A stretch of 41,894 nt of DNA from Candidatus Fervidifonticultor sextus (lineage in GTDB: Bacteria; Sysuimicrobiota; Sysuimicrobiia; Sysuimicrobiales; Humicultoraceae): the NCBI GenBank assembly GCA_031459875.1, contig JAVKHQ010000023.1, positions 1 to 41,894 on the forward strand. The letters run 5' to 3'. The notes beneath the pieces were generated by a model. That model did not search any database. It saw nothing but the letters and a program-made list of their open reading frames with translations, and was not told the DNA's origin. Below are positions 1 to 41,894 of this stretch, piece after piece (positions within the stretch are counted from its first letter, which is position 1; every line of letters starts with the position of its first letter). The translations under genes and the position numbers were made by a program.

Positions 1-138
1 GGCCACCCGGGCCCGGACGAGGTCGCCCGGCGCCCCACCGGCCACGAAGACGACGAGGCCGTCGACCCGGCCGACCCCGCGGCCGCCGTAGGCCAGGCGG
101 TCCACCGCCACGTGCACTTCGTCGCCCTTCTTGAGCAT
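1..138 (-). CDS. TRAM-domain RNA methyltransferase (RlmD/TrmA-like), N-terminal part only, runs off the window edge
   Basis: Manual translation from ATG at 138 gives MLKKGDEVHVAVDRLAYGGRGVGRVDGLVVFVAGGAPGDLVRARVA, the typical TRAM N-terminus of 23S rRNA m5U methyltransferases. Not in the ORF track because it is truncated. Confidence 0.8.
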   Translation of the reverse strand, partial: MLKKGDEVHVAVDRLAYGGRGVGRVDGLVVFVAGGAPGDLVRARVA

Positions 139-240
139 GCGTACCCCGGCCGTCATCGTACCATCGGGATGACAGGCCCGCATCCCTCCGCCGCGGCCCG
201 GGGCAGCAGGCGCGCTCCGGCGCGGCGCGAAGATCTCGGT

Positions 241-810
241 GTGGACGCCTACCGCCGCATCGTCACCAAGCGCGACCTGCGTACCTACACCAACCGGCCC
301 ATCCCGCGCGATGTGCTGGTCAAGATCCTCGAGGCCGGGCGCCGCAGCGGCAGCGCCCGCAACCGCCAGCCATGGGAGTTCGTCGTCGCCACCGACCCCA
401 AGACCCTGGCTCGCCTGGCCCGCTGCGGCCGGTTCGCCAGCCACCTGGCTGCGGCGGCCGTGGTCGTCGTCATTGTGGTGGAATCCGCGCGCGACCTGTT
501 TGACGCGGGCCGCTGCGCCCAGTCCCTCATGCTGGGCGCGTGGTGCCTGGGGATTGCGTCCTGTCCCGCCACCCTCCACCACGAAGCGCAGGCCCGGGAA
601 GTCCTCGGCGTGCCGGAGGGACGGGTGATGGCGACCGCAGTCGCCCTGGGCTATCCGCACCCCCGCGGCCGCGGACGAATCGAGCGGCTCGCGCTTGGCA
701 TCCTGGCGGGCCGCGGCCGCCGGCCGCTGGACGACCTGGTGCACTGGGAACGCTACGGGAACCGCGGCTTCCCCGCGCCGGGGCGCCAGGCCCCCGCCGG
801 CGGCGGCTAG
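241..810 (+). CDS. Nitroreductase family protein
   Basis: VDAYRRIVTKRDLRTY..., AGRRSGSARNRQPWEF, AQSLMLGAWCLGIASCP and VALGYP match nitroreductase FMN-binding motifs. Start is GTG 241, with ATG 169 as an alternative. Confidence 0.85.
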   Translation: MDAYRRIVTKRDLRTYTNRPIPRDVLVKILEAGRRSGSARNRQPWEFVVATDPKTLARLARCGRFASHLAAAAVVVVIVVESARDLFDAGRCAQSLMLGAWCLGIASCPATLHHEAQAREVLGVPEGRVMATAVALGYPHPRGRGRIERLALGILAGRGRRPLDDLVHWERYGNRGFPAPGRQAPAGGG

Positions 811-1616
811 GAAGGCAACTGCCTCCAGTGGGGGCGTGACCAGGCCACGTAGCGCTCGGCCAGCACGTTCAACGGCTTGCGCGCGGCGGTGAACTCCTCG
901 GCCAGCCGCGTCAGAACCTGCGCCAGCACCGGCTGGGAGGCGATCAGCCGGTCAGCCGCCAGCCGGTAGAAACGGCGACCTTCGGCCTCATAGTCCTCCA
1001 GCCGCAGCCGCCGGCGCAGGGGCGCCGCCGTATCCGCGATCCCGAGGGGTCGCCGCGGACCCCGCACCACAGCCTCGGGGAAGATGCCCGTGGTGAACAG
1101 CGCGATGTCGCCGATGCGCCGGAAGACCATCGGACGCAGCCCCGGCGCCACCAGGTTCGCGAGCTGCATCATGTCATCGATGTTGAGCGTGTTCAGGCAC
1201 CAGACCTTGGTACCCGGCGTCCGGCGGCGGATCGTCATGGTCTCTGCCCGTTCGAACGAAACGAGCAGGTCCACCAGGTACGCAAACATCTCGTGCGACC
1301 GCAGCAACTCGTGGGCCGCGCGGGCGTCGAACACCACGACGCGGCCATCCGCGTCCACGCGCTCCACCGTATAGGGGACCTCCGCCAGGTCGCGGCGGAT
1401 TCGGGCCAGGAGCACCGTGAAGAGGAACCGAGGCGAGAGCTCGATGACCGCCCGGTCATCCGCCTGGAGCCGGCGGAGCACCCGATCGTCCTCGATGTGT
1501 TCGGCCAGCTGGTCGGGATCGGCCTCCCAGGCGTGGCGGAGCGCTTCGGCCGCCCGTTCATCGTCGCCTGCCACCACCCGGGCCAGCCACCGAAGGTCGG
1601 TCTCGGTGAACCGCAA
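807..1616 (-). CDS. Conserved hypothetical protein
   Basis: C-terminal 269 aa of the 807..2969 ORF. TTG start follows a GAGGAGGG SD; composition is protein-like (RRIGDIALFTTGIFPE, YEAEGRRFYRLAA). Confidence 0.75.
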   Translation of the reverse strand: MRFTETDLRWLARVVAGDDERAAEALRHAWEADPDQLAEHIEDDRVLRRLQADDRAVIELSPRFLFTVLLARIRRDLAEVPYTVERVDADGRVVVFDARAAHELLRSHEMFAYLVDLLVSFERAETMTIRRRTPGTKVWCLNTLNIDDMMQLANLVAPGLRPMVFRRIGDIALFTTGIFPEAVVRGPRRPLGIADTAAPLRRRLRLEDYEAEGRRFYRLAADRLIASQPVLAQVLTRLAEEFTAARKPLNVLAERYVAWSRPHWRQLPS

Positions 1617-1670
1617 CTCCGCTCCCTCCTCGTGCGCGCCAGGCGTTGCGGAGGTCTGGACTTTCCGCCC

Positions 1671-1727
1671 ATTATAACGTACCCAGGCGCGCCATGGCTT
1701 CCCCGGGCCGGGGCCACCCGGTATAAT
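1671..1727. promoter_or_regulatory. Divergent sigma70-type -10 boxes
   Basis: TATAAT on the minus strand (1671-1676) and on the plus strand (1722-1727), in the gap between divergent genes of a GC-rich sequence. Confidence 0.6.
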
Positions 1728-1736
1728 GCAGGCGTC

Positions 1737-2555
1737 ATGACCCTGTGGCCGCCACGCCGGATGCCGGCCGCTGCGGTGCTGACCGCCCTGGTCGTGATCG
1801 CCGCCTCGGCCGGACCGGGCGGGGCCCAGGGGGTCAGCGTTGACACCCTGCTGGAACGCATCGCCAACGAACCCAATCCCCAGCCGTATGCCATGACGGC
1901 CGACTTCGCGGCCGACTTCACCCTCAGGACGCCGACGGGGGTCGTCACGGTCCACGCCGGGGGGACCATCCTCGAATCGCGGGTGGCGCCCGGCGAGCCG
2001 AGACGGCGGAAGGCGACGGTGACCCGACTGGACGTGCCGCTGCTGCTGCGCCCCTTCCACAACGCGATCCGGAAGGTCGTCACGGATCTCATCGAAGTCG
2101 AACAGAGGCCCTCGGAGTTCCTGCCCGTCCAGGATGTCTTCGTCGCCGAGGAGCGTGGCGGCGGCCGCTACCTGCTGGGCGGGGTCCGGACCGACATCGT
2201 CAACGACGTGATGACGAAGTACGGGCAGCAGGCGCTGCTCCGGGACCCCGCCGCCCGGCGGGCCATCGCCAGGTGGCTGTGGTCGCCCGGCCAGCGGGGG
2301 ACCATCGTGCGCGCCGGACCGGGCCCGTACATGCTCGAGGCGGTGGTGGACGAGTCGGGCCTCGTCCACGAGTTGCGGCTCTTCTACGACTGGGGGCAGG
2401 TTGGCAACCGCATCACATTCGTGGTGGTGGGCGGGCGGCCGTTCTGGCGCGAGGTCGTCAGCCACACCTCCTCGGAGGTCTCGGGGATGGGGCGTGTGGA
2501 CGGCCGGATGGTCCTCCAGGTCAGCAACCACTGCCTGAACTGCCCGGCGCGGTAG
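1737..2555 (+). CDS. Secreted hypothetical protein with a C-terminal CxxC
   Basis: Signal-peptide-like N-terminus (MTLWPPRRMPAAAVLTALVVIAASAG...AQ), beta-rich body, ends NHCLNCPAR. Confidence 0.7.
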   Translation: MTLWPPRRMPAAAVLTALVVIAASAGPGGAQGVSVDTLLERIANEPNPQPYAMTADFAADFTLRTPTGVVTVHAGGTILESRVAPGEPRRRKATVTRLDVPLLLRPFHNAIRKVVTDLIEVEQRPSEFLPVQDVFVAEERGGGRYLLGGVRTDIVNDVMTKYGQQALLRDPAARRAIARWLWSPGQRGTIVRAGPGPYMLEAVVDESGLVHELRLFYDWGQVGNRITFVVVGGRPFWREVVSHTSSEVSGMGRVDGRMVLQVSNHCLNCPAR

Positions 2556-2605
2556 GCTGGGGCCTTCGCCCCCGGACCGATCCGTCAGGAGGGTCCGTCC
2601 CGCCA

Positions 2606-2860
2606 TCACCGGGAGACCGGGGGGATCTCGTCGATCTTCTGCAGCCCGCGCAGCAGGCCCGGAGGCGGCCGCCACCCGATCCGGATCCGGAACGCCAGCT
2701 GCCCGCCCGACTGTTCGAAGAAGCGGGGGGACGCGTCGCACCCCAGCTGGCGGAGGCGGCTGACCAGCCGATCCTGGAGCTGCCAGCGTTCCACGTCGGT
2801 GCGGGGGCGGTGGGCCGTCGTGACTTCGGCCCACAGCAGGACCTGACGGACCGTCGCGAT
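2606..2860 (-). CDS. Possible small hypothetical protein (non-canonical ATC start)
   Basis: An open frame fills the 2556-2911 gap. AGAGAGGG lies 8 nt upstream of ATC at 2860; there is no canonical start in that stretch. Confidence 0.35.
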   Translation of the reverse strand: MATVRQVLLWAEVTTAHRPRTDVERWQLQDRLVSRLRQLGCDASPRFFEQSGGQLAFRIRIGWRPPPGLLRGLQKIDEIPPVSR

Positions 2861-2875
2861 AGGCGAAACCCTCTC

Positions 2876-2884
2876 TGCTACAAT
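2876..2884 (+). promoter_or_regulatory. Extended -10 promoter (TGnTACAAT)
   Basis: TGCTACAAT about 27 nt upstream of ATG 2912. Confidence 0.55.
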
Positions 2885-2911
2885 AGGCGCGGAGGTCGGA
2901 GAACCCGTCCC

Positions 2912-3262
2912 ATGCGTATTGAATTCCTCTACTGGGAGGATTGTCCTTCGCACGAAGAGGCACTGGCACGGCTGCGCCAGGTGCTGGCGGAGGAAGGCCT
3001 GCCCGATGCGGTCGAGGTGATCCGCATCGACACGCAGGCCGACGCGGAGCGCCACCGCTTCCCCGGCTCGCCGACGATCCGCATCGACGGCGTCGACCTG
3101 CAGCCCGAGGGCGCCCAGGGCCAGGCCATGCTCACCTGCCGTACGTACCTCACCGAGGCCGGCCGGCTCTCACCGCTGCCGACCGCCACCATGATCCGGA
3201 GGGCGCTGCAGGCGCGCCGCCAGCACGACAAGGAGGTTCCCCATGCCGCTGGCCCTGCGTGA
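2912..3262 (+). CDS. Small thioredoxin-fold protein (DUF2703-like)
   Basis: MRIEFLYWEDCPSH..., FPGSPTIRIDGVDL (cis-Pro loop) and LTCRTY. ATG at 2912. Confidence 0.75.
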   Translation: MRIEFLYWEDCPSHEEALARLRQVLAEEGLPDAVEVIRIDTQADAERHRFPGSPTIRIDGVDLQPEGAQGQAMLTCRTYLTEAGRLSPLPTATMIRRALQARRQHDKEVPHAAGPA

Positions 3263-3776
3263 ACGTCTTATCCCATTCTCGCTGCCTGCCACGGACGGCA
3301 CCGTCGTCTCCACCGACCAGTACGGCGACCGACCGATCCTCGCCGTGATCTTCTGGTGCAACCACTGCCCCTACGTGAAGGCGTGGGAAGACCGGGTGAT
3401 CGCTCTCCAGCGCGAGTACGCGGGCCGGGGGGTGCAGTTCCTGCTGGTCAACGCCAACGATCCCGTGAAGTACCCTGAGGATTCGTTGGAAGCCATGCGG
3501 GCACGCGCGCGGGAGAAGGCCTACCCGTTCCCCTACCTCTTCGACGAATCCCAGGAGATCGCGCGCCGCTACGGGGCGACCCGGACGCCGGAGATCTTCC
3601 TGTTCGATCGGGATCGGGTCCTGCGCTACCACGGCGCCCCGGACGACAACTATGAGGACCCGGCGGCCGTGACCGCGCCCTACCTGCGCGATGCCATCGA
3701 CGCCCTGCTGGCCGGCCGCGAGCCAGAGGTGACGGCGACACCGCCCCGGGGCTGCACGATCAAGTGGAAGGGCTGA
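3243..3776 (+). CDS. Thioredoxin/AhpC-TSA (peroxiredoxin-like) family protein
   Basis: FWCNHCPYV CxxC motif, YPFPYLFDESQEIARRYGATRTPEIF, GCTIKW. SD AAGGAGG. Confidence 0.9.
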   Translation: MPLALRERLIPFSLPATDGTVVSTDQYGDRPILAVIFWCNHCPYVKAWEDRVIALQREYAGRGVQFLLVNANDPVKYPEDSLEAMRARAREKAYPFPYLFDESQEIARRYGATRTPEIFLFDRDRVLRYHGAPDDNYEDPAAVTAPYLRDAIDALLAGREPEVTATPPRGCTIKWKG

Positions 3777-3788
3777 CCGACCGACCTG

Positions 3789-4790
3789 TCAGCGGCTGAG
3801 GTCCAGGACCGCGGCCGCTCGCAGCGCGCGGCGCTTGAGCCGCAGCAGCACGTCGTTGGCCGCCTCCAGCGGGAAGACCTCGGCCTCCACGCGCACAGAG
3901 GTCGCGGCCGCTTGGGCCAGGAAGTCGCGGGCGTCGGCGCGGGTCAGGTTGCTGACGGTGCGCAGGACCCGCTCCCCGTACAGCCTCGTATAGGGCATCT
4001 CGGGGATGCGGTCCATCGTCACGGCGTTGACGGTCACCGTACCTCCCGGCCGGACGGCCTCCAGCGCCGCGGCGACCACCTCGCCGGCGGGCGCAAAGAC
4101 GATGGCTCGGTCGAAGGGACGCGGTGGGCGGGTACCGGGTTCGCCGATCCAGGAGGCGCCCAGGGCTTCGGCGAGCGCCCGGTGTCCGGCGCCGCGCGTG
4201 ACGACCCCGACCTCACAGCCCCAGGTCCGCGCCACCTGGATAGCCAGGTGGGCCGAGGCGCCAAATCCGAAGAGGCCCACCCGTTCGCCGGGCTGTACGC
4301 CGGCGACCCGCAGCGCCCGGAAGCCGATGGCCCCGGCACACAGGAGCGGCGCGGCGTGCGCCGGGTCGAAGACCTCCGGCACCGGCACCACAAACGCCGC
4401 CTTGGCCACGGCGTAGTCGGCGTACCCGCCGTCGGTGTCGTAGCCGGTGAAGCGCGCCCGCTCGCACAGATTCTCCTCCCCGCGCCGGCACGCCGGGCAC
4501 ACCCCATCCGCCCAGGCCAGCCAGGTCACCCCAACGCGGGCGCCTACGGCTGAGGCGTCCACCTCCGGCCCGACCCGGTCCACGACGCCTACGATCTGAT
4601 GCCCCAGGATCAGCGGCGACCGCCGCAGCGGCAGGTCGCCTTCCGCGACGTGGAGGTCGGTGTGGCAGACTCCGCACGCCGCCACGCGGATGCGGACGTC
4701 GCCGGGCCCGGGCTCCGGGGGTTCGGCCGACTCCAGGCGCAGGGGCGTCGTCTCGATGGGCGCGGGTGCCTGCAGGCGGACGGCGCGCAT
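3789..4790 (-). CDS. Zinc-dependent alcohol dehydrogenase family protein
   Basis: CGVCHTDLH, GHQIVG, CPACRRGEENLC, APLLCAG, GFGASA. Confidence 0.92.
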   Translation of the reverse strand: MRAVRLQAPAPIETTPLRLESAEPPEPGPGDVRIRVAACGVCHTDLHVAEGDLPLRRSPLILGHQIVGVVDRVGPEVDASAVGARVGVTWLAWADGVCPACRRGEENLCERARFTGYDTDGGYADYAVAKAAFVVPVPEVFDPAHAAPLLCAGAIGFRALRVAGVQPGERVGLFGFGASAHLAIQVARTWGCEVGVVTRGAGHRALAEALGASWIGEPGTRPPRPFDRAIVFAPAGEVVAAALEAVRPGGTVTVNAVTMDRIPEMPYTRLYGERVLRTVSNLTRADARDFLAQAAATSVRVEAEVFPLEAANDVLLRLKRRALRAAAVLDLSR

Positions 4791-4797
4791 GGCCGGC

Positions 4798-5457
4798 TCA
4801 GCGCACGCCGGCCTGGACGATGCGGCCGCCGGCGAAGCGCGCCAGGCGCTGGGCGGTCGCGGCCACGTGCGCGGCCAGGCGCGCGGGCTCGTACGAAGAC
4901 GGCGCGTAGATCAGCATCAGGCACCGGCGGGTGGCGTCGGTGATCATGGTCCGCTGCGAATCGCTGGTCGGGCTCCCACACGGCCCAACGGAATCGGCAG
5001 CCACCAGGCGGCCGTCTGCGGCGTACCACCCCTTGCCGATCGCCTCGTAGCCCTCCCCGGGGAGGCCCCGGCGCACCACGATCCCCCCGGTCGTGCGGTC
5101 CAGGTCGTGCAGCCCGATCGGCAGGAGGAACTCCAGCGAGCAGAGGTTGCAGATGTCCACCAGCGAGTTGATGCGGGGCAGACCCCTTCTGCGCAGGACC
5201 CGGCGCAGCAGCGCCTCCGACGAGGGGCGGAGTTTGGTCGGGTCGACGCCAATGCGGTGGTAGAGCTCGCGCGCCGGCCGCAGGCCATCGATGCCGGAGG
5301 GTTCGCGGCCCGTGTATGCCTCCCGCAGCCGCGCCGAGACGGCCTCGATCTCGGCCCACACCCCGGGATCATGATCCCGCACCGTCACCGCCTCCGCCTC
5401 GACGACCCCCAGGCGCAGGTATGGCGCCACGGCTGGGTCGATCCTCACCTCGGTCAC
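4798..5457 (-). CDS. B3/4-domain (PheRS beta editing-like) protein
   Basis: GVDPTKLRPSSEALLRRV, LPRINSLVDICNLCSL...PIGLHDLD, GSPTSDSQRT. Confidence 0.88.
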   Translation of the reverse strand: MTEVRIDPAVAPYLRLGVVEAEAVTVRDHDPGVWAEIEAVSARLREAYTGREPSGIDGLRPARELYHRIGVDPTKLRPSSEALLRRVLRRRGLPRINSLVDICNLCSLEFLLPIGLHDLDRTTGGIVVRRGLPGEGYEAIGKGWYAADGRLVAADSVGPCGSPTSDSQRTMITDATRRCLMLIYAPSSYEPARLAAHVAATAQRLARFAGGRIVQAGVR

Positions 5458-5576
5458 GCGGTCTCCCCCTCTCTCAGGCCCCCGGGCGATCCTCCGCCGC
5501 CATCATGCCGCAGCCGATATCCCTCCGCAAGGACATCGCGGCAGGCGCCGGACCCTCTGACGGCGTAGTGGGAGGT

Positions 5577-6116
5577 ATGGCGCGCTGGATCCCGGCGGTC
5601 TGCGGGCTGTGTCTGGCGGCGGGGTGTACCCGGTCGGCGGGCCTCCCGCTGCAGCCGTATGTCAGCGCGCCCCACGGGTTTGTGGTCTCGCGCCCTACCT
5701 CCTGGCATCTGGTGGAGACCGAGGAAGGCCAGCGGATCTGGTTTTTGCCGAAGCCGCCCCCAGCGGGTGAGGTGCCCGAGGCGCAAGCCACCGAGTTCAT
5801 CGTGGTCATGACGCGGACCGCCGACGGACCGTTGCCGGAGTTCGAGGTCCGCCGCCTGGCCATGACCCTGCTGCCGATGCACGGGGTCTCGGGCTTTCAG
5901 CGCACACCGGAGAGCACCGAGCGGGTGGCCTGGTACCGCTTCGAACTCACCGGGTCCACCCGCGGCCGCGAGTGGGCGTCGCTCGGCCTCCTGGTCACGG
6001 GGCCGAGGCGGCTGCACTACGCGGTCTGCGCCGCGCCACTCGAGGCCTGGCGCGAGCGCCAGAAACTCTGCGAGGCCGTGCTCCGCTCGTTCCAGCCGGG
6101 AGACCTGGCCTACTGA
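5577..6116 (+). CDS. Putative lipoprotein (possibly PsbP-like fold)
   Basis: GGAGGT directly before ATG 5577; lipobox-like LAAGC; GFVVSRPTSW and terminal VLRSFQP resemble PsbP-type proteins. Confidence 0.6.
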   Translation: MARWIPAVCGLCLAAGCTRSAGLPLQPYVSAPHGFVVSRPTSWHLVETEEGQRIWFLPKPPPAGEVPEAQATEFIVVMTRTADGPLPEFEVRRLAMTLLPMHGVSGFQRTPESTERVAWYRFELTGSTRGREWASLGLLVTGPRRLHYAVCAAPLEAWRERQKLCEAVLRSFQPGDLAY

Positions 6117-6131
6117 GGGAGGAACCCGCCC

Positions 6132-6560
6132 ATGGCGATGACGCGAACCCAGAAGGCCGACCTGCTGCGCCGTGTCGAGTTGTTCTCCGGCGTCCCGGCG
6201 CGGGCGCTGGGACTGATCGCGGATAAGACCGTCGAGGTGGCCTTCGAGCCGGGTCAGTACATCGTGCGTCAGGGTCAGGTCGGCACGGGGTTCTACCTCG
6301 TTGTCAGCGGACGGGTCCGTGTGGTGCGCGGCGGTCAGATCCTAGCCCGGCTGGGGCCGGGCGAGTTCTTCGGGGAACTCTCGGTCCTCGACCAGTCACC
6401 GAGGGTGGCGCATGTCCTGGCGGAGGAACCCACGACCTGCCTGGCTCTGGCGTCCTGGGACTTCACGGAACTGCTGGAGAAGAACCCGAAGATTGCCCTG
6501 GGGCTGCTGCGGACCCTGGCCCGCCGGCTGCGCGCGGCGACGGATCAGGCGCACGATTGA
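6132..6560 (+). CDS. Stand-alone cyclic nucleotide-binding domain protein
   Basis: IVRQGQVGTGFYLVVSG and LGPGEFFGELSVLDQSPRVAHV (phosphate-binding cassette). No HTH. SD GAGGGAGG. Confidence 0.9.
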   Translation: MAMTRTQKADLLRRVELFSGVPARALGLIADKTVEVAFEPGQYIVRQGQVGTGFYLVVSGRVRVVRGGQILARLGPGEFFGELSVLDQSPRVAHVLAEEPTTCLALASWDFTELLEKNPKIALGLLRTLARRLRAATDQAHD

Positions 6561-8821
6561 GGCCTCGGAGGGGCCTCGACGGTCCCATGCGCGGTCTGCG
6601 CGGGTCGGGCTCCCATCATCCGCCAGAGGTGCTCGGGTGTGATGGGGAGTTCCGTCACCGCCACACCGGTGGCCGCCTGGACGGCGTTGCCCACCGCAGG
6701 GGCCACGGCCACAATGCCGCCTTCGGCCACCCCCTTGGCGCCGTACGGTCCCGGCCCACCACCGTGCTCCACGACCTCGCTGCGAAACTCTTCCGGTACG
6801 TCCTCCGCCAGCGGCACCCGGTACTCCAACAGGCTCCCGTTCAGCAGGTGCCCCCCTTCGAACCGCAGCGCCTCGAATAGCGCGTGCCCCAGCCCCTGCA
6901 CTACCGCCCCCTCGTCCTGCCCTTCGCACAGGTCCCGGTTGATCGCCTTTCCCGCGTCCACCACCGACACGTACCGCACCACCCGCACCGCTCCCGTCTC
7001 TGGGTCCACCTCCACCTCCGCCGCCCCGACCCCCATTTCCCAGAACGACCGGTCATGCTCGCCCGGCCGCGACCTGACATACCCTCGCCCGATCACCTCG
7101 CCCGCCGGCATTCCAAACGCCCCCGCCACGACCTCCGCGTATGTCGCCCGTCGCGCGCCCGCCCGGACTTCTCCGCCGCCGGCCTCCACCGCCTCGACCG
7201 GCACCCCCCACCACTCCGCCGCAAACTCCCGCACCTGCGCCAGCACGTCCCGTGCCGCCTCCTGCACCGCCAGCCCCATCGACACCGTTGTGCGGCTCAT
7301 GCTGGTGGCCTGATCGTAGGGGACGGCCGCAGTGTCTGGCGGGGAGAGCATCACCTGCTGCAGCGGCACACCCAGCTCAAGCGACACAATCTGCCGGAGG
7401 ATGGTCGAGGCCCCCTGCCCGATCTCCACGCTGCCGCTGCTGACCGTAGCGCTGCCGTCGGCGTGCAGCCGCACCACAGCCGTAGACACCGTCCTGCTCC
7501 CGCCGCCGTCCTTGAACCCGAAAGCGATCCCCCGGCCGCGGCCGCGCGGTAGCGGTTTCCCCCACCCGATCAGCTCGGCGGCTCGCTCCAGCATCTCCAG
7601 CGGCTCGCAGTCCATCGGCGGCTTCCCCGGCCGCACGACCTCGCCGCGGCGCACCACGTTGCGCCGCCGCACCTCCAGCGGATCCAGTCCCAGGCGGTGA
7701 GCCACGAGGTCCATCTGCCGTTCTGTGGCCCACGCCACCTGGGGGCCGCCAAACCCGCGCATCGAGCCTGCCGGAACCTTCGTCGTGTAGACACAGTACA
7801 CGTCCACCCGGGCGTGCGGCGTCCGGTACGGCCCCAGCGCCCGCAGCGCCACCTTGTTGGCCACCCGTGGCCCGGTGTCGGCATAGGCGCCCGTGTCCAG
7901 GTAGACGGTGTACTGACGCGCCACCAGGGTGCCGTCCCGGCGCACCCCGACCTTGACCGTGCAGACGGCCGCGTGACGCGTCAGGAGCTGAAACACCTCC
8001 TCCCCGTCCAGGATCAGCCGCACCGGCCTCCCCGCCTTGCGCGCCAGGGCTACGGTCAGCGGCTCCAGCTTCGAGTAGGCCTTCATCCCGAATCCGCCGC
8101 CGACCCACGGCGCCATGACCCGCACGCGGCTGAGCGGCAGCCCGAACAGCCGGGCGAGGTCCCAGGCGACGGGAAACGGGTGCTGGGTGGACGACCACAC
8201 CACCACGCCGTCATCCATCCAGTGCGCGACCACCGCGTGCGGCTCCAGCGGAAGGGGCGCCACGGCCGGCACCAGGAAGCGGTCCTCGAAGACCAAGTCG
8301 GCTTCGGCCAGACCTTGCTCGACGTCGCCCTGCACGAACTGTGCGTGGTGGCAGATGTTGGTCTGTGGCACCGGACGCAGGTTGGCCAGATCACCGAACA
8401 GACCCGAGGGCTCCAGCGTCTCGTGGAGCAACGGCGCTCCCGGGGCGATCGCCGCTTCGACGGTGGGCAGGTCTGAAAGCGGCCTGTACTCCACGTCAAT
8501 CAGTTGGCAGGCGGCGTCGGCGGTCGACGTGTCCACGGCCGCCACCGCAGCGACCGGTTCGCCGACGAAGCGCACGCGATCCGTCGCCACGATGGGCTGG
8601 TCCCGGTAGGCCACGCCGAAGTAGGGGGCGGGCGGGAGGTCATCGCGGGTCAGCACGGCCACCACACCGGGCAGCGCAGCGGCCCGCGAGACGTCCACCC
8701 ACTCGACAAGGGCGTGGGGGTAGGGGCTGCGCACCACCCTGGCGGCGAGCGCCTCCGGCACGGGTAGATCCGCCGTGAACCGGGCTGCGCCGGTGACCTT
8801 GTGTTCCGCATCGAGCCGCAT
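6545..8821 (-). CDS. Xanthine dehydrogenase/aldehyde oxidoreductase family molybdopterin-binding large subunit
   Basis: KVTGAARFTADL, VRSPYPHA, VGGGFGMK, GSMRGFGGPQ, EIGQG, GPYGAKGVAE. Confidence 0.93.
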   Translation of the reverse strand: MRLDAEHKVTGAARFTADLPVPEALAARVVRSPYPHALVEWVDVSRAAALPGVVAVLTRDDLPPAPYFGVAYRDQPIVATDRVRFVGEPVAAVAAVDTSTADAACQLIDVEYRPLSDLPTVEAAIAPGAPLLHETLEPSGLFGDLANLRPVPQTNICHHAQFVQGDVEQGLAEADLVFEDRFLVPAVAPLPLEPHAVVAHWMDDGVVVWSSTQHPFPVAWDLARLFGLPLSRVRVMAPWVGGGFGMKAYSKLEPLTVALARKAGRPVRLILDGEEVFQLLTRHAAVCTVKVGVRRDGTLVARQYTVYLDTGAYADTGPRVANKVALRALGPYRTPHARVDVYCVYTTKVPAGSMRGFGGPQVAWATERQMDLVAHRLGLDPLEVRRRNVVRRGEVVRPGKPPMDCEPLEMLERAAELIGWGKPLPRGRGRGIAFGFKDGGGSRTVSTAVVRLHADGSATVSSGSVEIGQGASTILRQIVSLELGVPLQQVMLSPPDTAAVPYDQATSMSRTTVSMGLAVQEAARDVLAQVREFAAEWWGVPVEAVEAGGGEVRAGARRATYAEVVAGAFGMPAGEVIGRGYVRSRPGEHDRSFWEMGVGAAEVEVDPETGAVRVVRYVSVVDAGKAINRDLCEGQDEGAVVQGLGHALFEALRFEGGHLLNGSLLEYRVPLAEDVPEEFRSEVVEHGGGPGPYGAKGVAEGGIVAVAPAVGNAVQAATGVAVTELPITPEHLWRMMGARPAQTAHGTVEAPPRPQSCA

Positions 8822-8844
8822 GCCCGCCTCCGATCCGGTGCTAC

Positions 8845-10383
8845 CTACCGCTGGAGCCAGATCTCCCGGTACGACAGGATGCTCGGGTCGGGCAGGACCT
8901 TCAATCCCTGCACCCGCTTGCTGGCCGCCTTCAGCACCGGGAAGTAGTTGGTGAAGATCATCGGGGCGTCGTCTACGATGAGCCGCTGCGCCTCGGCGTA
9001 CAGGCGACGGCGTTCGTTGACGTCGGTGATCTCCCGCGCCCGGTCCAGCAACCGGTCCACCTGGGTGTTGGAGTACCGCATGAAGTTGGTGCCACCCTGG
9101 ATAGCCGAGGTGTGGAAATGGCGAAACATGTTGCCGTCGGGGTCGACGCGCCCGCTCCAGAACGACTGGCTGGCCTCGAAGGCGCCGGTGCGAAGGTTCC
9201 CCAGCAGCGTGCCGATGTCCACGAGCTGAATGGAGGCCCGCAACCCGGCGGCCGCAATCTGCTGCTGCACCAACTGGGCACGCGTCTGGTCCAGGGGGAC
9301 GTTGCGCACCTGGAGGGTAAAGGACACGCCGCCGGCCAGGCCGGCTTGCTGTAGCAGCGCCCGGGCGCGGTTGGAGTCATACGAGTAGGCACGCAGGGTG
9401 CTGTCGAACGCCCACATGCGGGGTGGGATCGGGCCCACCGCCGCCGATCCGGTCCCCCGGTAGGCCGCTGTCCGGAGTGCCTCCCGATCCACCGCCCAGG
9501 CGAACGCCTGGCGCACCAGCTTGTTGTCGAAGGGAGGTCGGCTGGTATTCAGCCGGATCATGTCGAAGCCAAACGACTCGACCTCGTAGATCGCCAGGTG
9601 GGGGCTGGCCTTTACCTTCCGCACGTCTCGCGGATCGACCCAGTCGGCCAGGTCGACCTGCCCCGTGCGCAGCATGGTGAGCCGCACCGTATCGTCGGGA
9701 ACCACGCGGAAGACGAGTTCGTCCAGGAACGGCTCGCCCCGCCGCCAGTAGGCGGCGTTCCGCCGGAAGGTGACGCGATCGTCCTTCACCCACTCCACGA
9801 ATTGAAACGGCCCGGTGCCCACGGGGTTGCGGCTGAGGTCCCGCCCGTATCGCTCGATGGCCGCAGGGGACACGATGTAGCCGTTGCGATCTGTGAGGAT
9901 ACTGAGGAACGGCGCAAACGGCTCCGAGAGGGTCACACGCACGGTGTGGCTGTCCACCACGTCCACGCGCTGCACCGACGCCATATCGGCCCGCAGCGGA
10001 GACCGGTTGGCGGGGTTGAGGATGCGGTCGAAGTTGATCTTCACGGCCTCGGCGTTGAAGTCCGTCCCGTCGTGGAACCTCACACCGCGCCGCAGGCTGA
10101 AGGTGTAGACCTTGCCGTCGGGGGATACCTCCCAGCGCTCCACCAGCCAGGGCACCACGTTGAGGTTCTCGTCGATCTCGAAGAGCGGATCGTAGACCGC
10201 TCGGTAGATGATGCGGTCCTCAGGTGAGGTAGACAGCAGGAAGTCCAGCGTCACCGCGTCCCCGCGCAGCGCAAAGGTCAGCCGCCCGCCACGCTGGACC
10301 GCCGGCGCGCCGTGCCCCACCCCACCCACCGTCGCCACCACCAGCAGGAGCACCACCGCGCACACCAACAGGAGCCTCCTCAC
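8845..10383 (-). CDS. ABC transporter substrate-binding protein (family 5, Dpp/Opp type)
   Basis: Signal peptide VRRLLLVCAVVLLLVVA, YTFSLRRGVRFHDGTDFNAEAV, PVGTGPF. Start GTG 10383. Confidence 0.92.
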   Translation of the reverse strand: MRRLLLVCAVVLLLVVATVGGVGHGAPAVQRGGRLTFALRGDAVTLDFLLSTSPEDRIIYRAVYDPLFEIDENLNVVPWLVERWEVSPDGKVYTFSLRRGVRFHDGTDFNAEAVKINFDRILNPANRSPLRADMASVQRVDVVDSHTVRVTLSEPFAPFLSILTDRNGYIVSPAAIERYGRDLSRNPVGTGPFQFVEWVKDDRVTFRRNAAYWRRGEPFLDELVFRVVPDDTVRLTMLRTGQVDLADWVDPRDVRKVKASPHLAIYEVESFGFDMIRLNTSRPPFDNKLVRQAFAWAVDREALRTAAYRGTGSAAVGPIPPRMWAFDSTLRAYSYDSNRARALLQQAGLAGGVSFTLQVRNVPLDQTRAQLVQQQIAAAGLRASIQLVDIGTLLGNLRTGAFEASQSFWSGRVDPDGNMFRHFHTSAIQGGTNFMRYSNTQVDRLLDRAREITDVNERRRLYAEAQRLIVDDAPMIFTNYFPVLKAASKRVQGLKVLPDPSILSYREIWLQR

Positions 10384-10439
10384 CTGTATCGCACCCCCTT
10401 CTTCTTTCGAGCTAGCCACCACATCAGGCCCACACCCCG

Positions 10440-11336
10440 CTAGCGCCGTCCTTGCAGGCGCGGATCCAAAAGATCCCGCAGCCCGTCCGCGAAGAAGTTC
10501 AGGCAGAGGATCAACCCCGCGAGCAAAGTCCCGGTGAGCAGCGGCCACCACGAAGCCGATTCCAGATACGGATACCCCTCCCGCAGCATCGCGCCCAGGC
10601 TGGGCGTGGGCGGCTGCACCCCCAGCCCAAGAAAGCTCAGGCTGGCCTCGATCTGAATGGCGGTGGCCATGCTGACGCTGGCGAACACGATCAGCGGGCC
10701 CAAGATGTTGGGCAGCACGTGGCGGACGAGGACGCGACCCTCTGCCATGCCGAGCGCCCGCGCGGCTTCGACGAACTCCCGGTGCCGCAGCGACAACACC
10801 TGTCCCCGCGTCAACCGGGCGAATGATGGTGCATACACGACGCCCACCGCCATGATCGTGTTGCCCAGACCGGGCCCCAGGACCGCGTTGAGGGCTGTGG
10901 CCAGCACGAGAATGGGAAACGCCTGCAGGGCGTCGACGACCCGCATGATCGCTGTGTCCCACCATCCCATCCAGAATCCGGCCACAGCGCCCACGGTCAG
11001 CCCCACCGCCGCGGCGATCAGCACCGAGGCCAGACCGGCCAGGAGCGAGACACGGATGCCGAACAGCATCCGGCTGAGCAGGTCTCTTCCCAGATGATCC
11101 GTGCCGAACAGATGCCGCTGCCCCGGTGAGGTCAGCAGCGCCGAGTAGTCCTGCGCCGCCGGGTCGTGGGGCGCCAGGTGCGGCGCCAGGATGCCGGCCG
11201 CGGTGATCACGGCCAGGGTGCCGGCCGCGGCCAGCACCACGGGGTTGCGGCGCAGAAAGCGGATCAGCCAGGAGGCTCGGGCTGCCCGACTGGGATAGCG
11301 GGCCACGCGCTCCGCCAGGTGCACCGTCGTCTCCAT
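10440..11336 (-). CDS. ABC transporter permease (DppC/OppC type)
   Basis: HLFGTDHLGRDLLSR, EFVEAARALG (EAA loop), EASLSFLGLGVQPP. Confidence 0.93.
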   Translation of the reverse strand: METTVHLAERVARYPSRAARASWLIRFLRRNPVVLAAAGTLAVITAAGILAPHLAPHDPAAQDYSALLTSPGQRHLFGTDHLGRDLLSRMLFGIRVSLLAGLASVLIAAAVGLTVGAVAGFWMGWWDTAIMRVVDALQAFPILVLATALNAVLGPGLGNTIMAVGVVYAPSFARLTRGQVLSLRHREFVEAARALGMAEGRVLVRHVLPNILGPLIVFASVSMATAIQIEASLSFLGLGVQPPTPSLGAMLREGYPYLESASWWPLLTGTLLAGLILCLNFFADGLRDLLDPRLQGRR

Positions 11337-11353
11337 GCCCAGACGCTCCTAAC

Positions 11354-12295
11354 TCATGCGTACCGGATCCGTGGGTCGAGATACGCGTACGCCACGTCCA
11401 CGACCAGGTTGGCCAGGACCACCGACAACGCAATAACGAGGATCACCCCCTGCACCAGCGGGAAATCCCGCGCAAAGAACCCGTCCACCAGCATCCGGCC
11501 CACGCCCGGCAGCGCAAACAGCGTCTCGATCACGATGGTCCCGCCGATGATGGTGCGGACCTGCAACCCCAGGACCGTCACCACGGGAATCAACGCGTTC
11601 CGCATGGCGTGGCGCAGGACCACCACCGACTCCACCAGCCCCTTGCTGCGCGCGGTGCGCACGTAGTCTTCGCCCAACACGTCCAGCATGCTGCTGCGAA
11701 TCATGCGCGTCAGGACACCCGCCATGCCCATGCCGAGGGTCACCACGGGAAGCAGCAGCGTCTTCAGCCCCTCCAGGGGGTCGGTGAACGGGTCGATGTA
11801 GCCGCCGGCCGGGAGCCACGGCAACAGTACCGCCAGCCCCAGCACGAGGAGAATGCCCAGCCAGAAGTTGGGCAGCGAGATGCCCAGGATCGCCAGGAGC
11901 CGGCTGGCGTAGTCGGGAATCGTGTTGCGCCGGACGGCCGAGATGATCCCGGCAGGCACGGCGATCGCCAGGGAGATCGCCACTGCCAGCACGCCGAGTT
12001 GCAGGGTGGGGACCATGCGCCTGCCGATCTCCACGCTCACCAGCTGGTGCGTGCGCATCGACCGGCCCAGATCGCCCCGCACAACCCGCAAGAGCCAATC
12101 TGCGTACTGAACGACCACGGGTCGGTCGAGCCCAAACTCGGCGCGGATCTGCTGCAGCGTGGCCCGGTCGGCCTCGTCGCCCCCCAAGACGACCGCCGGA
12201 TCCCCGCCTGCGAAGATCAACAGGAACACCGTCAGGGTCACGAGCAGCAGGGTGACCGGCATCGCGCTCAGGCGCCCCAGGATGTAAGTGGTCAC
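11354..12295 (-). CDS. ABC transporter permease (DppB/OppB type)
   Basis: FGLDRP, GDLGRS, DYVRTARSKGL, IETLFALPGVG, LDPRIRY. Confidence 0.93.
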   Translation of the reverse strand: MTTYILGRLSAMPVTLLLVTLTVFLLIFAGGDPAVVLGGDEADRATLQQIRAEFGLDRPVVVQYADWLLRVVRGDLGRSMRTHQLVSVEIGRRMVPTLQLGVLAVAISLAIAVPAGIISAVRRNTIPDYASRLLAILGISLPNFWLGILLVLGLAVLLPWLPAGGYIDPFTDPLEGLKTLLLPVVTLGMGMAGVLTRMIRSSMLDVLGEDYVRTARSKGLVESVVVLRHAMRNALIPVVTVLGLQVRTIIGGTIVIETLFALPGVGRMLVDGFFARDFPLVQGVILVIALSVVLANLVVDVAYAYLDPRIRYA

Positions 12296-12777
12296 GGCGC
12301 CGGCCTCCCGGCAATCGCCGCCGTCGCCCTGGCCGCCTCCAGCACGGCCCCGACGATGCGCTTGTACCCCGTGCAGCGGCAGATGTTGCCGTGCAGCCAG
12401 CGGCGCACCTCGTCTTCAGCAGGGGTGGGCTGCGCGGCGAGCAGCGCCAAGGCCATCATGAGAAAGCCTGGGGTGCAGAATCCGCACTGCAGCGCCCCGT
12501 GCCGGATGAAAGCCTCCTGCAAAGGATGCAGGTGCGGTCCGGACGCCAGCCCCTCGACCGTCCGCACTTCGCGCCCGCGCGCCTCAAAAGCCAGGTAGGT
12601 ACAGGCGCTGACCGGTCGGCCGTCCACCAGCACCGTGCAGGCCCCGCACACCTCGACGTCGCAGGAGCGCTTGGTCCCGGTGAGTTGCAGACGATCCCGG
12701 AGCACGTCCAGCAACCATTCGTGCGGAGCGACCTCCAGGGAACACGGCTCGCCATTCAAGACGAACTCGATGCGCAT
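12292..12777 (-). CDS. 2Fe-2S small subunit (CoxS/XdhA-like)
   Basis: CDVEVCGACTV...C, QCGFCTPG, NICRCTGY. Confidence 0.93.
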   Translation of the reverse strand: MRIEFVLNGEPCSLEVAPHEWLLDVLRDRLQLTGTKRSCDVEVCGACTVLVDGRPVSACTYLAFEARGREVRTVEGLASGPHLHPLQEAFIRHGALQCGFCTPGFLMMALALLAAQPTPAEDEVRRWLHGNICRCTGYKRIVGAVLEAARATAAIAGRPAP

Positions 12778-13652
12778 CGGTCACTCCTTCCCCCGACCTC
12801 CGAGAGGCAGTCCCAGATCGTCCGGCGGGTCATCACCTCTACCAACGACCGCTTGTACTCTGCCGATCCGTGGAGATCGTCCACGGGGTCCACAGCAGCC
12901 GCCGCCGCTTCGGCGGCCTGGGCGGCCCGACGGTGGACCTCGTGATGCGCAAGCCCGGTCAGCACCTCCTCGGCGGCCGGCACCCGAAGGGGCACCGGTC
13001 CCACGCAGCCGATGGCGATCCGGCAGCGTTGGACCACGCCGTCGCCGAACGTCATGGCCACTGCCACCCCCAGCGATGGCCGCTCCAGGTAGCCGAAGCG
13101 CCGGTAGCCCAGCCTGGTGCCTGGCGTCGGCAGTGGGATCACCACGCGGGTAAGGATTTCATCATGGCGGAGGGCGGTCGTGTAGGCGTCTTGGTAGAAC
13201 CCTGCCACAGGCACCGTCCGCGTCCCGCGGTCGCTCTCCACATGCAACAGGGCGTCCAGCGCCAGGAGGAACGTGGGGGGGTCGGCGTGGGGGTCGCCAA
13301 ACGCCAGGTTCCCGCCGATGGTGCCGACGCTGCGCACACGGGGGTTGGCCACCTGGCGCTCCACCCGGGCCAGCAGCGGCAGGCGTTCCCGCAGAACCGG
13401 CGACCATTCCAGGTCCCAGTGGGTCGCCAGCGCCCCGATCTCCAGGTGTCCCGCCGATGGGTTGTAGGCAATCCCGGCCAGGCCGGGAATCCGCTTGATG
13501 TTGACCAGCGCCTCGTAGGAGGCCAGCCCCTGCTTGAGGATCAGCAGCAACTCGGTCCCGCCGGCGTAGACCTTGCCACGCTCCCCCAACTGGCGGAGAA
13601 GGACCGATGCCTCGGCCACCGAGCGGGGTTCGTGTAGGTCAAACGGCCTCAC
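12756..13652 (-). CDS. FAD-binding medium subunit (CoxM-like)
   Basis: VRPFDLHEPRS, AGGTELL, RSVGTIGGNLA...DPHAD, DDLHGSAEYKR. GTG start overlaps the upstream stop. Confidence 0.92.
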   Translation of the reverse strand: MRPFDLHEPRSVAEASVLLRQLGERGKVYAGGTELLLILKQGLASYEALVNIKRIPGLAGIAYNPSAGHLEIGALATHWDLEWSPVLRERLPLLARVERQVANPRVRSVGTIGGNLAFGDPHADPPTFLLALDALLHVESDRGTRTVPVAGFYQDAYTTALRHDEILTRVVIPLPTPGTRLGYRRFGYLERPSLGVAVAMTFGDGVVQRCRIAIGCVGPVPLRVPAAEEVLTGLAHHEVHRRAAQAAEAAAAAVDPVDDLHGSAEYKRSLVEVMTRRTIWDCLSEVGGRSDRCASSSS

Positions 13653-14230
13653 GCCGTCGTCTCCCGTGCGCCGCGCCACCAACGCAGGAACCGCGGCCGG
13701 ACCTGCGGCGGACGGCCCACGTAGGGTTCCGGCGGCCCAACCTCCGGCACGGTCAGCGCATCGATGAACGACAGCATGCCACTTCGCGCGGCGCGCCGTA
13801 CCGCCTCCACCAGCGCCGCGGCAGAGTCCACCCGCACCGCGGTGGGAATGCCGGCAGCCCGTGCCAGGGCCGCGAAGTCCACCCCTCGGCAGGGCAGGGG
13901 CTGACCTCCTGAAGATTCGTAGACGCCGTTGTTGAAGAGCAGGATGGTCAGATTGGACATCCCCGCGCCCACGACCGTCAGGAGGCTGCCAAGATTCATC
14001 AACAGCGCGCCGTCCCCCTCCATCGCCAGGACCCGGCGCGGCCACACCGCTGCGGCGAGCCCCAGGGCCACCGGGATGGCCATCCCCATGGCGTCATAGA
14101 TGTAGATGTCCTGGTCGCGTGGTCGCAGGCGGTGCCACAGCTTGGTCGGCGCGCCCAGACAGGTGACCACGATCTCCTCCTCGACCACTTGGCTCAGCGC
14201 CTCGAGGTAGGCGTACCGGGAGGTGCTCAT
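13649..14230 (-). CDS. ThDP-dependent decarboxylase beta subunit (ComE-like; sulfopyruvate/phosphonopyruvate decarboxylase family)
   Basis: AMGMAIPVALGLA and the ThDP motif GDGALLMNLGSL...NNGVYESSGGQ. Confidence 0.82.
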   Translation of the reverse strand: MSTSRYAYLEALSQVVEEEIVVTCLGAPTKLWHRLRPRDQDIYIYDAMGMAIPVALGLAAAVWPRRVLAMEGDGALLMNLGSLLTVVGAGMSNLTILLFNNGVYESSGGQPLPCRGVDFAALARAAGIPTAVRVDSAAALVEAVRRAARSGMLSFIDALTVPEVGPPEPYVGRPPQVRPRFLRWWRGARETTA

Positions 14231-14718
14231 GCCAGATCGTCCTTCCCCAACAGCAGCGCGACGCCGGTCTCTGCCGCCTCGGCGTACTCCATGGCCCTCA
14301 CCACCGCCCGCGGGAGACCGCCCAGTTCGGCCACGGTGTAGTGCGGCACCGCGAGCGCACTCAGAAACGGGACCACGTGGACGGCCTTGGGCACGTGCAG
14401 CCAGTACGGGTCGCCCGCCGAGCCGCGGTGGCTGACCAGCAGGAGCATGGGAAGGCGATAGCCCTTGGTCAGCAGGACCAACTCGGACCCGCACCCGAGC
14501 AGGCCGCCGTTCTGCACGATCAGCGCGGGCCGGGCTCCCGCGAAGGCGTACCCGGCGCAGATTCCCACGGCCTCTTCCTCGCGCGCCGCCCGGATGTGGC
14601 GGATCCACGGGACGGCGTCGGCTGCGGCGAGCAGGCCGGACATCCAGGTGTCTGGCACAGACACCAGCAGGCCCACCCCGGCCTCCCGGAGGCCGGCAAG
14701 CATCTCACGGTACCCCAC
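14227..14718 (-). CDS. ThDP-dependent decarboxylase alpha subunit (ComD-like)
   Basis: VSVPDT, AREEEAVGICAG, IVQNGGL, LLVSHRG. GTG 14718 follows GGGGAGG. Confidence 0.82.
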   Translation of the reverse strand: MGYREMLAGLREAGVGLLVSVPDTWMSGLLAAADAVPWIRHIRAAREEEAVGICAGYAFAGARPALIVQNGGLLGCGSELVLLTKGYRLPMLLLVSHRGSAGDPYWLHVPKAVHVVPFLSALAVPHYTVAELGGLPRAVVRAMEYAEAAETGVALLLGKDDLA

Positions 14719-16096
14719 GGCGATCCTCCCCTTCGGGCCCCGCCAACCAGGCGCTGAGGACGCGGATGTCCGGAAGGGCCTCCAGGCCTTCGACCAGGCC
14801 GGCGAGGGAGTCCGCATCCGCCGGGCTCCTACCCGCAAATGCCACAGACCGCTGCACCTTCTGCCGCAGAGCCTGGGGGGAGATCGGCCGGGCAGGGTCG
14901 CCCGGCGGCAGATCACACCGGGCTTCCAGGACCCCGTCGTCGTCCAGGCAGACCGCCACCCGCATCGGCACGAAATCCAGAGGCGTCGCAGGCGGCGGTC
15001 CGTAGACGACCTCCACGGAATTGGCGAGGGCCTCGGTGCCGCCATTGGGCTCCTCGCGGGCCAGCAGGTCCAGGGTGAACTCCCTCGTCTGCAGCGCCGC
15101 CGCCACGCACCACGCCAGGGAAAACTGCCGTCGGACGAGCGGCTCGCCGGTTGCCGGCGGGCGCGCCGCGATCAAAGTGAGCATCTCCGCACGAGGGATC
15201 TCCACCGAGACCTTCTTGATCCGCCGGCCGTTCAGCCGCTGCGCCACTTCCATGGCGGCCTCCACCGCAGGGTGCACGAAGCGGCAGCACGGGTAGGGCT
15301 TGAGGCTAACCCGCGTCGTCTCCCATCGCCGGCCGAGGTCGGCGAGCAGCACCTCGGGCCGCGCCCGACCCCGGGCGTAGGCGTCAAACAGCCCAAATGG
15401 GCCTTCCAGCACCCGGCGCGCAGCCGCCTGGCCCCGGGCTGCCAGCAGGGCCGCCGTCACGCCCCCTTCCGCCGCCAGCCCCATCTGCCAGCGCTTGGTC
15501 CACACCGCTTCGGCGATGCCCAGGCGGTGCCCGGCGCACCGGCTGTAGGCCAGGCCCAGGGCGGAGGCGGTGGCCGCCGGGCCCAGGCACAGCACTCGGG
15601 AGGCCGCCGCGGCTGCCCCGAAGGCGCCGCACAGCGCCGAGCGCTCAAACCCCACCAGCGGGCCCAGGGCCAGGCCCAACCGGGCCACCACCTCCACGCC
15701 GACGGCGGTGGCGGCCAGCATCTCGCGGCCGGCCGCGCCGCCTGCCTGCTCGGCGGCGGCCAGCACCGCCGGCACGACAGGGGCGGTGCAGTGTACGACG
15801 CCGGCGTCGTAGACGTCGTCAAACTCCCAGGCGTGGATCATTGCGCCGTTGGCCGCGGCGGCCAGCGGCGCAGGCAGCGATCCCCGCCATCCGGTCACCG
15901 TGGCGCGGCCACTGCCGGCCCACGATGCCATCTCTGTGACCAGCGCCGGCAGGGCCGGCGCCCGCTGGCCGGCCACGGCGTTGCCCAGGGCGTCCAGGAG
16001 CAGTCGCCGCGTCGCCGCCACCACGGCCGGCGGCAGATCGTCCGCGCTGACTGCGGCGCTCCACTCTGCGAGCTCCTCAACCAGCGGCCGCATCAT
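14705..16096 (-). CDS. MmgE/PrpD family protein
   Basis: LLDALGNAVAG, AAAANGAMIHAWEFDD...HCTAPVVPA, LEGPFG, KPYPCCRFVHP. Confidence 0.9.
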   Translation of the reverse strand: MMRPLVEELAEWSAAVSADDLPPAVVAATRRLLLDALGNAVAGQRAPALPALVTEMASWAGSGRATVTGWRGSLPAPLAAAANGAMIHAWEFDDVYDAGVVHCTAPVVPAVLAAAEQAGGAAGREMLAATAVGVEVVARLGLALGPLVGFERSALCGAFGAAAAASRVLCLGPAATASALGLAYSRCAGHRLGIAEAVWTKRWQMGLAAEGGVTAALLAARGQAAARRVLEGPFGLFDAYARGRARPEVLLADLGRRWETTRVSLKPYPCCRFVHPAVEAAMEVAQRLNGRRIKKVSVEIPRAEMLTLIAARPPATGEPLVRRQFSLAWCVAAALQTREFTLDLLAREEPNGGTEALANSVEVVYGPPPATPLDFVPMRVAVCLDDDGVLEARCDLPPGDPARPISPQALRQKVQRSVAFAGRSPADADSLAGLVEGLEALPDIRVLSAWLAGPEGEDRRGVP

Positions 16097-16126
16097 TGAA
16101 CCCTTGCGCGCCCCGCCTGCCCCACC

Positions 16127-17086
16127 TCACGTGATGTACTTCTCGACGGTGAGATACCGGTCGCGACGGTCGGGCAGCACCGTCACCACCCGCGACCGCG
16201 GCCCCAGCTGGCGCGCCAGTCGAATGGCCGCCACCACATTGGCGCCGGCAGACACCCCGCACGCCAAGCCCTCCTCAGTCGCCAGCCGGTGGGTCATGGC
16301 CACGGCTTCATCGTCAGAGATCGCCGTGGTGTCGTGCACGAGGCCAGAGCGGTCGATCTCCACCAGGATGCCGTCGGTGATCCCCGGGACGATCGGCATG
16401 CGGTGCCGTGCCTCCTTGCCCAGCATCGGCAGCCCGGTGGGCTCCACCGACATCACCCGGATGTCCGGCCACGCCTCCCGCAGGGCCTGAGCCACCCCGA
16501 GCAGCGTGCCGCCAGTTCCCACGGACGCGGCAAAGCCATCCATGCGACCTACCGCCTGGGCTACGATTTCCCGTCCCGTCGTCTCTCGGTGGGCGCGCAC
16601 GTTCTCCGGGTTGCTGAACTGCCGCGCCCACCACACCCCGGGGGTGGAGGCCTCCAGGTCGCGGCACTTCATGCGGGGGAGGATCTCCAGGATCCCCCCG
16701 TGCAGGGTCGGGTCCATGGCCATCCCCTCCGCACGGGCGTCCACGGTCTGGATCTCCGCGCCGAACGCGCGCATGAGCTTCACCCGTTCTCCGCTGGCGA
16801 CCTCGGCCGGCATGAAGATCATCACCCGGTAGCCTTTCACCGCCGCGACGAACGCCAGGGCGATGGCGGTGTTGCCGGTGCTCGCCTCCACGATCGTGCC
16901 GCCCGGCCGCAACTTCCCCTCGCTCTCCGCCGCCGTGATCATGGACAGCGCGATGCGATCCTTGATGCTGCCGCTGGGGTTCAGGTATTCCACCTTCGCC
17001 CAGACCTCAGCGTCCAGCCCGTCGAGGACACGGCGGAGTCGGACCAGCGGCGTCTTGCCGATCGCATTGAGGATGCTGCTGTCCAT
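16127..17086 (-). CDS. Cysteine synthase family PLP-dependent enzyme
   Basis: IGKTPLVRL, KVEYLNPSGSIKDR (PLP Lys), EASTGNT, QFSNPEN, GTGGT, PDRRDRYL. Confidence 0.9.
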   Translation of the reverse strand: MDSSILNAIGKTPLVRLRRVLDGLDAEVWAKVEYLNPSGSIKDRIALSMITAAESEGKLRPGGTIVEASTGNTAIALAFVAAVKGYRVMIFMPAEVASGERVKLMRAFGAEIQTVDARAEGMAMDPTLHGGILEILPRMKCRDLEASTPGVWWARQFSNPENVRAHRETTGREIVAQAVGRMDGFAASVGTGGTLLGVAQALREAWPDIRVMSVEPTGLPMLGKEARHRMPIVPGITDGILVEIDRSGLVHDTTAISDDEAVAMTHRLATEEGLACGVSAGANVVAAIRLARQLGPRSRVVTVLPDRRDRYLTVEKYIT

Positions 17087-17132
17087 GCGGCGGTGCTCCT
17101 CTCCCCCGCCCCGCGACGGGGCGGGCCTCTGG

Positions 17133-18020
17133 TTAGCCCGAGGCCGGATCCAGTACGTCGCGGAATCCCTCGGCCATCGCGTTGAGTCCCAGCACCATCA
17201 GGCTCACCGCGCCGCCGTAGACGAGCATCAGGTGCGGCGCCTCCCACAGGTACGCCCGGCTGGCATGCAGCATGGCGCCAAACTCCGGCGTAGGGGGCTG
17301 GATGCCCAGTCCCAGGAAGCTGAGGCCGGCGGCCGTGAGCAGCGTCAGGGAGAACCGGATCATCGCGAACACCAGGACGGGGCCCAGGCAGTTGGGCACC
17401 ACGTGGCGGAAGAGGATGCGCCCCGGCGACGCGCCCAGCGCGCCGGCGGCCTCGATGTAGCTCTGGTGGGCGACCCCCAGGGCCGCCGCACGGCTCATCC
17501 GCGCGAACTGCGGGACGTTATACACCGTCATGGCCAGGATCAGGCTGGCGGTGCCCGGTCCCAACGCCGCCACGACAACGATGGCCAGCAACATGCCCGG
17601 CAGCGCCAGCAGGACGTCCATGACCCGCATGATCACCTCATCGGTGACCCCGCCGTGGACCGCCGCCCCCACCCCGGCCAGGAACCCGATCAGAAAGCTG
17701 GCCGAGATCACGGCCAGGCCGATGGCCAGCGTCAGGCGTGCGCCGTGCACGGCCCGGCTGAGGACGTCGCGCCCGAACTCATCGGTCCCCAGGAGGTGGG
17801 GCGCCCCCGGCGGCTGCAGCGTGCGCTCGAGGTCCTGGGTTACCGGGGAGTACGGGATCAGATGCGGGCCTGCGGCGGCAACCACAGAGAAGAAGGCCAC
17901 CAGCCCCAGGCCCAGGGCAGATAGACGGTTGTGCAGCAGGCGACGCCACGCACCGCGCCGCCTCGGCGGCGCCATTGCGGGAGCCGCCGCCTCCGCCAGG
18001 AGGGACGAGGCCGCCCTCAT
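17133..18020 (-). CDS. ABC transporter permease (DppC/OppC type)
   Basis: HLLGTDEFGRDVLSR, YIEAAGALG, LSFLGLGIQPPTPEFG. Confidence 0.93.
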   Translation of the reverse strand: MRAASSLLAEAAAPAMAPPRRRGAWRRLLHNRLSALGLGLVAFFSVVAAAGPHLIPYSPVTQDLERTLQPPGAPHLLGTDEFGRDVLSRAVHGARLTLAIGLAVISASFLIGFLAGVGAAVHGGVTDEVIMRVMDVLLALPGMLLAIVVVAALGPGTASLILAMTVYNVPQFARMSRAAALGVAHQSYIEAAGALGASPGRILFRHVVPNCLGPVLVFAMIRFSLTLLTAAGLSFLGLGIQPPTPEFGAMLHASRAYLWEAPHLMLVYGGAVSLMVLGLNAMAEGFRDVLDPASG

Positions 18021-18955
18021 CGTGCACTCCGTCGGAGCCGTGGGTCCACGGCGACGTAGATGAGATCAACGGTCAGGTTGAGGAGGACGAACACCGCGCC
18101 GACCAGGAGCACGGCGCCCTGGACGACGGGATAGTCGCGGTCTTTGATGGCGTCCACGATCAACCGGCCGAGTCCCGGCCAGGCGAACACCGTCTCCGTC
18201 AGCACGGCGCCGGCCAGCATGTACCCGAACTGCAGCCCGACGACGGTGAGGATGGGCAGGATGCCGTTGGGCAGGATGTGGCGCACCATCACCCGACGCT
18301 CCGCCAATCCCTTGGCCCGTGCGACGCGGATGTAGTCCTGCCGGAACACCTCCAGCATGGAGGCGCGGGCAACACGGGAGATCAGGGCGACCGACGGCGC
18401 GCTGAGGGTCAACGCCGGCAGAATCAGCCGTTCCAGCCCGCCTTTGCCGGCCGAGGGCAGGAGACCCAGTTGCACGCTGACCGTCCACTGCAACAGCAGC
18501 CCAATCCAGAACACCGGCAGCGAGATCCCGGCCAGCGAGGCCAGCAGCCCGACGTGGTCCCACAGGGTGAACCGCCGGGCTGCGGCCAGCGTGCCCAGCG
18601 ACAGGCCGGCGGTGACGGCCATCATCAGGCTGACGGTGGCCAACTGCGCTGTGTTAAGCGCCTTGGGCAGGAGATCTTCTCCCACGCGCCGCTGGGTGAG
18701 GATGGAGCGGCCCAAATCCCCCGTGACGATGCGGCCCACGTACCGCGCATACTGGACCAGCACGGGCCGGTCGAGGCCCAGTGACTGGCGGAGCCGCTGT
18801 TCCAGCGTGGGATCGGCCACTTCCACCCCCAGGTACACCTGGATGGGATCCCCGGGCACCAGGCGCAGCATCAGAAAGACCAGCAGGCTCAAGCCGAGCA
18901 GGACCAGGATCGTGGCCGCCAGCCGTCGGGCGACGAACTCAACCACCCGGATCAC
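18017..18955 (-). CDS. ABC transporter permease (DppB/OppB type)
   Basis: LVPGDP, LGLDRP, GDLGRS, DYIRVARAKGL, TETVFAWPGLG. GTG start overlaps the binding-protein stop (GTGA). Confidence 0.93.
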   Translation of the reverse strand: MIRVVEFVARRLAATILVLLGLSLLVFLMLRLVPGDPIQVYLGVEVADPTLEQRLRQSLGLDRPVLVQYARYVGRIVTGDLGRSILTQRRVGEDLLPKALNTAQLATVSLMMAVTAGLSLGTLAAARRFTLWDHVGLLASLAGISLPVFWIGLLLQWTVSVQLGLLPSAGKGGLERLILPALTLSAPSVALISRVARASMLEVFRQDYIRVARAKGLAERRVMVRHILPNGILPILTVVGLQFGYMLAGAVLTETVFAWPGLGRLIVDAIKDRDYPVVQGAVLLVGAVFVLLNLTVDLIYVAVDPRLRRSAR

Positions 18956-20505
18956 CGCATCTTTCTGGCACCCGTAATCCCGACGATCTCGATGGGGTAG
19001 AACGTCAGCCCCCCGGTACTCGCACGCACCCCATAGATCTGCTTCAGCTCGTGCAGAAAGATCGCCGGCGCGTCGTGCATGATCATGGGGATGAGCCGGC
19101 CGTACATCGCCTTTCGCTTCGAGTCGTCCACCGTCGCGCGCGCCTCCATGATGAGCTGGTCCACCTGCTCGTTCCGGTAGTAGGCCCGGTTGTTCCCGGC
19201 CGGCGGCCACGCCGACGAATGGAAGTTCGTCGCCAGGACGAAGTCACTGTCGTTCGTGGCCGGACCAAATGCCCACAGCGCCAGGTCGTGCTCGGCCTGG
19301 TCCGGCGGCCTCCGCGTACTGCTCAAAAACGCAGCCCATTCCATAAGGTTCAGCCTCACCTGAACACCGACTCCGGCCAGCTGCCCTTGAACCGCCTCCA
19401 CCGTTTCGCGATCCATCAGGTAGCGCCCGCTGGTGGAGAACAGTCTGACCTCGAATCCGTTCGGATACCCCGCTTCCGCCAGCAGCGCTTTGGCCTTGCT
19501 GGGATTGTAGGAGTAGCACTCGCTCTTCGCATACCCGAAGGTGGCCCTGGCCACCACGGAACAGGGCACCTCGGCAAACCCGCGCAGGATGGCCCGGGCA
19601 ATGGCCTGCTTGTTGACCGCGTAGTTGAGCGCCTGCCGAATGCGCACGTCCCGAAGCGGTCCCCTCTGGGTATTGATCATCAGCCAGACCACCCGGTTGA
19701 ACGGATGGACCACGACCTGGAGGTCGGCACGCCGGCGCAGTCGGTCGACATCCTGGACCGGCAGATTGGCCACGATGTCCGCCTCCCCCGTCTCCAGCAT
19801 GACCGTGCGTGTGGTCCCGTCCGGCACGGCGCGGAAGATCGCCCGACGCAGGGTCGGCTGCTCCCCCCAGTACCGCGGGTGCGCCTCCAGAACGACGGCC
19901 TCTTTCGGGATCCAGGACACGAAGCGATAGGGGCCGGTGCCCACTGGCTGGCGCGCCACATCCACCCCTTCCCGCAACGCCCTGGGACTGATGAAGGCGA
20001 TCGAGTAGTGGGTCAGATTGTAGAGCAACGGTCCGAACGGTTCCCGAGTCTCCAGCACAACGGTATGGCTGCTCGCCGCGCGCACCCGGGACACGCCGCC
20101 CAGCAGCACCGCGGTGGGCAGGCGCAGGCCGGGATCAAGCATCCGCTCGAAGTTAACCCGGACCGCCTCGGCGTTGAACGGCGTCCCGTCGTGGAAGACC
20201 ACGTTCCGGCGCAACTCGAACGTCCAGGTCCGCCCGTCGGGCGACACCGCCCACTGCGTGGCCAGCCGGGGCTGGACGCCGCCCTTCTCGTCCAGCACCA
20301 CCAGACGCTCGTAGATCTTGTCGTTGACGTTGCCGGAGACCAGCTCCACAGTCCGGTGGGGATCAAACGACACGACATCGGCACCCTGGACGAACACCAG
20401 GGTATCGGCCGGGGTCTGCCCGGCGCCCGGCCCGACCAGTCCGCCCAAGACCAGGGCCGTCATCAGCCCCAGCGACACCGTCCAGCGACGGGTCCTCATC
20501 TCCAT
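18952..20505 (-). CDS. ABC transporter substrate-binding protein (family 5, GsiB/DppA-like)
   Basis: Signal peptide, WTFELRRNVVFHDGTPFNAEAV, PVGTGPY, RIRQALNYAVNK. Confidence 0.92.
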   Translation of the reverse strand: MEMRTRRWTVSLGLMTALVLGGLVGPGAGQTPADTLVFVQGADVVSFDPHRTVELVSGNVNDKIYERLVVLDEKGGVQPRLATQWAVSPDGRTWTFELRRNVVFHDGTPFNAEAVRVNFERMLDPGLRLPTAVLLGGVSRVRAASSHTVVLETREPFGPLLYNLTHYSIAFISPRALREGVDVARQPVGTGPYRFVSWIPKEAVVLEAHPRYWGEQPTLRRAIFRAVPDGTTRTVMLETGEADIVANLPVQDVDRLRRRADLQVVVHPFNRVVWLMINTQRGPLRDVRIRQALNYAVNKQAIARAILRGFAEVPCSVVARATFGYAKSECYSYNPSKAKALLAEAGYPNGFEVRLFSTSGRYLMDRETVEAVQGQLAGVGVQVRLNLMEWAAFLSSTRRPPDQAEHDLALWAFGPATNDSDFVLATNFHSSAWPPAGNNRAYYRNEQVDQLIMEARATVDDSKRKAMYGRLIPMIMHDAPAIFLHELKQIYGVRASTGGLTFYPIEIVGITGARKMR

Positions 20506-20544
20506 CCTCCTCGCTCGGCTATCCTCGCCTCACCCGCTCGGTCC

Positions 20545-20901
20545 CTATCCCTCACCCACGGTCAACCGGCGCCTGCGCGGGATGGGCGCGGAGAAGTCCA
20601 CCACCAGGTCGCGGATGAGCCTGTAGCCATCGATGGGTTCGATGGTCATCTCCTCACCCTCCGGCACCTTCTCCAGGCATGTCAGCCGCTGCTTGCCGTT
20701 CACCTTGGCGAAGCAGGTGTTGCACATCGTGTCCCGGCACAGGTAGCGCCGGTAGTTGAGGGTGGGGTCCACCTCATCGCAGAGGTGCTCCATCACGTCC
20801 AGGACCCGCAACTTCCCGGTCCGGTCGACCTCGTAGACCTGATAGCGAGGTGCCGCATCGACGCGGGGATCATACCTAAAGACGCGCACTCTGAGCTTCA
20901 A
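20545..20901 (-). CDS. Stand-alone 2Fe-2S protein equivalent to the N-terminal domain of SdhB/FrdB
   Basis: RVFRYDP, DPTLNYRRYLCRDTMCNTC...VNGKQRLTC, IRDLVVD. The protein ends before any 4Fe-4S/3Fe-4S domain. Confidence 0.85.
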   Translation of the reverse strand: MKLRVRVFRYDPRVDAAPRYQVYEVDRTGKLRVLDVMEHLCDEVDPTLNYRRYLCRDTMCNTCFAKVNGKQRLTCLEKVPEGEEMTIEPIDGYRLIRDLVVDFSAPIPRRRRLTVGEG

Positions 20902-22606
20902 TGGCTACCACCTCCGCGCGCAGGTACTTGAGGTCGACGGGCACCGTAGTCAGCGACGGCCCCTCCGGGGTACGCCGGGCGACGACGTTGCGCAACCAGT
21001 TGACGTTGTCGGCGGCGGGGTAGTCGGTGCGGTAGTGCGCCCCGCGGCTCTCGGTGCGCAGCAGGGCCGACTCCACGATCACCTCCGCCAGTTCCACCAT
21101 CGCCTCCGTCTCCAGCGCCCGCAGCAGCCCAAAGGTCGGCGAGGCCGCCTGGGGCGTCCGCATCTGCGTCGCCTGGTGGCGCAGTGTCCGGATCTCTTCC
21201 CGCGCGGCGGCAAGTCCCTCGCCGGATCGGATGATCCCCACATGGCGGTACATCAGCTCCCTCAGGCGCCGATTCACCCGCTCCACGGGCACGGCGTCAC
21301 CCACCAGCGCCAGGATGCGCCGCCGCGCGCGCGCCAGTTCCTGGTCATCGATGGGCACCTGCGGGCCGGGATGCAGGGCAGCATGCCGGCCCGCCACCCG
21401 GCCGAAGGCCATGCAGTCCGGCAGGGCGTTGCCCGCCAGGCGGTTGGCACCGTGCACCCCGCCCGTGCACTCCCCCGCCGCGTACAGCCCCGCCACGGTG
21501 GTCCGCCCGTCCACGTCGATGCGGATCCCTCCCAGGGTGTAGTGATAAGTGGGCGCGACCTCGAACCGGTCGGTCTTCACCCCGAAGCGATCCTTCCAGA
21601 GGTAGGTGCGGGGCCGTTCCTTCCGGATCACATCAAAGTTGGGGATGTCGCGGGTGTCGATCCACACCCCGCCGTGTTCCGTTCCCCGCCCCTCCGCGAT
21701 CTCCAGGAAGATGTGCCGTGACAGGATGTCGCGGGGAACGTTCTCCTTTTCCTCCGGATAGTACTTCTCCATGAACCGCTCCCCGGCCGCGTTGTACAGT
21801 TTCAGCCCCAACACCCACAGGGCGCTGCTGGTGACGATGATGCCGCGCAGCGACTCGGGGTGGACGAATGCGGTCGGAAAGAACTGGTGCATCTCCATAT
21901 CGACCAACTCGGCTCCGACGCGGTAGGCCATGGCGATTCCCTCCCCGGTCGCGCCGGCCTCCATGTCGGTGACGCTGTACATCATCCCCAGACCGCCCGT
22001 CGCCAGAATGACGTTGCGCGCCTCGATCGCCACCAGGGCACCGGACTTGTAGTCGATCCCGATGGCGCCGATCACCCGTCCGTCCGCCCGCACCAGATCG
22101 GCGATGAAAAGGTCCTCGATCACCTCAATGGTGCGTCGCGTGGACCGGCGGATCTCTCGGACAAGGGCCTGCTGCATCTTCTTGCCGGTCTCCTCGTTGT
22201 TGTGGAGCCCGCGGGGGTAGCGCAGCCCCGGCGAGGTCAACTGGAGGAACCGTCCGTCCTCGGTCTTCCACCACTCCATGCCGTAGCGTTCTAGATCGTA
22301 GACGCTCTTGATCGCCTCGTCCGCAAACCGCTTGGCGAGGTCCTGGTTGTTGAGGAAGCGGCCGTAGATCACCGTGTCCTCAAACTGCACCTGCGGGCTG
22401 TCCCGGGGATCGGCGTGGCCCACCGCGGCATCGTACACGACGCAGGCCAGGTTCGTGGTACCCGACTTCCCGAAGACGCCTTTGCTGGTCAGGATGACCC
22501 GGGCTCCGTACTCGGCGGCCTCGATGGCGGCGCGGCATCCGGCGGCTCCGGACCCGATCACCAGTACGTCGCACACTCGCCGCTGCGTGTCCCCGAGCAT
22601 GGTCAT
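20876..22606 (-). CDS. SdhA/FrdA/NadB-family FAD-dependent oxidoreductase, probably not succinate-specific
   Basis: GSGAAG, LATGG, HYTLGGI, GLYAAGEC.GGVHGANRLAGNAL, RTESRGAHYR. ATG 22606 follows GAGGAGG. Confidence 0.9.
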   Translation of the reverse strand: MTMLGDTQRRVCDVLVIGSGAAGCRAAIEAAEYGARVILTSKGVFGKSGTTNLACVVYDAAVGHADPRDSPQVQFEDTVIYGRFLNNQDLAKRFADEAIKSVYDLERYGMEWWKTEDGRFLQLTSPGLRYPRGLHNNEETGKKMQQALVREIRRSTRRTIEVIEDLFIADLVRADGRVIGAIGIDYKSGALVAIEARNVILATGGLGMMYSVTDMEAGATGEGIAMAYRVGAELVDMEMHQFFPTAFVHPESLRGIIVTSSALWVLGLKLYNAAGERFMEKYYPEEKENVPRDILSRHIFLEIAEGRGTEHGGVWIDTRDIPNFDVIRKERPRTYLWKDRFGVKTDRFEVAPTYHYTLGGIRIDVDGRTTVAGLYAAGECTGGVHGANRLAGNALPDCMAFGRVAGRHAALHPGPQVPIDDQELARARRRILALVGDAVPVERVNRRLRELMYRHVGIIRSGEGLAAAREEIRTLRHQATQMRTPQAASPTFGLLRALETEAMVELAEVIVESALLRTESRGAHYRTDYPAADNVNWLRNVVARRTPEGPSLTTVPVDLKYLRAEVVAIEAQSARL

Positions 22607-22801
22607 CCCGACCTCCTCAAGCCATCGAGGCGGTGCCCACAACGGCGCATCGCCGCAGGAACGGCACGATCCCGGGCCCGGCGACCGCCATCCTTAAGGC
22701 GACGAACCCCGACGGGGTCGAGAGCGCCCGGGCCGCCAGGCCAAAATGCCGCAGGCCCTCCCGTCAGTCCGCCGCTGAAGAACGTGCCGTTGATCCCGCC
22801 C

Positions 22802-24010
22802 CTAGCCGGCCAGCCCCACCGTCTCCATCACGACGAGCGCGTAGATCTTGCTGGCCGCCACCAACTGGTCGATCTCCAGAAACTCGTTCTCCTTGTGCGC
22901 GTTCCCACGCTCCAGGTCACCCGGGCCGAACCCCACTCCCGTCTTGCCCTTGCGAAAGATGGGGCCCAGGTCGCCGGTGGCGATCGTGCCGCCTACGGGC
23001 ACGTCGCGGCCCAGGACCTCGCGGCCGGCCCGCCGGACGGCCTGGAGGATCGGCGCGTCCTCGGCCACCTGGGCGGGGTCGTCGGCGAGGACGAGTTCCA
23101 GCGAGGCGTCGAACTGGGGGTCGGCGGCCCGCAGTTCGTCTACCAGGCGCTGGATCTCCTGAAAGACCCCCTGGGGGGTCTGGCCCGGGACCAGCCGCAT
23201 GTCCACGCCCACCTCGCACAGGTCGGCCACCATGTTGTACTTCCGCTCCGGGCCCGCGTGGATCCAGCCGAAGTTGCGGGTGAAGTCGCCCAACACCGGA
23301 TGCTTCTGGTAAGGGATGGCGCGCTGGTCCAGCGCCGAGACGAAGCGGGCGGCGCGCGTGATGGCGTTGATCCCGCGGTGCGGCATGCTGCCGTGGGCTG
23401 TCTGGCCGCGGACCGTGAGTTTGGTCCACAGGGCTCCCTTGAAGTAGGCCTTGATCTCCAGGTCGGAGTGCACGCAGTACAGGCACAGGTCCGGGTTGAG
23501 GATGTCGCGCCCGACGAGGTAGCGCATCCCGGCGGGCCCGAATACCTCCTCGTCCACAGTGCCGACGATCAAGACATCCCCCCGCAGCCGCAGCCCTGCC
23601 CGCTGGATGGCCTGAACCGCGACCACCGCCGAGGCGATCCCCCCGCCCTTGCTGTCCATGGAGCCGCGGCCGTAGATCTTGCCGTCGATCACCTCCCCGC
23701 CGTACGGATCGGTGATCCACTTGCTCAGGTCGCCGGGCGGCACGGTGTCCAGGTGCGCCGAGAGCATGAAGGTGGGGCCACCGCCGGTCCCCCGCCACCG
23801 GCCCACCGCATTGGGGCGACCGGGTTCCGCCTCATAGCCGCGGGCTTCGAACCCCAGTCCCTGGAGGTGCCCAATGAGGAACTCGCTGCACTCCCGTTCG
23901 TTGCCTGTCTCGCTGGGGATGCGGATGAGCGCCCGCGACAACTCGATCAGGTCGTCCTCGCGGATGTTCTCCAGCACCTGCTTCTTCGTCTTGTCTGAGA
24001 CCTCCAGCAT
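22802..24010 (-). CDS. M20 family metallo-amidohydrolase (ArgE/DapE-like)
   Basis: AHLDTVP, YGRGSMDSKGG, VDEE, GQTAHGS, NAHKENE. Confidence 0.9.
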   Translation of the reverse strand: MLEVSDKTKKQVLENIREDDLIELSRALIRIPSETGNERECSEFLIGHLQGLGFEARGYEAEPGRPNAVGRWRGTGGGPTFMLSAHLDTVPPGDLSKWITDPYGGEVIDGKIYGRGSMDSKGGGIASAVVAVQAIQRAGLRLRGDVLIVGTVDEEVFGPAGMRYLVGRDILNPDLCLYCVHSDLEIKAYFKGALWTKLTVRGQTAHGSMPHRGINAITRAARFVSALDQRAIPYQKHPVLGDFTRNFGWIHAGPERKYNMVADLCEVGVDMRLVPGQTPQGVFQEIQRLVDELRAADPQFDASLELVLADDPAQVAEDAPILQAVRRAGREVLGRDVPVGGTIATGDLGPIFRKGKTGVGFGPGDLERGNAHKENEFLEIDQLVAASKIYALVVMETVGLAG

Positions 24011-24055
24011 GAGTCCCTCCCTTCAGGCCGGTGCTCCTCGGGCACGGGCCGCGAG

Positions 24056-24880
24056 TCACCAGCGGATGTCCACGTGGCGCAGGGCGTCGGTGATCTCCTG
24101 CGCGGTCTGCAAGAGCTTTGGGATGAACAGCCGCCGCAGCGTGCTCATCGGTCCCCGCTGCACCGGCATGGCCAGGCTGATCCCAGCCACCACCTGATGG
24201 CCGCGCGACCAGATCGGGGCTGCGGCCGAACGCAGGGCCAGTTCCAGTTCCTGGTTGTTGATGGCGTAGCCAAGGCGTCGGACCTCTCCCAGCGCCTTCT
24301 TAAGTTCCTGTCGGGTGGTGATGGTGTACGGCGTGAACCGCCGGAACTCGATGCGGTCCAGCAGCGCATCCACTTCGGCTTCGTCGCGGAAAGCCAGGAT
24401 GACCTTGCCGATGGATGTGCAGTAGACGGGCAGGCGGCTGCCGACGGTGAGGGTGGTGCTCATCAGACGCTTGCGTTGGGCACGGGCTACGTAGACGATC
24501 TCCGTACCATCCAGGATCGCCATGCTGGCCGACTCATCCGTCTCCTGCGCCAGACGCTCCAGGTAGGGCAACGCGATCTCCGGCGCCCTCAGCCCGCGCA
24601 GGCTGGCGTGGCCCAGCGCCAGGATCCTCAGGCCGAGGATGTAGCCCCTGCCGTTGGCTCCCCGGACCAGGTAGCCGTGCCGCTCCAGCGCCGCCACAAA
24701 GCGATGGACGGTGCCCTTGGGCATGCCGACCCTCCGGGCAATGTCGGTGAGGGTCAACTCCGGCTGCTCGGGGGTGAAGCACGCCAGCACCTGGAGTCCG
24801 CGGAACAGCGTGCGCATCTCGTAGGCGTTGCGGGCGCCGGCCGCGGCGGCCGGTTCTCTGGAAACGAGGGCTGGTTTCAC
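24056..24880 (-). CDS. IclR family transcriptional regulator
   Basis: HTH LTLTDIARRVGMPKGTVHRF, GSRLPVYCTSIGK, GYAINNQELE..RSAAAP. Alternative start ATG 24817. Confidence 0.93.
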   Translation of the reverse strand: MKPALVSREPAAAAGARNAYEMRTLFRGLQVLACFTPEQPELTLTDIARRVGMPKGTVHRFVAALERHGYLVRGANGRGYILGLRILALGHASLRGLRAPEIALPYLERLAQETDESASMAILDGTEIVYVARAQRKRLMSTTLTVGSRLPVYCTSIGKVILAFRDEAEVDALLDRIEFRRFTPYTITTRQELKKALGEVRRLGYAINNQELELALRSAAAPIWSRGHQVVAGISLAMPVQRGPMSTLRRLFIPKLLQTAQEITDALRHVDIRW

Positions 24881-24892
24881 AGGATGAAACCA
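24872..24892. promoter_or_regulatory. Candidate IclR operator palindrome
   Basis: Perfect inverted repeat TGGTTTCA-CAGGA-TGAAACCA overlapping the iclR GTG start. Confidence 0.7.
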
Positions 24893-24899
24893 AATCTTG

Positions 24900-24929
24900 T
24901 TGACTGAAACTTTGCGGCAACTCTATCAT
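24900..24929 (+). promoter_or_regulatory. Sigma70 promoter for the coxG-like gene
   Basis: TTGACT-N18-TATCAT. Confidence 0.65.
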
Positions 24930-25010
24930 GAGGAGGCGCGCGCGGTCAAGGACCGCCGTTCGCCCCCGAGCCGGGCGGCGACTGGACGTCCCAGATCCTG
25001 AGGGGTGCCC

Positions 25011-25496
25011 ATGCGATTCGAACACAGCCTCCAGATCTCCGCCCCCCCGCAGGAGCTGTGGGAGTTTCTGTGGCAGGTGGAGCAGGTGGCCGCCTGCCTG
25101 CCGGGTTGCCGGGGTGTCCGGGTCATCGAGCCGCGTCGCACCTATGAGGCAGTGCTGACGGATCGCGTCGGACCCTTCCACGTCCAGTTTCCGGTGACCA
25201 TCCAGGTCGATCGGGCCCAGGCCCCCACGTCCATCCAGGCCACGGTGCGCGGCAAGGACACGCGCATCGGCAGCGTGTTGACCTCCACGCTGCACCTGAC
25301 CCTGTCGCCGGACGCGAACGGGACGGCGCTTGTGATCGCGGTTGAGACCGTGCTCAGTGGCCGGCTGGGGGCGCTGGGCTACAGCACCATCAAGCGACGC
25401 GCCGACGATGTGGTCAAGCAGTTCGCCGCAAACCTGGAGCGCGCGCTGGCCACGCAAGCCGAAAGGGCCTCGGCGAAGGGCCCAGAGGGCAGGTAA
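25011..25496 (+). CDS. CoxG/SRPBCC family protein
   Basis: MRFEHSLQISAPPQELWEFL...VAACLPGC, LSGRLGALG...QFAANL. SD GAGGGG. Confidence 0.85.
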   Translation: MRFEHSLQISAPPQELWEFLWQVEQVAACLPGCRGVRVIEPRRTYEAVLTDRVGPFHVQFPVTIQVDRAQAPTSIQATVRGKDTRIGSVLTSTLHLTLSPDANGTALVIAVETVLSGRLGALGYSTIKRRADDVVKQFAANLERALATQAERASAKGPEGR

Positions 25497-25500
25497 CCGG

Positions 25501-26991
25501 CTAGATCACCCCCGCCAGCAGCGCCGCCAGTTGCGCCTGGTGTTCCCGCCCCTCGAAGTTCAGCAGCGGGTCCGGCGGCAGCGCGTGCTCGCTGACGTGG
25601 CCCCGGTGCCGCAGGTAAACCGCAGGATGATGCTGGCCATCCCTGTCCACCTCCACGACGATACCCGCGGCGTCGGGACCGGGCTCGTCCACGAAGGCGG
25701 CCAGCGGCACGATGCCTTCATCGAGGATCCCCTGATCGCGGTCGAAGCTCACCACGCGGGCCAGGTAGGCCTTCTGGTTCAGCAGTTCCGGCGCGCGCGT
25801 GGCCTCCGAGAGCAGATAGGGCACCACCTCCTCGGGCCGCAGCCGCGGCCGCGGGACCTCGATGCCCAGCAACCGCGCCAGGCGCACGGCCAGCACCCGC
25901 GCGTTGTGCCGGAACCCTCCGACGGCAGCCGAGTTCCCGGCGCCGCCGTACTTGCGCAGGCCCACGGAGCCCTGGGTGATCGTGCCGGCGAAGTAGATCC
26001 CCGGCACCGAGGTGCTCTCCCAGTAGTCGTTCATCCGCGGCAGGCGCCCCTGGTTGAACGTCGCCACCCCCAGGGATGGGAGATCGCCCAGTGGCACCGT
26101 AAAGCCGGTGGCCACGAAGACCTCGTCCACCTCGAAACTCCGGGTTCCACCCTCCATGCCCGAGGTCACCACGCGCCAGGTCGCTCCACTGCGCTCGACG
26201 CGGTCGATGGCGGCGTCGAGGACGAAGACGCCGCCGCCGATGACGTGATCCTCATAGGGGACCAGGTACTTGGCCCGGACGCCGGCGCCCGAACTCAACA
26301 CCGACAGCAGCGGCGGCCGCGGGGAACCCAGGATGATCTGCCTGGCCCACGGCAGCAGCGCGTCGGCGATCTCGAAGCCGGAGTTGCGCTTGCCGATGAT
26401 GAACACGCGCCGGCCCGCATACGTCCGGGCCGGCCCGATCTCCACGTAGTGGGGCGCCGCCTCGATCCCGGGGATCTGCGGCGGCTTCCACGGCTCCGCC
26501 ATGCCCACCGCGAAGACCGCATAGCGGCATCGATATTCGCCGTCGGACGTGGCGAGCACGAACGCATCGCCCTCGCGCCGCGTGGCCTCCCACCGGCAGG
26601 TGTACCGCACCACGACCCCGGCCCGCTCGGCGAACGCCGCCAGGCCGCGCGCCATCTCCTCCCGCGAGGGGAAGTACGACGTGCCGTCCATGGCCGCCGA
26701 GACCAGCGAGCGATGCTCGGGCACGTCGCCCACCAGGCTGTTCCAGTCGTACCACTCGTAGGGCCGGGTGCCCCGCTCGGCCGGCGCATAGGGCTTCGAC
26801 CAGGTGTTCAGCCGCTGGAAGAGCGGGTAGCGCAGGAACATCCCGCCCGGCCCGGCGTCGGCGGAGAGCGTGGCGTGGGGCACCCCCAGGCGCTGGAGGA
26901 AGTAGGAAATCTGCAGGCCGCCGGGACCGCTGCCCACGACGACCACCGGATAGCGGCCGGGCGGGTGGGGCCGGCCGTTCAACTGCGCCAC
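25501..26991 (-). CDS. FAD/NAD(P)-dependent oxidoreductase (FMO/FOXRED2-like)
   Basis: VVVVGSGPGGLQISYFL, YDWNSL, IIGKRNSGFEIA, ATGF, GIYFAGT. GTG start overlaps the end of the cNMP gene. Confidence 0.85.
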   Translation of the reverse strand: MAQLNGRPHPPGRYPVVVVGSGPGGLQISYFLQRLGVPHATLSADAGPGGMFLRYPLFQRLNTWSKPYAPAERGTRPYEWYDWNSLVGDVPEHRSLVSAAMDGTSYFPSREEMARGLAAFAERAGVVVRYTCRWEATRREGDAFVLATSDGEYRCRYAVFAVGMAEPWKPPQIPGIEAAPHYVEIGPARTYAGRRVFIIGKRNSGFEIADALLPWARQIILGSPRPPLLSVLSSGAGVRAKYLVPYEDHVIGGGVFVLDAAIDRVERSGATWRVVTSGMEGGTRSFEVDEVFVATGFTVPLGDLPSLGVATFNQGRLPRMNDYWESTSVPGIYFAGTITQGSVGLRKYGGAGNSAAVGGFRHNARVLAVRLARLLGIEVPRPRLRPEEVVPYLLSEATRAPELLNQKAYLARVVSFDRDQGILDEGIVPLAAFVDEPGPDAAGIVVEVDRDGQHHPAVYLRHRGHVSEHALPPDPLLNFEGREHQAQLAALLAGVI

Positions 26992-27401
26992 CGGTTGGCG
27001 TTGCGCAACCGTCTGGCCTGGGCCTGCAGCATGCGGAACATCACCCGCGGGTGCGAGATGAGGAAGTGTTCGGTCTCCGGGCCGGCCAGCGCGATGCACC
27101 TCAGCGGCCTCAGCGCCACCACGTCGGCGGTCGGCGGCTCGCCCAGCAGCACGGAGACCTCCCCGAAGAAGTCGCCGCGGCCCAGGGTGGCCCGGGTCTG
27201 GCCGTCGATGCGCACCGCCGCCTCGCCGTCGAGGATCACGTAGAAATTCGATCCCGAAAACCCCTGGCGGAGGATCCGCTGCCCTTCTTCGAACCACTCC
27301 TCCTCGAAAGTGTGCGCCACGGCCTGGAGCTGCGGCCGCGTCAGGTCGGCGAACAGCGCCAGTCCCGCCATGATCTCAACAATGTCGTCACGCTCTACCA
27401 T
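26979..27401 (-). CDS. Stand-alone cyclic nucleotide-binding domain protein
   Basis: ILRQGFSGSNFYVILDG, LGRGDFFGEVSVLLGEPPTADV. SD AGGAG. Confidence 0.88.
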   Translation of the reverse strand: MVERDDIVEIMAGLALFADLTRPQLQAVAHTFEEEWFEEGQRILRQGFSGSNFYVILDGEAAVRIDGQTRATLGRGDFFGEVSVLLGEPPTADVVALRPLRCIALAGPETEHFLISHPRVMFRMLQAQARRLRNANRWRS

Positions 27402-27431
27402 CGCGTCTCCTGCCCCTCCCCCAAGCGGTCA

Positions 27432-27650
27432 CTACTCGGATGACGACACCGCTCCTGCCCGGGCGAGTGCCTCATCCACCCTGGCCGCGTGCCAGACGGC
27501 TCCGAGGTCCTCGAACACCCGGAGGCCGACGCGCAGGCGCACCGGCTGTCCCATCAGGCGCGTAACCCATGCGTCGCGATCCCGCAGGGCCCGGTGCATG
27601 GCCAGCACCACGCGCCGCTCGCCACCCTGACCTGCGTCGTGCACACCCAC
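27432..27650 (-). CDS. Small hypothetical protein or gene remnant
   Basis: A 72-aa ORF that exactly fills the gap between co-oriented genes. Confidence 0.4.
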   Translation of the reverse strand: MGVHDAGQGGERRVVLAMHRALRDRDAWVTRLMGQPVRLRVGLRVFEDLGAVWHAARVDEALARAGAVSSSE

Positions 27651-27654
27651 GACC

Positions 27655-28338
27655 TCACCCCTGCCGGAAGAGCAGCCCCAGAACCAGCGTGAGCGCCAGG
27701 CTCGTCCCGACCTCCACCCGCGCGCCCGGCCGGTGCCGGTCCAGGCCGAACCGCAACAGGTACCAGGCCGCCCCGAGCAACCAGAAGGCCGGGGCCAGGA
27801 ACAGCACGACCGTCAGCAGGAGGCCCCGCTCGGCATAGCCCGCCACCCGCAGGCGCGGGGCCAGGAACTCCTCCGGGCTGGAGCGAGTGCGGTAGGCGAG
27901 CGACACCTGGTAGGTCAGGATGGCACCCGCGAAGGTGACGGCCACGTAGGGAATCGCATAGTAGAGGACGGCGGTCAGCGCCGGGGAGCCGATGGGGATC
28001 TCCCCGCCCAGCGGCAGGCCGGCCACCCGCACCGCTGCGGCCAGCACAGCCAGGTGGATCGCCTGGTCCCCCAGGAACAGGACGACCGACGCCGGCCCAT
28101 CATGCTTCCCGGCGGTCACCTTCATGTGGTCGACAACATAGTGCGTGACGCTCAGGATGGGGACGATCAGCCACCACCGGGGGAAGATCGGCGCCGCCAT
28201 CAGCGCCGTGAAGACGCCGTGAATTCCGGCGTGGAGGGCGAGCCCGATGGGCCGCTGCTTGAGCCTGACCAGCTCGTAGGGTTGGAAGATGAAATCGGCC
28301 ACCAGGTGGGCCAGCACCAGATAGAGCCAGGGAGACAC
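27655..28338 (-). CDS. DUF3307-domain membrane protein
   Basis: LAHLVADFIFQP, LHAGIH, THYVVDHMK, FLGDQAIH, AGYAER. Confidence 0.85.
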   Translation of the reverse strand: MSPWLYLVLAHLVADFIFQPYELVRLKQRPIGLALHAGIHGVFTALMAAPIFPRWWLIVPILSVTHYVVDHMKVTAGKHDGPASVVLFLGDQAIHLAVLAAAVRVAGLPLGGEIPIGSPALTAVLYYAIPYVAVTFAGAILTYQVSLAYRTRSSPEEFLAPRLRVAGYAERGLLLTVVLFLAPAFWLLGAAWYLLRFGLDRHRPGARVEVGTSLALTLVLGLLFRQG

Positions 28339-28426
28339 TGTGGACACCTCATCCGCCTGCGCCAGGCGAACGGCCTGCGTGACAGACCTTGCTTCGGCGC
28401 CGGGCAGAGATGCCCTGCCGGGGATC

Positions 28427-29473
28427 TCAGGCCTCGGCGATCTCGACCAGAAGGCCCGCCGCCCGGTCACACTGCTCGCGCGAGACGTCCAGGTGGGTGA
28501 CGGCGCGGATCGTCCTCGGGCCGAAGGCAAAGACCAGGACGCCGCGCTCCCGTGCACGGGCGACGACCGTGGGCGCGTCGGGCGCATCGGGCGCGAGGCC
28601 GAAGACGACGATGTTCGTCTGGACGGTGGCCAAGTCCAGGACGATGCGGCGACTCTGGGCGAGCCGCTCGGCGATGCGCCGGGCCTTGGCGTGGTCGTCG
28701 GCCAGACGCCCGAGGTTGTGGTCGAGCGCGTAGAGGGCGGCGGCGGCGAAGATCCCCACCTGGCGCATCGCGCCGCCCAGCATCCGCCGGTGCCGGACGG
28801 CCCGCTCGATCACCTCCCGCGGGCCGGCCAGCAGGGAGCCGCCGGGCGCGCCGAGCCCCTTGGAGAAGGCCACCGCCACGAGGTCGAAGGGCGCGGCGAG
28901 GTCGTCGGGCGGCCGGCCGCTGGCGACCGCGGCGTTCCACAGCCGCGCGCCGTCCAGATAGGTGGCCACACCCCACTCGCGCGCGGCGGCGCAGATCCGG
29001 ACCGCCTCATCCTGCGGGAAGATCACCCCGCCGGCACGGTTGTGGGTGTTCTCGACCTCGACCAGCGTCGTCGGAGGATAGGTGAGGTGGCCGCGCGGCT
29101 TGCGGGCGGCCAGGAACTCCTCGGCGGTGAAGAGGCCCCGGCTCCCGATCTCGGTGAACTGGACGCCCGCATTGGCCGCCGACCCGCCGCTCTCGTGCCA
29201 GACCGCATGGCACTCGCGGCTCACGATGACATCGTCGCCCGGCCTGGTCAGCACCCGCAGCGCCACCTGATTGGCCATCGTCCCCGTCGGCAGCCAGAGC
29301 GCGGCCTCCTTGCCCAGCAACGCGGCCACCCGGTCCTGGAGACAGTTGACCGTGGGATCTTCGCCAAACTGGTCGTCGCCGACCGCCGCGGCGGCCATGG
29401 CGGCCCGCATCCCCGGCGAGGGCCGGGTGACGGTGTCGGAGCGCAGGTCGATCGGGGCGGCAGAATCCGTCAT
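28427..29473 (-). CDS. ltaE: Low-specificity L-threonine aldolase
   Basis: [60 protein letters not shown]. Confidence 0.9.
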
Positions 29474-29550
29474 AGGGATGACCTCATGTCGAGAGTGTAC
29501 CCACCCCCCACGGGCGGGTCCACCTGCGGGTGGCGCAGGCGCGCCAACCC

Positions 29551-30432
29551 TCACCCCATCAGGATGAGGGCAGTCCCCCCCAGCGCCACCAGCGCCCCCA
29601 GGACCAGCCAGGCCGTGATCCGCTCCCGTCCTCGCAGCAGCAGCGGACTGGCCAGCAAGACGACGAGCACCTGGAGGTTGTAGAGCACCGACACGATGGC
29701 CACCGGGGCGTACCGCAATCCGACGTAGAGCAGCAGGATCGCCGCGGTGTTCATGACGGCGCTGCCGAGCAGATCGAACCGCCACAGGAGCGCCGCTTGG
29801 GGCCAGCGCGCCGGCCGGTGGAACACCGACCACACCAGGTGTGCTGCCAGCGCGGTGCACGCGCCCACCGCCGCCCCGAGCACGGGCGCCGGGGTGAGCT
29901 GCAGCCCGGCGCGCCGCGCGGTGTCGCCCAGAGCGAACGCGGCCGCGCCGCCCAGCGCCATGGCCACGCCGCGCAGGTCGGCGGAGCGGTGGGGGGCACC
30001 CTCCGTGCCGCTCGGTCGCAGGCTGATCCAGAGCCCCAGCGTGACGGCCACCAGCCCCGCCAGTTGCTGGGGGCGGGGGAGTTCCTGCAGGAGCAGGAAG
30101 CCGGTCAGCAGCGTGAAGATGCTGTTGCTCAACCTGACGGTCGTCGCCAGCGACGCCCCCAACCTGCCGATGCTGGCGTAGCTGAGGTTCCGCCCTACCA
30201 GCGTGCCGGCGAGGCCGCCCACGACGAAGAGGCCCACAGACCACGGGTGGATCGGCGGCAGTCTGCCGGTCAGGCCCGCGCCGATCAGGAGGGCGGTGAA
30301 GACCACGACGTTGACGGCGATGCTGACCAGGACGCCGGCCTCCGGGGGCACGGCGACCATGAAGCGCCGCGCGAGCACAATGCTCATCCCAAATGACACC
30401 GCCGCGGCCAGGGCGGCCAGTTCTCCGGTCAC
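29551..30432 (-). CDS. DMT/EamA family transporter
   Basis: About ten hydrophobic segments in two repeats, 293 aa. Confidence 0.82.
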
Positions 30433-30522
30433 GCATCACCCCGAAGCCGTCAACCCCCCGCAGAGGCCGGCGGGCGCTGCCGATGGCTTCGGTGAGAGGG
30501 AGACGGCGAGGGGAGGTCCATC

Positions 30523-31161
30523 GTGGATCGGGTCTGGCTGCAGTCGGCACGCGGGCGGCGGCGCCTGGGGTTCACGCTCCTCGAGTTGTTGATCGCGCTC
30601 AGCCTGGGCGCCACCGCAGCGGTCGGCGTCCTGGGCCTGGTGCGGGTTGCCACGCATGCCGCCGTGCTGACCGAGGGCCGCCTGGACGCCCAGCAGCACG
30701 CGCGCCGGGCCATGGACCGCATGGTCGAGGAACTGCGCTGGGGCGAGGCCGTGGTTCCGAGCGCGCTGTGTCCGAGCGGCCTGTGCGCGGACCGCGTCAG
30801 TGTCCGAATCCCGTCTGGCAACCCGTACCGGCAGGACCAGGGCTATGAGGTCACGTTCCAGCACAACCCGCGACAGCGCGAGGCCGAGCGTCGCGTGGGA
30901 CGCGGGGTGAACAACCTGGCCTCGCTCATCGAGCGCCTGGAGGTCGCCTACCTCGACGCCGCCGGCAGTCCGGCCACCGACCCCGCGGCGGTGGTCCGTC
31001 TCCGCATCACCCTCACGGCGGTCCCTCCCCGGGGCACGCCCATCACGCTCCAGAGCGAAGTGGCCCTCCGCAACCGTCGCCTCCCACCCGTGACGCCGCC
31101 CAGCCCTCCGGCGGTGCCGCCCTGGCGACCGACCCCTCGTCACATCCCGTCTTCCCCGTAG
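30523..31161 (+). CDS. Prepilin-type N-terminal cleavage/methylation protein (minor pilin or pseudopilin, PilW-like)
   Basis: [15 protein letters not shown] class III signal peptide, [16 protein letters not shown], terminal EVALRN. Confidence 0.82.
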
Positions 31162-31192
31162 CCGCGGGCACGGGGGCTGGCAGAACCGCGCA

Positions 31193-31510
31193 TCAACCCG
31201 CATCGGCCCGCCGGAGGCCAACCAGCTCGCCGCCGCTCACCTCATGCGCGCGCAGGGTCAGGTCCGGCGCCATCACGGCGCGGACGTGGAGCAGCGCGAA
31301 GCACCGACTGCCCATGACGTCCTTGTCGAGGATCCGCACGTCCTGGCCATCCTCCAGGTCCTGCCGCAGTTCATAGTGGGGGTCGACGCGCACCGTGATG
31401 ACCTCGCCGCACGTGCCGCAGCGTACGTCCAGCAGGAAGGCGGTCGGACGTCCCGCGTCTCCTCGCCCGGGCGGGGTCAGCCAGCGTCTCAACCACTTCA
31501 CAGGATGCAC
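31193..31510 (-). CDS. Hypothetical protein with CxxC
   Basis: 105 aa, VRCGTCGEVITVRVD...RCF. Confidence 0.6.
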   Translation of the reverse strand: MHPVKWLRRWLTPPGRGDAGRPTAFLLDVRCGTCGEVITVRVDPHYELRQDLEDGQDVRILDKDVMGSRCFALLHVRAVMAPDLTLRAHEVSGGELVGLRRADAG

Positions 31511-31550
31511 GTTACTACGGAGCAGTCGCGTATACCTGCGTATGCCTCTG

Positions 31551-31579
31551 TTGACGCCGCCGCCGGAACGTGCTATCGT
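31551..31579 (+). promoter_or_regulatory. Sigma70 promoter
   Basis: TTGACG-N17-TATCGT with an extended -10 TGn. Confidence 0.75.
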
Positions 31580-31593
31580 CGGCCGGGAGTGGA

Positions 31594-31629
31594 CTCCTTT
31601 AAGAGCCGTCCGGCGAGACGGACAAGGAG
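31594..31629 (+). promoter_or_regulatory. PyrR-binding RNA element
   Basis: CTCCTT/AAGGAG lower stem, UUUAA motif, CCGTC/GACGG upper stem, and hexaloop CGGCGA matching the CNGNGA PyrR consensus. Confidence 0.85.
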
Positions 31630-31635
31630 GGCATC

Positions 31636-31755
31636 ATGACCTACCTGTGCAGGCCTGCCCCGCCCGTGCGGCGGGCGTTTTCGTTTGTCCCCGCGTCGTC
31701 TCCCCGTCCCCCGGTGGAGCCGAGCCGCTGTCTGGACTGCGGCGGAGCGAGGTGA
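31636..31755 (+). CDS. Putative 39-aa leader peptide (regulatory uORF)
   Basis: AAGGAGG-N5-ATG, translating MTYLCRPAPPVRRAFSFVPASSPRPPVEPSRCLDCGGAR*. The stop lies within the GAGGTGA SD of the next gene. Confidence 0.55.
   Translation: MTYLCRPAPPVRRAFSFVPASSPRPPVEPSRCLDCGGAR
31661..31686 (+). terminator. Intrinsic terminator (attenuator)
   Basis: CGCCCG-TGCGG-CGGGCG hairpin followed by TTTTCGTTT. Confidence 0.7.
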
Positions 31756-31760
31756 ACCCC

Positions 31761-32957
31761 ATGGATCCGGTCGCCGACGGCGCGGGAGGCAGCCTGTGGG
31801 ACCGGGCCCTCGAACAGGCGGTCCGGGACTTCGGAGGGTGGCTGAACGCCCACACGCACCTCGATCGCGCCAACACCTTTGCGCCCGAGTACCTCCACCA
31901 CGCCAACATCGACCCGATCGGCGCGGCCGGCCTTTCCCTGCCGGTGAAGCAGATCCTGGTCGGTGAACTGCACAAGGGCCTGGCCTATCGCCCCGACAAT
32001 CTCTACTGGCGCATGCGTGCTGAGTTGGAGCGCATGGCGGCCATGGGAACCCGCGAGGTGGTCTCGTTCATCGACGCGACGCCGGACATCGGCCTCGTCG
32101 CCATCGAGCAGGCCGCCCGGCTTCGGGACGAGTTCCGCGGACGGCTCGCCCTCAAGATCGCGGTCTCGCCGATCTTCGGCTTCAAGAACCCCCGTGCGAA
32201 CCCCGACCGGTGGGACACCTACCGGCAGGCGGCCGAGATCGCCGACGTGCTCGGCGGGCTCCCCTCGAAAGACCGCGCCGAGGGCCGGGTGGGATTCGAC
32301 GGGCATGTCCGCCTCCTCCTCGAACTCGGCAAGGCGCTGCGCAAGCCGGTGCACCTGCAGGTGGACCAGGACAACGATCCCCGCGAAGAGGAAACCGAAC
32401 AGCTGGTGCAGGCGGTCCGGTGGCTGGGGGCGCCGGAGGTGCCGGGCGCAGACGGCCCCACGGTGTGGGCGGTCCACGCCATCTCGCCGTCGTGCTACGA
32501 TGAAGAGCGCTTCCAGCGCCTGGTCGACAACCTGATCCGGTACAACGTCGGGGTGATCTGCTGCCCGACAGCCGCGCTCTCGATGTTCCAGCAGCGGCCG
32601 ATCCTGGCGCCGATTCACAACTCCATCGCCCGCCTGCTGGAGATGATGGCCGCGGGCGTGGCGGTCCGGATCGGCACGGACAACATCTGCGATATCTTCA
32701 TCCCCAATGGGGACGGCAGCGTCCGCAGCGAGGTCTGGGTGGCGGCGACCGCCCTGCGCTTCTACCACACGACGATCTGGGCAAAAGTCGGCGCCGGCCT
32801 GCCTCTCAACGAGGGTGACAAGGAGTGGATCCGTCAGGCCCTGCAGCGGGCCCGGGACACCTGGGCTGCGGTGCACGCCGACCTGGCCCGAACCGGGCCC
32901 GACGGGGCCCGGCCGGGTCAGCCCGAGGACGCGGACCGCCGCCTGACGCTCCGGTAG
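31761..32957 (+). CDS. Cytosine-deaminase-like metal-dependent amidohydrolase
   Basis: NAHTHLDRA, VHAIS, GTDNICD. ATG 31761 follows GAGGTGA; the gene lies downstream of a PyrR element. Confidence 0.8.
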   Translation: MDPVADGAGGSLWDRALEQAVRDFGGWLNAHTHLDRANTFAPEYLHHANIDPIGAAGLSLPVKQILVGELHKGLAYRPDNLYWRMRAELERMAAMGTREVVSFIDATPDIGLVAIEQAARLRDEFRGRLALKIAVSPIFGFKNPRANPDRWDTYRQAAEIADVLGGLPSKDRAEGRVGFDGHVRLLLELGKALRKPVHLQVDQDNDPREEETEQLVQAVRWLGAPEVPGADGPTVWAVHAISPSCYDEERFQRLVDNLIRYNVGVICCPTAALSMFQQRPILAPIHNSIARLLEMMAAGVAVRIGTDNICDIFIPNGDGSVRSEVWVAATALRFYHTTIWAKVGAGLPLNEGDKEWIRQALQRARDTWAAVHADLARTGPDGARPGQPEDADRRLTLR

Positions 32958-33094
32958 CGGCACCTCGTTCCTGCGCGCGTTCCCTCGGCCGATGGCCGCA
33001 CCGCCGTCCGGGCTGGGGGGAGCCGGGTGCTGCGATGGCGAATCCTCCGCCACGATCGCGGATCTTGCTGCCGCAGCACTCCGGAGGACGCATC

Positions 33095-33574
33095 ATGCGG
33101 AGCCGACTGGACTTCGGCAGGGCCATCGAGACCCTGCGGGCATCGAAGGGCCTCTCCCGCGAAGAGGCTGCCGCCCTCGCCGGGATCTCCCACTCGTACC
33201 TGTCGGAGATCGAGCGCGGCCTCAAGCGTCCCTCCGCCGACATTGTCGCGAAGATCGCCCGCGCCTTCGGCATGAGGGGAAGTGCCTTCCTGCAGTATGT
33301 GGAGGAGCTGTCGGCGCCGCTGCCAGGGGAGCCGGCCCCCTCGCGCGCGGTGCAACTCCCCCTCAAACGCGGGAGAGCGCTGCCGCTCTTCTCGGCTGAT
33401 TCGGAGACCGCAGGCTCGCCGCGGGCCAGGCGCAGGCAACGGGGCCTTCCCGCAACGCCGGAGGCGGGCGACCTGGCCCTCAGCGAACTGCTGGTGATCG
33501 GCCGCCGGCTGCGGCCCGAGGACCGGCGGGCACTGCTGCAATTGGCCCGCCACCTGCTGCACCGAGCGTCCTAG
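33095..33574 (+). CDS. XRE/Cro-CI family HTH transcriptional regulator
   Basis: LRASKGLSREEAAALAGISHSYLSEIERGLKRPS. SD GGAGG. Confidence 0.88.
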   Translation: MRSRLDFGRAIETLRASKGLSREEAAALAGISHSYLSEIERGLKRPSADIVAKIARAFGMRGSAFLQYVEELSAPLPGEPAPSRAVQLPLKRGRALPLFSADSETAGSPRARRRQRGLPATPEAGDLALSELLVIGRRLRPEDRRALLQLARHLLHRAS

Positions 33575-33607
33575 TGTGAGTGAGCACGTCCGGTCCGAGG
33601 GGCCAGG

Positions 33608-35389
33608 CTAGCCGGCCGACCCGCCGGATCCCCCGCCGCCTCCGCCGCCCCCACCGGAGAAGCCTCCTCCCCGACCGCTCCCCGAACTCGCCGAAGAGGT
33701 GGCCGCGGCCAGCGCCGTGGTGAAGGCGCCCAGCGATGCCAGCGGATCGGCCCCACGGGCGGACGATGCCCCGGCCCAGGAACGCAATCCCGGCGAGGCC
33801 GCGAGTTCTTCCGCGGGATAAAGCGATCGGAGCTGGCGGATGACGCGATCGGCCACCCCGAGCGGCACCGCGTACACGAGGTAGTGCTCCCAGATCGCCA
33901 GCGAGGGGAGCCCGGCGCGCGGCATCTCCGAGAAATCCAGGAGGAACTGCCTGAACCCCTGCCAGCGGAGGAGGTCGTCCGCGCCCGGCTGCGAGCGCCG
34001 CCTGACCGCACCGCTGCCGGCGGCCAGCACGAGGCCGGAGAGCGCGGCGGCGATGCCCAGGATGGCCTGCACGCCTGCGGCGACGGCTCCCCCAAGGATC
34101 ATCAGGAGGATGCCGGCGACCAGGCAGACCGTGCTCAGGGTCATGCTCGCCGGATCGAAGAAACCTCGCGCCGAGGCGTCCTTCGAGACCTTCGCCGCCC
34201 ATCTTGAGAACTGCTCGCCGATGCGACGCCTGGTCTCCGCGGGCGGGCCCGTGCGGCGGTCGATCGTGACCCGCTGGCCCTCGGCGTGGGGGCGGCCGAA
34301 CAGCATCGCCAGCGCATCGGCTTCGAAGGGGTGCAGGCCCTCGGTCTTCGCCGTGCGGATCAGGGTGTAGGACTCGCTGCGGCCTGCCGCCTCGGTCTCG
34401 ACCGACAGATACCCGCGCCGGACCAGGTCCAGGACGGTGGCGGCGAAGTCGGCCGGCTGCACGGAGCCGAACCGCCACAGCGCCCCCAGCACCGCAGGCG
34501 GGTAGGAGCCCGGGAGTTCGCGGTAGTATCCCTCCATCCCCCGGGGCCGGGGCTCCCGGCCGAAGCGCAGGTACAGGAAGGCCCACAGCCCGAGCGTGAG
34601 GACGGGGAGCCCGGCCAGCGAGCCGAACAGGAGCCGCTGCATGGTCCGACGACGGTTGGCCTGCCGGGCCCAGACGCCCTCTTCACGCAGGATGCGGGGC
34701 AGGGCGACTTCTGCCAGACGCCTGCGCGCCAGGGGGACGGCCTCCTTCGGAAACACCACGCGGGCCTCCACCATCGAGAACGCCGGGAGATTTTGCACGG
34801 TCAGGACAGCGCCGCCTGGGGCCGGCCGCGCCTCGCCATGCAGGGGGCCGTGTCCCCAGACCCTGATCTGGTCGGGGCGCAGCCCGTCCGGTAGCCGGAC
34901 GGTGATGGCCACGTCCTCGCTGGGCCGATCCCAGCCGCTGCCGATGAACTTCCAGTAGAGTTCCGCGATGTCGTCGTAGACCGTCACGACGTCGTCCAGC
35001 ACATAGGAAATCACGAAGGTGCGGGACTCATTCGACGCCGCCAATCCCCAGCGAATCACCACCGCGTCGCCGTCCCGAGAGACCTGGTACGTGCCGGGGC
35101 CGGCGGTGCCGGCCCGCCGGAGCGGTCCACGTTCATCTGCGATGCGGATGTCGCGGATGCGGGACGCCCCCACGAGCGGGAGCCGGTAGGTCGCCCACGA
35201 GAAGTCCCCGTCGAACCGGTACGTCCGCGCCTCGGTGACGGCCAGATCCCCCTCACGCGAGACCACGGCTTCGATGGCGACGCGCCCGAAGGTGAAGGAC
35301 TTGGCGACAGCCGGGGCGACGGGACGTGCCACCCACGGCAGGAGGACCAGGAACGAGGCGACGATCAGCCGCCGCATGCCCGCCGGCAT
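33608..35389 (-). CDS. DUF2207-domain membrane protein
   Basis: VTEARTYRFDGDF, ELYWKFIG, WGHGPL, WEHYLVYAVPLGV, Gly/Ser-rich tail GGGFSGGGGGGGGG. TGATG overlap with the upstream gene. Confidence 0.88.
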   Translation of the reverse strand: MPAGMRRLIVASFLVLLPWVARPVAPAVAKSFTFGRVAIEAVVSREGDLAVTEARTYRFDGDFSWATYRLPLVGASRIRDIRIADERGPLRRAGTAGPGTYQVSRDGDAVVIRWGLAASNESRTFVISYVLDDVVTVYDDIAELYWKFIGSGWDRPSEDVAITVRLPDGLRPDQIRVWGHGPLHGEARPAPGGAVLTVQNLPAFSMVEARVVFPKEAVPLARRRLAEVALPRILREEGVWARQANRRRTMQRLLFGSLAGLPVLTLGLWAFLYLRFGREPRPRGMEGYYRELPGSYPPAVLGALWRFGSVQPADFAATVLDLVRRGYLSVETEAAGRSESYTLIRTAKTEGLHPFEADALAMLFGRPHAEGQRVTIDRRTGPPAETRRRIGEQFSRWAAKVSKDASARGFFDPASMTLSTVCLVAGILLMILGGAVAAGVQAILGIAAALSGLVLAAGSGAVRRRSQPGADDLLRWQGFRQFLLDFSEMPRAGLPSLAIWEHYLVYAVPLGVADRVIRQLRSLYPAEELAASPGLRSWAGASSARGADPLASLGAFTTALAAATSSASSGSGRGGGFSGGGGGGGGGSGGSAG

Positions 35390-36024
35390 CACTGCGGCCG
35401 CGTCATCCGCACGAGTTCTGCGTAGGTGCGCAGCGACTGTGGTCCCCTGGAGATCAGCGAATCCTCCTTGATCATGCCGACCCCCGGCGCATACCACCGC
35501 CAGGACTGGACGCGCGTGTCCTGTCCCAGGACCCCGGTGAAGTACAGCTGCATCGCCTCGTAGGTCCCGGCCGGCACGGCGACGGTCTCACGCCGGGCCC
35601 ACGTGTAATGGATCACGACCCCCTGGTCGCCCATCCGACCGGTCCACTCCCAACGGTTTCCCGCCCGGACCGGGGCGGCCAGGACCCGCTGCGGAGGATC
35701 CAGGACCACGGTCCCGGCGGCGTAACTGCGCTGGTGCGCGTACACGCCGTCGGGCCCCACCCGGTAGCATTCGACCTGCCTCGCCGTCCCTCCCACCACG
35801 GTCTCGATCGCCCGGCAGACGTGCCCACCCACCGGCATCGTCCTCCCGACCCGGATCACCACCTCGCCGGCGTTCGTACGGTAGACCCATAGGATCCCTT
35901 CCGCCAGCGGGAAATAGGTGGCCACCGCCGCCGGCGTGGCCAGGGCCACCTGGCCGGCGAGGAGGACCGCCGTACCCCAGGCGGCCACACCTCCGGCCGT
36001 CTTCCACCGGCGTGCAGCATCCAC
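35389..36024 (-). CDS. Secreted hypothetical protein (beta-rich, DUF3108-like)
   Basis: Signal-like segment, YFPLAEGILWVY, ETVAVPAGTY, WYAPGVGMIK. Confidence 0.7.
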   Translation of the reverse strand: MDAARRWKTAGGVAAWGTAVLLAGQVALATPAAVATYFPLAEGILWVYRTNAGEVVIRVGRTMPVGGHVCRAIETVVGGTARQVECYRVGPDGVYAHQRSYAAGTVVLDPPQRVLAAPVRAGNRWEWTGRMGDQGVVIHYTWARRETVAVPAGTYEAMQLYFTGVLGQDTRVQSWRWYAPGVGMIKEDSLISRGPQSLRTYAELVRMTRPQ

Positions 36025-36083
36025 GAGCTCACCCCCTCTCGGCAGCGCCCTCGATCCAGGGCGCGAAGGGACTTTTCCCGGCG

Positions 36084-37673
36084 CTACCGGCGGGTAGTCC
36101 GCCCCCGGCGGGCCGTGCGGAAAGCGCCGAACCGGGCCAGGTCGGTGGGGCGCACCCACGCTCCGCCGCAGACCCCGCACTCCCAGATGGAGATGTCGGC
36201 AGGCATCCCCAGCGGCGGCATCCGGCGGAGCGGCACGCGGCAGCGGGGGCATTCGACGGAACCGAAGACGGGGGAGCCACGGGCAGGAACCGCCCCCGTC
36301 GAACGGGCCGCGACCTCGATGAGTTCCCGCGCACCGGCCAGGTAGAGTTCCAGGTCATCGAACCAGGTGCCGCCGCAGGCGGCGCACCGGTCCACGTGGA
36401 TCGGCGCGCCGTAGTGAGAGGCCACCACGTGCCGGGCCAGCGGGCGGCCGCAGTCCGGGCACGCCGCCGCGCGCGGTCGGGCCGCCGGCGCGGCTCGCAG
36501 CGGGGGAGCCAGCCGCTCGAGCAGCGCCAGCCGGGCGGCGATCGGGGCCTGCGCGGATGGGAACCCCTCGGGCAGCGTGCCCTCGGCAGTGAAATACCGG
36601 AAGTGATACCCGACCGGCATTGCCGGTCCCACGACCCCCGTATCGCGCAGGCGACGCAGCACCGCATGCAGCGCCTCAGGGTGCCTCGTGAACTCCACGG
36701 CCCGGAGGTCGGCCAGCAGATCCTCACCCTCCCCCACGGCGAAGTACAGCGTCTGGGCCAGCAGGTTTGCGGCCGCCATCGGCGGGTTCACCATCAGGAG
36801 CAGCCCGTCGACCAGCCGAGCGGGGACCCGGGCCCAGTCTGCCTGTTCGGAGGCCGCGAACACCCGCAGGCTGACGACCGCCGGCAGCAACGTGAGCGCC
36901 ACGAGGACCGGCGCCAGCGGCTGCGCCCAGAGGACCAGGGCGGGCCACAGGCACGCCGTCCCCAGCAGCCGGACGGCGTCCAGGAGCGCTTCGACCGTCT
37001 GACTCTCGACGACGCCGCCGCTGGCGATGTGGCCGACCTCGTGGGCGGCCACCGCCTCCAGTTCTTCGAAAGGGGCCAGCGTGACCATTGCGCTCGTAAA
37101 GACCACCACCGGCGAGGATCGCCGGATCATCACGAATGCGGTCGGCCTCGGGTGGGCCACGACCAGGAAGGCGGGCGCGGCGATCCCTGCGGCAAGCGCC
37201 ACACCCTCGACGGCGCGCCGCGCGCGTCCGATCAGGTCTGGATCGTCCACTGCCCGGAACCCGGGGGTCCCCAGGCCGCTGGCCCGGAGTTGCGACAGGG
37301 CGGCGACCACACCCACCAGGGCCAGCACCGCCAGCACCAGCCCCGCATCAGGGACCTGCGAGAAGAATCGTTCCCTCACAAGCGCGAGCAGGGCGGCGGC
37401 CAGGCCACCCAGGACGACAACCAGGCCGCCCAACGCCCACCGGACGGCCGTGCGCCGGCGGTGGACCGTCTCGGCCAGCGCCCACAGGACCTCGGGCTGA
37501 CCGCCCCCTCGCAGCCGGCCAGCCGCCCACCGGCCGATCTCGACCGGGAAGAAGGCCAGCGGCGCACAGGAGGCGAGCAGGGCGAGGAGGAGCAGGAATC
37601 CCCGGGCCGAGAGCAGGCCGTCCACGTTCCACGCGGGGCCGGGACCGCGCCCGTCCTTCAACCTGAGGCGCAC
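36084..37673 (-). CDS. M48 (HtpX-like) membrane metalloprotease fused to two C-terminal zf-TFIIB-type zinc ribbons
   Basis: ELEAVAAHEVGH, EDLLAD; CPDC...VDRCAACGGTWFD and CPRC...IWECGVCGGAW. Confidence 0.78.
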   Translation of the reverse strand: MRLRLKDGRGPGPAWNVDGLLSARGFLLLLALLASCAPLAFFPVEIGRWAAGRLRGGGQPEVLWALAETVHRRRTAVRWALGGLVVVLGGLAAALLALVRERFFSQVPDAGLVLAVLALVGVVAALSQLRASGLGTPGFRAVDDPDLIGRARRAVEGVALAAGIAAPAFLVVAHPRPTAFVMIRRSSPVVVFTSAMVTLAPFEELEAVAAHEVGHIASGGVVESQTVEALLDAVRLLGTACLWPALVLWAQPLAPVLVALTLLPAVVSLRVFAASEQADWARVPARLVDGLLLMVNPPMAAANLLAQTLYFAVGEGEDLLADLRAVEFTRHPEALHAVLRRLRDTGVVGPAMPVGYHFRYFTAEGTLPEGFPSAQAPIAARLALLERLAPPLRAAPAARPRAAACPDCGRPLARHVVASHYGAPIHVDRCAACGGTWFDDLELYLAGARELIEVAARSTGAVPARGSPVFGSVECPRCRVPLRRMPPLGMPADISIWECGVCGGAWVRPTDLARFGAFRTARRGRTTRR

Positions 37674-37770
37674 ATAGATCGGCTCACGGTGTCATTGGGC
37701 CCGCCGAAGACCCGGGCGCCGGCCCCCCGCGCGTGCCGGAACGCGCACTCCTCGACCGCCCGGCACTAGC

Positions 37771-38918
37771 GTGTCCAGTTTCGGAAGGGTGTGCACACAT
37801 CAGGCATGAGCGAGGTGGTCACGGTCTTCCCTCCCGGCGACGCCCCAGAACATCTCGGCGGGTGGCCGACCGTGGGTGCGGTAGCCCAGGTGCGGCCGGC
37901 GGTAGTTGTAGAACTCGAGGTACCGATCCAGGGCCGCCTGCAGGAACCGCACGTGGGTGAAGAACCGACGGCGGAACTCCACCCGCCAGAGCTCGCTGAG
38001 AACAGTGCCCTGCAGGCGCTCCACGAACCCGTTGGTCCAGGCGTGCCGCGGTCGGGTGCGGGTGTGGCGGATTCCCCAGGCGGCGCACGCCTGATCGAAC
38101 GCTCCGCGGTACTCGCTGCCCTGGTCGGTCAGCACCCGGCGGATCGGCCAGCCTGCCGCCCGGTAGGCCGGCACCACCCGGGTGGTGAGGAAGCGGGCCG
38201 CCGCCTCGGCCGAAAACTCTGTGCCGACTTCGGCAATGGCGTACGAACAGGCCGCGTCGCAGGCGGTGTACTGCCAGACCTTGCCCACGCCCTTGAGTTT
38301 GCCGATGTAGAACGTGTCCAGGCAGACCAGCTCGCCCGGCTGCTCGGCGGCCAGGTGGGGTGGCCGCCGGCGCTGGACCCGCGCCAGGGCTCGGCGCGTC
38401 CGCTCGGTCAACAGCCCCGCGCTCTGGGCGCTGTGGACTTCCAACACCGCCAGCCGGTCTGCAGGCCCATCCGGCGCAGGAACCGATAGATCGTGACTGG
38501 GGCCAAGCGCCGGCTGCCGTGCTCGGGCCGGGCCAGCTGCGCGGCCAACCGGGCCGGCCCCCAGGTCGGCCACGCCAGGGCCAGGGCCAGGATCGCCCGT
38601 TCGGTTTCGGCCCCCAGGCCCGAGGGCCGACCGCGTCCAGGTCCGCGCCGCCGGGGGTAGACCCCGTCGGGTCCATAGGCCAGGTAGCGCCGTCGCCAGC
38701 GATAGAAGAGCGTCCGGGAGATCCCAAACTCCCGGCAGGCCTGGCTGACGTTCCCCAAGGCCTGCGCCCGGGCTATCACCCGCAGGCGGAAGGCGTGTAC
38801 ACTGGCTTCGAGGGTCATAGGCGGTCCTCCCCGTCTCCCCATGCAGGGGTGGTGTCCAACGGGAAGGATACGTCATATGACCCTCCTTTGGTGTCAACAC
38901 TAAACCGAAACAGTTCAC
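37771..38918 (-). mobile_element. IS481-family insertion sequence
   Basis: Imperfect 28-bp terminal IRs (GTGTCCAGTTTCGGAAGGGTGTGCACAC vs GTGAACTGTTTCGGTTTAGTGTTGACAC, 19/28). Flanking direct repeat ACTAGC at 37765-37770 and 38919-38924. Confidence 0.88.
37800..38818 (-). pseudogene. IS481-family transposase, frameshifted near 38455
   Basis: The HTH N-terminus (NVSQACREFGISRTLFYRW) is in one frame. The rve DDE core (PGELVCLDTF, VLTDQGSEY, TNGFVERL, YNYRRPH) is in another frame. Confidence 0.85.
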
Positions 38919-38950
38919 ACTAGCGGCGGGTGACGGCGGTCCGGTCTCTC

Positions 38951-39436
38951 TCAAGGAGCTCGATCCGCATGGATCGGGGTGCGCATAGCGACCTCCTGCC
39001 ATTCCTCAAGGCGGGGCCGGAGGATCAGCAGGCCGATCAGGCTCAGCGCGCACAGCCAGGCGAAGGCCGCGAGGTGACCGGTCAAGAGGTAGAGCACGAC
39101 GGCCAGCGGTAACGGCGTCACAGCCAGGAGCACCGCGAGAAGCAATGGTCCCACGAGACGGCCGACGGCTTCTTCCACAGAGGAGGCCGGCGTTCGGGGC
39201 GCCTGGGCCATGGCCCGGGATTTGAACCACCGGCCCAGGGCCAGATCCGACAGACTGATGAGGTAGAAGAGCGCGATGAACAGCGTGCCTGATTCCAGCC
39301 GCCCTCCCAGGGGTCGCACCAGCCGAGGTAAGATCCACAGGACTGTCGCGGCACTCACCACCTCCGCGACCCAGATCCGCTGGATCGTGGCCAGGCCCTG
39401 TTCGATGGCCGCGGCGGAAGAGAACCGCGCTCGCAT
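38951..39436 (-). CDS. Hypothetical membrane protein
   Basis: 161 aa with about four hydrophobic segments; co-oriented with the aminotransferase. Confidence 0.6.
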   Translation of the reverse strand: MRARFSSAAAIEQGLATIQRIWVAEVVSAATVLWILPRLVRPLGGRLESGTLFIALFYLISLSDLALGRWFKSRAMAQAPRTPASSVEEAVGRLVGPLLLAVLLAVTPLPLAVVLYLLTGHLAAFAWLCALSLIGLLILRPRLEEWQEVAMRTPIHADRAP

Positions 39437-39469
39437 GGCGCGCCTCGCTGACGCGCGGCCTGCCCTAGG

Positions 39470-40660
39470 CTAGGCCCGCACGGCGGGCCGGTACTTCGGC
39501 AGCGCCTCGCGGATGCGTCGCATTCCCTCGCGGATGTTCTCCTGGCTGTTGGCGTAGGAGAACCGCAGGTAGCCCTGTCCATACTCCCCGAAGGCGGTCC
39601 CGGACAGACAGGCCACGCCGGCCTCCTCCAGCAGGAACGCCGCCAGCCGCCTGGCGTCGCCATCGATGGCCGACACGTTCGGGAAGACGTAGAAGGCCCC
39701 GCGGGGGACCAGGCACCGGACGCCGTCGATCCGGTTGAGTTCCGAGGTGATGAGGTCCCGCCGGGCGCGGAACTCGGCGACCATTCGGTCCACGGCATCC
39801 TGGGGCCCCGCCAGCGCTGCGATGGCGGCCATCTGCGAGAACGCCGCCGCGCAGGAACTGGTGTTGATCATCAACTGGGCCATCCGCTCCACCAGATCGG
39901 CCCGCGCCACCCCGAACCCGATCCGCCACCCCGTCATGGCATAGGTCTTGGACAACCCGTCCAGGATGATGGTGCGGTCCTGCATCCCGGGCAGGCTGGC
40001 GATGCTGAACTGCATGCCGCCTTCGTAGACGATGCGGCCGTAGATCTCGTCGGCGAGGACGTAGGCGCGCGTCGGGAGCACCGCCTCGGCGATGGCCTCC
40101 AGGTCGGCGCGGTCCAGCATCGACCCGCACGGGTTGTGGGGCGAGTTGAGCACCACCAGGCGCGTGCGCGGCGACAGCATCGAGCGGAACTCGTCCAGGT
40201 CGAACCGGAACTCCTGCTCCTCCCGCAGCCGGATCGGACGCAGGGTCGCACCGACAAAGCGGGCCAGCGACTCGTAGATGGGATAGCCGGGGTCAGGGTA
40301 GATGACCTCATCGCCGGGATTCACCAGGGCCAACAGGGTAAACAGCAGGACGTTCTTGGATCCCGGCACGATCACAATGTTCGAGGGCTCGACCTTGATG
40401 CCGCGCGTCCGACTCATGTACTCGGCCACCGCCCGCCGGGCCTCCATCAGGCCGGCCGCGGGCGTGTAGTGAGTGTACCCCTCCCGCATCGCCCGGATCG
40501 CCGCCTCCACGATGTGGGGCGGGGTGTCGAAGTCGGGCTCCCCGATCTCGAGGTGGATGATGTGGCGTCCCTGCGCTTCCAGCTGCCTGGCCCGCGCCAG
40601 CACCTCGAACGCCGTCTCCGTGCCCAGCGTGCCCATCCGTGCTGCCAGCTCCAGTTCCAC
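39470..40660 (-). CDS. PLP-dependent aminotransferase class I/II (aspartate aminotransferase-like)
   Basis: LEIGEPDFDTP, NSPHNPCG, DEIY, SKTYAMTGWRIG, GAFYVFP, LRFSYA. GTG 40660 follows GGAGGAG. Confidence 0.92.
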   Translation of the reverse strand: MELELAARMGTLGTETAFEVLARARQLEAQGRHIIHLEIGEPDFDTPPHIVEAAIRAMREGYTHYTPAAGLMEARRAVAEYMSRTRGIKVEPSNIVIVPGSKNVLLFTLLALVNPGDEVIYPDPGYPIYESLARFVGATLRPIRLREEQEFRFDLDEFRSMLSPRTRLVVLNSPHNPCGSMLDRADLEAIAEAVLPTRAYVLADEIYGRIVYEGGMQFSIASLPGMQDRTIILDGLSKTYAMTGWRIGFGVARADLVERMAQLMINTSSCAAAFSQMAAIAALAGPQDAVDRMVAEFRARRDLITSELNRIDGVRCLVPRGAFYVFPNVSAIDGDARRLAAFLLEEAGVACLSGTAFGEYGQGYLRFSYANSQENIREGMRRIREALPKYRPAVRA

Positions 40661-40797
40661 AGCCCGCTCCTCCCTCACTGCGTTCTCCATCGGCCTGCGA
40701 TGGCGTCCTCGGTCACGTCCATTCCGGGGAGGGCTTCTGCAGGCCGTCCTTCCCTCCCTGCGGGCCGTGGACGCCGTCCCCTCCGGCTGGAACCGGA

Positions 40798-40827
40798 TTG
40801 GCCGCCCTGGAGCCCCTCTGCTAGAAT
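40798..40827 (+). promoter_or_regulatory. Sigma70 promoter
   Basis: TTGGCC-N18-TAGAAT with an extended TGn, upstream of ATG 40873. Confidence 0.55.
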
Positions 40828-40872
40828 GGGCAGCGTCCGCGGATAACTGTCCGCGTGAGGTGACCCTCAACG

Positions 40873-41820
40873 ATGACACCGACGGCGACCGTGCACTATG
40901 GATTGGGCCCCATCGGCCTGGGCATCGCCGGCGTCGCCCTGGACCGTGGATACCGTCCTGCCGGGGCCGTCGACATCGACCCCCAGAAAGCCGGCCGCGA
41001 TCTGGGCACGCTGCTCGGGCGGTCGCCGCTGGGCGTGACCGTGACCGCAGAGGCCCGGGCGGCGCTGGCCTCTGGTGCTCGGGTGGTGCTGCACTCGACC
41101 CAGTCCCGTCTGGCACAGGTGCTTCCCCAGATCATGGAGTGCGTCGAGGCCGGCGCGTGCGTGATCTCCACCTGCGAGGAACTCGCCTTCCCCTGGCGCC
41201 AGCACCCTGGCGACGCCCGGCGCATTGACGACGCCGCCAAGGCCAGGGGGGTCGCGGTCGTCGGCGTGGGCGTCAACCCGGGCTTTGTGATGGACCTGCT
41301 GCCCATCGCGCTGATGGCCCCCTGCCGGACCGTGCGGGCGGTCCACGTCACACGCGTCGTCGACGCCGGACTCCGCCGCCTCCCGCTCCAGCGGAAGGTC
41401 GGCGCCGGGCTCGATCCGGAGGCGTTCGAGGCGGGCGTCGCCGCCGGTCGCATCGGCCACATCGGCCTCCCGGAGTCCGTGGCGATGATCGCGGATGCGC
41501 TGGGCTGGCCGCTGGAGGCGATCACCGAGACCATCGAGCCGGTCCGGGACGGTGCCGCCGTCCGCGGCCTGCACCAGGTGGCCGTGGGGGTGCGGGACGG
41601 CCGGCCGGTGATCACGCTGGACCTGACCATGGCGCTGGGCGCTCCGAATCCGCGCGACGCCGTCGTCATCGAGGGTGACCCGCCGATCTCGATGGCCATC
41701 GCCGGCGGGGTCCACGGCGACGTCGCCACCTGCGCGATCGCGGTGAACGCCATCCCGCAGGTGCTGGCCGCGCCTCCGGGCTTGGTGACCGTGCACCGGC
41801 TCCCGCCCATCCACCCCTAG
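40873..41820 (+). CDS. NAD(P)-dependent amine dehydrogenase family protein (DapB-like N-terminus; 2,4-diaminopentanoate dehydrogenase/Ord-like)
   Basis: YGLGPIG, ISTCEELAFP, GVNPGFVMD, GHIGLPES, GGVHGDVAT, NAIP..LAAPPGL. Confidence 0.8.
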   Translation: MTPTATVHYGLGPIGLGIAGVALDRGYRPAGAVDIDPQKAGRDLGTLLGRSPLGVTVTAEARAALASGARVVLHSTQSRLAQVLPQIMECVEAGACVISTCEELAFPWRQHPGDARRIDDAAKARGVAVVGVGVNPGFVMDLLPIALMAPCRTVRAVHVTRVVDAGLRRLPLQRKVGAGLDPEAFEAGVAAGRIGHIGLPESVAMIADALGWPLEAITETIEPVRDGAAVRGLHQVAVGVRDGRPVITLDLTMALGAPNPRDAVVIEGDPPISMAIAGGVHGDVATCAIAVNAIPQVLAAPPGLVTVHRLPPIHP

Positions 41821-41894
41821 CAGGATGCTGAAGAACGCATGTTGATGCACGAGCTTGCTGCCATCCCAGCCTCCTCGGTTATCTCCGCGGTGGG
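41821..41894. mobile_element. Possible terminus of a second IS (IS5/IS1182-like), truncated by the window edge
   Basis: CAGGATGCTGAAGAAC begins right after a CTAG containing the previous gene's stop and resembles CAGGNTGYTGAAAAA-type IS ends. No transposase is visible in the window. Confidence 0.35.

What the first reader, a model, noticed from the sequence alone, without database searches (positions are those of the whole stretch)
6545..25496. Candidate undescribed IclR-controlled catabolic system, possibly for a sulfo- or phosphono-amino-acid conjugate
Seen: 17 co-oriented, mostly abutting genes (IclR, M20 amidohydrolase, SdhA/NadB-like flavoprotein, 2Fe-2S protein, ABC-1, CysK-like, MmgE/PrpD, ComD/E-like, CoxM, CoxS, ABC-2, Mo large subunit) plus a divergent coxG. 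Established: family-5 SBPs import peptides and conjugates; M20 enzymes remove N-acyl or peptide groups; NadB oxidises aspartate to an imine; ComDE and phosphonopyruvate decarboxylases turn 3-substituted pyruvates into acetaldehydes; xanthine-oxidase-family Mo enzymes can oxidise aldehydes to acids. Inference: import, then deacylation, then oxidation of an aspartate analogue (e.g. cysteate or phosphonoalanine) to the 2-oxo acid, then decarboxylation, then Mo-dependent oxidation. I do not recognise this gene set as a published pathway, and the substrate is a hypothesis.
Basis: partly seen in the sequence, partly recalled or inferred. Interest (0 to 1): 0.78.

Follow-up and report, generated by a model that had tools for sequence, protein, structure and literature searches.

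The report
Undescribed cysteine-conjugate breakdown gene island
A hot-spring bacterium carries a 19-kilobase gene island, partly shared with two other bacterial phyla, whose enzymes have rebuilt active sites and likely import and dismantle a still unidentified, probably cysteine-derived and ring-containing acid by a route we did not find described.

Summary
In detail: 17 co-oriented genes plus a divergent coxG. They form an island inserted between two genes that are neighbours in 4 of 5 other genus members; a second species has it in the same order. A core of IclR, M20 hydrolase, SdhA-fold flavoprotein with stand-alone 2Fe-2S protein, CysK-like enzyme and importer recurs in an Anaerolineales genome and, with a more distant flavoprotein and M20, in a deltaproteobacterial one. 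The flavoprotein lacks NadB's catalytic Glu121 and the second carboxylate site (0 of 75 subfamily members keep His244). The ComDE-like pair scores 50-60% of the sulfopyruvate-decarboxylase cut-offs, its beta subunit branches apart from ComE and AepY, and a UbiD stands in its place in Anaerolineales. No C-S or C-P lyase lies in the island. Best reading (about 0.3): an N-acylated or cyclic cysteine-type conjugate is imported and deacylated, its monocarboxylate undergoes flavin C=C redox, decarboxylation and molybdenum hydroxylation (as LumKL/LumJ do on a heterocycle), and the CysK-like enzyme frees the substituent. Substrate, co-transcription and IclR control are untested. No matching pathway in 10 literature searches.

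The parts
25005..25496 (+). CoxG-family (SRPBCC) protein, divergent; right edge of the island
   Evidence: PF06240; island border at 25501
24881..25004 (.). Divergent intergenic region with one sigma-70-like match on each strand
   Evidence: 2 found in the region scanned, 1.4 +/- 1.2 expected, so not above chance
24056..24880 (-). IclR-family regulator (PcaR/PobR-like, below cut-off)
   Evidence: IclR also heads L071 and L291
22802..24010 (-). M20 ArgE/DapE-type hydrolase; H86, D119, E154/E155, H372 kept, DapE Glu ligand replaced by a Cys179-x-His181 motif
   Evidence: TIGR01910 passed; 61% to both M20 genes of L071
20876..22606 (-). SdhA-fold flavoprotein of a distinct subfamily; no covalent His, R292/H355/R389 kept, second carboxylate site rebuilt (F243, S260, S261, L263, W264), no NadB Glu121
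20545..20901 (-). Stand-alone 2Fe-2S protein (SdhB N-terminal domain only; Cys55, 60, 63, 75)
   Evidence: PF13085
18952..20505 (-). Family-5 binding protein 1 (best named match GsiB, below cut-off)
   Evidence: 47% to the L071 binding protein
18017..18955 (-). DppB-type permease 1
17133..18020 (-). DppC-type permease 1
16127..17086 (-). CysK/CBS-fold PLP enzyme of a distinct subfamily (K42; invariant H129, E134, R138, C141, R155)
14705..16096 (-). MmgE/PrpD-family protein; His102 aligned with the catalytic His of B. subtilis IRG1
14227..14718 (-). Two-subunit TPP enzyme, alpha (ComD-like, below cut-off)
13649..14230 (-). Two-subunit TPP enzyme, beta (ComE-like, below cut-off; separate clade)
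12756..13652 (-). Mo hydroxylase FAD subunit (CoxM-like)
12292..12777 (-). Mo hydroxylase 2x[2Fe-2S] subunit (CoxS-like)
11354..12295 (-). DppB-type permease 2
10440..11336 (-). DppC-type permease 2
8845..10383 (-). Family-5 binding protein 2 (start approximate)
6545..8821 (-). Mo hydroxylase large subunit (Gln213, Glu700 kept; no equivalog passed); left edge of the island
   Evidence: border at 6560

Best explanation
This is a gained-or-lost 19-kb island that likely imports an N-acylated or ring-closed cysteine-type (beta-substituted alanine) conjugate and would dismantle it by predicted deacylation, flavin-dependent C=C redox on a monocarboxylate, ring decarboxylation and molybdenum hydroxylation. 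Shown: the genes, the island, the conserved core, and the active-site changes. Inferred: (1) binding protein 1 with shared ATPases imports the conjugate; (2) the M20 enzyme removes an N-acyl or N-carbamoyl group; (3) the flavoprotein holds one carboxylate with H355/R389, uses R292 as acid/base as complex II does, and adds or removes hydrogen across the adjacent C=C of an acid whose far end is uncharged or cyclic, passing electrons through the 2Fe-2S protein; (4) the TPP pair (or UbiD elsewhere) removes a carboxylate next to a C=N or ring double bond; (5) the Mo enzyme hydroxylates the product and may supply the electrons for step 3; (6) the PrpD-like protein epimerises or hydrates an intermediate; (7) the CysK-like enzyme exchanges the beta-substituent and returns cysteine or serine to metabolism. 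A thiazole/thiazolidine carboxylate or an S- or N-heteroaryl alanine would fit all steps; no compound is identified.
For: Core order IclR-M20-flavoprotein-2Fe-2S-(importer)-CysK in the window and L291, and the same gene set in L071. Flavoprotein and CysK-like genes share contig length and source on 7 contigs (8 of 75 proteins; shifted-length null mean 0.38, max 4; 0 of 45 non-subfamily controls), one verified as L071; an M20 joins them on another (15,652 bases); flavoprotein and TPP beta are four accession numbers apart in an Anaerolineae record. R292, H355, R389 kept in 75 of 75, His244 site F/Y in 75 of 75, no Glu at the NadB-121 site. UbiD next to the core in L071. LumK/LumL followed by xanthine-oxidase-type LumJ is a published precedent (PMC12746152). 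Mo subunit is closest to 4-hydroxybenzoyl-CoA reductase and a pyridine hydroxylase, less to aldehyde oxidoreductases. More distant His-less flavoproteins sit with Mo hydroxylases, UbiD, amidohydrolases or a dihydroorotate-dehydrogenase-family gene in 4 of 5 loci and with purine genes on contig C31. Binding protein 1 is closest to glutathione-binding GsiB among named families.
Against: No substrate was identified and nothing was assayed. The CysK-like subfamily also occurs without the flavoprotein, beside ThrC-like and Ser/Thr-dehydratase genes in 4 Anaerolineae loci, so it need not be pathway-specific. L291's flavoprotein (39%) and M20 (34%) lie outside the strict subfamilies. Only two outside loci could be read as DNA; the Mo genes and second importer were seen with the core only in this genus, so the island may join two modules. 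The two PrpD genes are only 30% identical. No ring-opening amidohydrolase lies in the island. UbiD also acts on open-chain enoates (established knowledge), so it does not prove a ring.
Confidence: 0.3

Rival explanations
1. Open-chain thioether salvage: an N-acyl-S-(carboxyalkyl)cysteine (mercapturate type, as in the B. subtilis yxe S-(2-succino)cysteine operon) is deacylated, the flavoprotein desaturates the carboxyalkyl arm, the PrpD-like protein hydrates or epimerises it so that the C-S bond breaks without oxygen, and the TPP and Mo enzymes turn the resulting 2-oxo acid into an aldehyde and acid.
For: GsiB-like binding protein; M20 and CysK-like in the core; best solved relative of the PrpD-like protein is B. 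subtilis IRG1 (that this is YxeQ of the yxe operon is recalled); parallel loci with peptide ABC + short FAD_binding_2 flavoprotein + ComDE-like pair in 3 relatives, with PrpD in one; PrpD-TPPalpha-TPPbeta in the same order in Deinococcus.
Against: A succinyl arm would need the second carboxylate site, which is lost; no acetyltransferase, aminotransferase or 2-hydroxyacid dehydrogenase in the island to feed a 2-oxo acid to the TPP pair.
Confidence: 0.22
2. One reading: cysteate (or 3-sulfopropionate/sulfolactate, or phosphonoalanine) is oxidised to the 3-substituted pyruvate, decarboxylated by the ComDE-like pair and oxidised by the Mo enzyme to sulfoacetate or phosphonoacetate; the CysK-like enzyme makes or cleaves cysteate.
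For: ComD/ComE are the best NCBIfam names for the pair; a CysK-subfamily gene is adjacent to a D-cysteate-sulfo-lyase-like gene (394 of 450 bits) in G422; two invariant Arg in the CysK-like protein and a conserved Ser pair in the flavoprotein pocket could bind a tetrahedral anion; a tripartite tricarboxylate transporter accompanies L291.
Against: NadB Glu121, His244, Glu260, Ser389 absent (roles in PMC10249383); TPP scores 50-60% of cut-offs, CapA cysteate synthase 175 of 600; beta subunit outside the ComE and AepY branches (quick tree); UbiD substitutes in L071; no aminotransferase, SuyAB, CuyA or other C-S/C-P lyase among the 18 genes (known routes in PMC11193023).
Confidence: 0.15
3. A mosaic of two adjacent modules with different substrates: (M20, flavoprotein, 2Fe-2S, importer 1, CysK-like) and (PrpD, TPP pair, Mo hydroxylase, importer 2, coxG), moved together but not one pathway.
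For: Two importers; the Mo genes and importer 2 are absent from L071 and L291 (both contigs end close by); ComDE-like pairs and the CysK subfamily appear in many other contexts.
Against: One regulator, 8 overlapping junctions including PrpD through DppB2; flavoprotein and TPP beta adjacent in an Anaerolineae record; CysK-like and TPP beta share a 7,096-base contig in a relative at about 80% identity; PrpD and a decarboxylase also flank the core in L071.
Confidence: 0.2

Closest known systems
Lumichrome catabolism LumK/LumL and LumJ of Nocardioides simplex (PMC12746152; parts 1-3 of 6 of the text read, supplement searched for 5 terms)
   Same: Two-subunit TPP decarboxylase followed by a xanthine-oxidase-family hydroxylase in a catabolic cluster with transport genes.
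   Different: No P450, hydantoinase-type hydrolases, Rieske or catechol dioxygenase here; here a flavoprotein, CysK-like, M20 and PrpD-like gene. Sequence kinship to LumKL not tested.
Sulfopyruvate decarboxylase ComDE (TIGR03845/03846) and phosphonopyruvate decarboxylase AepY/RhiEF (TIGR03297; PDB 9iz3)
   Same: Split alpha/beta TPP fold, TPP-binding motif and catalytic Glu region.
   Different: Below all cut-offs; separate clade; neighbours differ from the Leisingera comDE locus. Best solved match of the alpha subunit is PDB 9u8q/r/s (E 6e-17), whose function could not be found.
L-aspartate oxidase NadB, complex II SdhA/FrdA, and thiol:fumarate reductase TfrAB
   Same: Full SdhA fold (model pLDDT 91.5, best match M. 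smegmatis Sdh1); R292, H355, R389; no covalent His, as in TfrA and NadB; TfrA is the best NCBIfam match (458 of 718).
   Different: Second carboxylate site lost, no Glu121; partner is a lone 2Fe-2S domain; no membrane anchor; the genome has ordinary SdhA genes elsewhere.
B. subtilis yxe S-(2-succino)cysteine operon (recalled; search returned no paper)
   Same: ABC importer, M20 hydrolase and MmgE/PrpD protein in one catabolic operon.
   Different: No acetyltransferase or flavin monooxygenase here; family-5 rather than polar-amino-acid importer; extra flavoprotein, CysK-like, TPP and Mo genes.
Cysteate catabolism via aminotransferase/SuyAB or CuyB/CuyA (PMC11193023; passages read)
   Same: PLP fold-type II enzyme; possible sulfopyruvate step.
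   Different: No aminotransferase, racemase, CuyA or SuyAB in the island.

Membership tests
L-aspartate oxidase (NadB) | Catalytic Glu121 | tested here: not met
   Ser125 in the window protein; Thr/Ser/Ala in 68 of 75, Glu in none at that column
L-aspartate oxidase (NadB) | His244/Thr259/Glu260 site for the second carboxylate | tested here: not met
   F243, T259 (variable), S260
L-aspartate oxidase (NadB) | TIGR00551 cut-off 452.75 | tested here: not met
   327.4 bits
SdhA/FrdA/TfrA | Arg287, His355, Arg390 (FrdA numbering) at the flavin | tested here: met
   R292, H355, R389 in 75 of 75
SdhA/FrdA/TfrA | His232, Thr244, Glu245 dicarboxylate site; full Fe-S subunit | tested here: not met
   partner is 118 aa
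SdhA/FrdA | Covalent FAD His | tested here: not met
   Gly49
Sulfopyruvate decarboxylase ComDE | Split alpha/beta TPP enzyme | tested here: met
Sulfopyruvate decarboxylase ComDE | TIGR03845/03846 cut-offs; grouping with annotated ComE | tested here: not met
   90.6/147.95 and 109.8/221.5; separate 46-row clade, support 99, quick tree with one ComE reference
Sulfopyruvate decarboxylase ComDE | Activity on sulfopyruvate | not testable with these tools
   needs assay
LumKL-type heterocycle decarboxylase | Two subunits of about 20 kDa with a Mo hydroxylase in the cluster | tested here: met
   163 and 193 aa, followed directly by CoxM/CoxS
LumKL-type heterocycle decarboxylase | Sequence kinship and activity on a heteroaryl 2-carboxylate | not testable with these tools
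   no LumK/LumL sequence was at hand
Cysteine synthase CysK/CysM | PLP lysine and fold | tested here: met
   K42; Foldseek best matches are CysK
Cysteine synthase CysK/CysM | TIGR01136/01139 cut-offs; canonical substrate loops | tested here: not met
   291.8/344.15 and 279/350.95; inserted loop with invariant His129, Glu134, Arg138, Cys141
Cysteate synthase CapA | NF053679 cut-off 600 | tested here: not met
   175.3 bits
M20 ArgE/DapE deacylases | TIGR01910 cut-off | tested here: met
   239.8/217.6
M20 ArgE/DapE deacylases | Glu metal ligand of the GEP motif | tested here: not met
   Cys-Val-His in its place in the window, both L071 genes and P0366
Named Mo enzymes (4-hydroxybenzoyl-CoA reductase, XDH, CODH, aldehyde oxidoreductases) | Equivalog cut-offs | tested here: not met
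   best 488/994.55; none passed
IclR-controlled operon | Single transcript and operator binding | not testable with these tools
   no RNA holder listed; promoter scan not above chance

The most novel reading that the evidence does not exclude
An oxygen-independent route that recycles cysteine from sulfur-nitrogen heterocycles (thiazole, thiazoline or thiazolidine carboxylates from thiamine, peptides or cysteine-aldehyde adducts): TPP or UbiD decarboxylation, Mo hydroxylation at C2, and reduction of the ring C=C by a complex-II-fold flavoprotein fed with electrons from the Mo enzyme. It would be the first complex-II-fold enzyme acting on such a ring and would define new flavoprotein, CysK and M20 subfamilies now mislabelled as fumarate reductase and cysteine synthase.
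Probability: 0.13. Interest if true: 0.82.

Novelty: new variant of a known kind. Interest (0 to 1): 0.58.

Why it matters
At least 75 flavoprotein clusters and more than 100 CysK-like clusters from hot springs and other environments are labelled 'fumarate reductase (CoM/CoB) subunit A' or 'cysteine synthase A' although their active sites say otherwise. The island gives a compact, thermophile-derived set of enzymes in which to find the real chemistry: a complex-II fold retooled for a monocarboxylate, a CysK fold with a new His/Arg pocket, and a second possible case of TPP-dependent ring decarboxylation, a reaction first reported in 2025.

Tried and rejected
Collection scans with the flavoprotein alignment used generic patterns and returned 1 subfamily locus among 159; both scans were then spent. 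Genome samples: 1 of 401 Anaerolineae-class genomes, 1 of 401 and 1 of 251 genomes of the deltaproteobacterial phylum (overlapping samples, the same hit), 1 of 91 relatives of G094; not found in those searched is not absence. Plasmid collection: no close relative of flavoprotein, TPP beta or CysK-like. Viral contigs: none. No RNA holder listed. Promoter, terminator and repeat scans gave nothing above chance. Island GC 0.690 against 0.701 for the genome; 65 of 407 windows are as low, so composition shows no foreign origin. ESM Atlas and Foldseek gave only the generic families. The alpha-subunit tree did not finish; the beta tree is the quick version with long branches. G670 was first counted as a subfamily member and then moved out after motif and tree checks. 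An early mapping of NadB Glu121 to Pro126 was corrected to Ser125. Rejected: CO dehydrogenase (scores below cut-off despite coxG), housekeeping SDH or CysK, a chimeric assembly. No complex prediction was run. Literature searches found no paper on this gene set or on PDB 9u8q/r/s; the library lacks most subscription journals.
Full report
Observation. ORF calling and Pfam confirm 17 minus-strand genes from 24880 down to 6545 and a divergent coxG at 25005-25496. Eight of 16 junctions overlap, seven are 17-56 bp and one is 195 bp. Neither importer has an ATPase; the genome has 39 family-5 binding-protein hits but 6 oligopeptide-ATPase-domain hits. Of the catalytic genes only the M20 passes an NCBIfam cut-off, and that is a broad subfamily model. 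A close homologue is labelled Armatimonadota; DNA holders are hot-spring metagenomes of one study.

The block is an island. In 4 of 5 other genus members (G001, G003, G004, G005) the flanking cNMP-domain gene and FAD-oxidoreductase gene lie 22-1,200 bases apart, with a PIN-domain gene in the gap in G004. G002 (84% complete) has both ends at 94.5% and 92.7%, broken at contig ends. One 17,694-base contig of run X4 covers 7477-25141 in the same order at about 94% identity. Among 61 related genomes only G000 and G002 have the close flavoprotein; among 94 phylum genomes only G000 has the close TPP beta and 2 have the CysK subfamily at over 500 bits.

A core recurs in other phyla. L071 (Anaerolineales) has UbiD (divergent), IclR, M20, 2Fe-2S (44%), binding protein (47%), flavoprotein (51%), DppB/C, a second M20 (60%), PrpD (30%) and CysK-like (57%). 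L291 (G670, from the phylum of a Thermodesulfobacteriota record) has TctC, IclR, M20, flavoprotein, 2Fe-2S, CysK-like (52%), TctB, TctA; its flavoprotein and M20 are outside the strict subfamilies. Indirectly, 8 of 75 subfamily flavoproteins share contig length and source with one of 118 CysK-like records (7 contigs; a further length match differed in source and was dropped), against 0 of 45 controls and a null mean of 0.38. An M20 shares a 15,652-base contig with both. Flavoprotein MFQ5856591.1 and TPP beta MFQ5856595.1 are four accessions apart. Two contigs carry two subfamily flavoproteins. Against a fixed pathway: 5 of 6 Anaerolineae genomes with the CysK subfamily had no subfamily flavoprotein in the same sample; there it sits with ThrC-like and Ser/Thr-dehydratase genes (4 loci) or with a peptide ABC system, a ThrC-like and a CuyA-like gene (1 locus).

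Flavoprotein. About 75 clusters at 47-97% identity form a subfamily, above methanogen TfrA-like proteins at 39-44%; 32 sampled rows form one clade (support 0.93). The model is a confident complex-II flavoprotein fold. Against FrdA, NadB and the genome's own SdhA: R292, H355 and R389 are kept in 75 of 75; the His of the second carboxylate site is Phe or Tyr in 75 of 75; the Glu is Ser/Thr in 71; S261 and W264 are kept in 73; there is no covalent His; the NadB Glu121 column holds Thr, Ser or Ala in 68 and no Glu. Glu121 is the base that deprotonates the amino group in NadB (PMC10249383, passages read). The enzyme therefore keeps one carboxylate site and the C-H acid/base but not the amine-oxidation or dicarboxylate features; C=C redox on a monocarboxylate is my inference. 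More distant His-less flavoproteins sit with Mo hydroxylases in 3 and with UbiD, amidohydrolases, a maleate-isomerase-family gene, PrpD or a dihydroorotate-dehydrogenase-family gene in some of 5 deltaproteobacterial loci, and with xanthine dehydrogenase and 8-oxoguanine deaminase on contig C31 of this genome.

TPP pair and Mo enzyme. The pair scores 90.6 of 147.95 and 109.8 of 221.5 against ComD and ComE. In a quick tree of 79 beta subunits it lies in a 46-row clade (99) apart from an annotated ComE and AepY, next to the Anaerolineae protein that neighbours a subfamily flavoprotein (84). Such pairs occur in varied catabolic clusters, including directly after PrpD in Deinococcus and with a Mo enzyme and Rieske dioxygenase in Rhizobium. 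LumK/LumL decarboxylates a quinoxaline 2-carboxylate and xanthine-oxidase-type LumJ then hydroxylates the ring (PMC12746152, parts 1-3 of 6 read). UbiD enzymes act on enoic and (hetero)aromatic acids, not 2-oxo acids (established knowledge), so a UbiD beside the same core argues against sulfopyruvate. The Mo subunit is closest to 4-hydroxybenzoyl-CoA reductase alpha (E 3e-90) and 6-hydroxypseudooxynicotine dehydrogenase (1e-72), with aldehyde oxidoreductases at 1e-50 or weaker; this is suggestive only.

Other enzymes. The CysK-like protein keeps K42 and the fold but has an inserted loop with invariant H129, E134, R138, C141 and an Arg before the conserved Gln in 35 of 35 aligned rows (35 of 120 hits were aligned). 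The M20 replaces the DapE Glu ligand by Cys-x-His; His ligands near this place in N-carbamoylases and hippuricase-type M20s are recalled, and the passages of PMC10952681 read did not settle it. The PrpD-like protein keeps the His aligned with the catalytic His of B. subtilis IRG1.

Mechanism. I commit to a cysteine-type conjugate, likely ring-containing, that is imported, deacylated, put through flavin C=C redox, decarboxylated and hydroxylated, with the CysK-like enzyme freeing the substituent (0.3). Rivals: open-chain thioether salvage (0.22), two modules with different substrates (0.2), the sulfonate or phosphonate route (0.15). Only gene content, conservation and residue changes are shown; every reaction is inferred.

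Novelty. All families are known, and regulator-importer-enzyme islands are common, but three enzymes belong to uncharacterised subfamilies with changed active sites and the set matched no pathway in ten full-text searches (listings seen, four papers read in part). Subscription journals are largely missing from that library, and the function of PDB 9u8q/r/s, the best solved match of the alpha subunit, stays open. Verdict: real, conserved, undescribed; substrate unknown; interest 0.58.

Noticed in passing
L307 (own genome, contig C31:1-16000): IclR, a far more degenerate SdhA-fold flavoprotein and 2Fe-2S gene sit with PucD-type and Se-dependent xanthine dehydrogenases and 8-oxoguanine deaminase; it has lost even the His/Arg pair at the flavin.
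   Followed up: partly
L283, L284, L288 (relatives of family f4): Parallel architecture: a 494-aa FAD_binding_2 flavoprotein (TcuA-like by recall) followed by a ComDE-like pair, with a peptide ABC set in L283 and PrpD in L284.
   Followed up: partly
L247, L251-L254: The CysK-like subfamily forms a trio with a ThrC-like and a Ser/Thr-dehydratase-like gene in four Anaerolineae genomes, all below their cut-offs.
   Followed up: partly
L301-L305: A wider radiation of His-less SdhA-fold flavoproteins in deltaproteobacteria, three with heterodisulfide-reductase-like or long partners, next to Mo hydroxylases, UbiD or tricarboxylate transporters.
   Followed up: partly
window 6560/25501; L295, L296: The insertion site holds a PIN-domain gene in G004 and an unrelated 1.2-kb insert in G001, so it is a variable spot.
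   Followed up: partly
window 37800-39002 (-): Insertion-sequence transposase whose HTH and integrase domains lie in different reading frames.
   Followed up: no
window 25501-27401 (-) and 6132-6560 (+): Two stand-alone cNMP-binding proteins and an FAD oxidoreductase form a conserved group that the island splits.
   Followed up: no
window 40873-41820 (+) and 39470-41116 (-): 2,4-diaminopentanoate-dehydrogenase-family gene divergent from a class I aminotransferase.
   Followed up: no
PDB 9u8q, 9u8r, 9u8s: Two-subunit TPP enzyme structures, the best solved match of the alpha subunit; no paper found in the library.
   Followed up: partly

Follow-up and report, generated by a model that had tools for sequence, protein, structure and literature searches.

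A probable PyrR-type, ribosome-dependent attenuator upstream of a cytosine-deaminase-like gene in the candidate phylum Sysuimicrobiota

The leader of a cytosine-deaminase-like gene in Candidatus Fervidifonticultor sextus is probably a PyrR-type transcription attenuator that depends on a translating ribosome, with translational coupling to the gene in addition; we hold this reading with moderate confidence. The leader lies in a stretch of 41,894 nt (assembly GCA_031459875.1, contig JAVKHQ010000023.1, positions 1-41,894, forward strand), referred to here as the window, and its features are listed in Table 1. It was compared with 19 other loci, giving a set of 20 leaders, all from Sysuimicrobiota. 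Seventeen leaders have a separate leader open reading frame (uORF), in two (L005 and L011) this frame is fused to the gene, and in one (L008) there is only occlusion of a Shine-Dalgarno sequence (SD). The alignment of leaders used below, A2, holds 17 sequences. At the level of sequence, the comparison establishes which elements are present and in what order, that they are conserved, that the reading frame of the uORF is constrained and that no RNA antiterminator is conserved. The layout is beyond chance because it is conserved in the 19 related loci. Statistics on the single sequence are weak, and the fold of the whole window leader stands at z = +0.47 against shuffles.

Table 1. Coordinates of the leader features and of the putative regulated gene in the window.
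Feature	Position	Strand	Basis or remark
-35 hexamer TTGACG	31551-31556	+	TTGAC invariant in 17/17 aligned leaders (A2)
Extended -10 element, TG-C-TATCGT	31571-31579	+	17-nt spacer from -35; TG, TA and last T invariant, 17/17
PyrR-type hairpin (predicted binding site)	31594-31629	+	RF00515 match below gathering score; R1 model
SD of leader ORF, AAGGAGG	31624-31630	+	lies in 3' strand of hairpin lower stem
Leader ORF, ATG to TGA, 39 codons, through the terminator	31636-31755	+	ORF list; frame and stop position conserved
Intrinsic-terminator-like hairpin CCCGCC/GGCGGG with U-rich tail, UUUUCGUUUG, inside uORF	31659-31687	+	19/20 leaders
SD region of deaminase-like gene, GGAGCGAGGUGA	31744-31755	+	uORF stop TGA is the last triplet
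Amidohydrolase, 398 aa, distantly related to cytosine deaminase; putative regulated gene	31761-32957	+	NCBIfam, structure match

The region from 31200 to 33200 contains a single promoter-like site, where 0.1 would be expected from shuffles. A preliminary description of this DNA had placed a promoter there, with the hexamers TTGACG and TATCGT (31574-31579) 17 nt apart; both are in place, and a TG extension (31571-31572) can be added. The transcript would start near 31586.

The hairpin that follows has a lower stem CUCCUU/AAGGAG and an upper stem CCGUC/GACGG, which are separated by the internal loop UUUAAGAG containing UUUAA (31598-31602) and capped by the hexaloop CGGCGA (31611-31616). The signature from which a PyrR site had been proposed, UUUAA together with a CNGNGA hexaloop, proved to be near-invariant. 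Across the 20 leaders UUUAA never changes and the C, G, G and A positions of the hexaloop are invariant, with both N positions variable. One upper-stem pair covaries (U-A in 10 leaders, C-G in 8, U.G in 2), and the hairpin folded alone gives z = -2.2 against shuffles. The 3' strand of the lower stem doubles as an SD, as had also been described, with a start codon 5-6 nt downstream in 19/20 leaders. In this strand, CAAGG and the last two G are present in 20/20 and the A between them in 19/20 (G in L019). A hairpin model built in this analysis (R1) was run over 439,941 nt, comprising the window and 38 loci. In each of 20 sources it found a single copy per locus, at 61-72 bits, and no further copies beyond the 20 leaders; its next best match, of 16 bits at window positions 38872-38962 on the minus strand, was taken as noise. 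In the minimum-energy fold of the window leader a 5' GGAG (31586-31589) pairs with the CUCC of the lower stem. This pairing was left out of the mechanism because the upstream motif recurs only in L016 (A2, by eye).

The uORF that had been predicted from ATG 31636 is present, and its frame is under selection. In 16 of the 17 leaders with a separate uORF, the distance between the leader start and the deaminase start equals 2 modulo 3, with the distance itself taking 10 different values between 92 and 140 nt. Over 645 codons the leader frame is free of stops, whereas the other two frames contain 18 and 10 and composition predicts 12.5. It closes from -10 to +11 nt relative to the deaminase ATG in 16/17 leaders, compared with 2/34 for the other two frames. 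The spacer sequence is poorly conserved, with a median pairwise identity of 0.525. Translation of the leader is read from this frame constraint, from the missing stops and from the fusions in L005 and L011. Two leaders count against the main reading: L014 has GGG at the position of the start codon while keeping the hairpin, the terminator and the open frame, and L015 breaks the frame rule. Proline-proline codons on the 5' arm of the terminator were considered as a required ribosome stall and rejected, since L002, L005 and L011 place the stem in a different reading frame.

Inside the uORF lies the terminator-like hairpin, which had been predicted at 31661-31686. We found its stem at 31659-31677 with an alternative register at 31661-31677, that is, two overlapping registers where 0.4 would be expected. 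A hairpin of this type stands 10-32 nt after the start codon, within the ORF, in 19/20 leaders. Its outer stem pairs covary (A-U in 4, G-C in 5). The PyrR-type hairpin and the terminator together are 90.9% paired, against 42-60% in slid controls, and their covariation score was reached by 0 of 500 shuffles. Taken alone, the terminator of the window shows no extra stability over shuffles of the same GC-rich sequence (z = -0.36). Several relatives have broken U runs, with 4-5 U per 9 nt in 8 of 19 terminators.

The gene downstream encodes an amidohydrolase whose best family match is NCBIfam PRK06886 (5e-58, below cutoff), an uncharacterised family named hypothetical by NCBI. NCBIfam cytosine deaminase models match the 398-aa protein at 1.7e-13, the nearest solved structure is the cytosine deaminase 4r7w (1.4e-10), and a Pfam search of the protein gave no match. 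A cytosine-deaminase-like enzyme is a plausible pyrimidine-salvage target, judging from these similarities. Its ATG is at 31761, 5 nt past the uORF stop (31753-31755), and the stop ends an SD-like run, GAGGUGA. The stop had been described as lying inside the SD of this gene, which is the case, and it adjoins the deaminase start in 16/17 leaders. A motif of GGAG or GAGG type with a TGA beside the ATG recurs in the relatives. It is this geometry that suggests coupling, since the deaminase SD is no more buried than in shuffles: masking by the C-rich spacer was looked for in 17 leaders, and the mean unpaired probability was 0.26 compared with 0.24.

The two kinds of variant leader add to this picture. 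In L005 and L011, the leader start codon opens the deaminase ORF itself as an in-frame fusion, and the terminator lies 24-41 nt inside it, at codons 9-14. The terminator stretch must therefore be translated in these two loci, being inside the enzyme ORF. In L008, the hairpin holds the SD of the deaminase gene itself and no terminator is present.

Combining these observations, we propose the following mechanism. A sigma-70-type promoter would produce a leader of ~175 nt, in which a two-tier hairpin with the PyrR-loop signature would form ~8 nt from the start, its 3' strand being the SD of the 39-codon ORF. When pyrimidine nucleotides are high, PyrR would keep the hairpin closed and no ribosome would load on the leader ORF. 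In the untranslated leader, the GC-rich hairpin and U run located 23-51 nt past the leader start would form behind RNA polymerase and stop it. When PyrR carries no nucleotide co-repressor, the lower stem, weak with its 6 bp, would open and allow a ribosome to start at ATG 31636. After a few codons this ribosome would mask the terminator's 5' arm and let the polymerase continue. The leader ribosome would then stop at TGA 31753, inside the deaminase SD and 5 nt short of the deaminase ATG, a placement that would favour re-initiation. Four points in this scheme we infer: that PyrR is the binder, that a nucleotide is the signal, that transcription ends at the hairpin, and that the ribosome acts as the antiterminator. 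The preliminary description had argued along the same lines, with PyrR blocking the uORF start so that the terminator forms, and starvation letting ribosomes read through it and be delivered to the deaminase gene; both its architecture and this logic are supported by the comparative evidence. A ribosome would have little time to load and arrive at the stem before the polymerase has passed, and no U-rich stretch where the polymerase might pause was seen between leader start and stem; both points count against the proposed mechanism.

The same elements could form a purely translational cascade, in which PyrR occludes the leader-ORF SD, the deaminase is made only by re-initiation, and the GC-rich hairpin is non-terminating or constitutive. 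The adjoining or overlapping stop and start in 16/17 leaders, the layout of L008, with SD occlusion and no terminator, the imperfect U runs in several relatives and the unexceptional stability of the terminator all speak for such a cascade. However, 19/20 leaders retain the stem and U run, with covarying outer pairs, and these elements persist inside the enzyme ORF of L005 and L011 even though re-initiation is not needed there. In addition, the deaminase gene carries a separate SD that is not particularly buried; the gene would therefore escape control by coupling alone. We consider the cascade unlikely, although it is the strongest of the alternatives.

A second question is whether the hairpin is a PyrR site at all, or instead a target for some other protein or for a small molecule, or a structure that sequesters the SD constitutively. 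An Rfam scan, which had been suggested as a check, gave a divided answer. RF00515 (PyrR) was the sole family matched in the window leader (401 nt scanned; 34.6 bits, E = 0.0035), which agrees with the assignment, but the score is under the gathering score of 54 bits, and a whole-window scan at gathering thresholds returned no matches. Among 8 related loci scanned, 6 matched RF00515 and no other Rfam family, at 34.5-43.3 bits, all below gathering, and L004 and L007 had no match to it at E <= 1. No pyrR was found by Pfam among the 38 ORFs of the window or by NCBIfam among 53 ORFs neighbouring the relatives' loci, and the regulated gene is not one of pyrimidine biosynthesis. Against a different ligand stand the loop, whose invariant and variable positions follow the consensus of the PyrR family, and the relationship of the target enzyme to cytosine deaminase. 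Moreover, pyrR (K02825) is reported in the phylum, among the genes gained by its aquatic/hot-spring lineage (PMC11962464, Dataset S11). Taken together, these data make a hairpin of another kind quite improbable.

Nearly the same low probability, or slightly less, attaches to classical anti-antitermination as in Bacillus, in which the PyrR hairpin would compete with an antiterminator made of its own 3' half and the terminator 5' arm, and the uORF would be incidental. The Rfam PyrR model spans the hairpin and the terminator, the latter corresponding to the terminator half of the model. The GG.GG of the SD is complementary to CC.CC in the terminator arm. In ~8 loci the 3' strand of the hairpin reads GGCGG and could pair with CCGCC in the terminator 5' arm, so that a small RNA antiterminator is possible there; cross-pairs of this kind are part of the minimum-energy fold in L012 and in L019. 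The window reads GACGG, as do 9/17 leaders of A2 in all, which gives an A.C mismatch (by eye). A conserved antiterminator was sought by consensus folding, and the alternative structure reached just -1.63 kcal/mol, with 4 near-invariant pairs and no compensatory change. The single candidate noted earlier, a weak 5-bp complementarity GGGCA/UGCCC, exists in the window, but conservation was not seen on reading A2. Anti-antitermination would also leave the frame constraint, the absent stops, the fixed SD-to-start spacing and the placement of the stop unexplained. A functional small protein as the product of the short ORF, with the RNA structures being secondary, is very improbable: the ORF is open and in frame in 16/17 leaders, but its length varies from 29 to 50 codons, its peptide has no Pfam or NCBIfam match, and similarity is seen only where the terminator stem dictates it (Pro-Pro..Arg-Arg..Phe).

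The ribosome-dependent attenuator that we favour shares features with several known systems. PyrR acts in Bacillus through control of an RNA antiterminator and in mycobacteria by SD occlusion. Like the Bacillus subtilis pyr attenuators (RF00515), the leaders described here have the UUUAA internal loop, the CNGNGA hexaloop and a downstream intrinsic terminator, and the full-length Rfam model aligns to them. Unlike those attenuators, they score below gathering (34.6-43.3 bits against 54), they have no antiterminator, and the 3' hairpin strand serves as the SD for a start codon whose ORF spans the terminator. For Mycobacterium smegmatis pyrR, Fields and Switzer reportedly described in 2007 a translational repression in which the PyrR hairpin contains the SD. 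As there, binding to the hairpin in our leaders should block initiation, and in L008 the deaminase gene itself is arranged in just this way. In the window, by contrast, the occluded SD belongs to the leader ORF rather than to the regulated gene, and a terminator follows. In Escherichia coli pyrBI, the intrinsic terminator is crossed by a leader ORF, and its hairpin is kept from forming when a ribosome follows the polymerase closely. The signal there comes from a U-rich stretch in which the polymerase pauses in a UTP-sensitive way, and no RNA-binding protein is known to take part. The leader ORF of the window likewise crosses an intrinsic terminator, but there is no U-rich pause tract before the stem (no U run in 31636-31658, the terminator tail being the sole U-rich stretch), and a putative protein-binding hairpin would gate initiation instead.

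The closest parallel is the leader of the pyr operon of Thermus strain ZO5, for which Van de Casteele et al. are said to have proposed in 1997 a PyrR-type attenuation without an antiterminator, the translating ribosome blocking the terminator. On this account, the two systems have in common a PyrR-type site overlapping the ribosome-binding site of a leader ORF, a terminator inside that ORF and no conserved antiterminator. They differ in the target, which is a cytosine-deaminase-like salvage gene here and not pyrR-pyrB-pyrC, in the phylum, in the leader stop at the gene start in 16/17 leaders, and in the fused and terminator-free variants. Because this proposal matches the mechanism, a PyrR-gated leader peptide is not new in principle; it has been proposed before and is rarely documented. 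A literature search found no paper describing such a leader peptide, the 1997 proposal itself being outside the texts searched. To our knowledge, the ribosome-as-antiterminator mode of PyrR rests on that one sequence-based proposal for Thermus.

The 20 leaders provide evolutionary evidence for this mode, in the form of the frame constraint, the avoidance of stops, the fixed spacing between SD and start, and the lack of an RNA antiterminator. They would place it outside Deinococcota, and on a salvage gene rather than a pyr operon. The fused and terminator-free relatives are natural mutants with which it could be tested. The leader also gives a functional hint, to pyrimidine salvage, for an amidohydrolase family known so far by a hypothetical name. 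The tree of the relatives is a neighbour-joining tree without support values. Tentatively, and with somewhat less than even confidence, we suggest that one orthologous locus may present a natural series of three PyrR mechanisms, namely a coupled leader ORF, a fused ORF and SD occlusion. If so, this would be the first comparative demonstration of a PyrR-gated translating ribosome acting as an antiterminator, it would mean that such attenuators become simple translational switches by single deletions, and it would give the uncharacterised PRK06886-like amidohydrolases a place in pyrimidine salvage.

The deaminase-like gene of the window is preceded by the arrangement laid out in the table, and each element that the preliminary description had read there is present in the sequence of 31300-32100: the promoter, the hairpin carrying the SD in its 3' lower strand, the 39-codon leader ORF with a terminator-like hairpin inside it, and the ORF stop within the SD region of the deaminase-like gene. 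The promoter is the sole promoter-like site in 31200-33200 (1 found versus 0.1 expected), and the internal loop of the hairpin starts with UUUAA. Because the G+C content of the window is 70%, single-sequence folding statistics are weak, with z-scores against shuffles of -2.2 for the hairpin, -0.36 for the terminator and +0.47 for the whole leader. In the minimum-energy fold of the window leader, a 5' GGAG (31586-31597 region) pairs with the lower-stem CUCC, which would free the SD; by eye, this upstream motif recurs in L016 only in the alignment of window-type leaders (A2). A divergent 105-aa ORF (31193-31510, minus strand), which has a CxxC motif and matches no family, ends ~40 nt 5' of the -35 hexamer.

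Leader features upstream of the deaminase-like gene, in window coordinates
Feature	Position	Strand	Description	Basis
-35 hexamer	31551-31556	+	TTGACG	sequence reading
-10 hexamer	31574-31579	+	TATCGT, TG just 5', 17 nt from -35	sequence reading
PyrR-type hairpin	31594-31629	+	lower stem CUCCUU/AAGGAG, upper stem CCGUC/GACGG, hexaloop CGGCGA	
SD	31624-31630	+	AAGGAGG, 3' strand of hairpin lower stem	
Leader ORF	31636-31755	+	39 codons, ATG 31636 to TGA 31753-31755	ORF list
GC hairpin	31659-31687	+	tail UUUUCGUUUG, within leader ORF	
Deaminase-like gene start	31761	+	ATG	sequence reading, ORF list

A genome scan gave 38 loci (L001-L038). The closest, at 97% identity, is from Candidatus Fervidifonticultor octavus (phylum Candidatus Sysuimicrobiota), and close homologues of the deaminase-like protein are found in MAGs labelled Armatimonadota. 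The same leader precedes the orthologous gene in 19 loci (L001-L016, L018, L019 and L021), giving 20 leaders with the window. When the 17 leaders that carry a distinct short ORF (window-type leaders) are aligned, little or no variation is seen in the -35 TTGAC, the TG and key -10 bases, the hairpin or the terminator stem, and the intervening stretches are variable.

At gathering thresholds, Rfam gave no match in the whole window. A sensitive scan of 31450-31850 returned PyrR (RF00515) as the single match, full-length over 31592-31684, hairpin and terminator included; its 34.6 bits (E = 0.0035) fall short of the gathering score of 54, so formal membership by score fails. Scans of eight loci listed PyrR as the sole family in six (34.5-43.3 bits) and did not list it in L004 and L007. 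The case for a putative PyrR site rests on comparison with the relatives. A covariance model derived from the 20 leader hairpins matched exactly the 20 leader sites in 439,941 nt (61-72 bits; next, 16 bits), indicating one hairpin site per locus and no site in the orthologues further away (L017, L020, L022-L038). The hexaloop keeps its C, G, G and A in every leader and varies at its two N positions, which is the RF00515 consensus pattern printed by cmscan. One pair of the upper stem alternates among U-A (10 leaders), C-G (8) and U.G (2). Across hairpin and terminator, 90.9% of cells are paired versus 42-60% with partners slid; double changes occur at four pairs, and the covariation score was reached by 0 of 500 shuffles. 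The lower stem is invariant but for one position and, with almost no variation, is uninformative on pairing; a protein-recognised strand containing the SD would look like this. PyrR is not encoded among the 38 window ORFs or the 53 neighbour ORFs of the loci. Dataset S11 of PMC11962464 lists K02825 (pyrR) as one of the functions acquired along the branch to the phylum's aquatic, hot-spring-containing lineage, which places pyrR in the phylum, at phylum rather than species level.

The short ORF bears the marks of a translated frame. Downstream of CAAGGAGG, 17 leaders have an ATG or GTG start codon at 5 nt and two have one at 6 nt. The remaining leader, L014 (5797-5965), has GGG at this position, perhaps because the start codon was lost naturally, because a near-cognate start is used or because of an assembly error; it retains the hairpin, the terminator, an open frame and the TGA at the end of that frame. 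In 16 of the 17 window-type leaders, leader start and deaminase ATG are separated by a distance equal to 2 mod 3, over 10 lengths of 92-140 nt; L015 (135 nt) is the exception. The leader frame contains no stop in 645 codons; the other frames contain 18 and 10 (628 codons each), and composition expects 12.5. In 16 of 17 leaders its stop lies near the deaminase ATG, from 11 nt before it to 10 nt past it, as TGAnnATG in seven, an ATGA overlap in three and other forms elsewhere; the other two frames show such proximity in 2 of 34 cases. Outside the closest pairs, the terminator-to-gene spacer shows little conservation (median pairwise identity 0.525), so the frame is maintained by selection rather than by too little divergence. 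Among the leader peptides, similarity was seen by eye solely where the terminator stem dictates it. The deaminase frame is also open upstream across the whole window leader (31377-31760, plus strand; ORF 31395-32957, 520 aa), so gene callers could over-extend the deaminase across promoter and hairpin.

A terminator-like hairpin begins 10-32 nt past the start codon in 19 of the 20 leaders. In L005 (296-400) and L011 (1238-1342), the codon behind the PyrR-type hairpin starts the deaminase ORF itself, with stem and U run 24-41 nt inside and an enzyme N-terminus ~8 residues longer; with leader ORF and enzyme fused, the terminator stretch is necessarily translated. L008 (2913-3057) has the hairpin immediately before the normal deaminase start, a pure SD-occlusion layout, and no terminator-like hairpin within 75 nt. 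A neighbour-joining enzyme tree without support values places both variants among window-type leaders, which weakly suggests that they derived by deletion.

The 398-aa product matches NCBIfam PRK06886 ('hypothetical protein') at 5e-58, below cutoff, and cytosine deaminase models more weakly; Pfam gave no match, and among solved structures cytosine deaminases come closest (4r7w, 1.4e-10). Two loci, L015 (7272-12899) and L019 (5186-10745), carry same-strand genes 3' of the deaminase for a sugar-type ABC transporter, comprising a binding protein and two permeases, and for a PfkB/ribokinase-like kinase; this cluster may be an operon for nucleoside uptake and salvage. Both loci encode ornithine carbamoyltransferase upstream, and L019 encodes carbamate kinase as well. 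An HTH_3 (XRE-type) regulator gene sits directly 3' of the deaminase in the window (32825-33574, plus strand). Same-strand ORFs of 154-187 aa occupy its position in L001, L002, L012, L013 and L021, with a family match, HipB-like, for L013 alone. Transposases lie nearby: integrase-core (rve) in the window (37800-39002, minus strand) and IS481-family in L001 (3710-4723, minus strand).

The translation-coupled attenuation proposed in the preliminary description is supported by this comparative evidence and is the best-supported reading. The sequences show the layout of the leader, its conservation, the constraint on the reading frame and the lack of an antiterminator; we infer the binder, the signal, termination and the part played by the ribosome. 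PyrR with its nucleotide co-repressor would clamp the hairpin and block ribosome loading, so that the terminator would form. Without PyrR, a ribosome would initiate at 31636 and within a few codons mask the 5' arm of the terminator, letting polymerase pass; it would end in the deaminase SD region, where it could re-initiate. Against this mechanism stand the sub-threshold Rfam score, the lack of a pyrR among the window and neighbour ORFs, interrupted U runs in some relatives, the lack of a canonical start codon in L014, a tight time window for the ribosome with no pause tract visible in the leader, and a deaminase SD that is not specially masked (unpaired 0.26 versus 0.24 in shuffles).

A Bacillus-type switch, in which an RNA antiterminator would compete with the terminator, is unlikely on comparative grounds. 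In about eight loci the hairpin 3' strand GGCGG can pair with terminator CCGCC, and L012 and L019 show such cross-pairing in their minimum-energy folds; however, this strand is GACGG in the window and eight other leaders. The consensus fold from hairpin loop to terminator loop reaches only -1.63 kcal/mol, consisting of four near-invariant pairs (SD GG.GG with terminator-arm CC.CC) and showing no compensatory change. The GGGCA/UGCCC pairing put forward earlier exists in the window, but its conservation was not seen in alignment A2. CCGCC/GGCGG words are shared by the hairpin upper stem and the terminator stem in L006, L009, L010, L012, L013, L019 and others.

Set against known systems, the window leader lacks an antiterminator and so is no Bacillus-type attenuator. 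Nor is it a mycobacterial-type switch, since the occluded SD belongs to the leader ORF, or a pyrBI-type attenuator, since a U-rich pause tract is missing and a protein site would gate it. In the open full-text literature searched, we found no paper on a PyrR-gated leader peptide. A 1997 proposal by Van de Casteele and colleagues for the Thermus ZO5 pyr operon reportedly invoked PyrR attenuation without an antiterminator, the terminator hairpin being prevented by a translating ribosome. The window leader would work alike; it differs in phylum and target gene, in a leader stop placed systematically at the gene start, and in the fused and terminator-free variants among its relatives. It belongs to a previously proposed, little-documented kind of attenuator.
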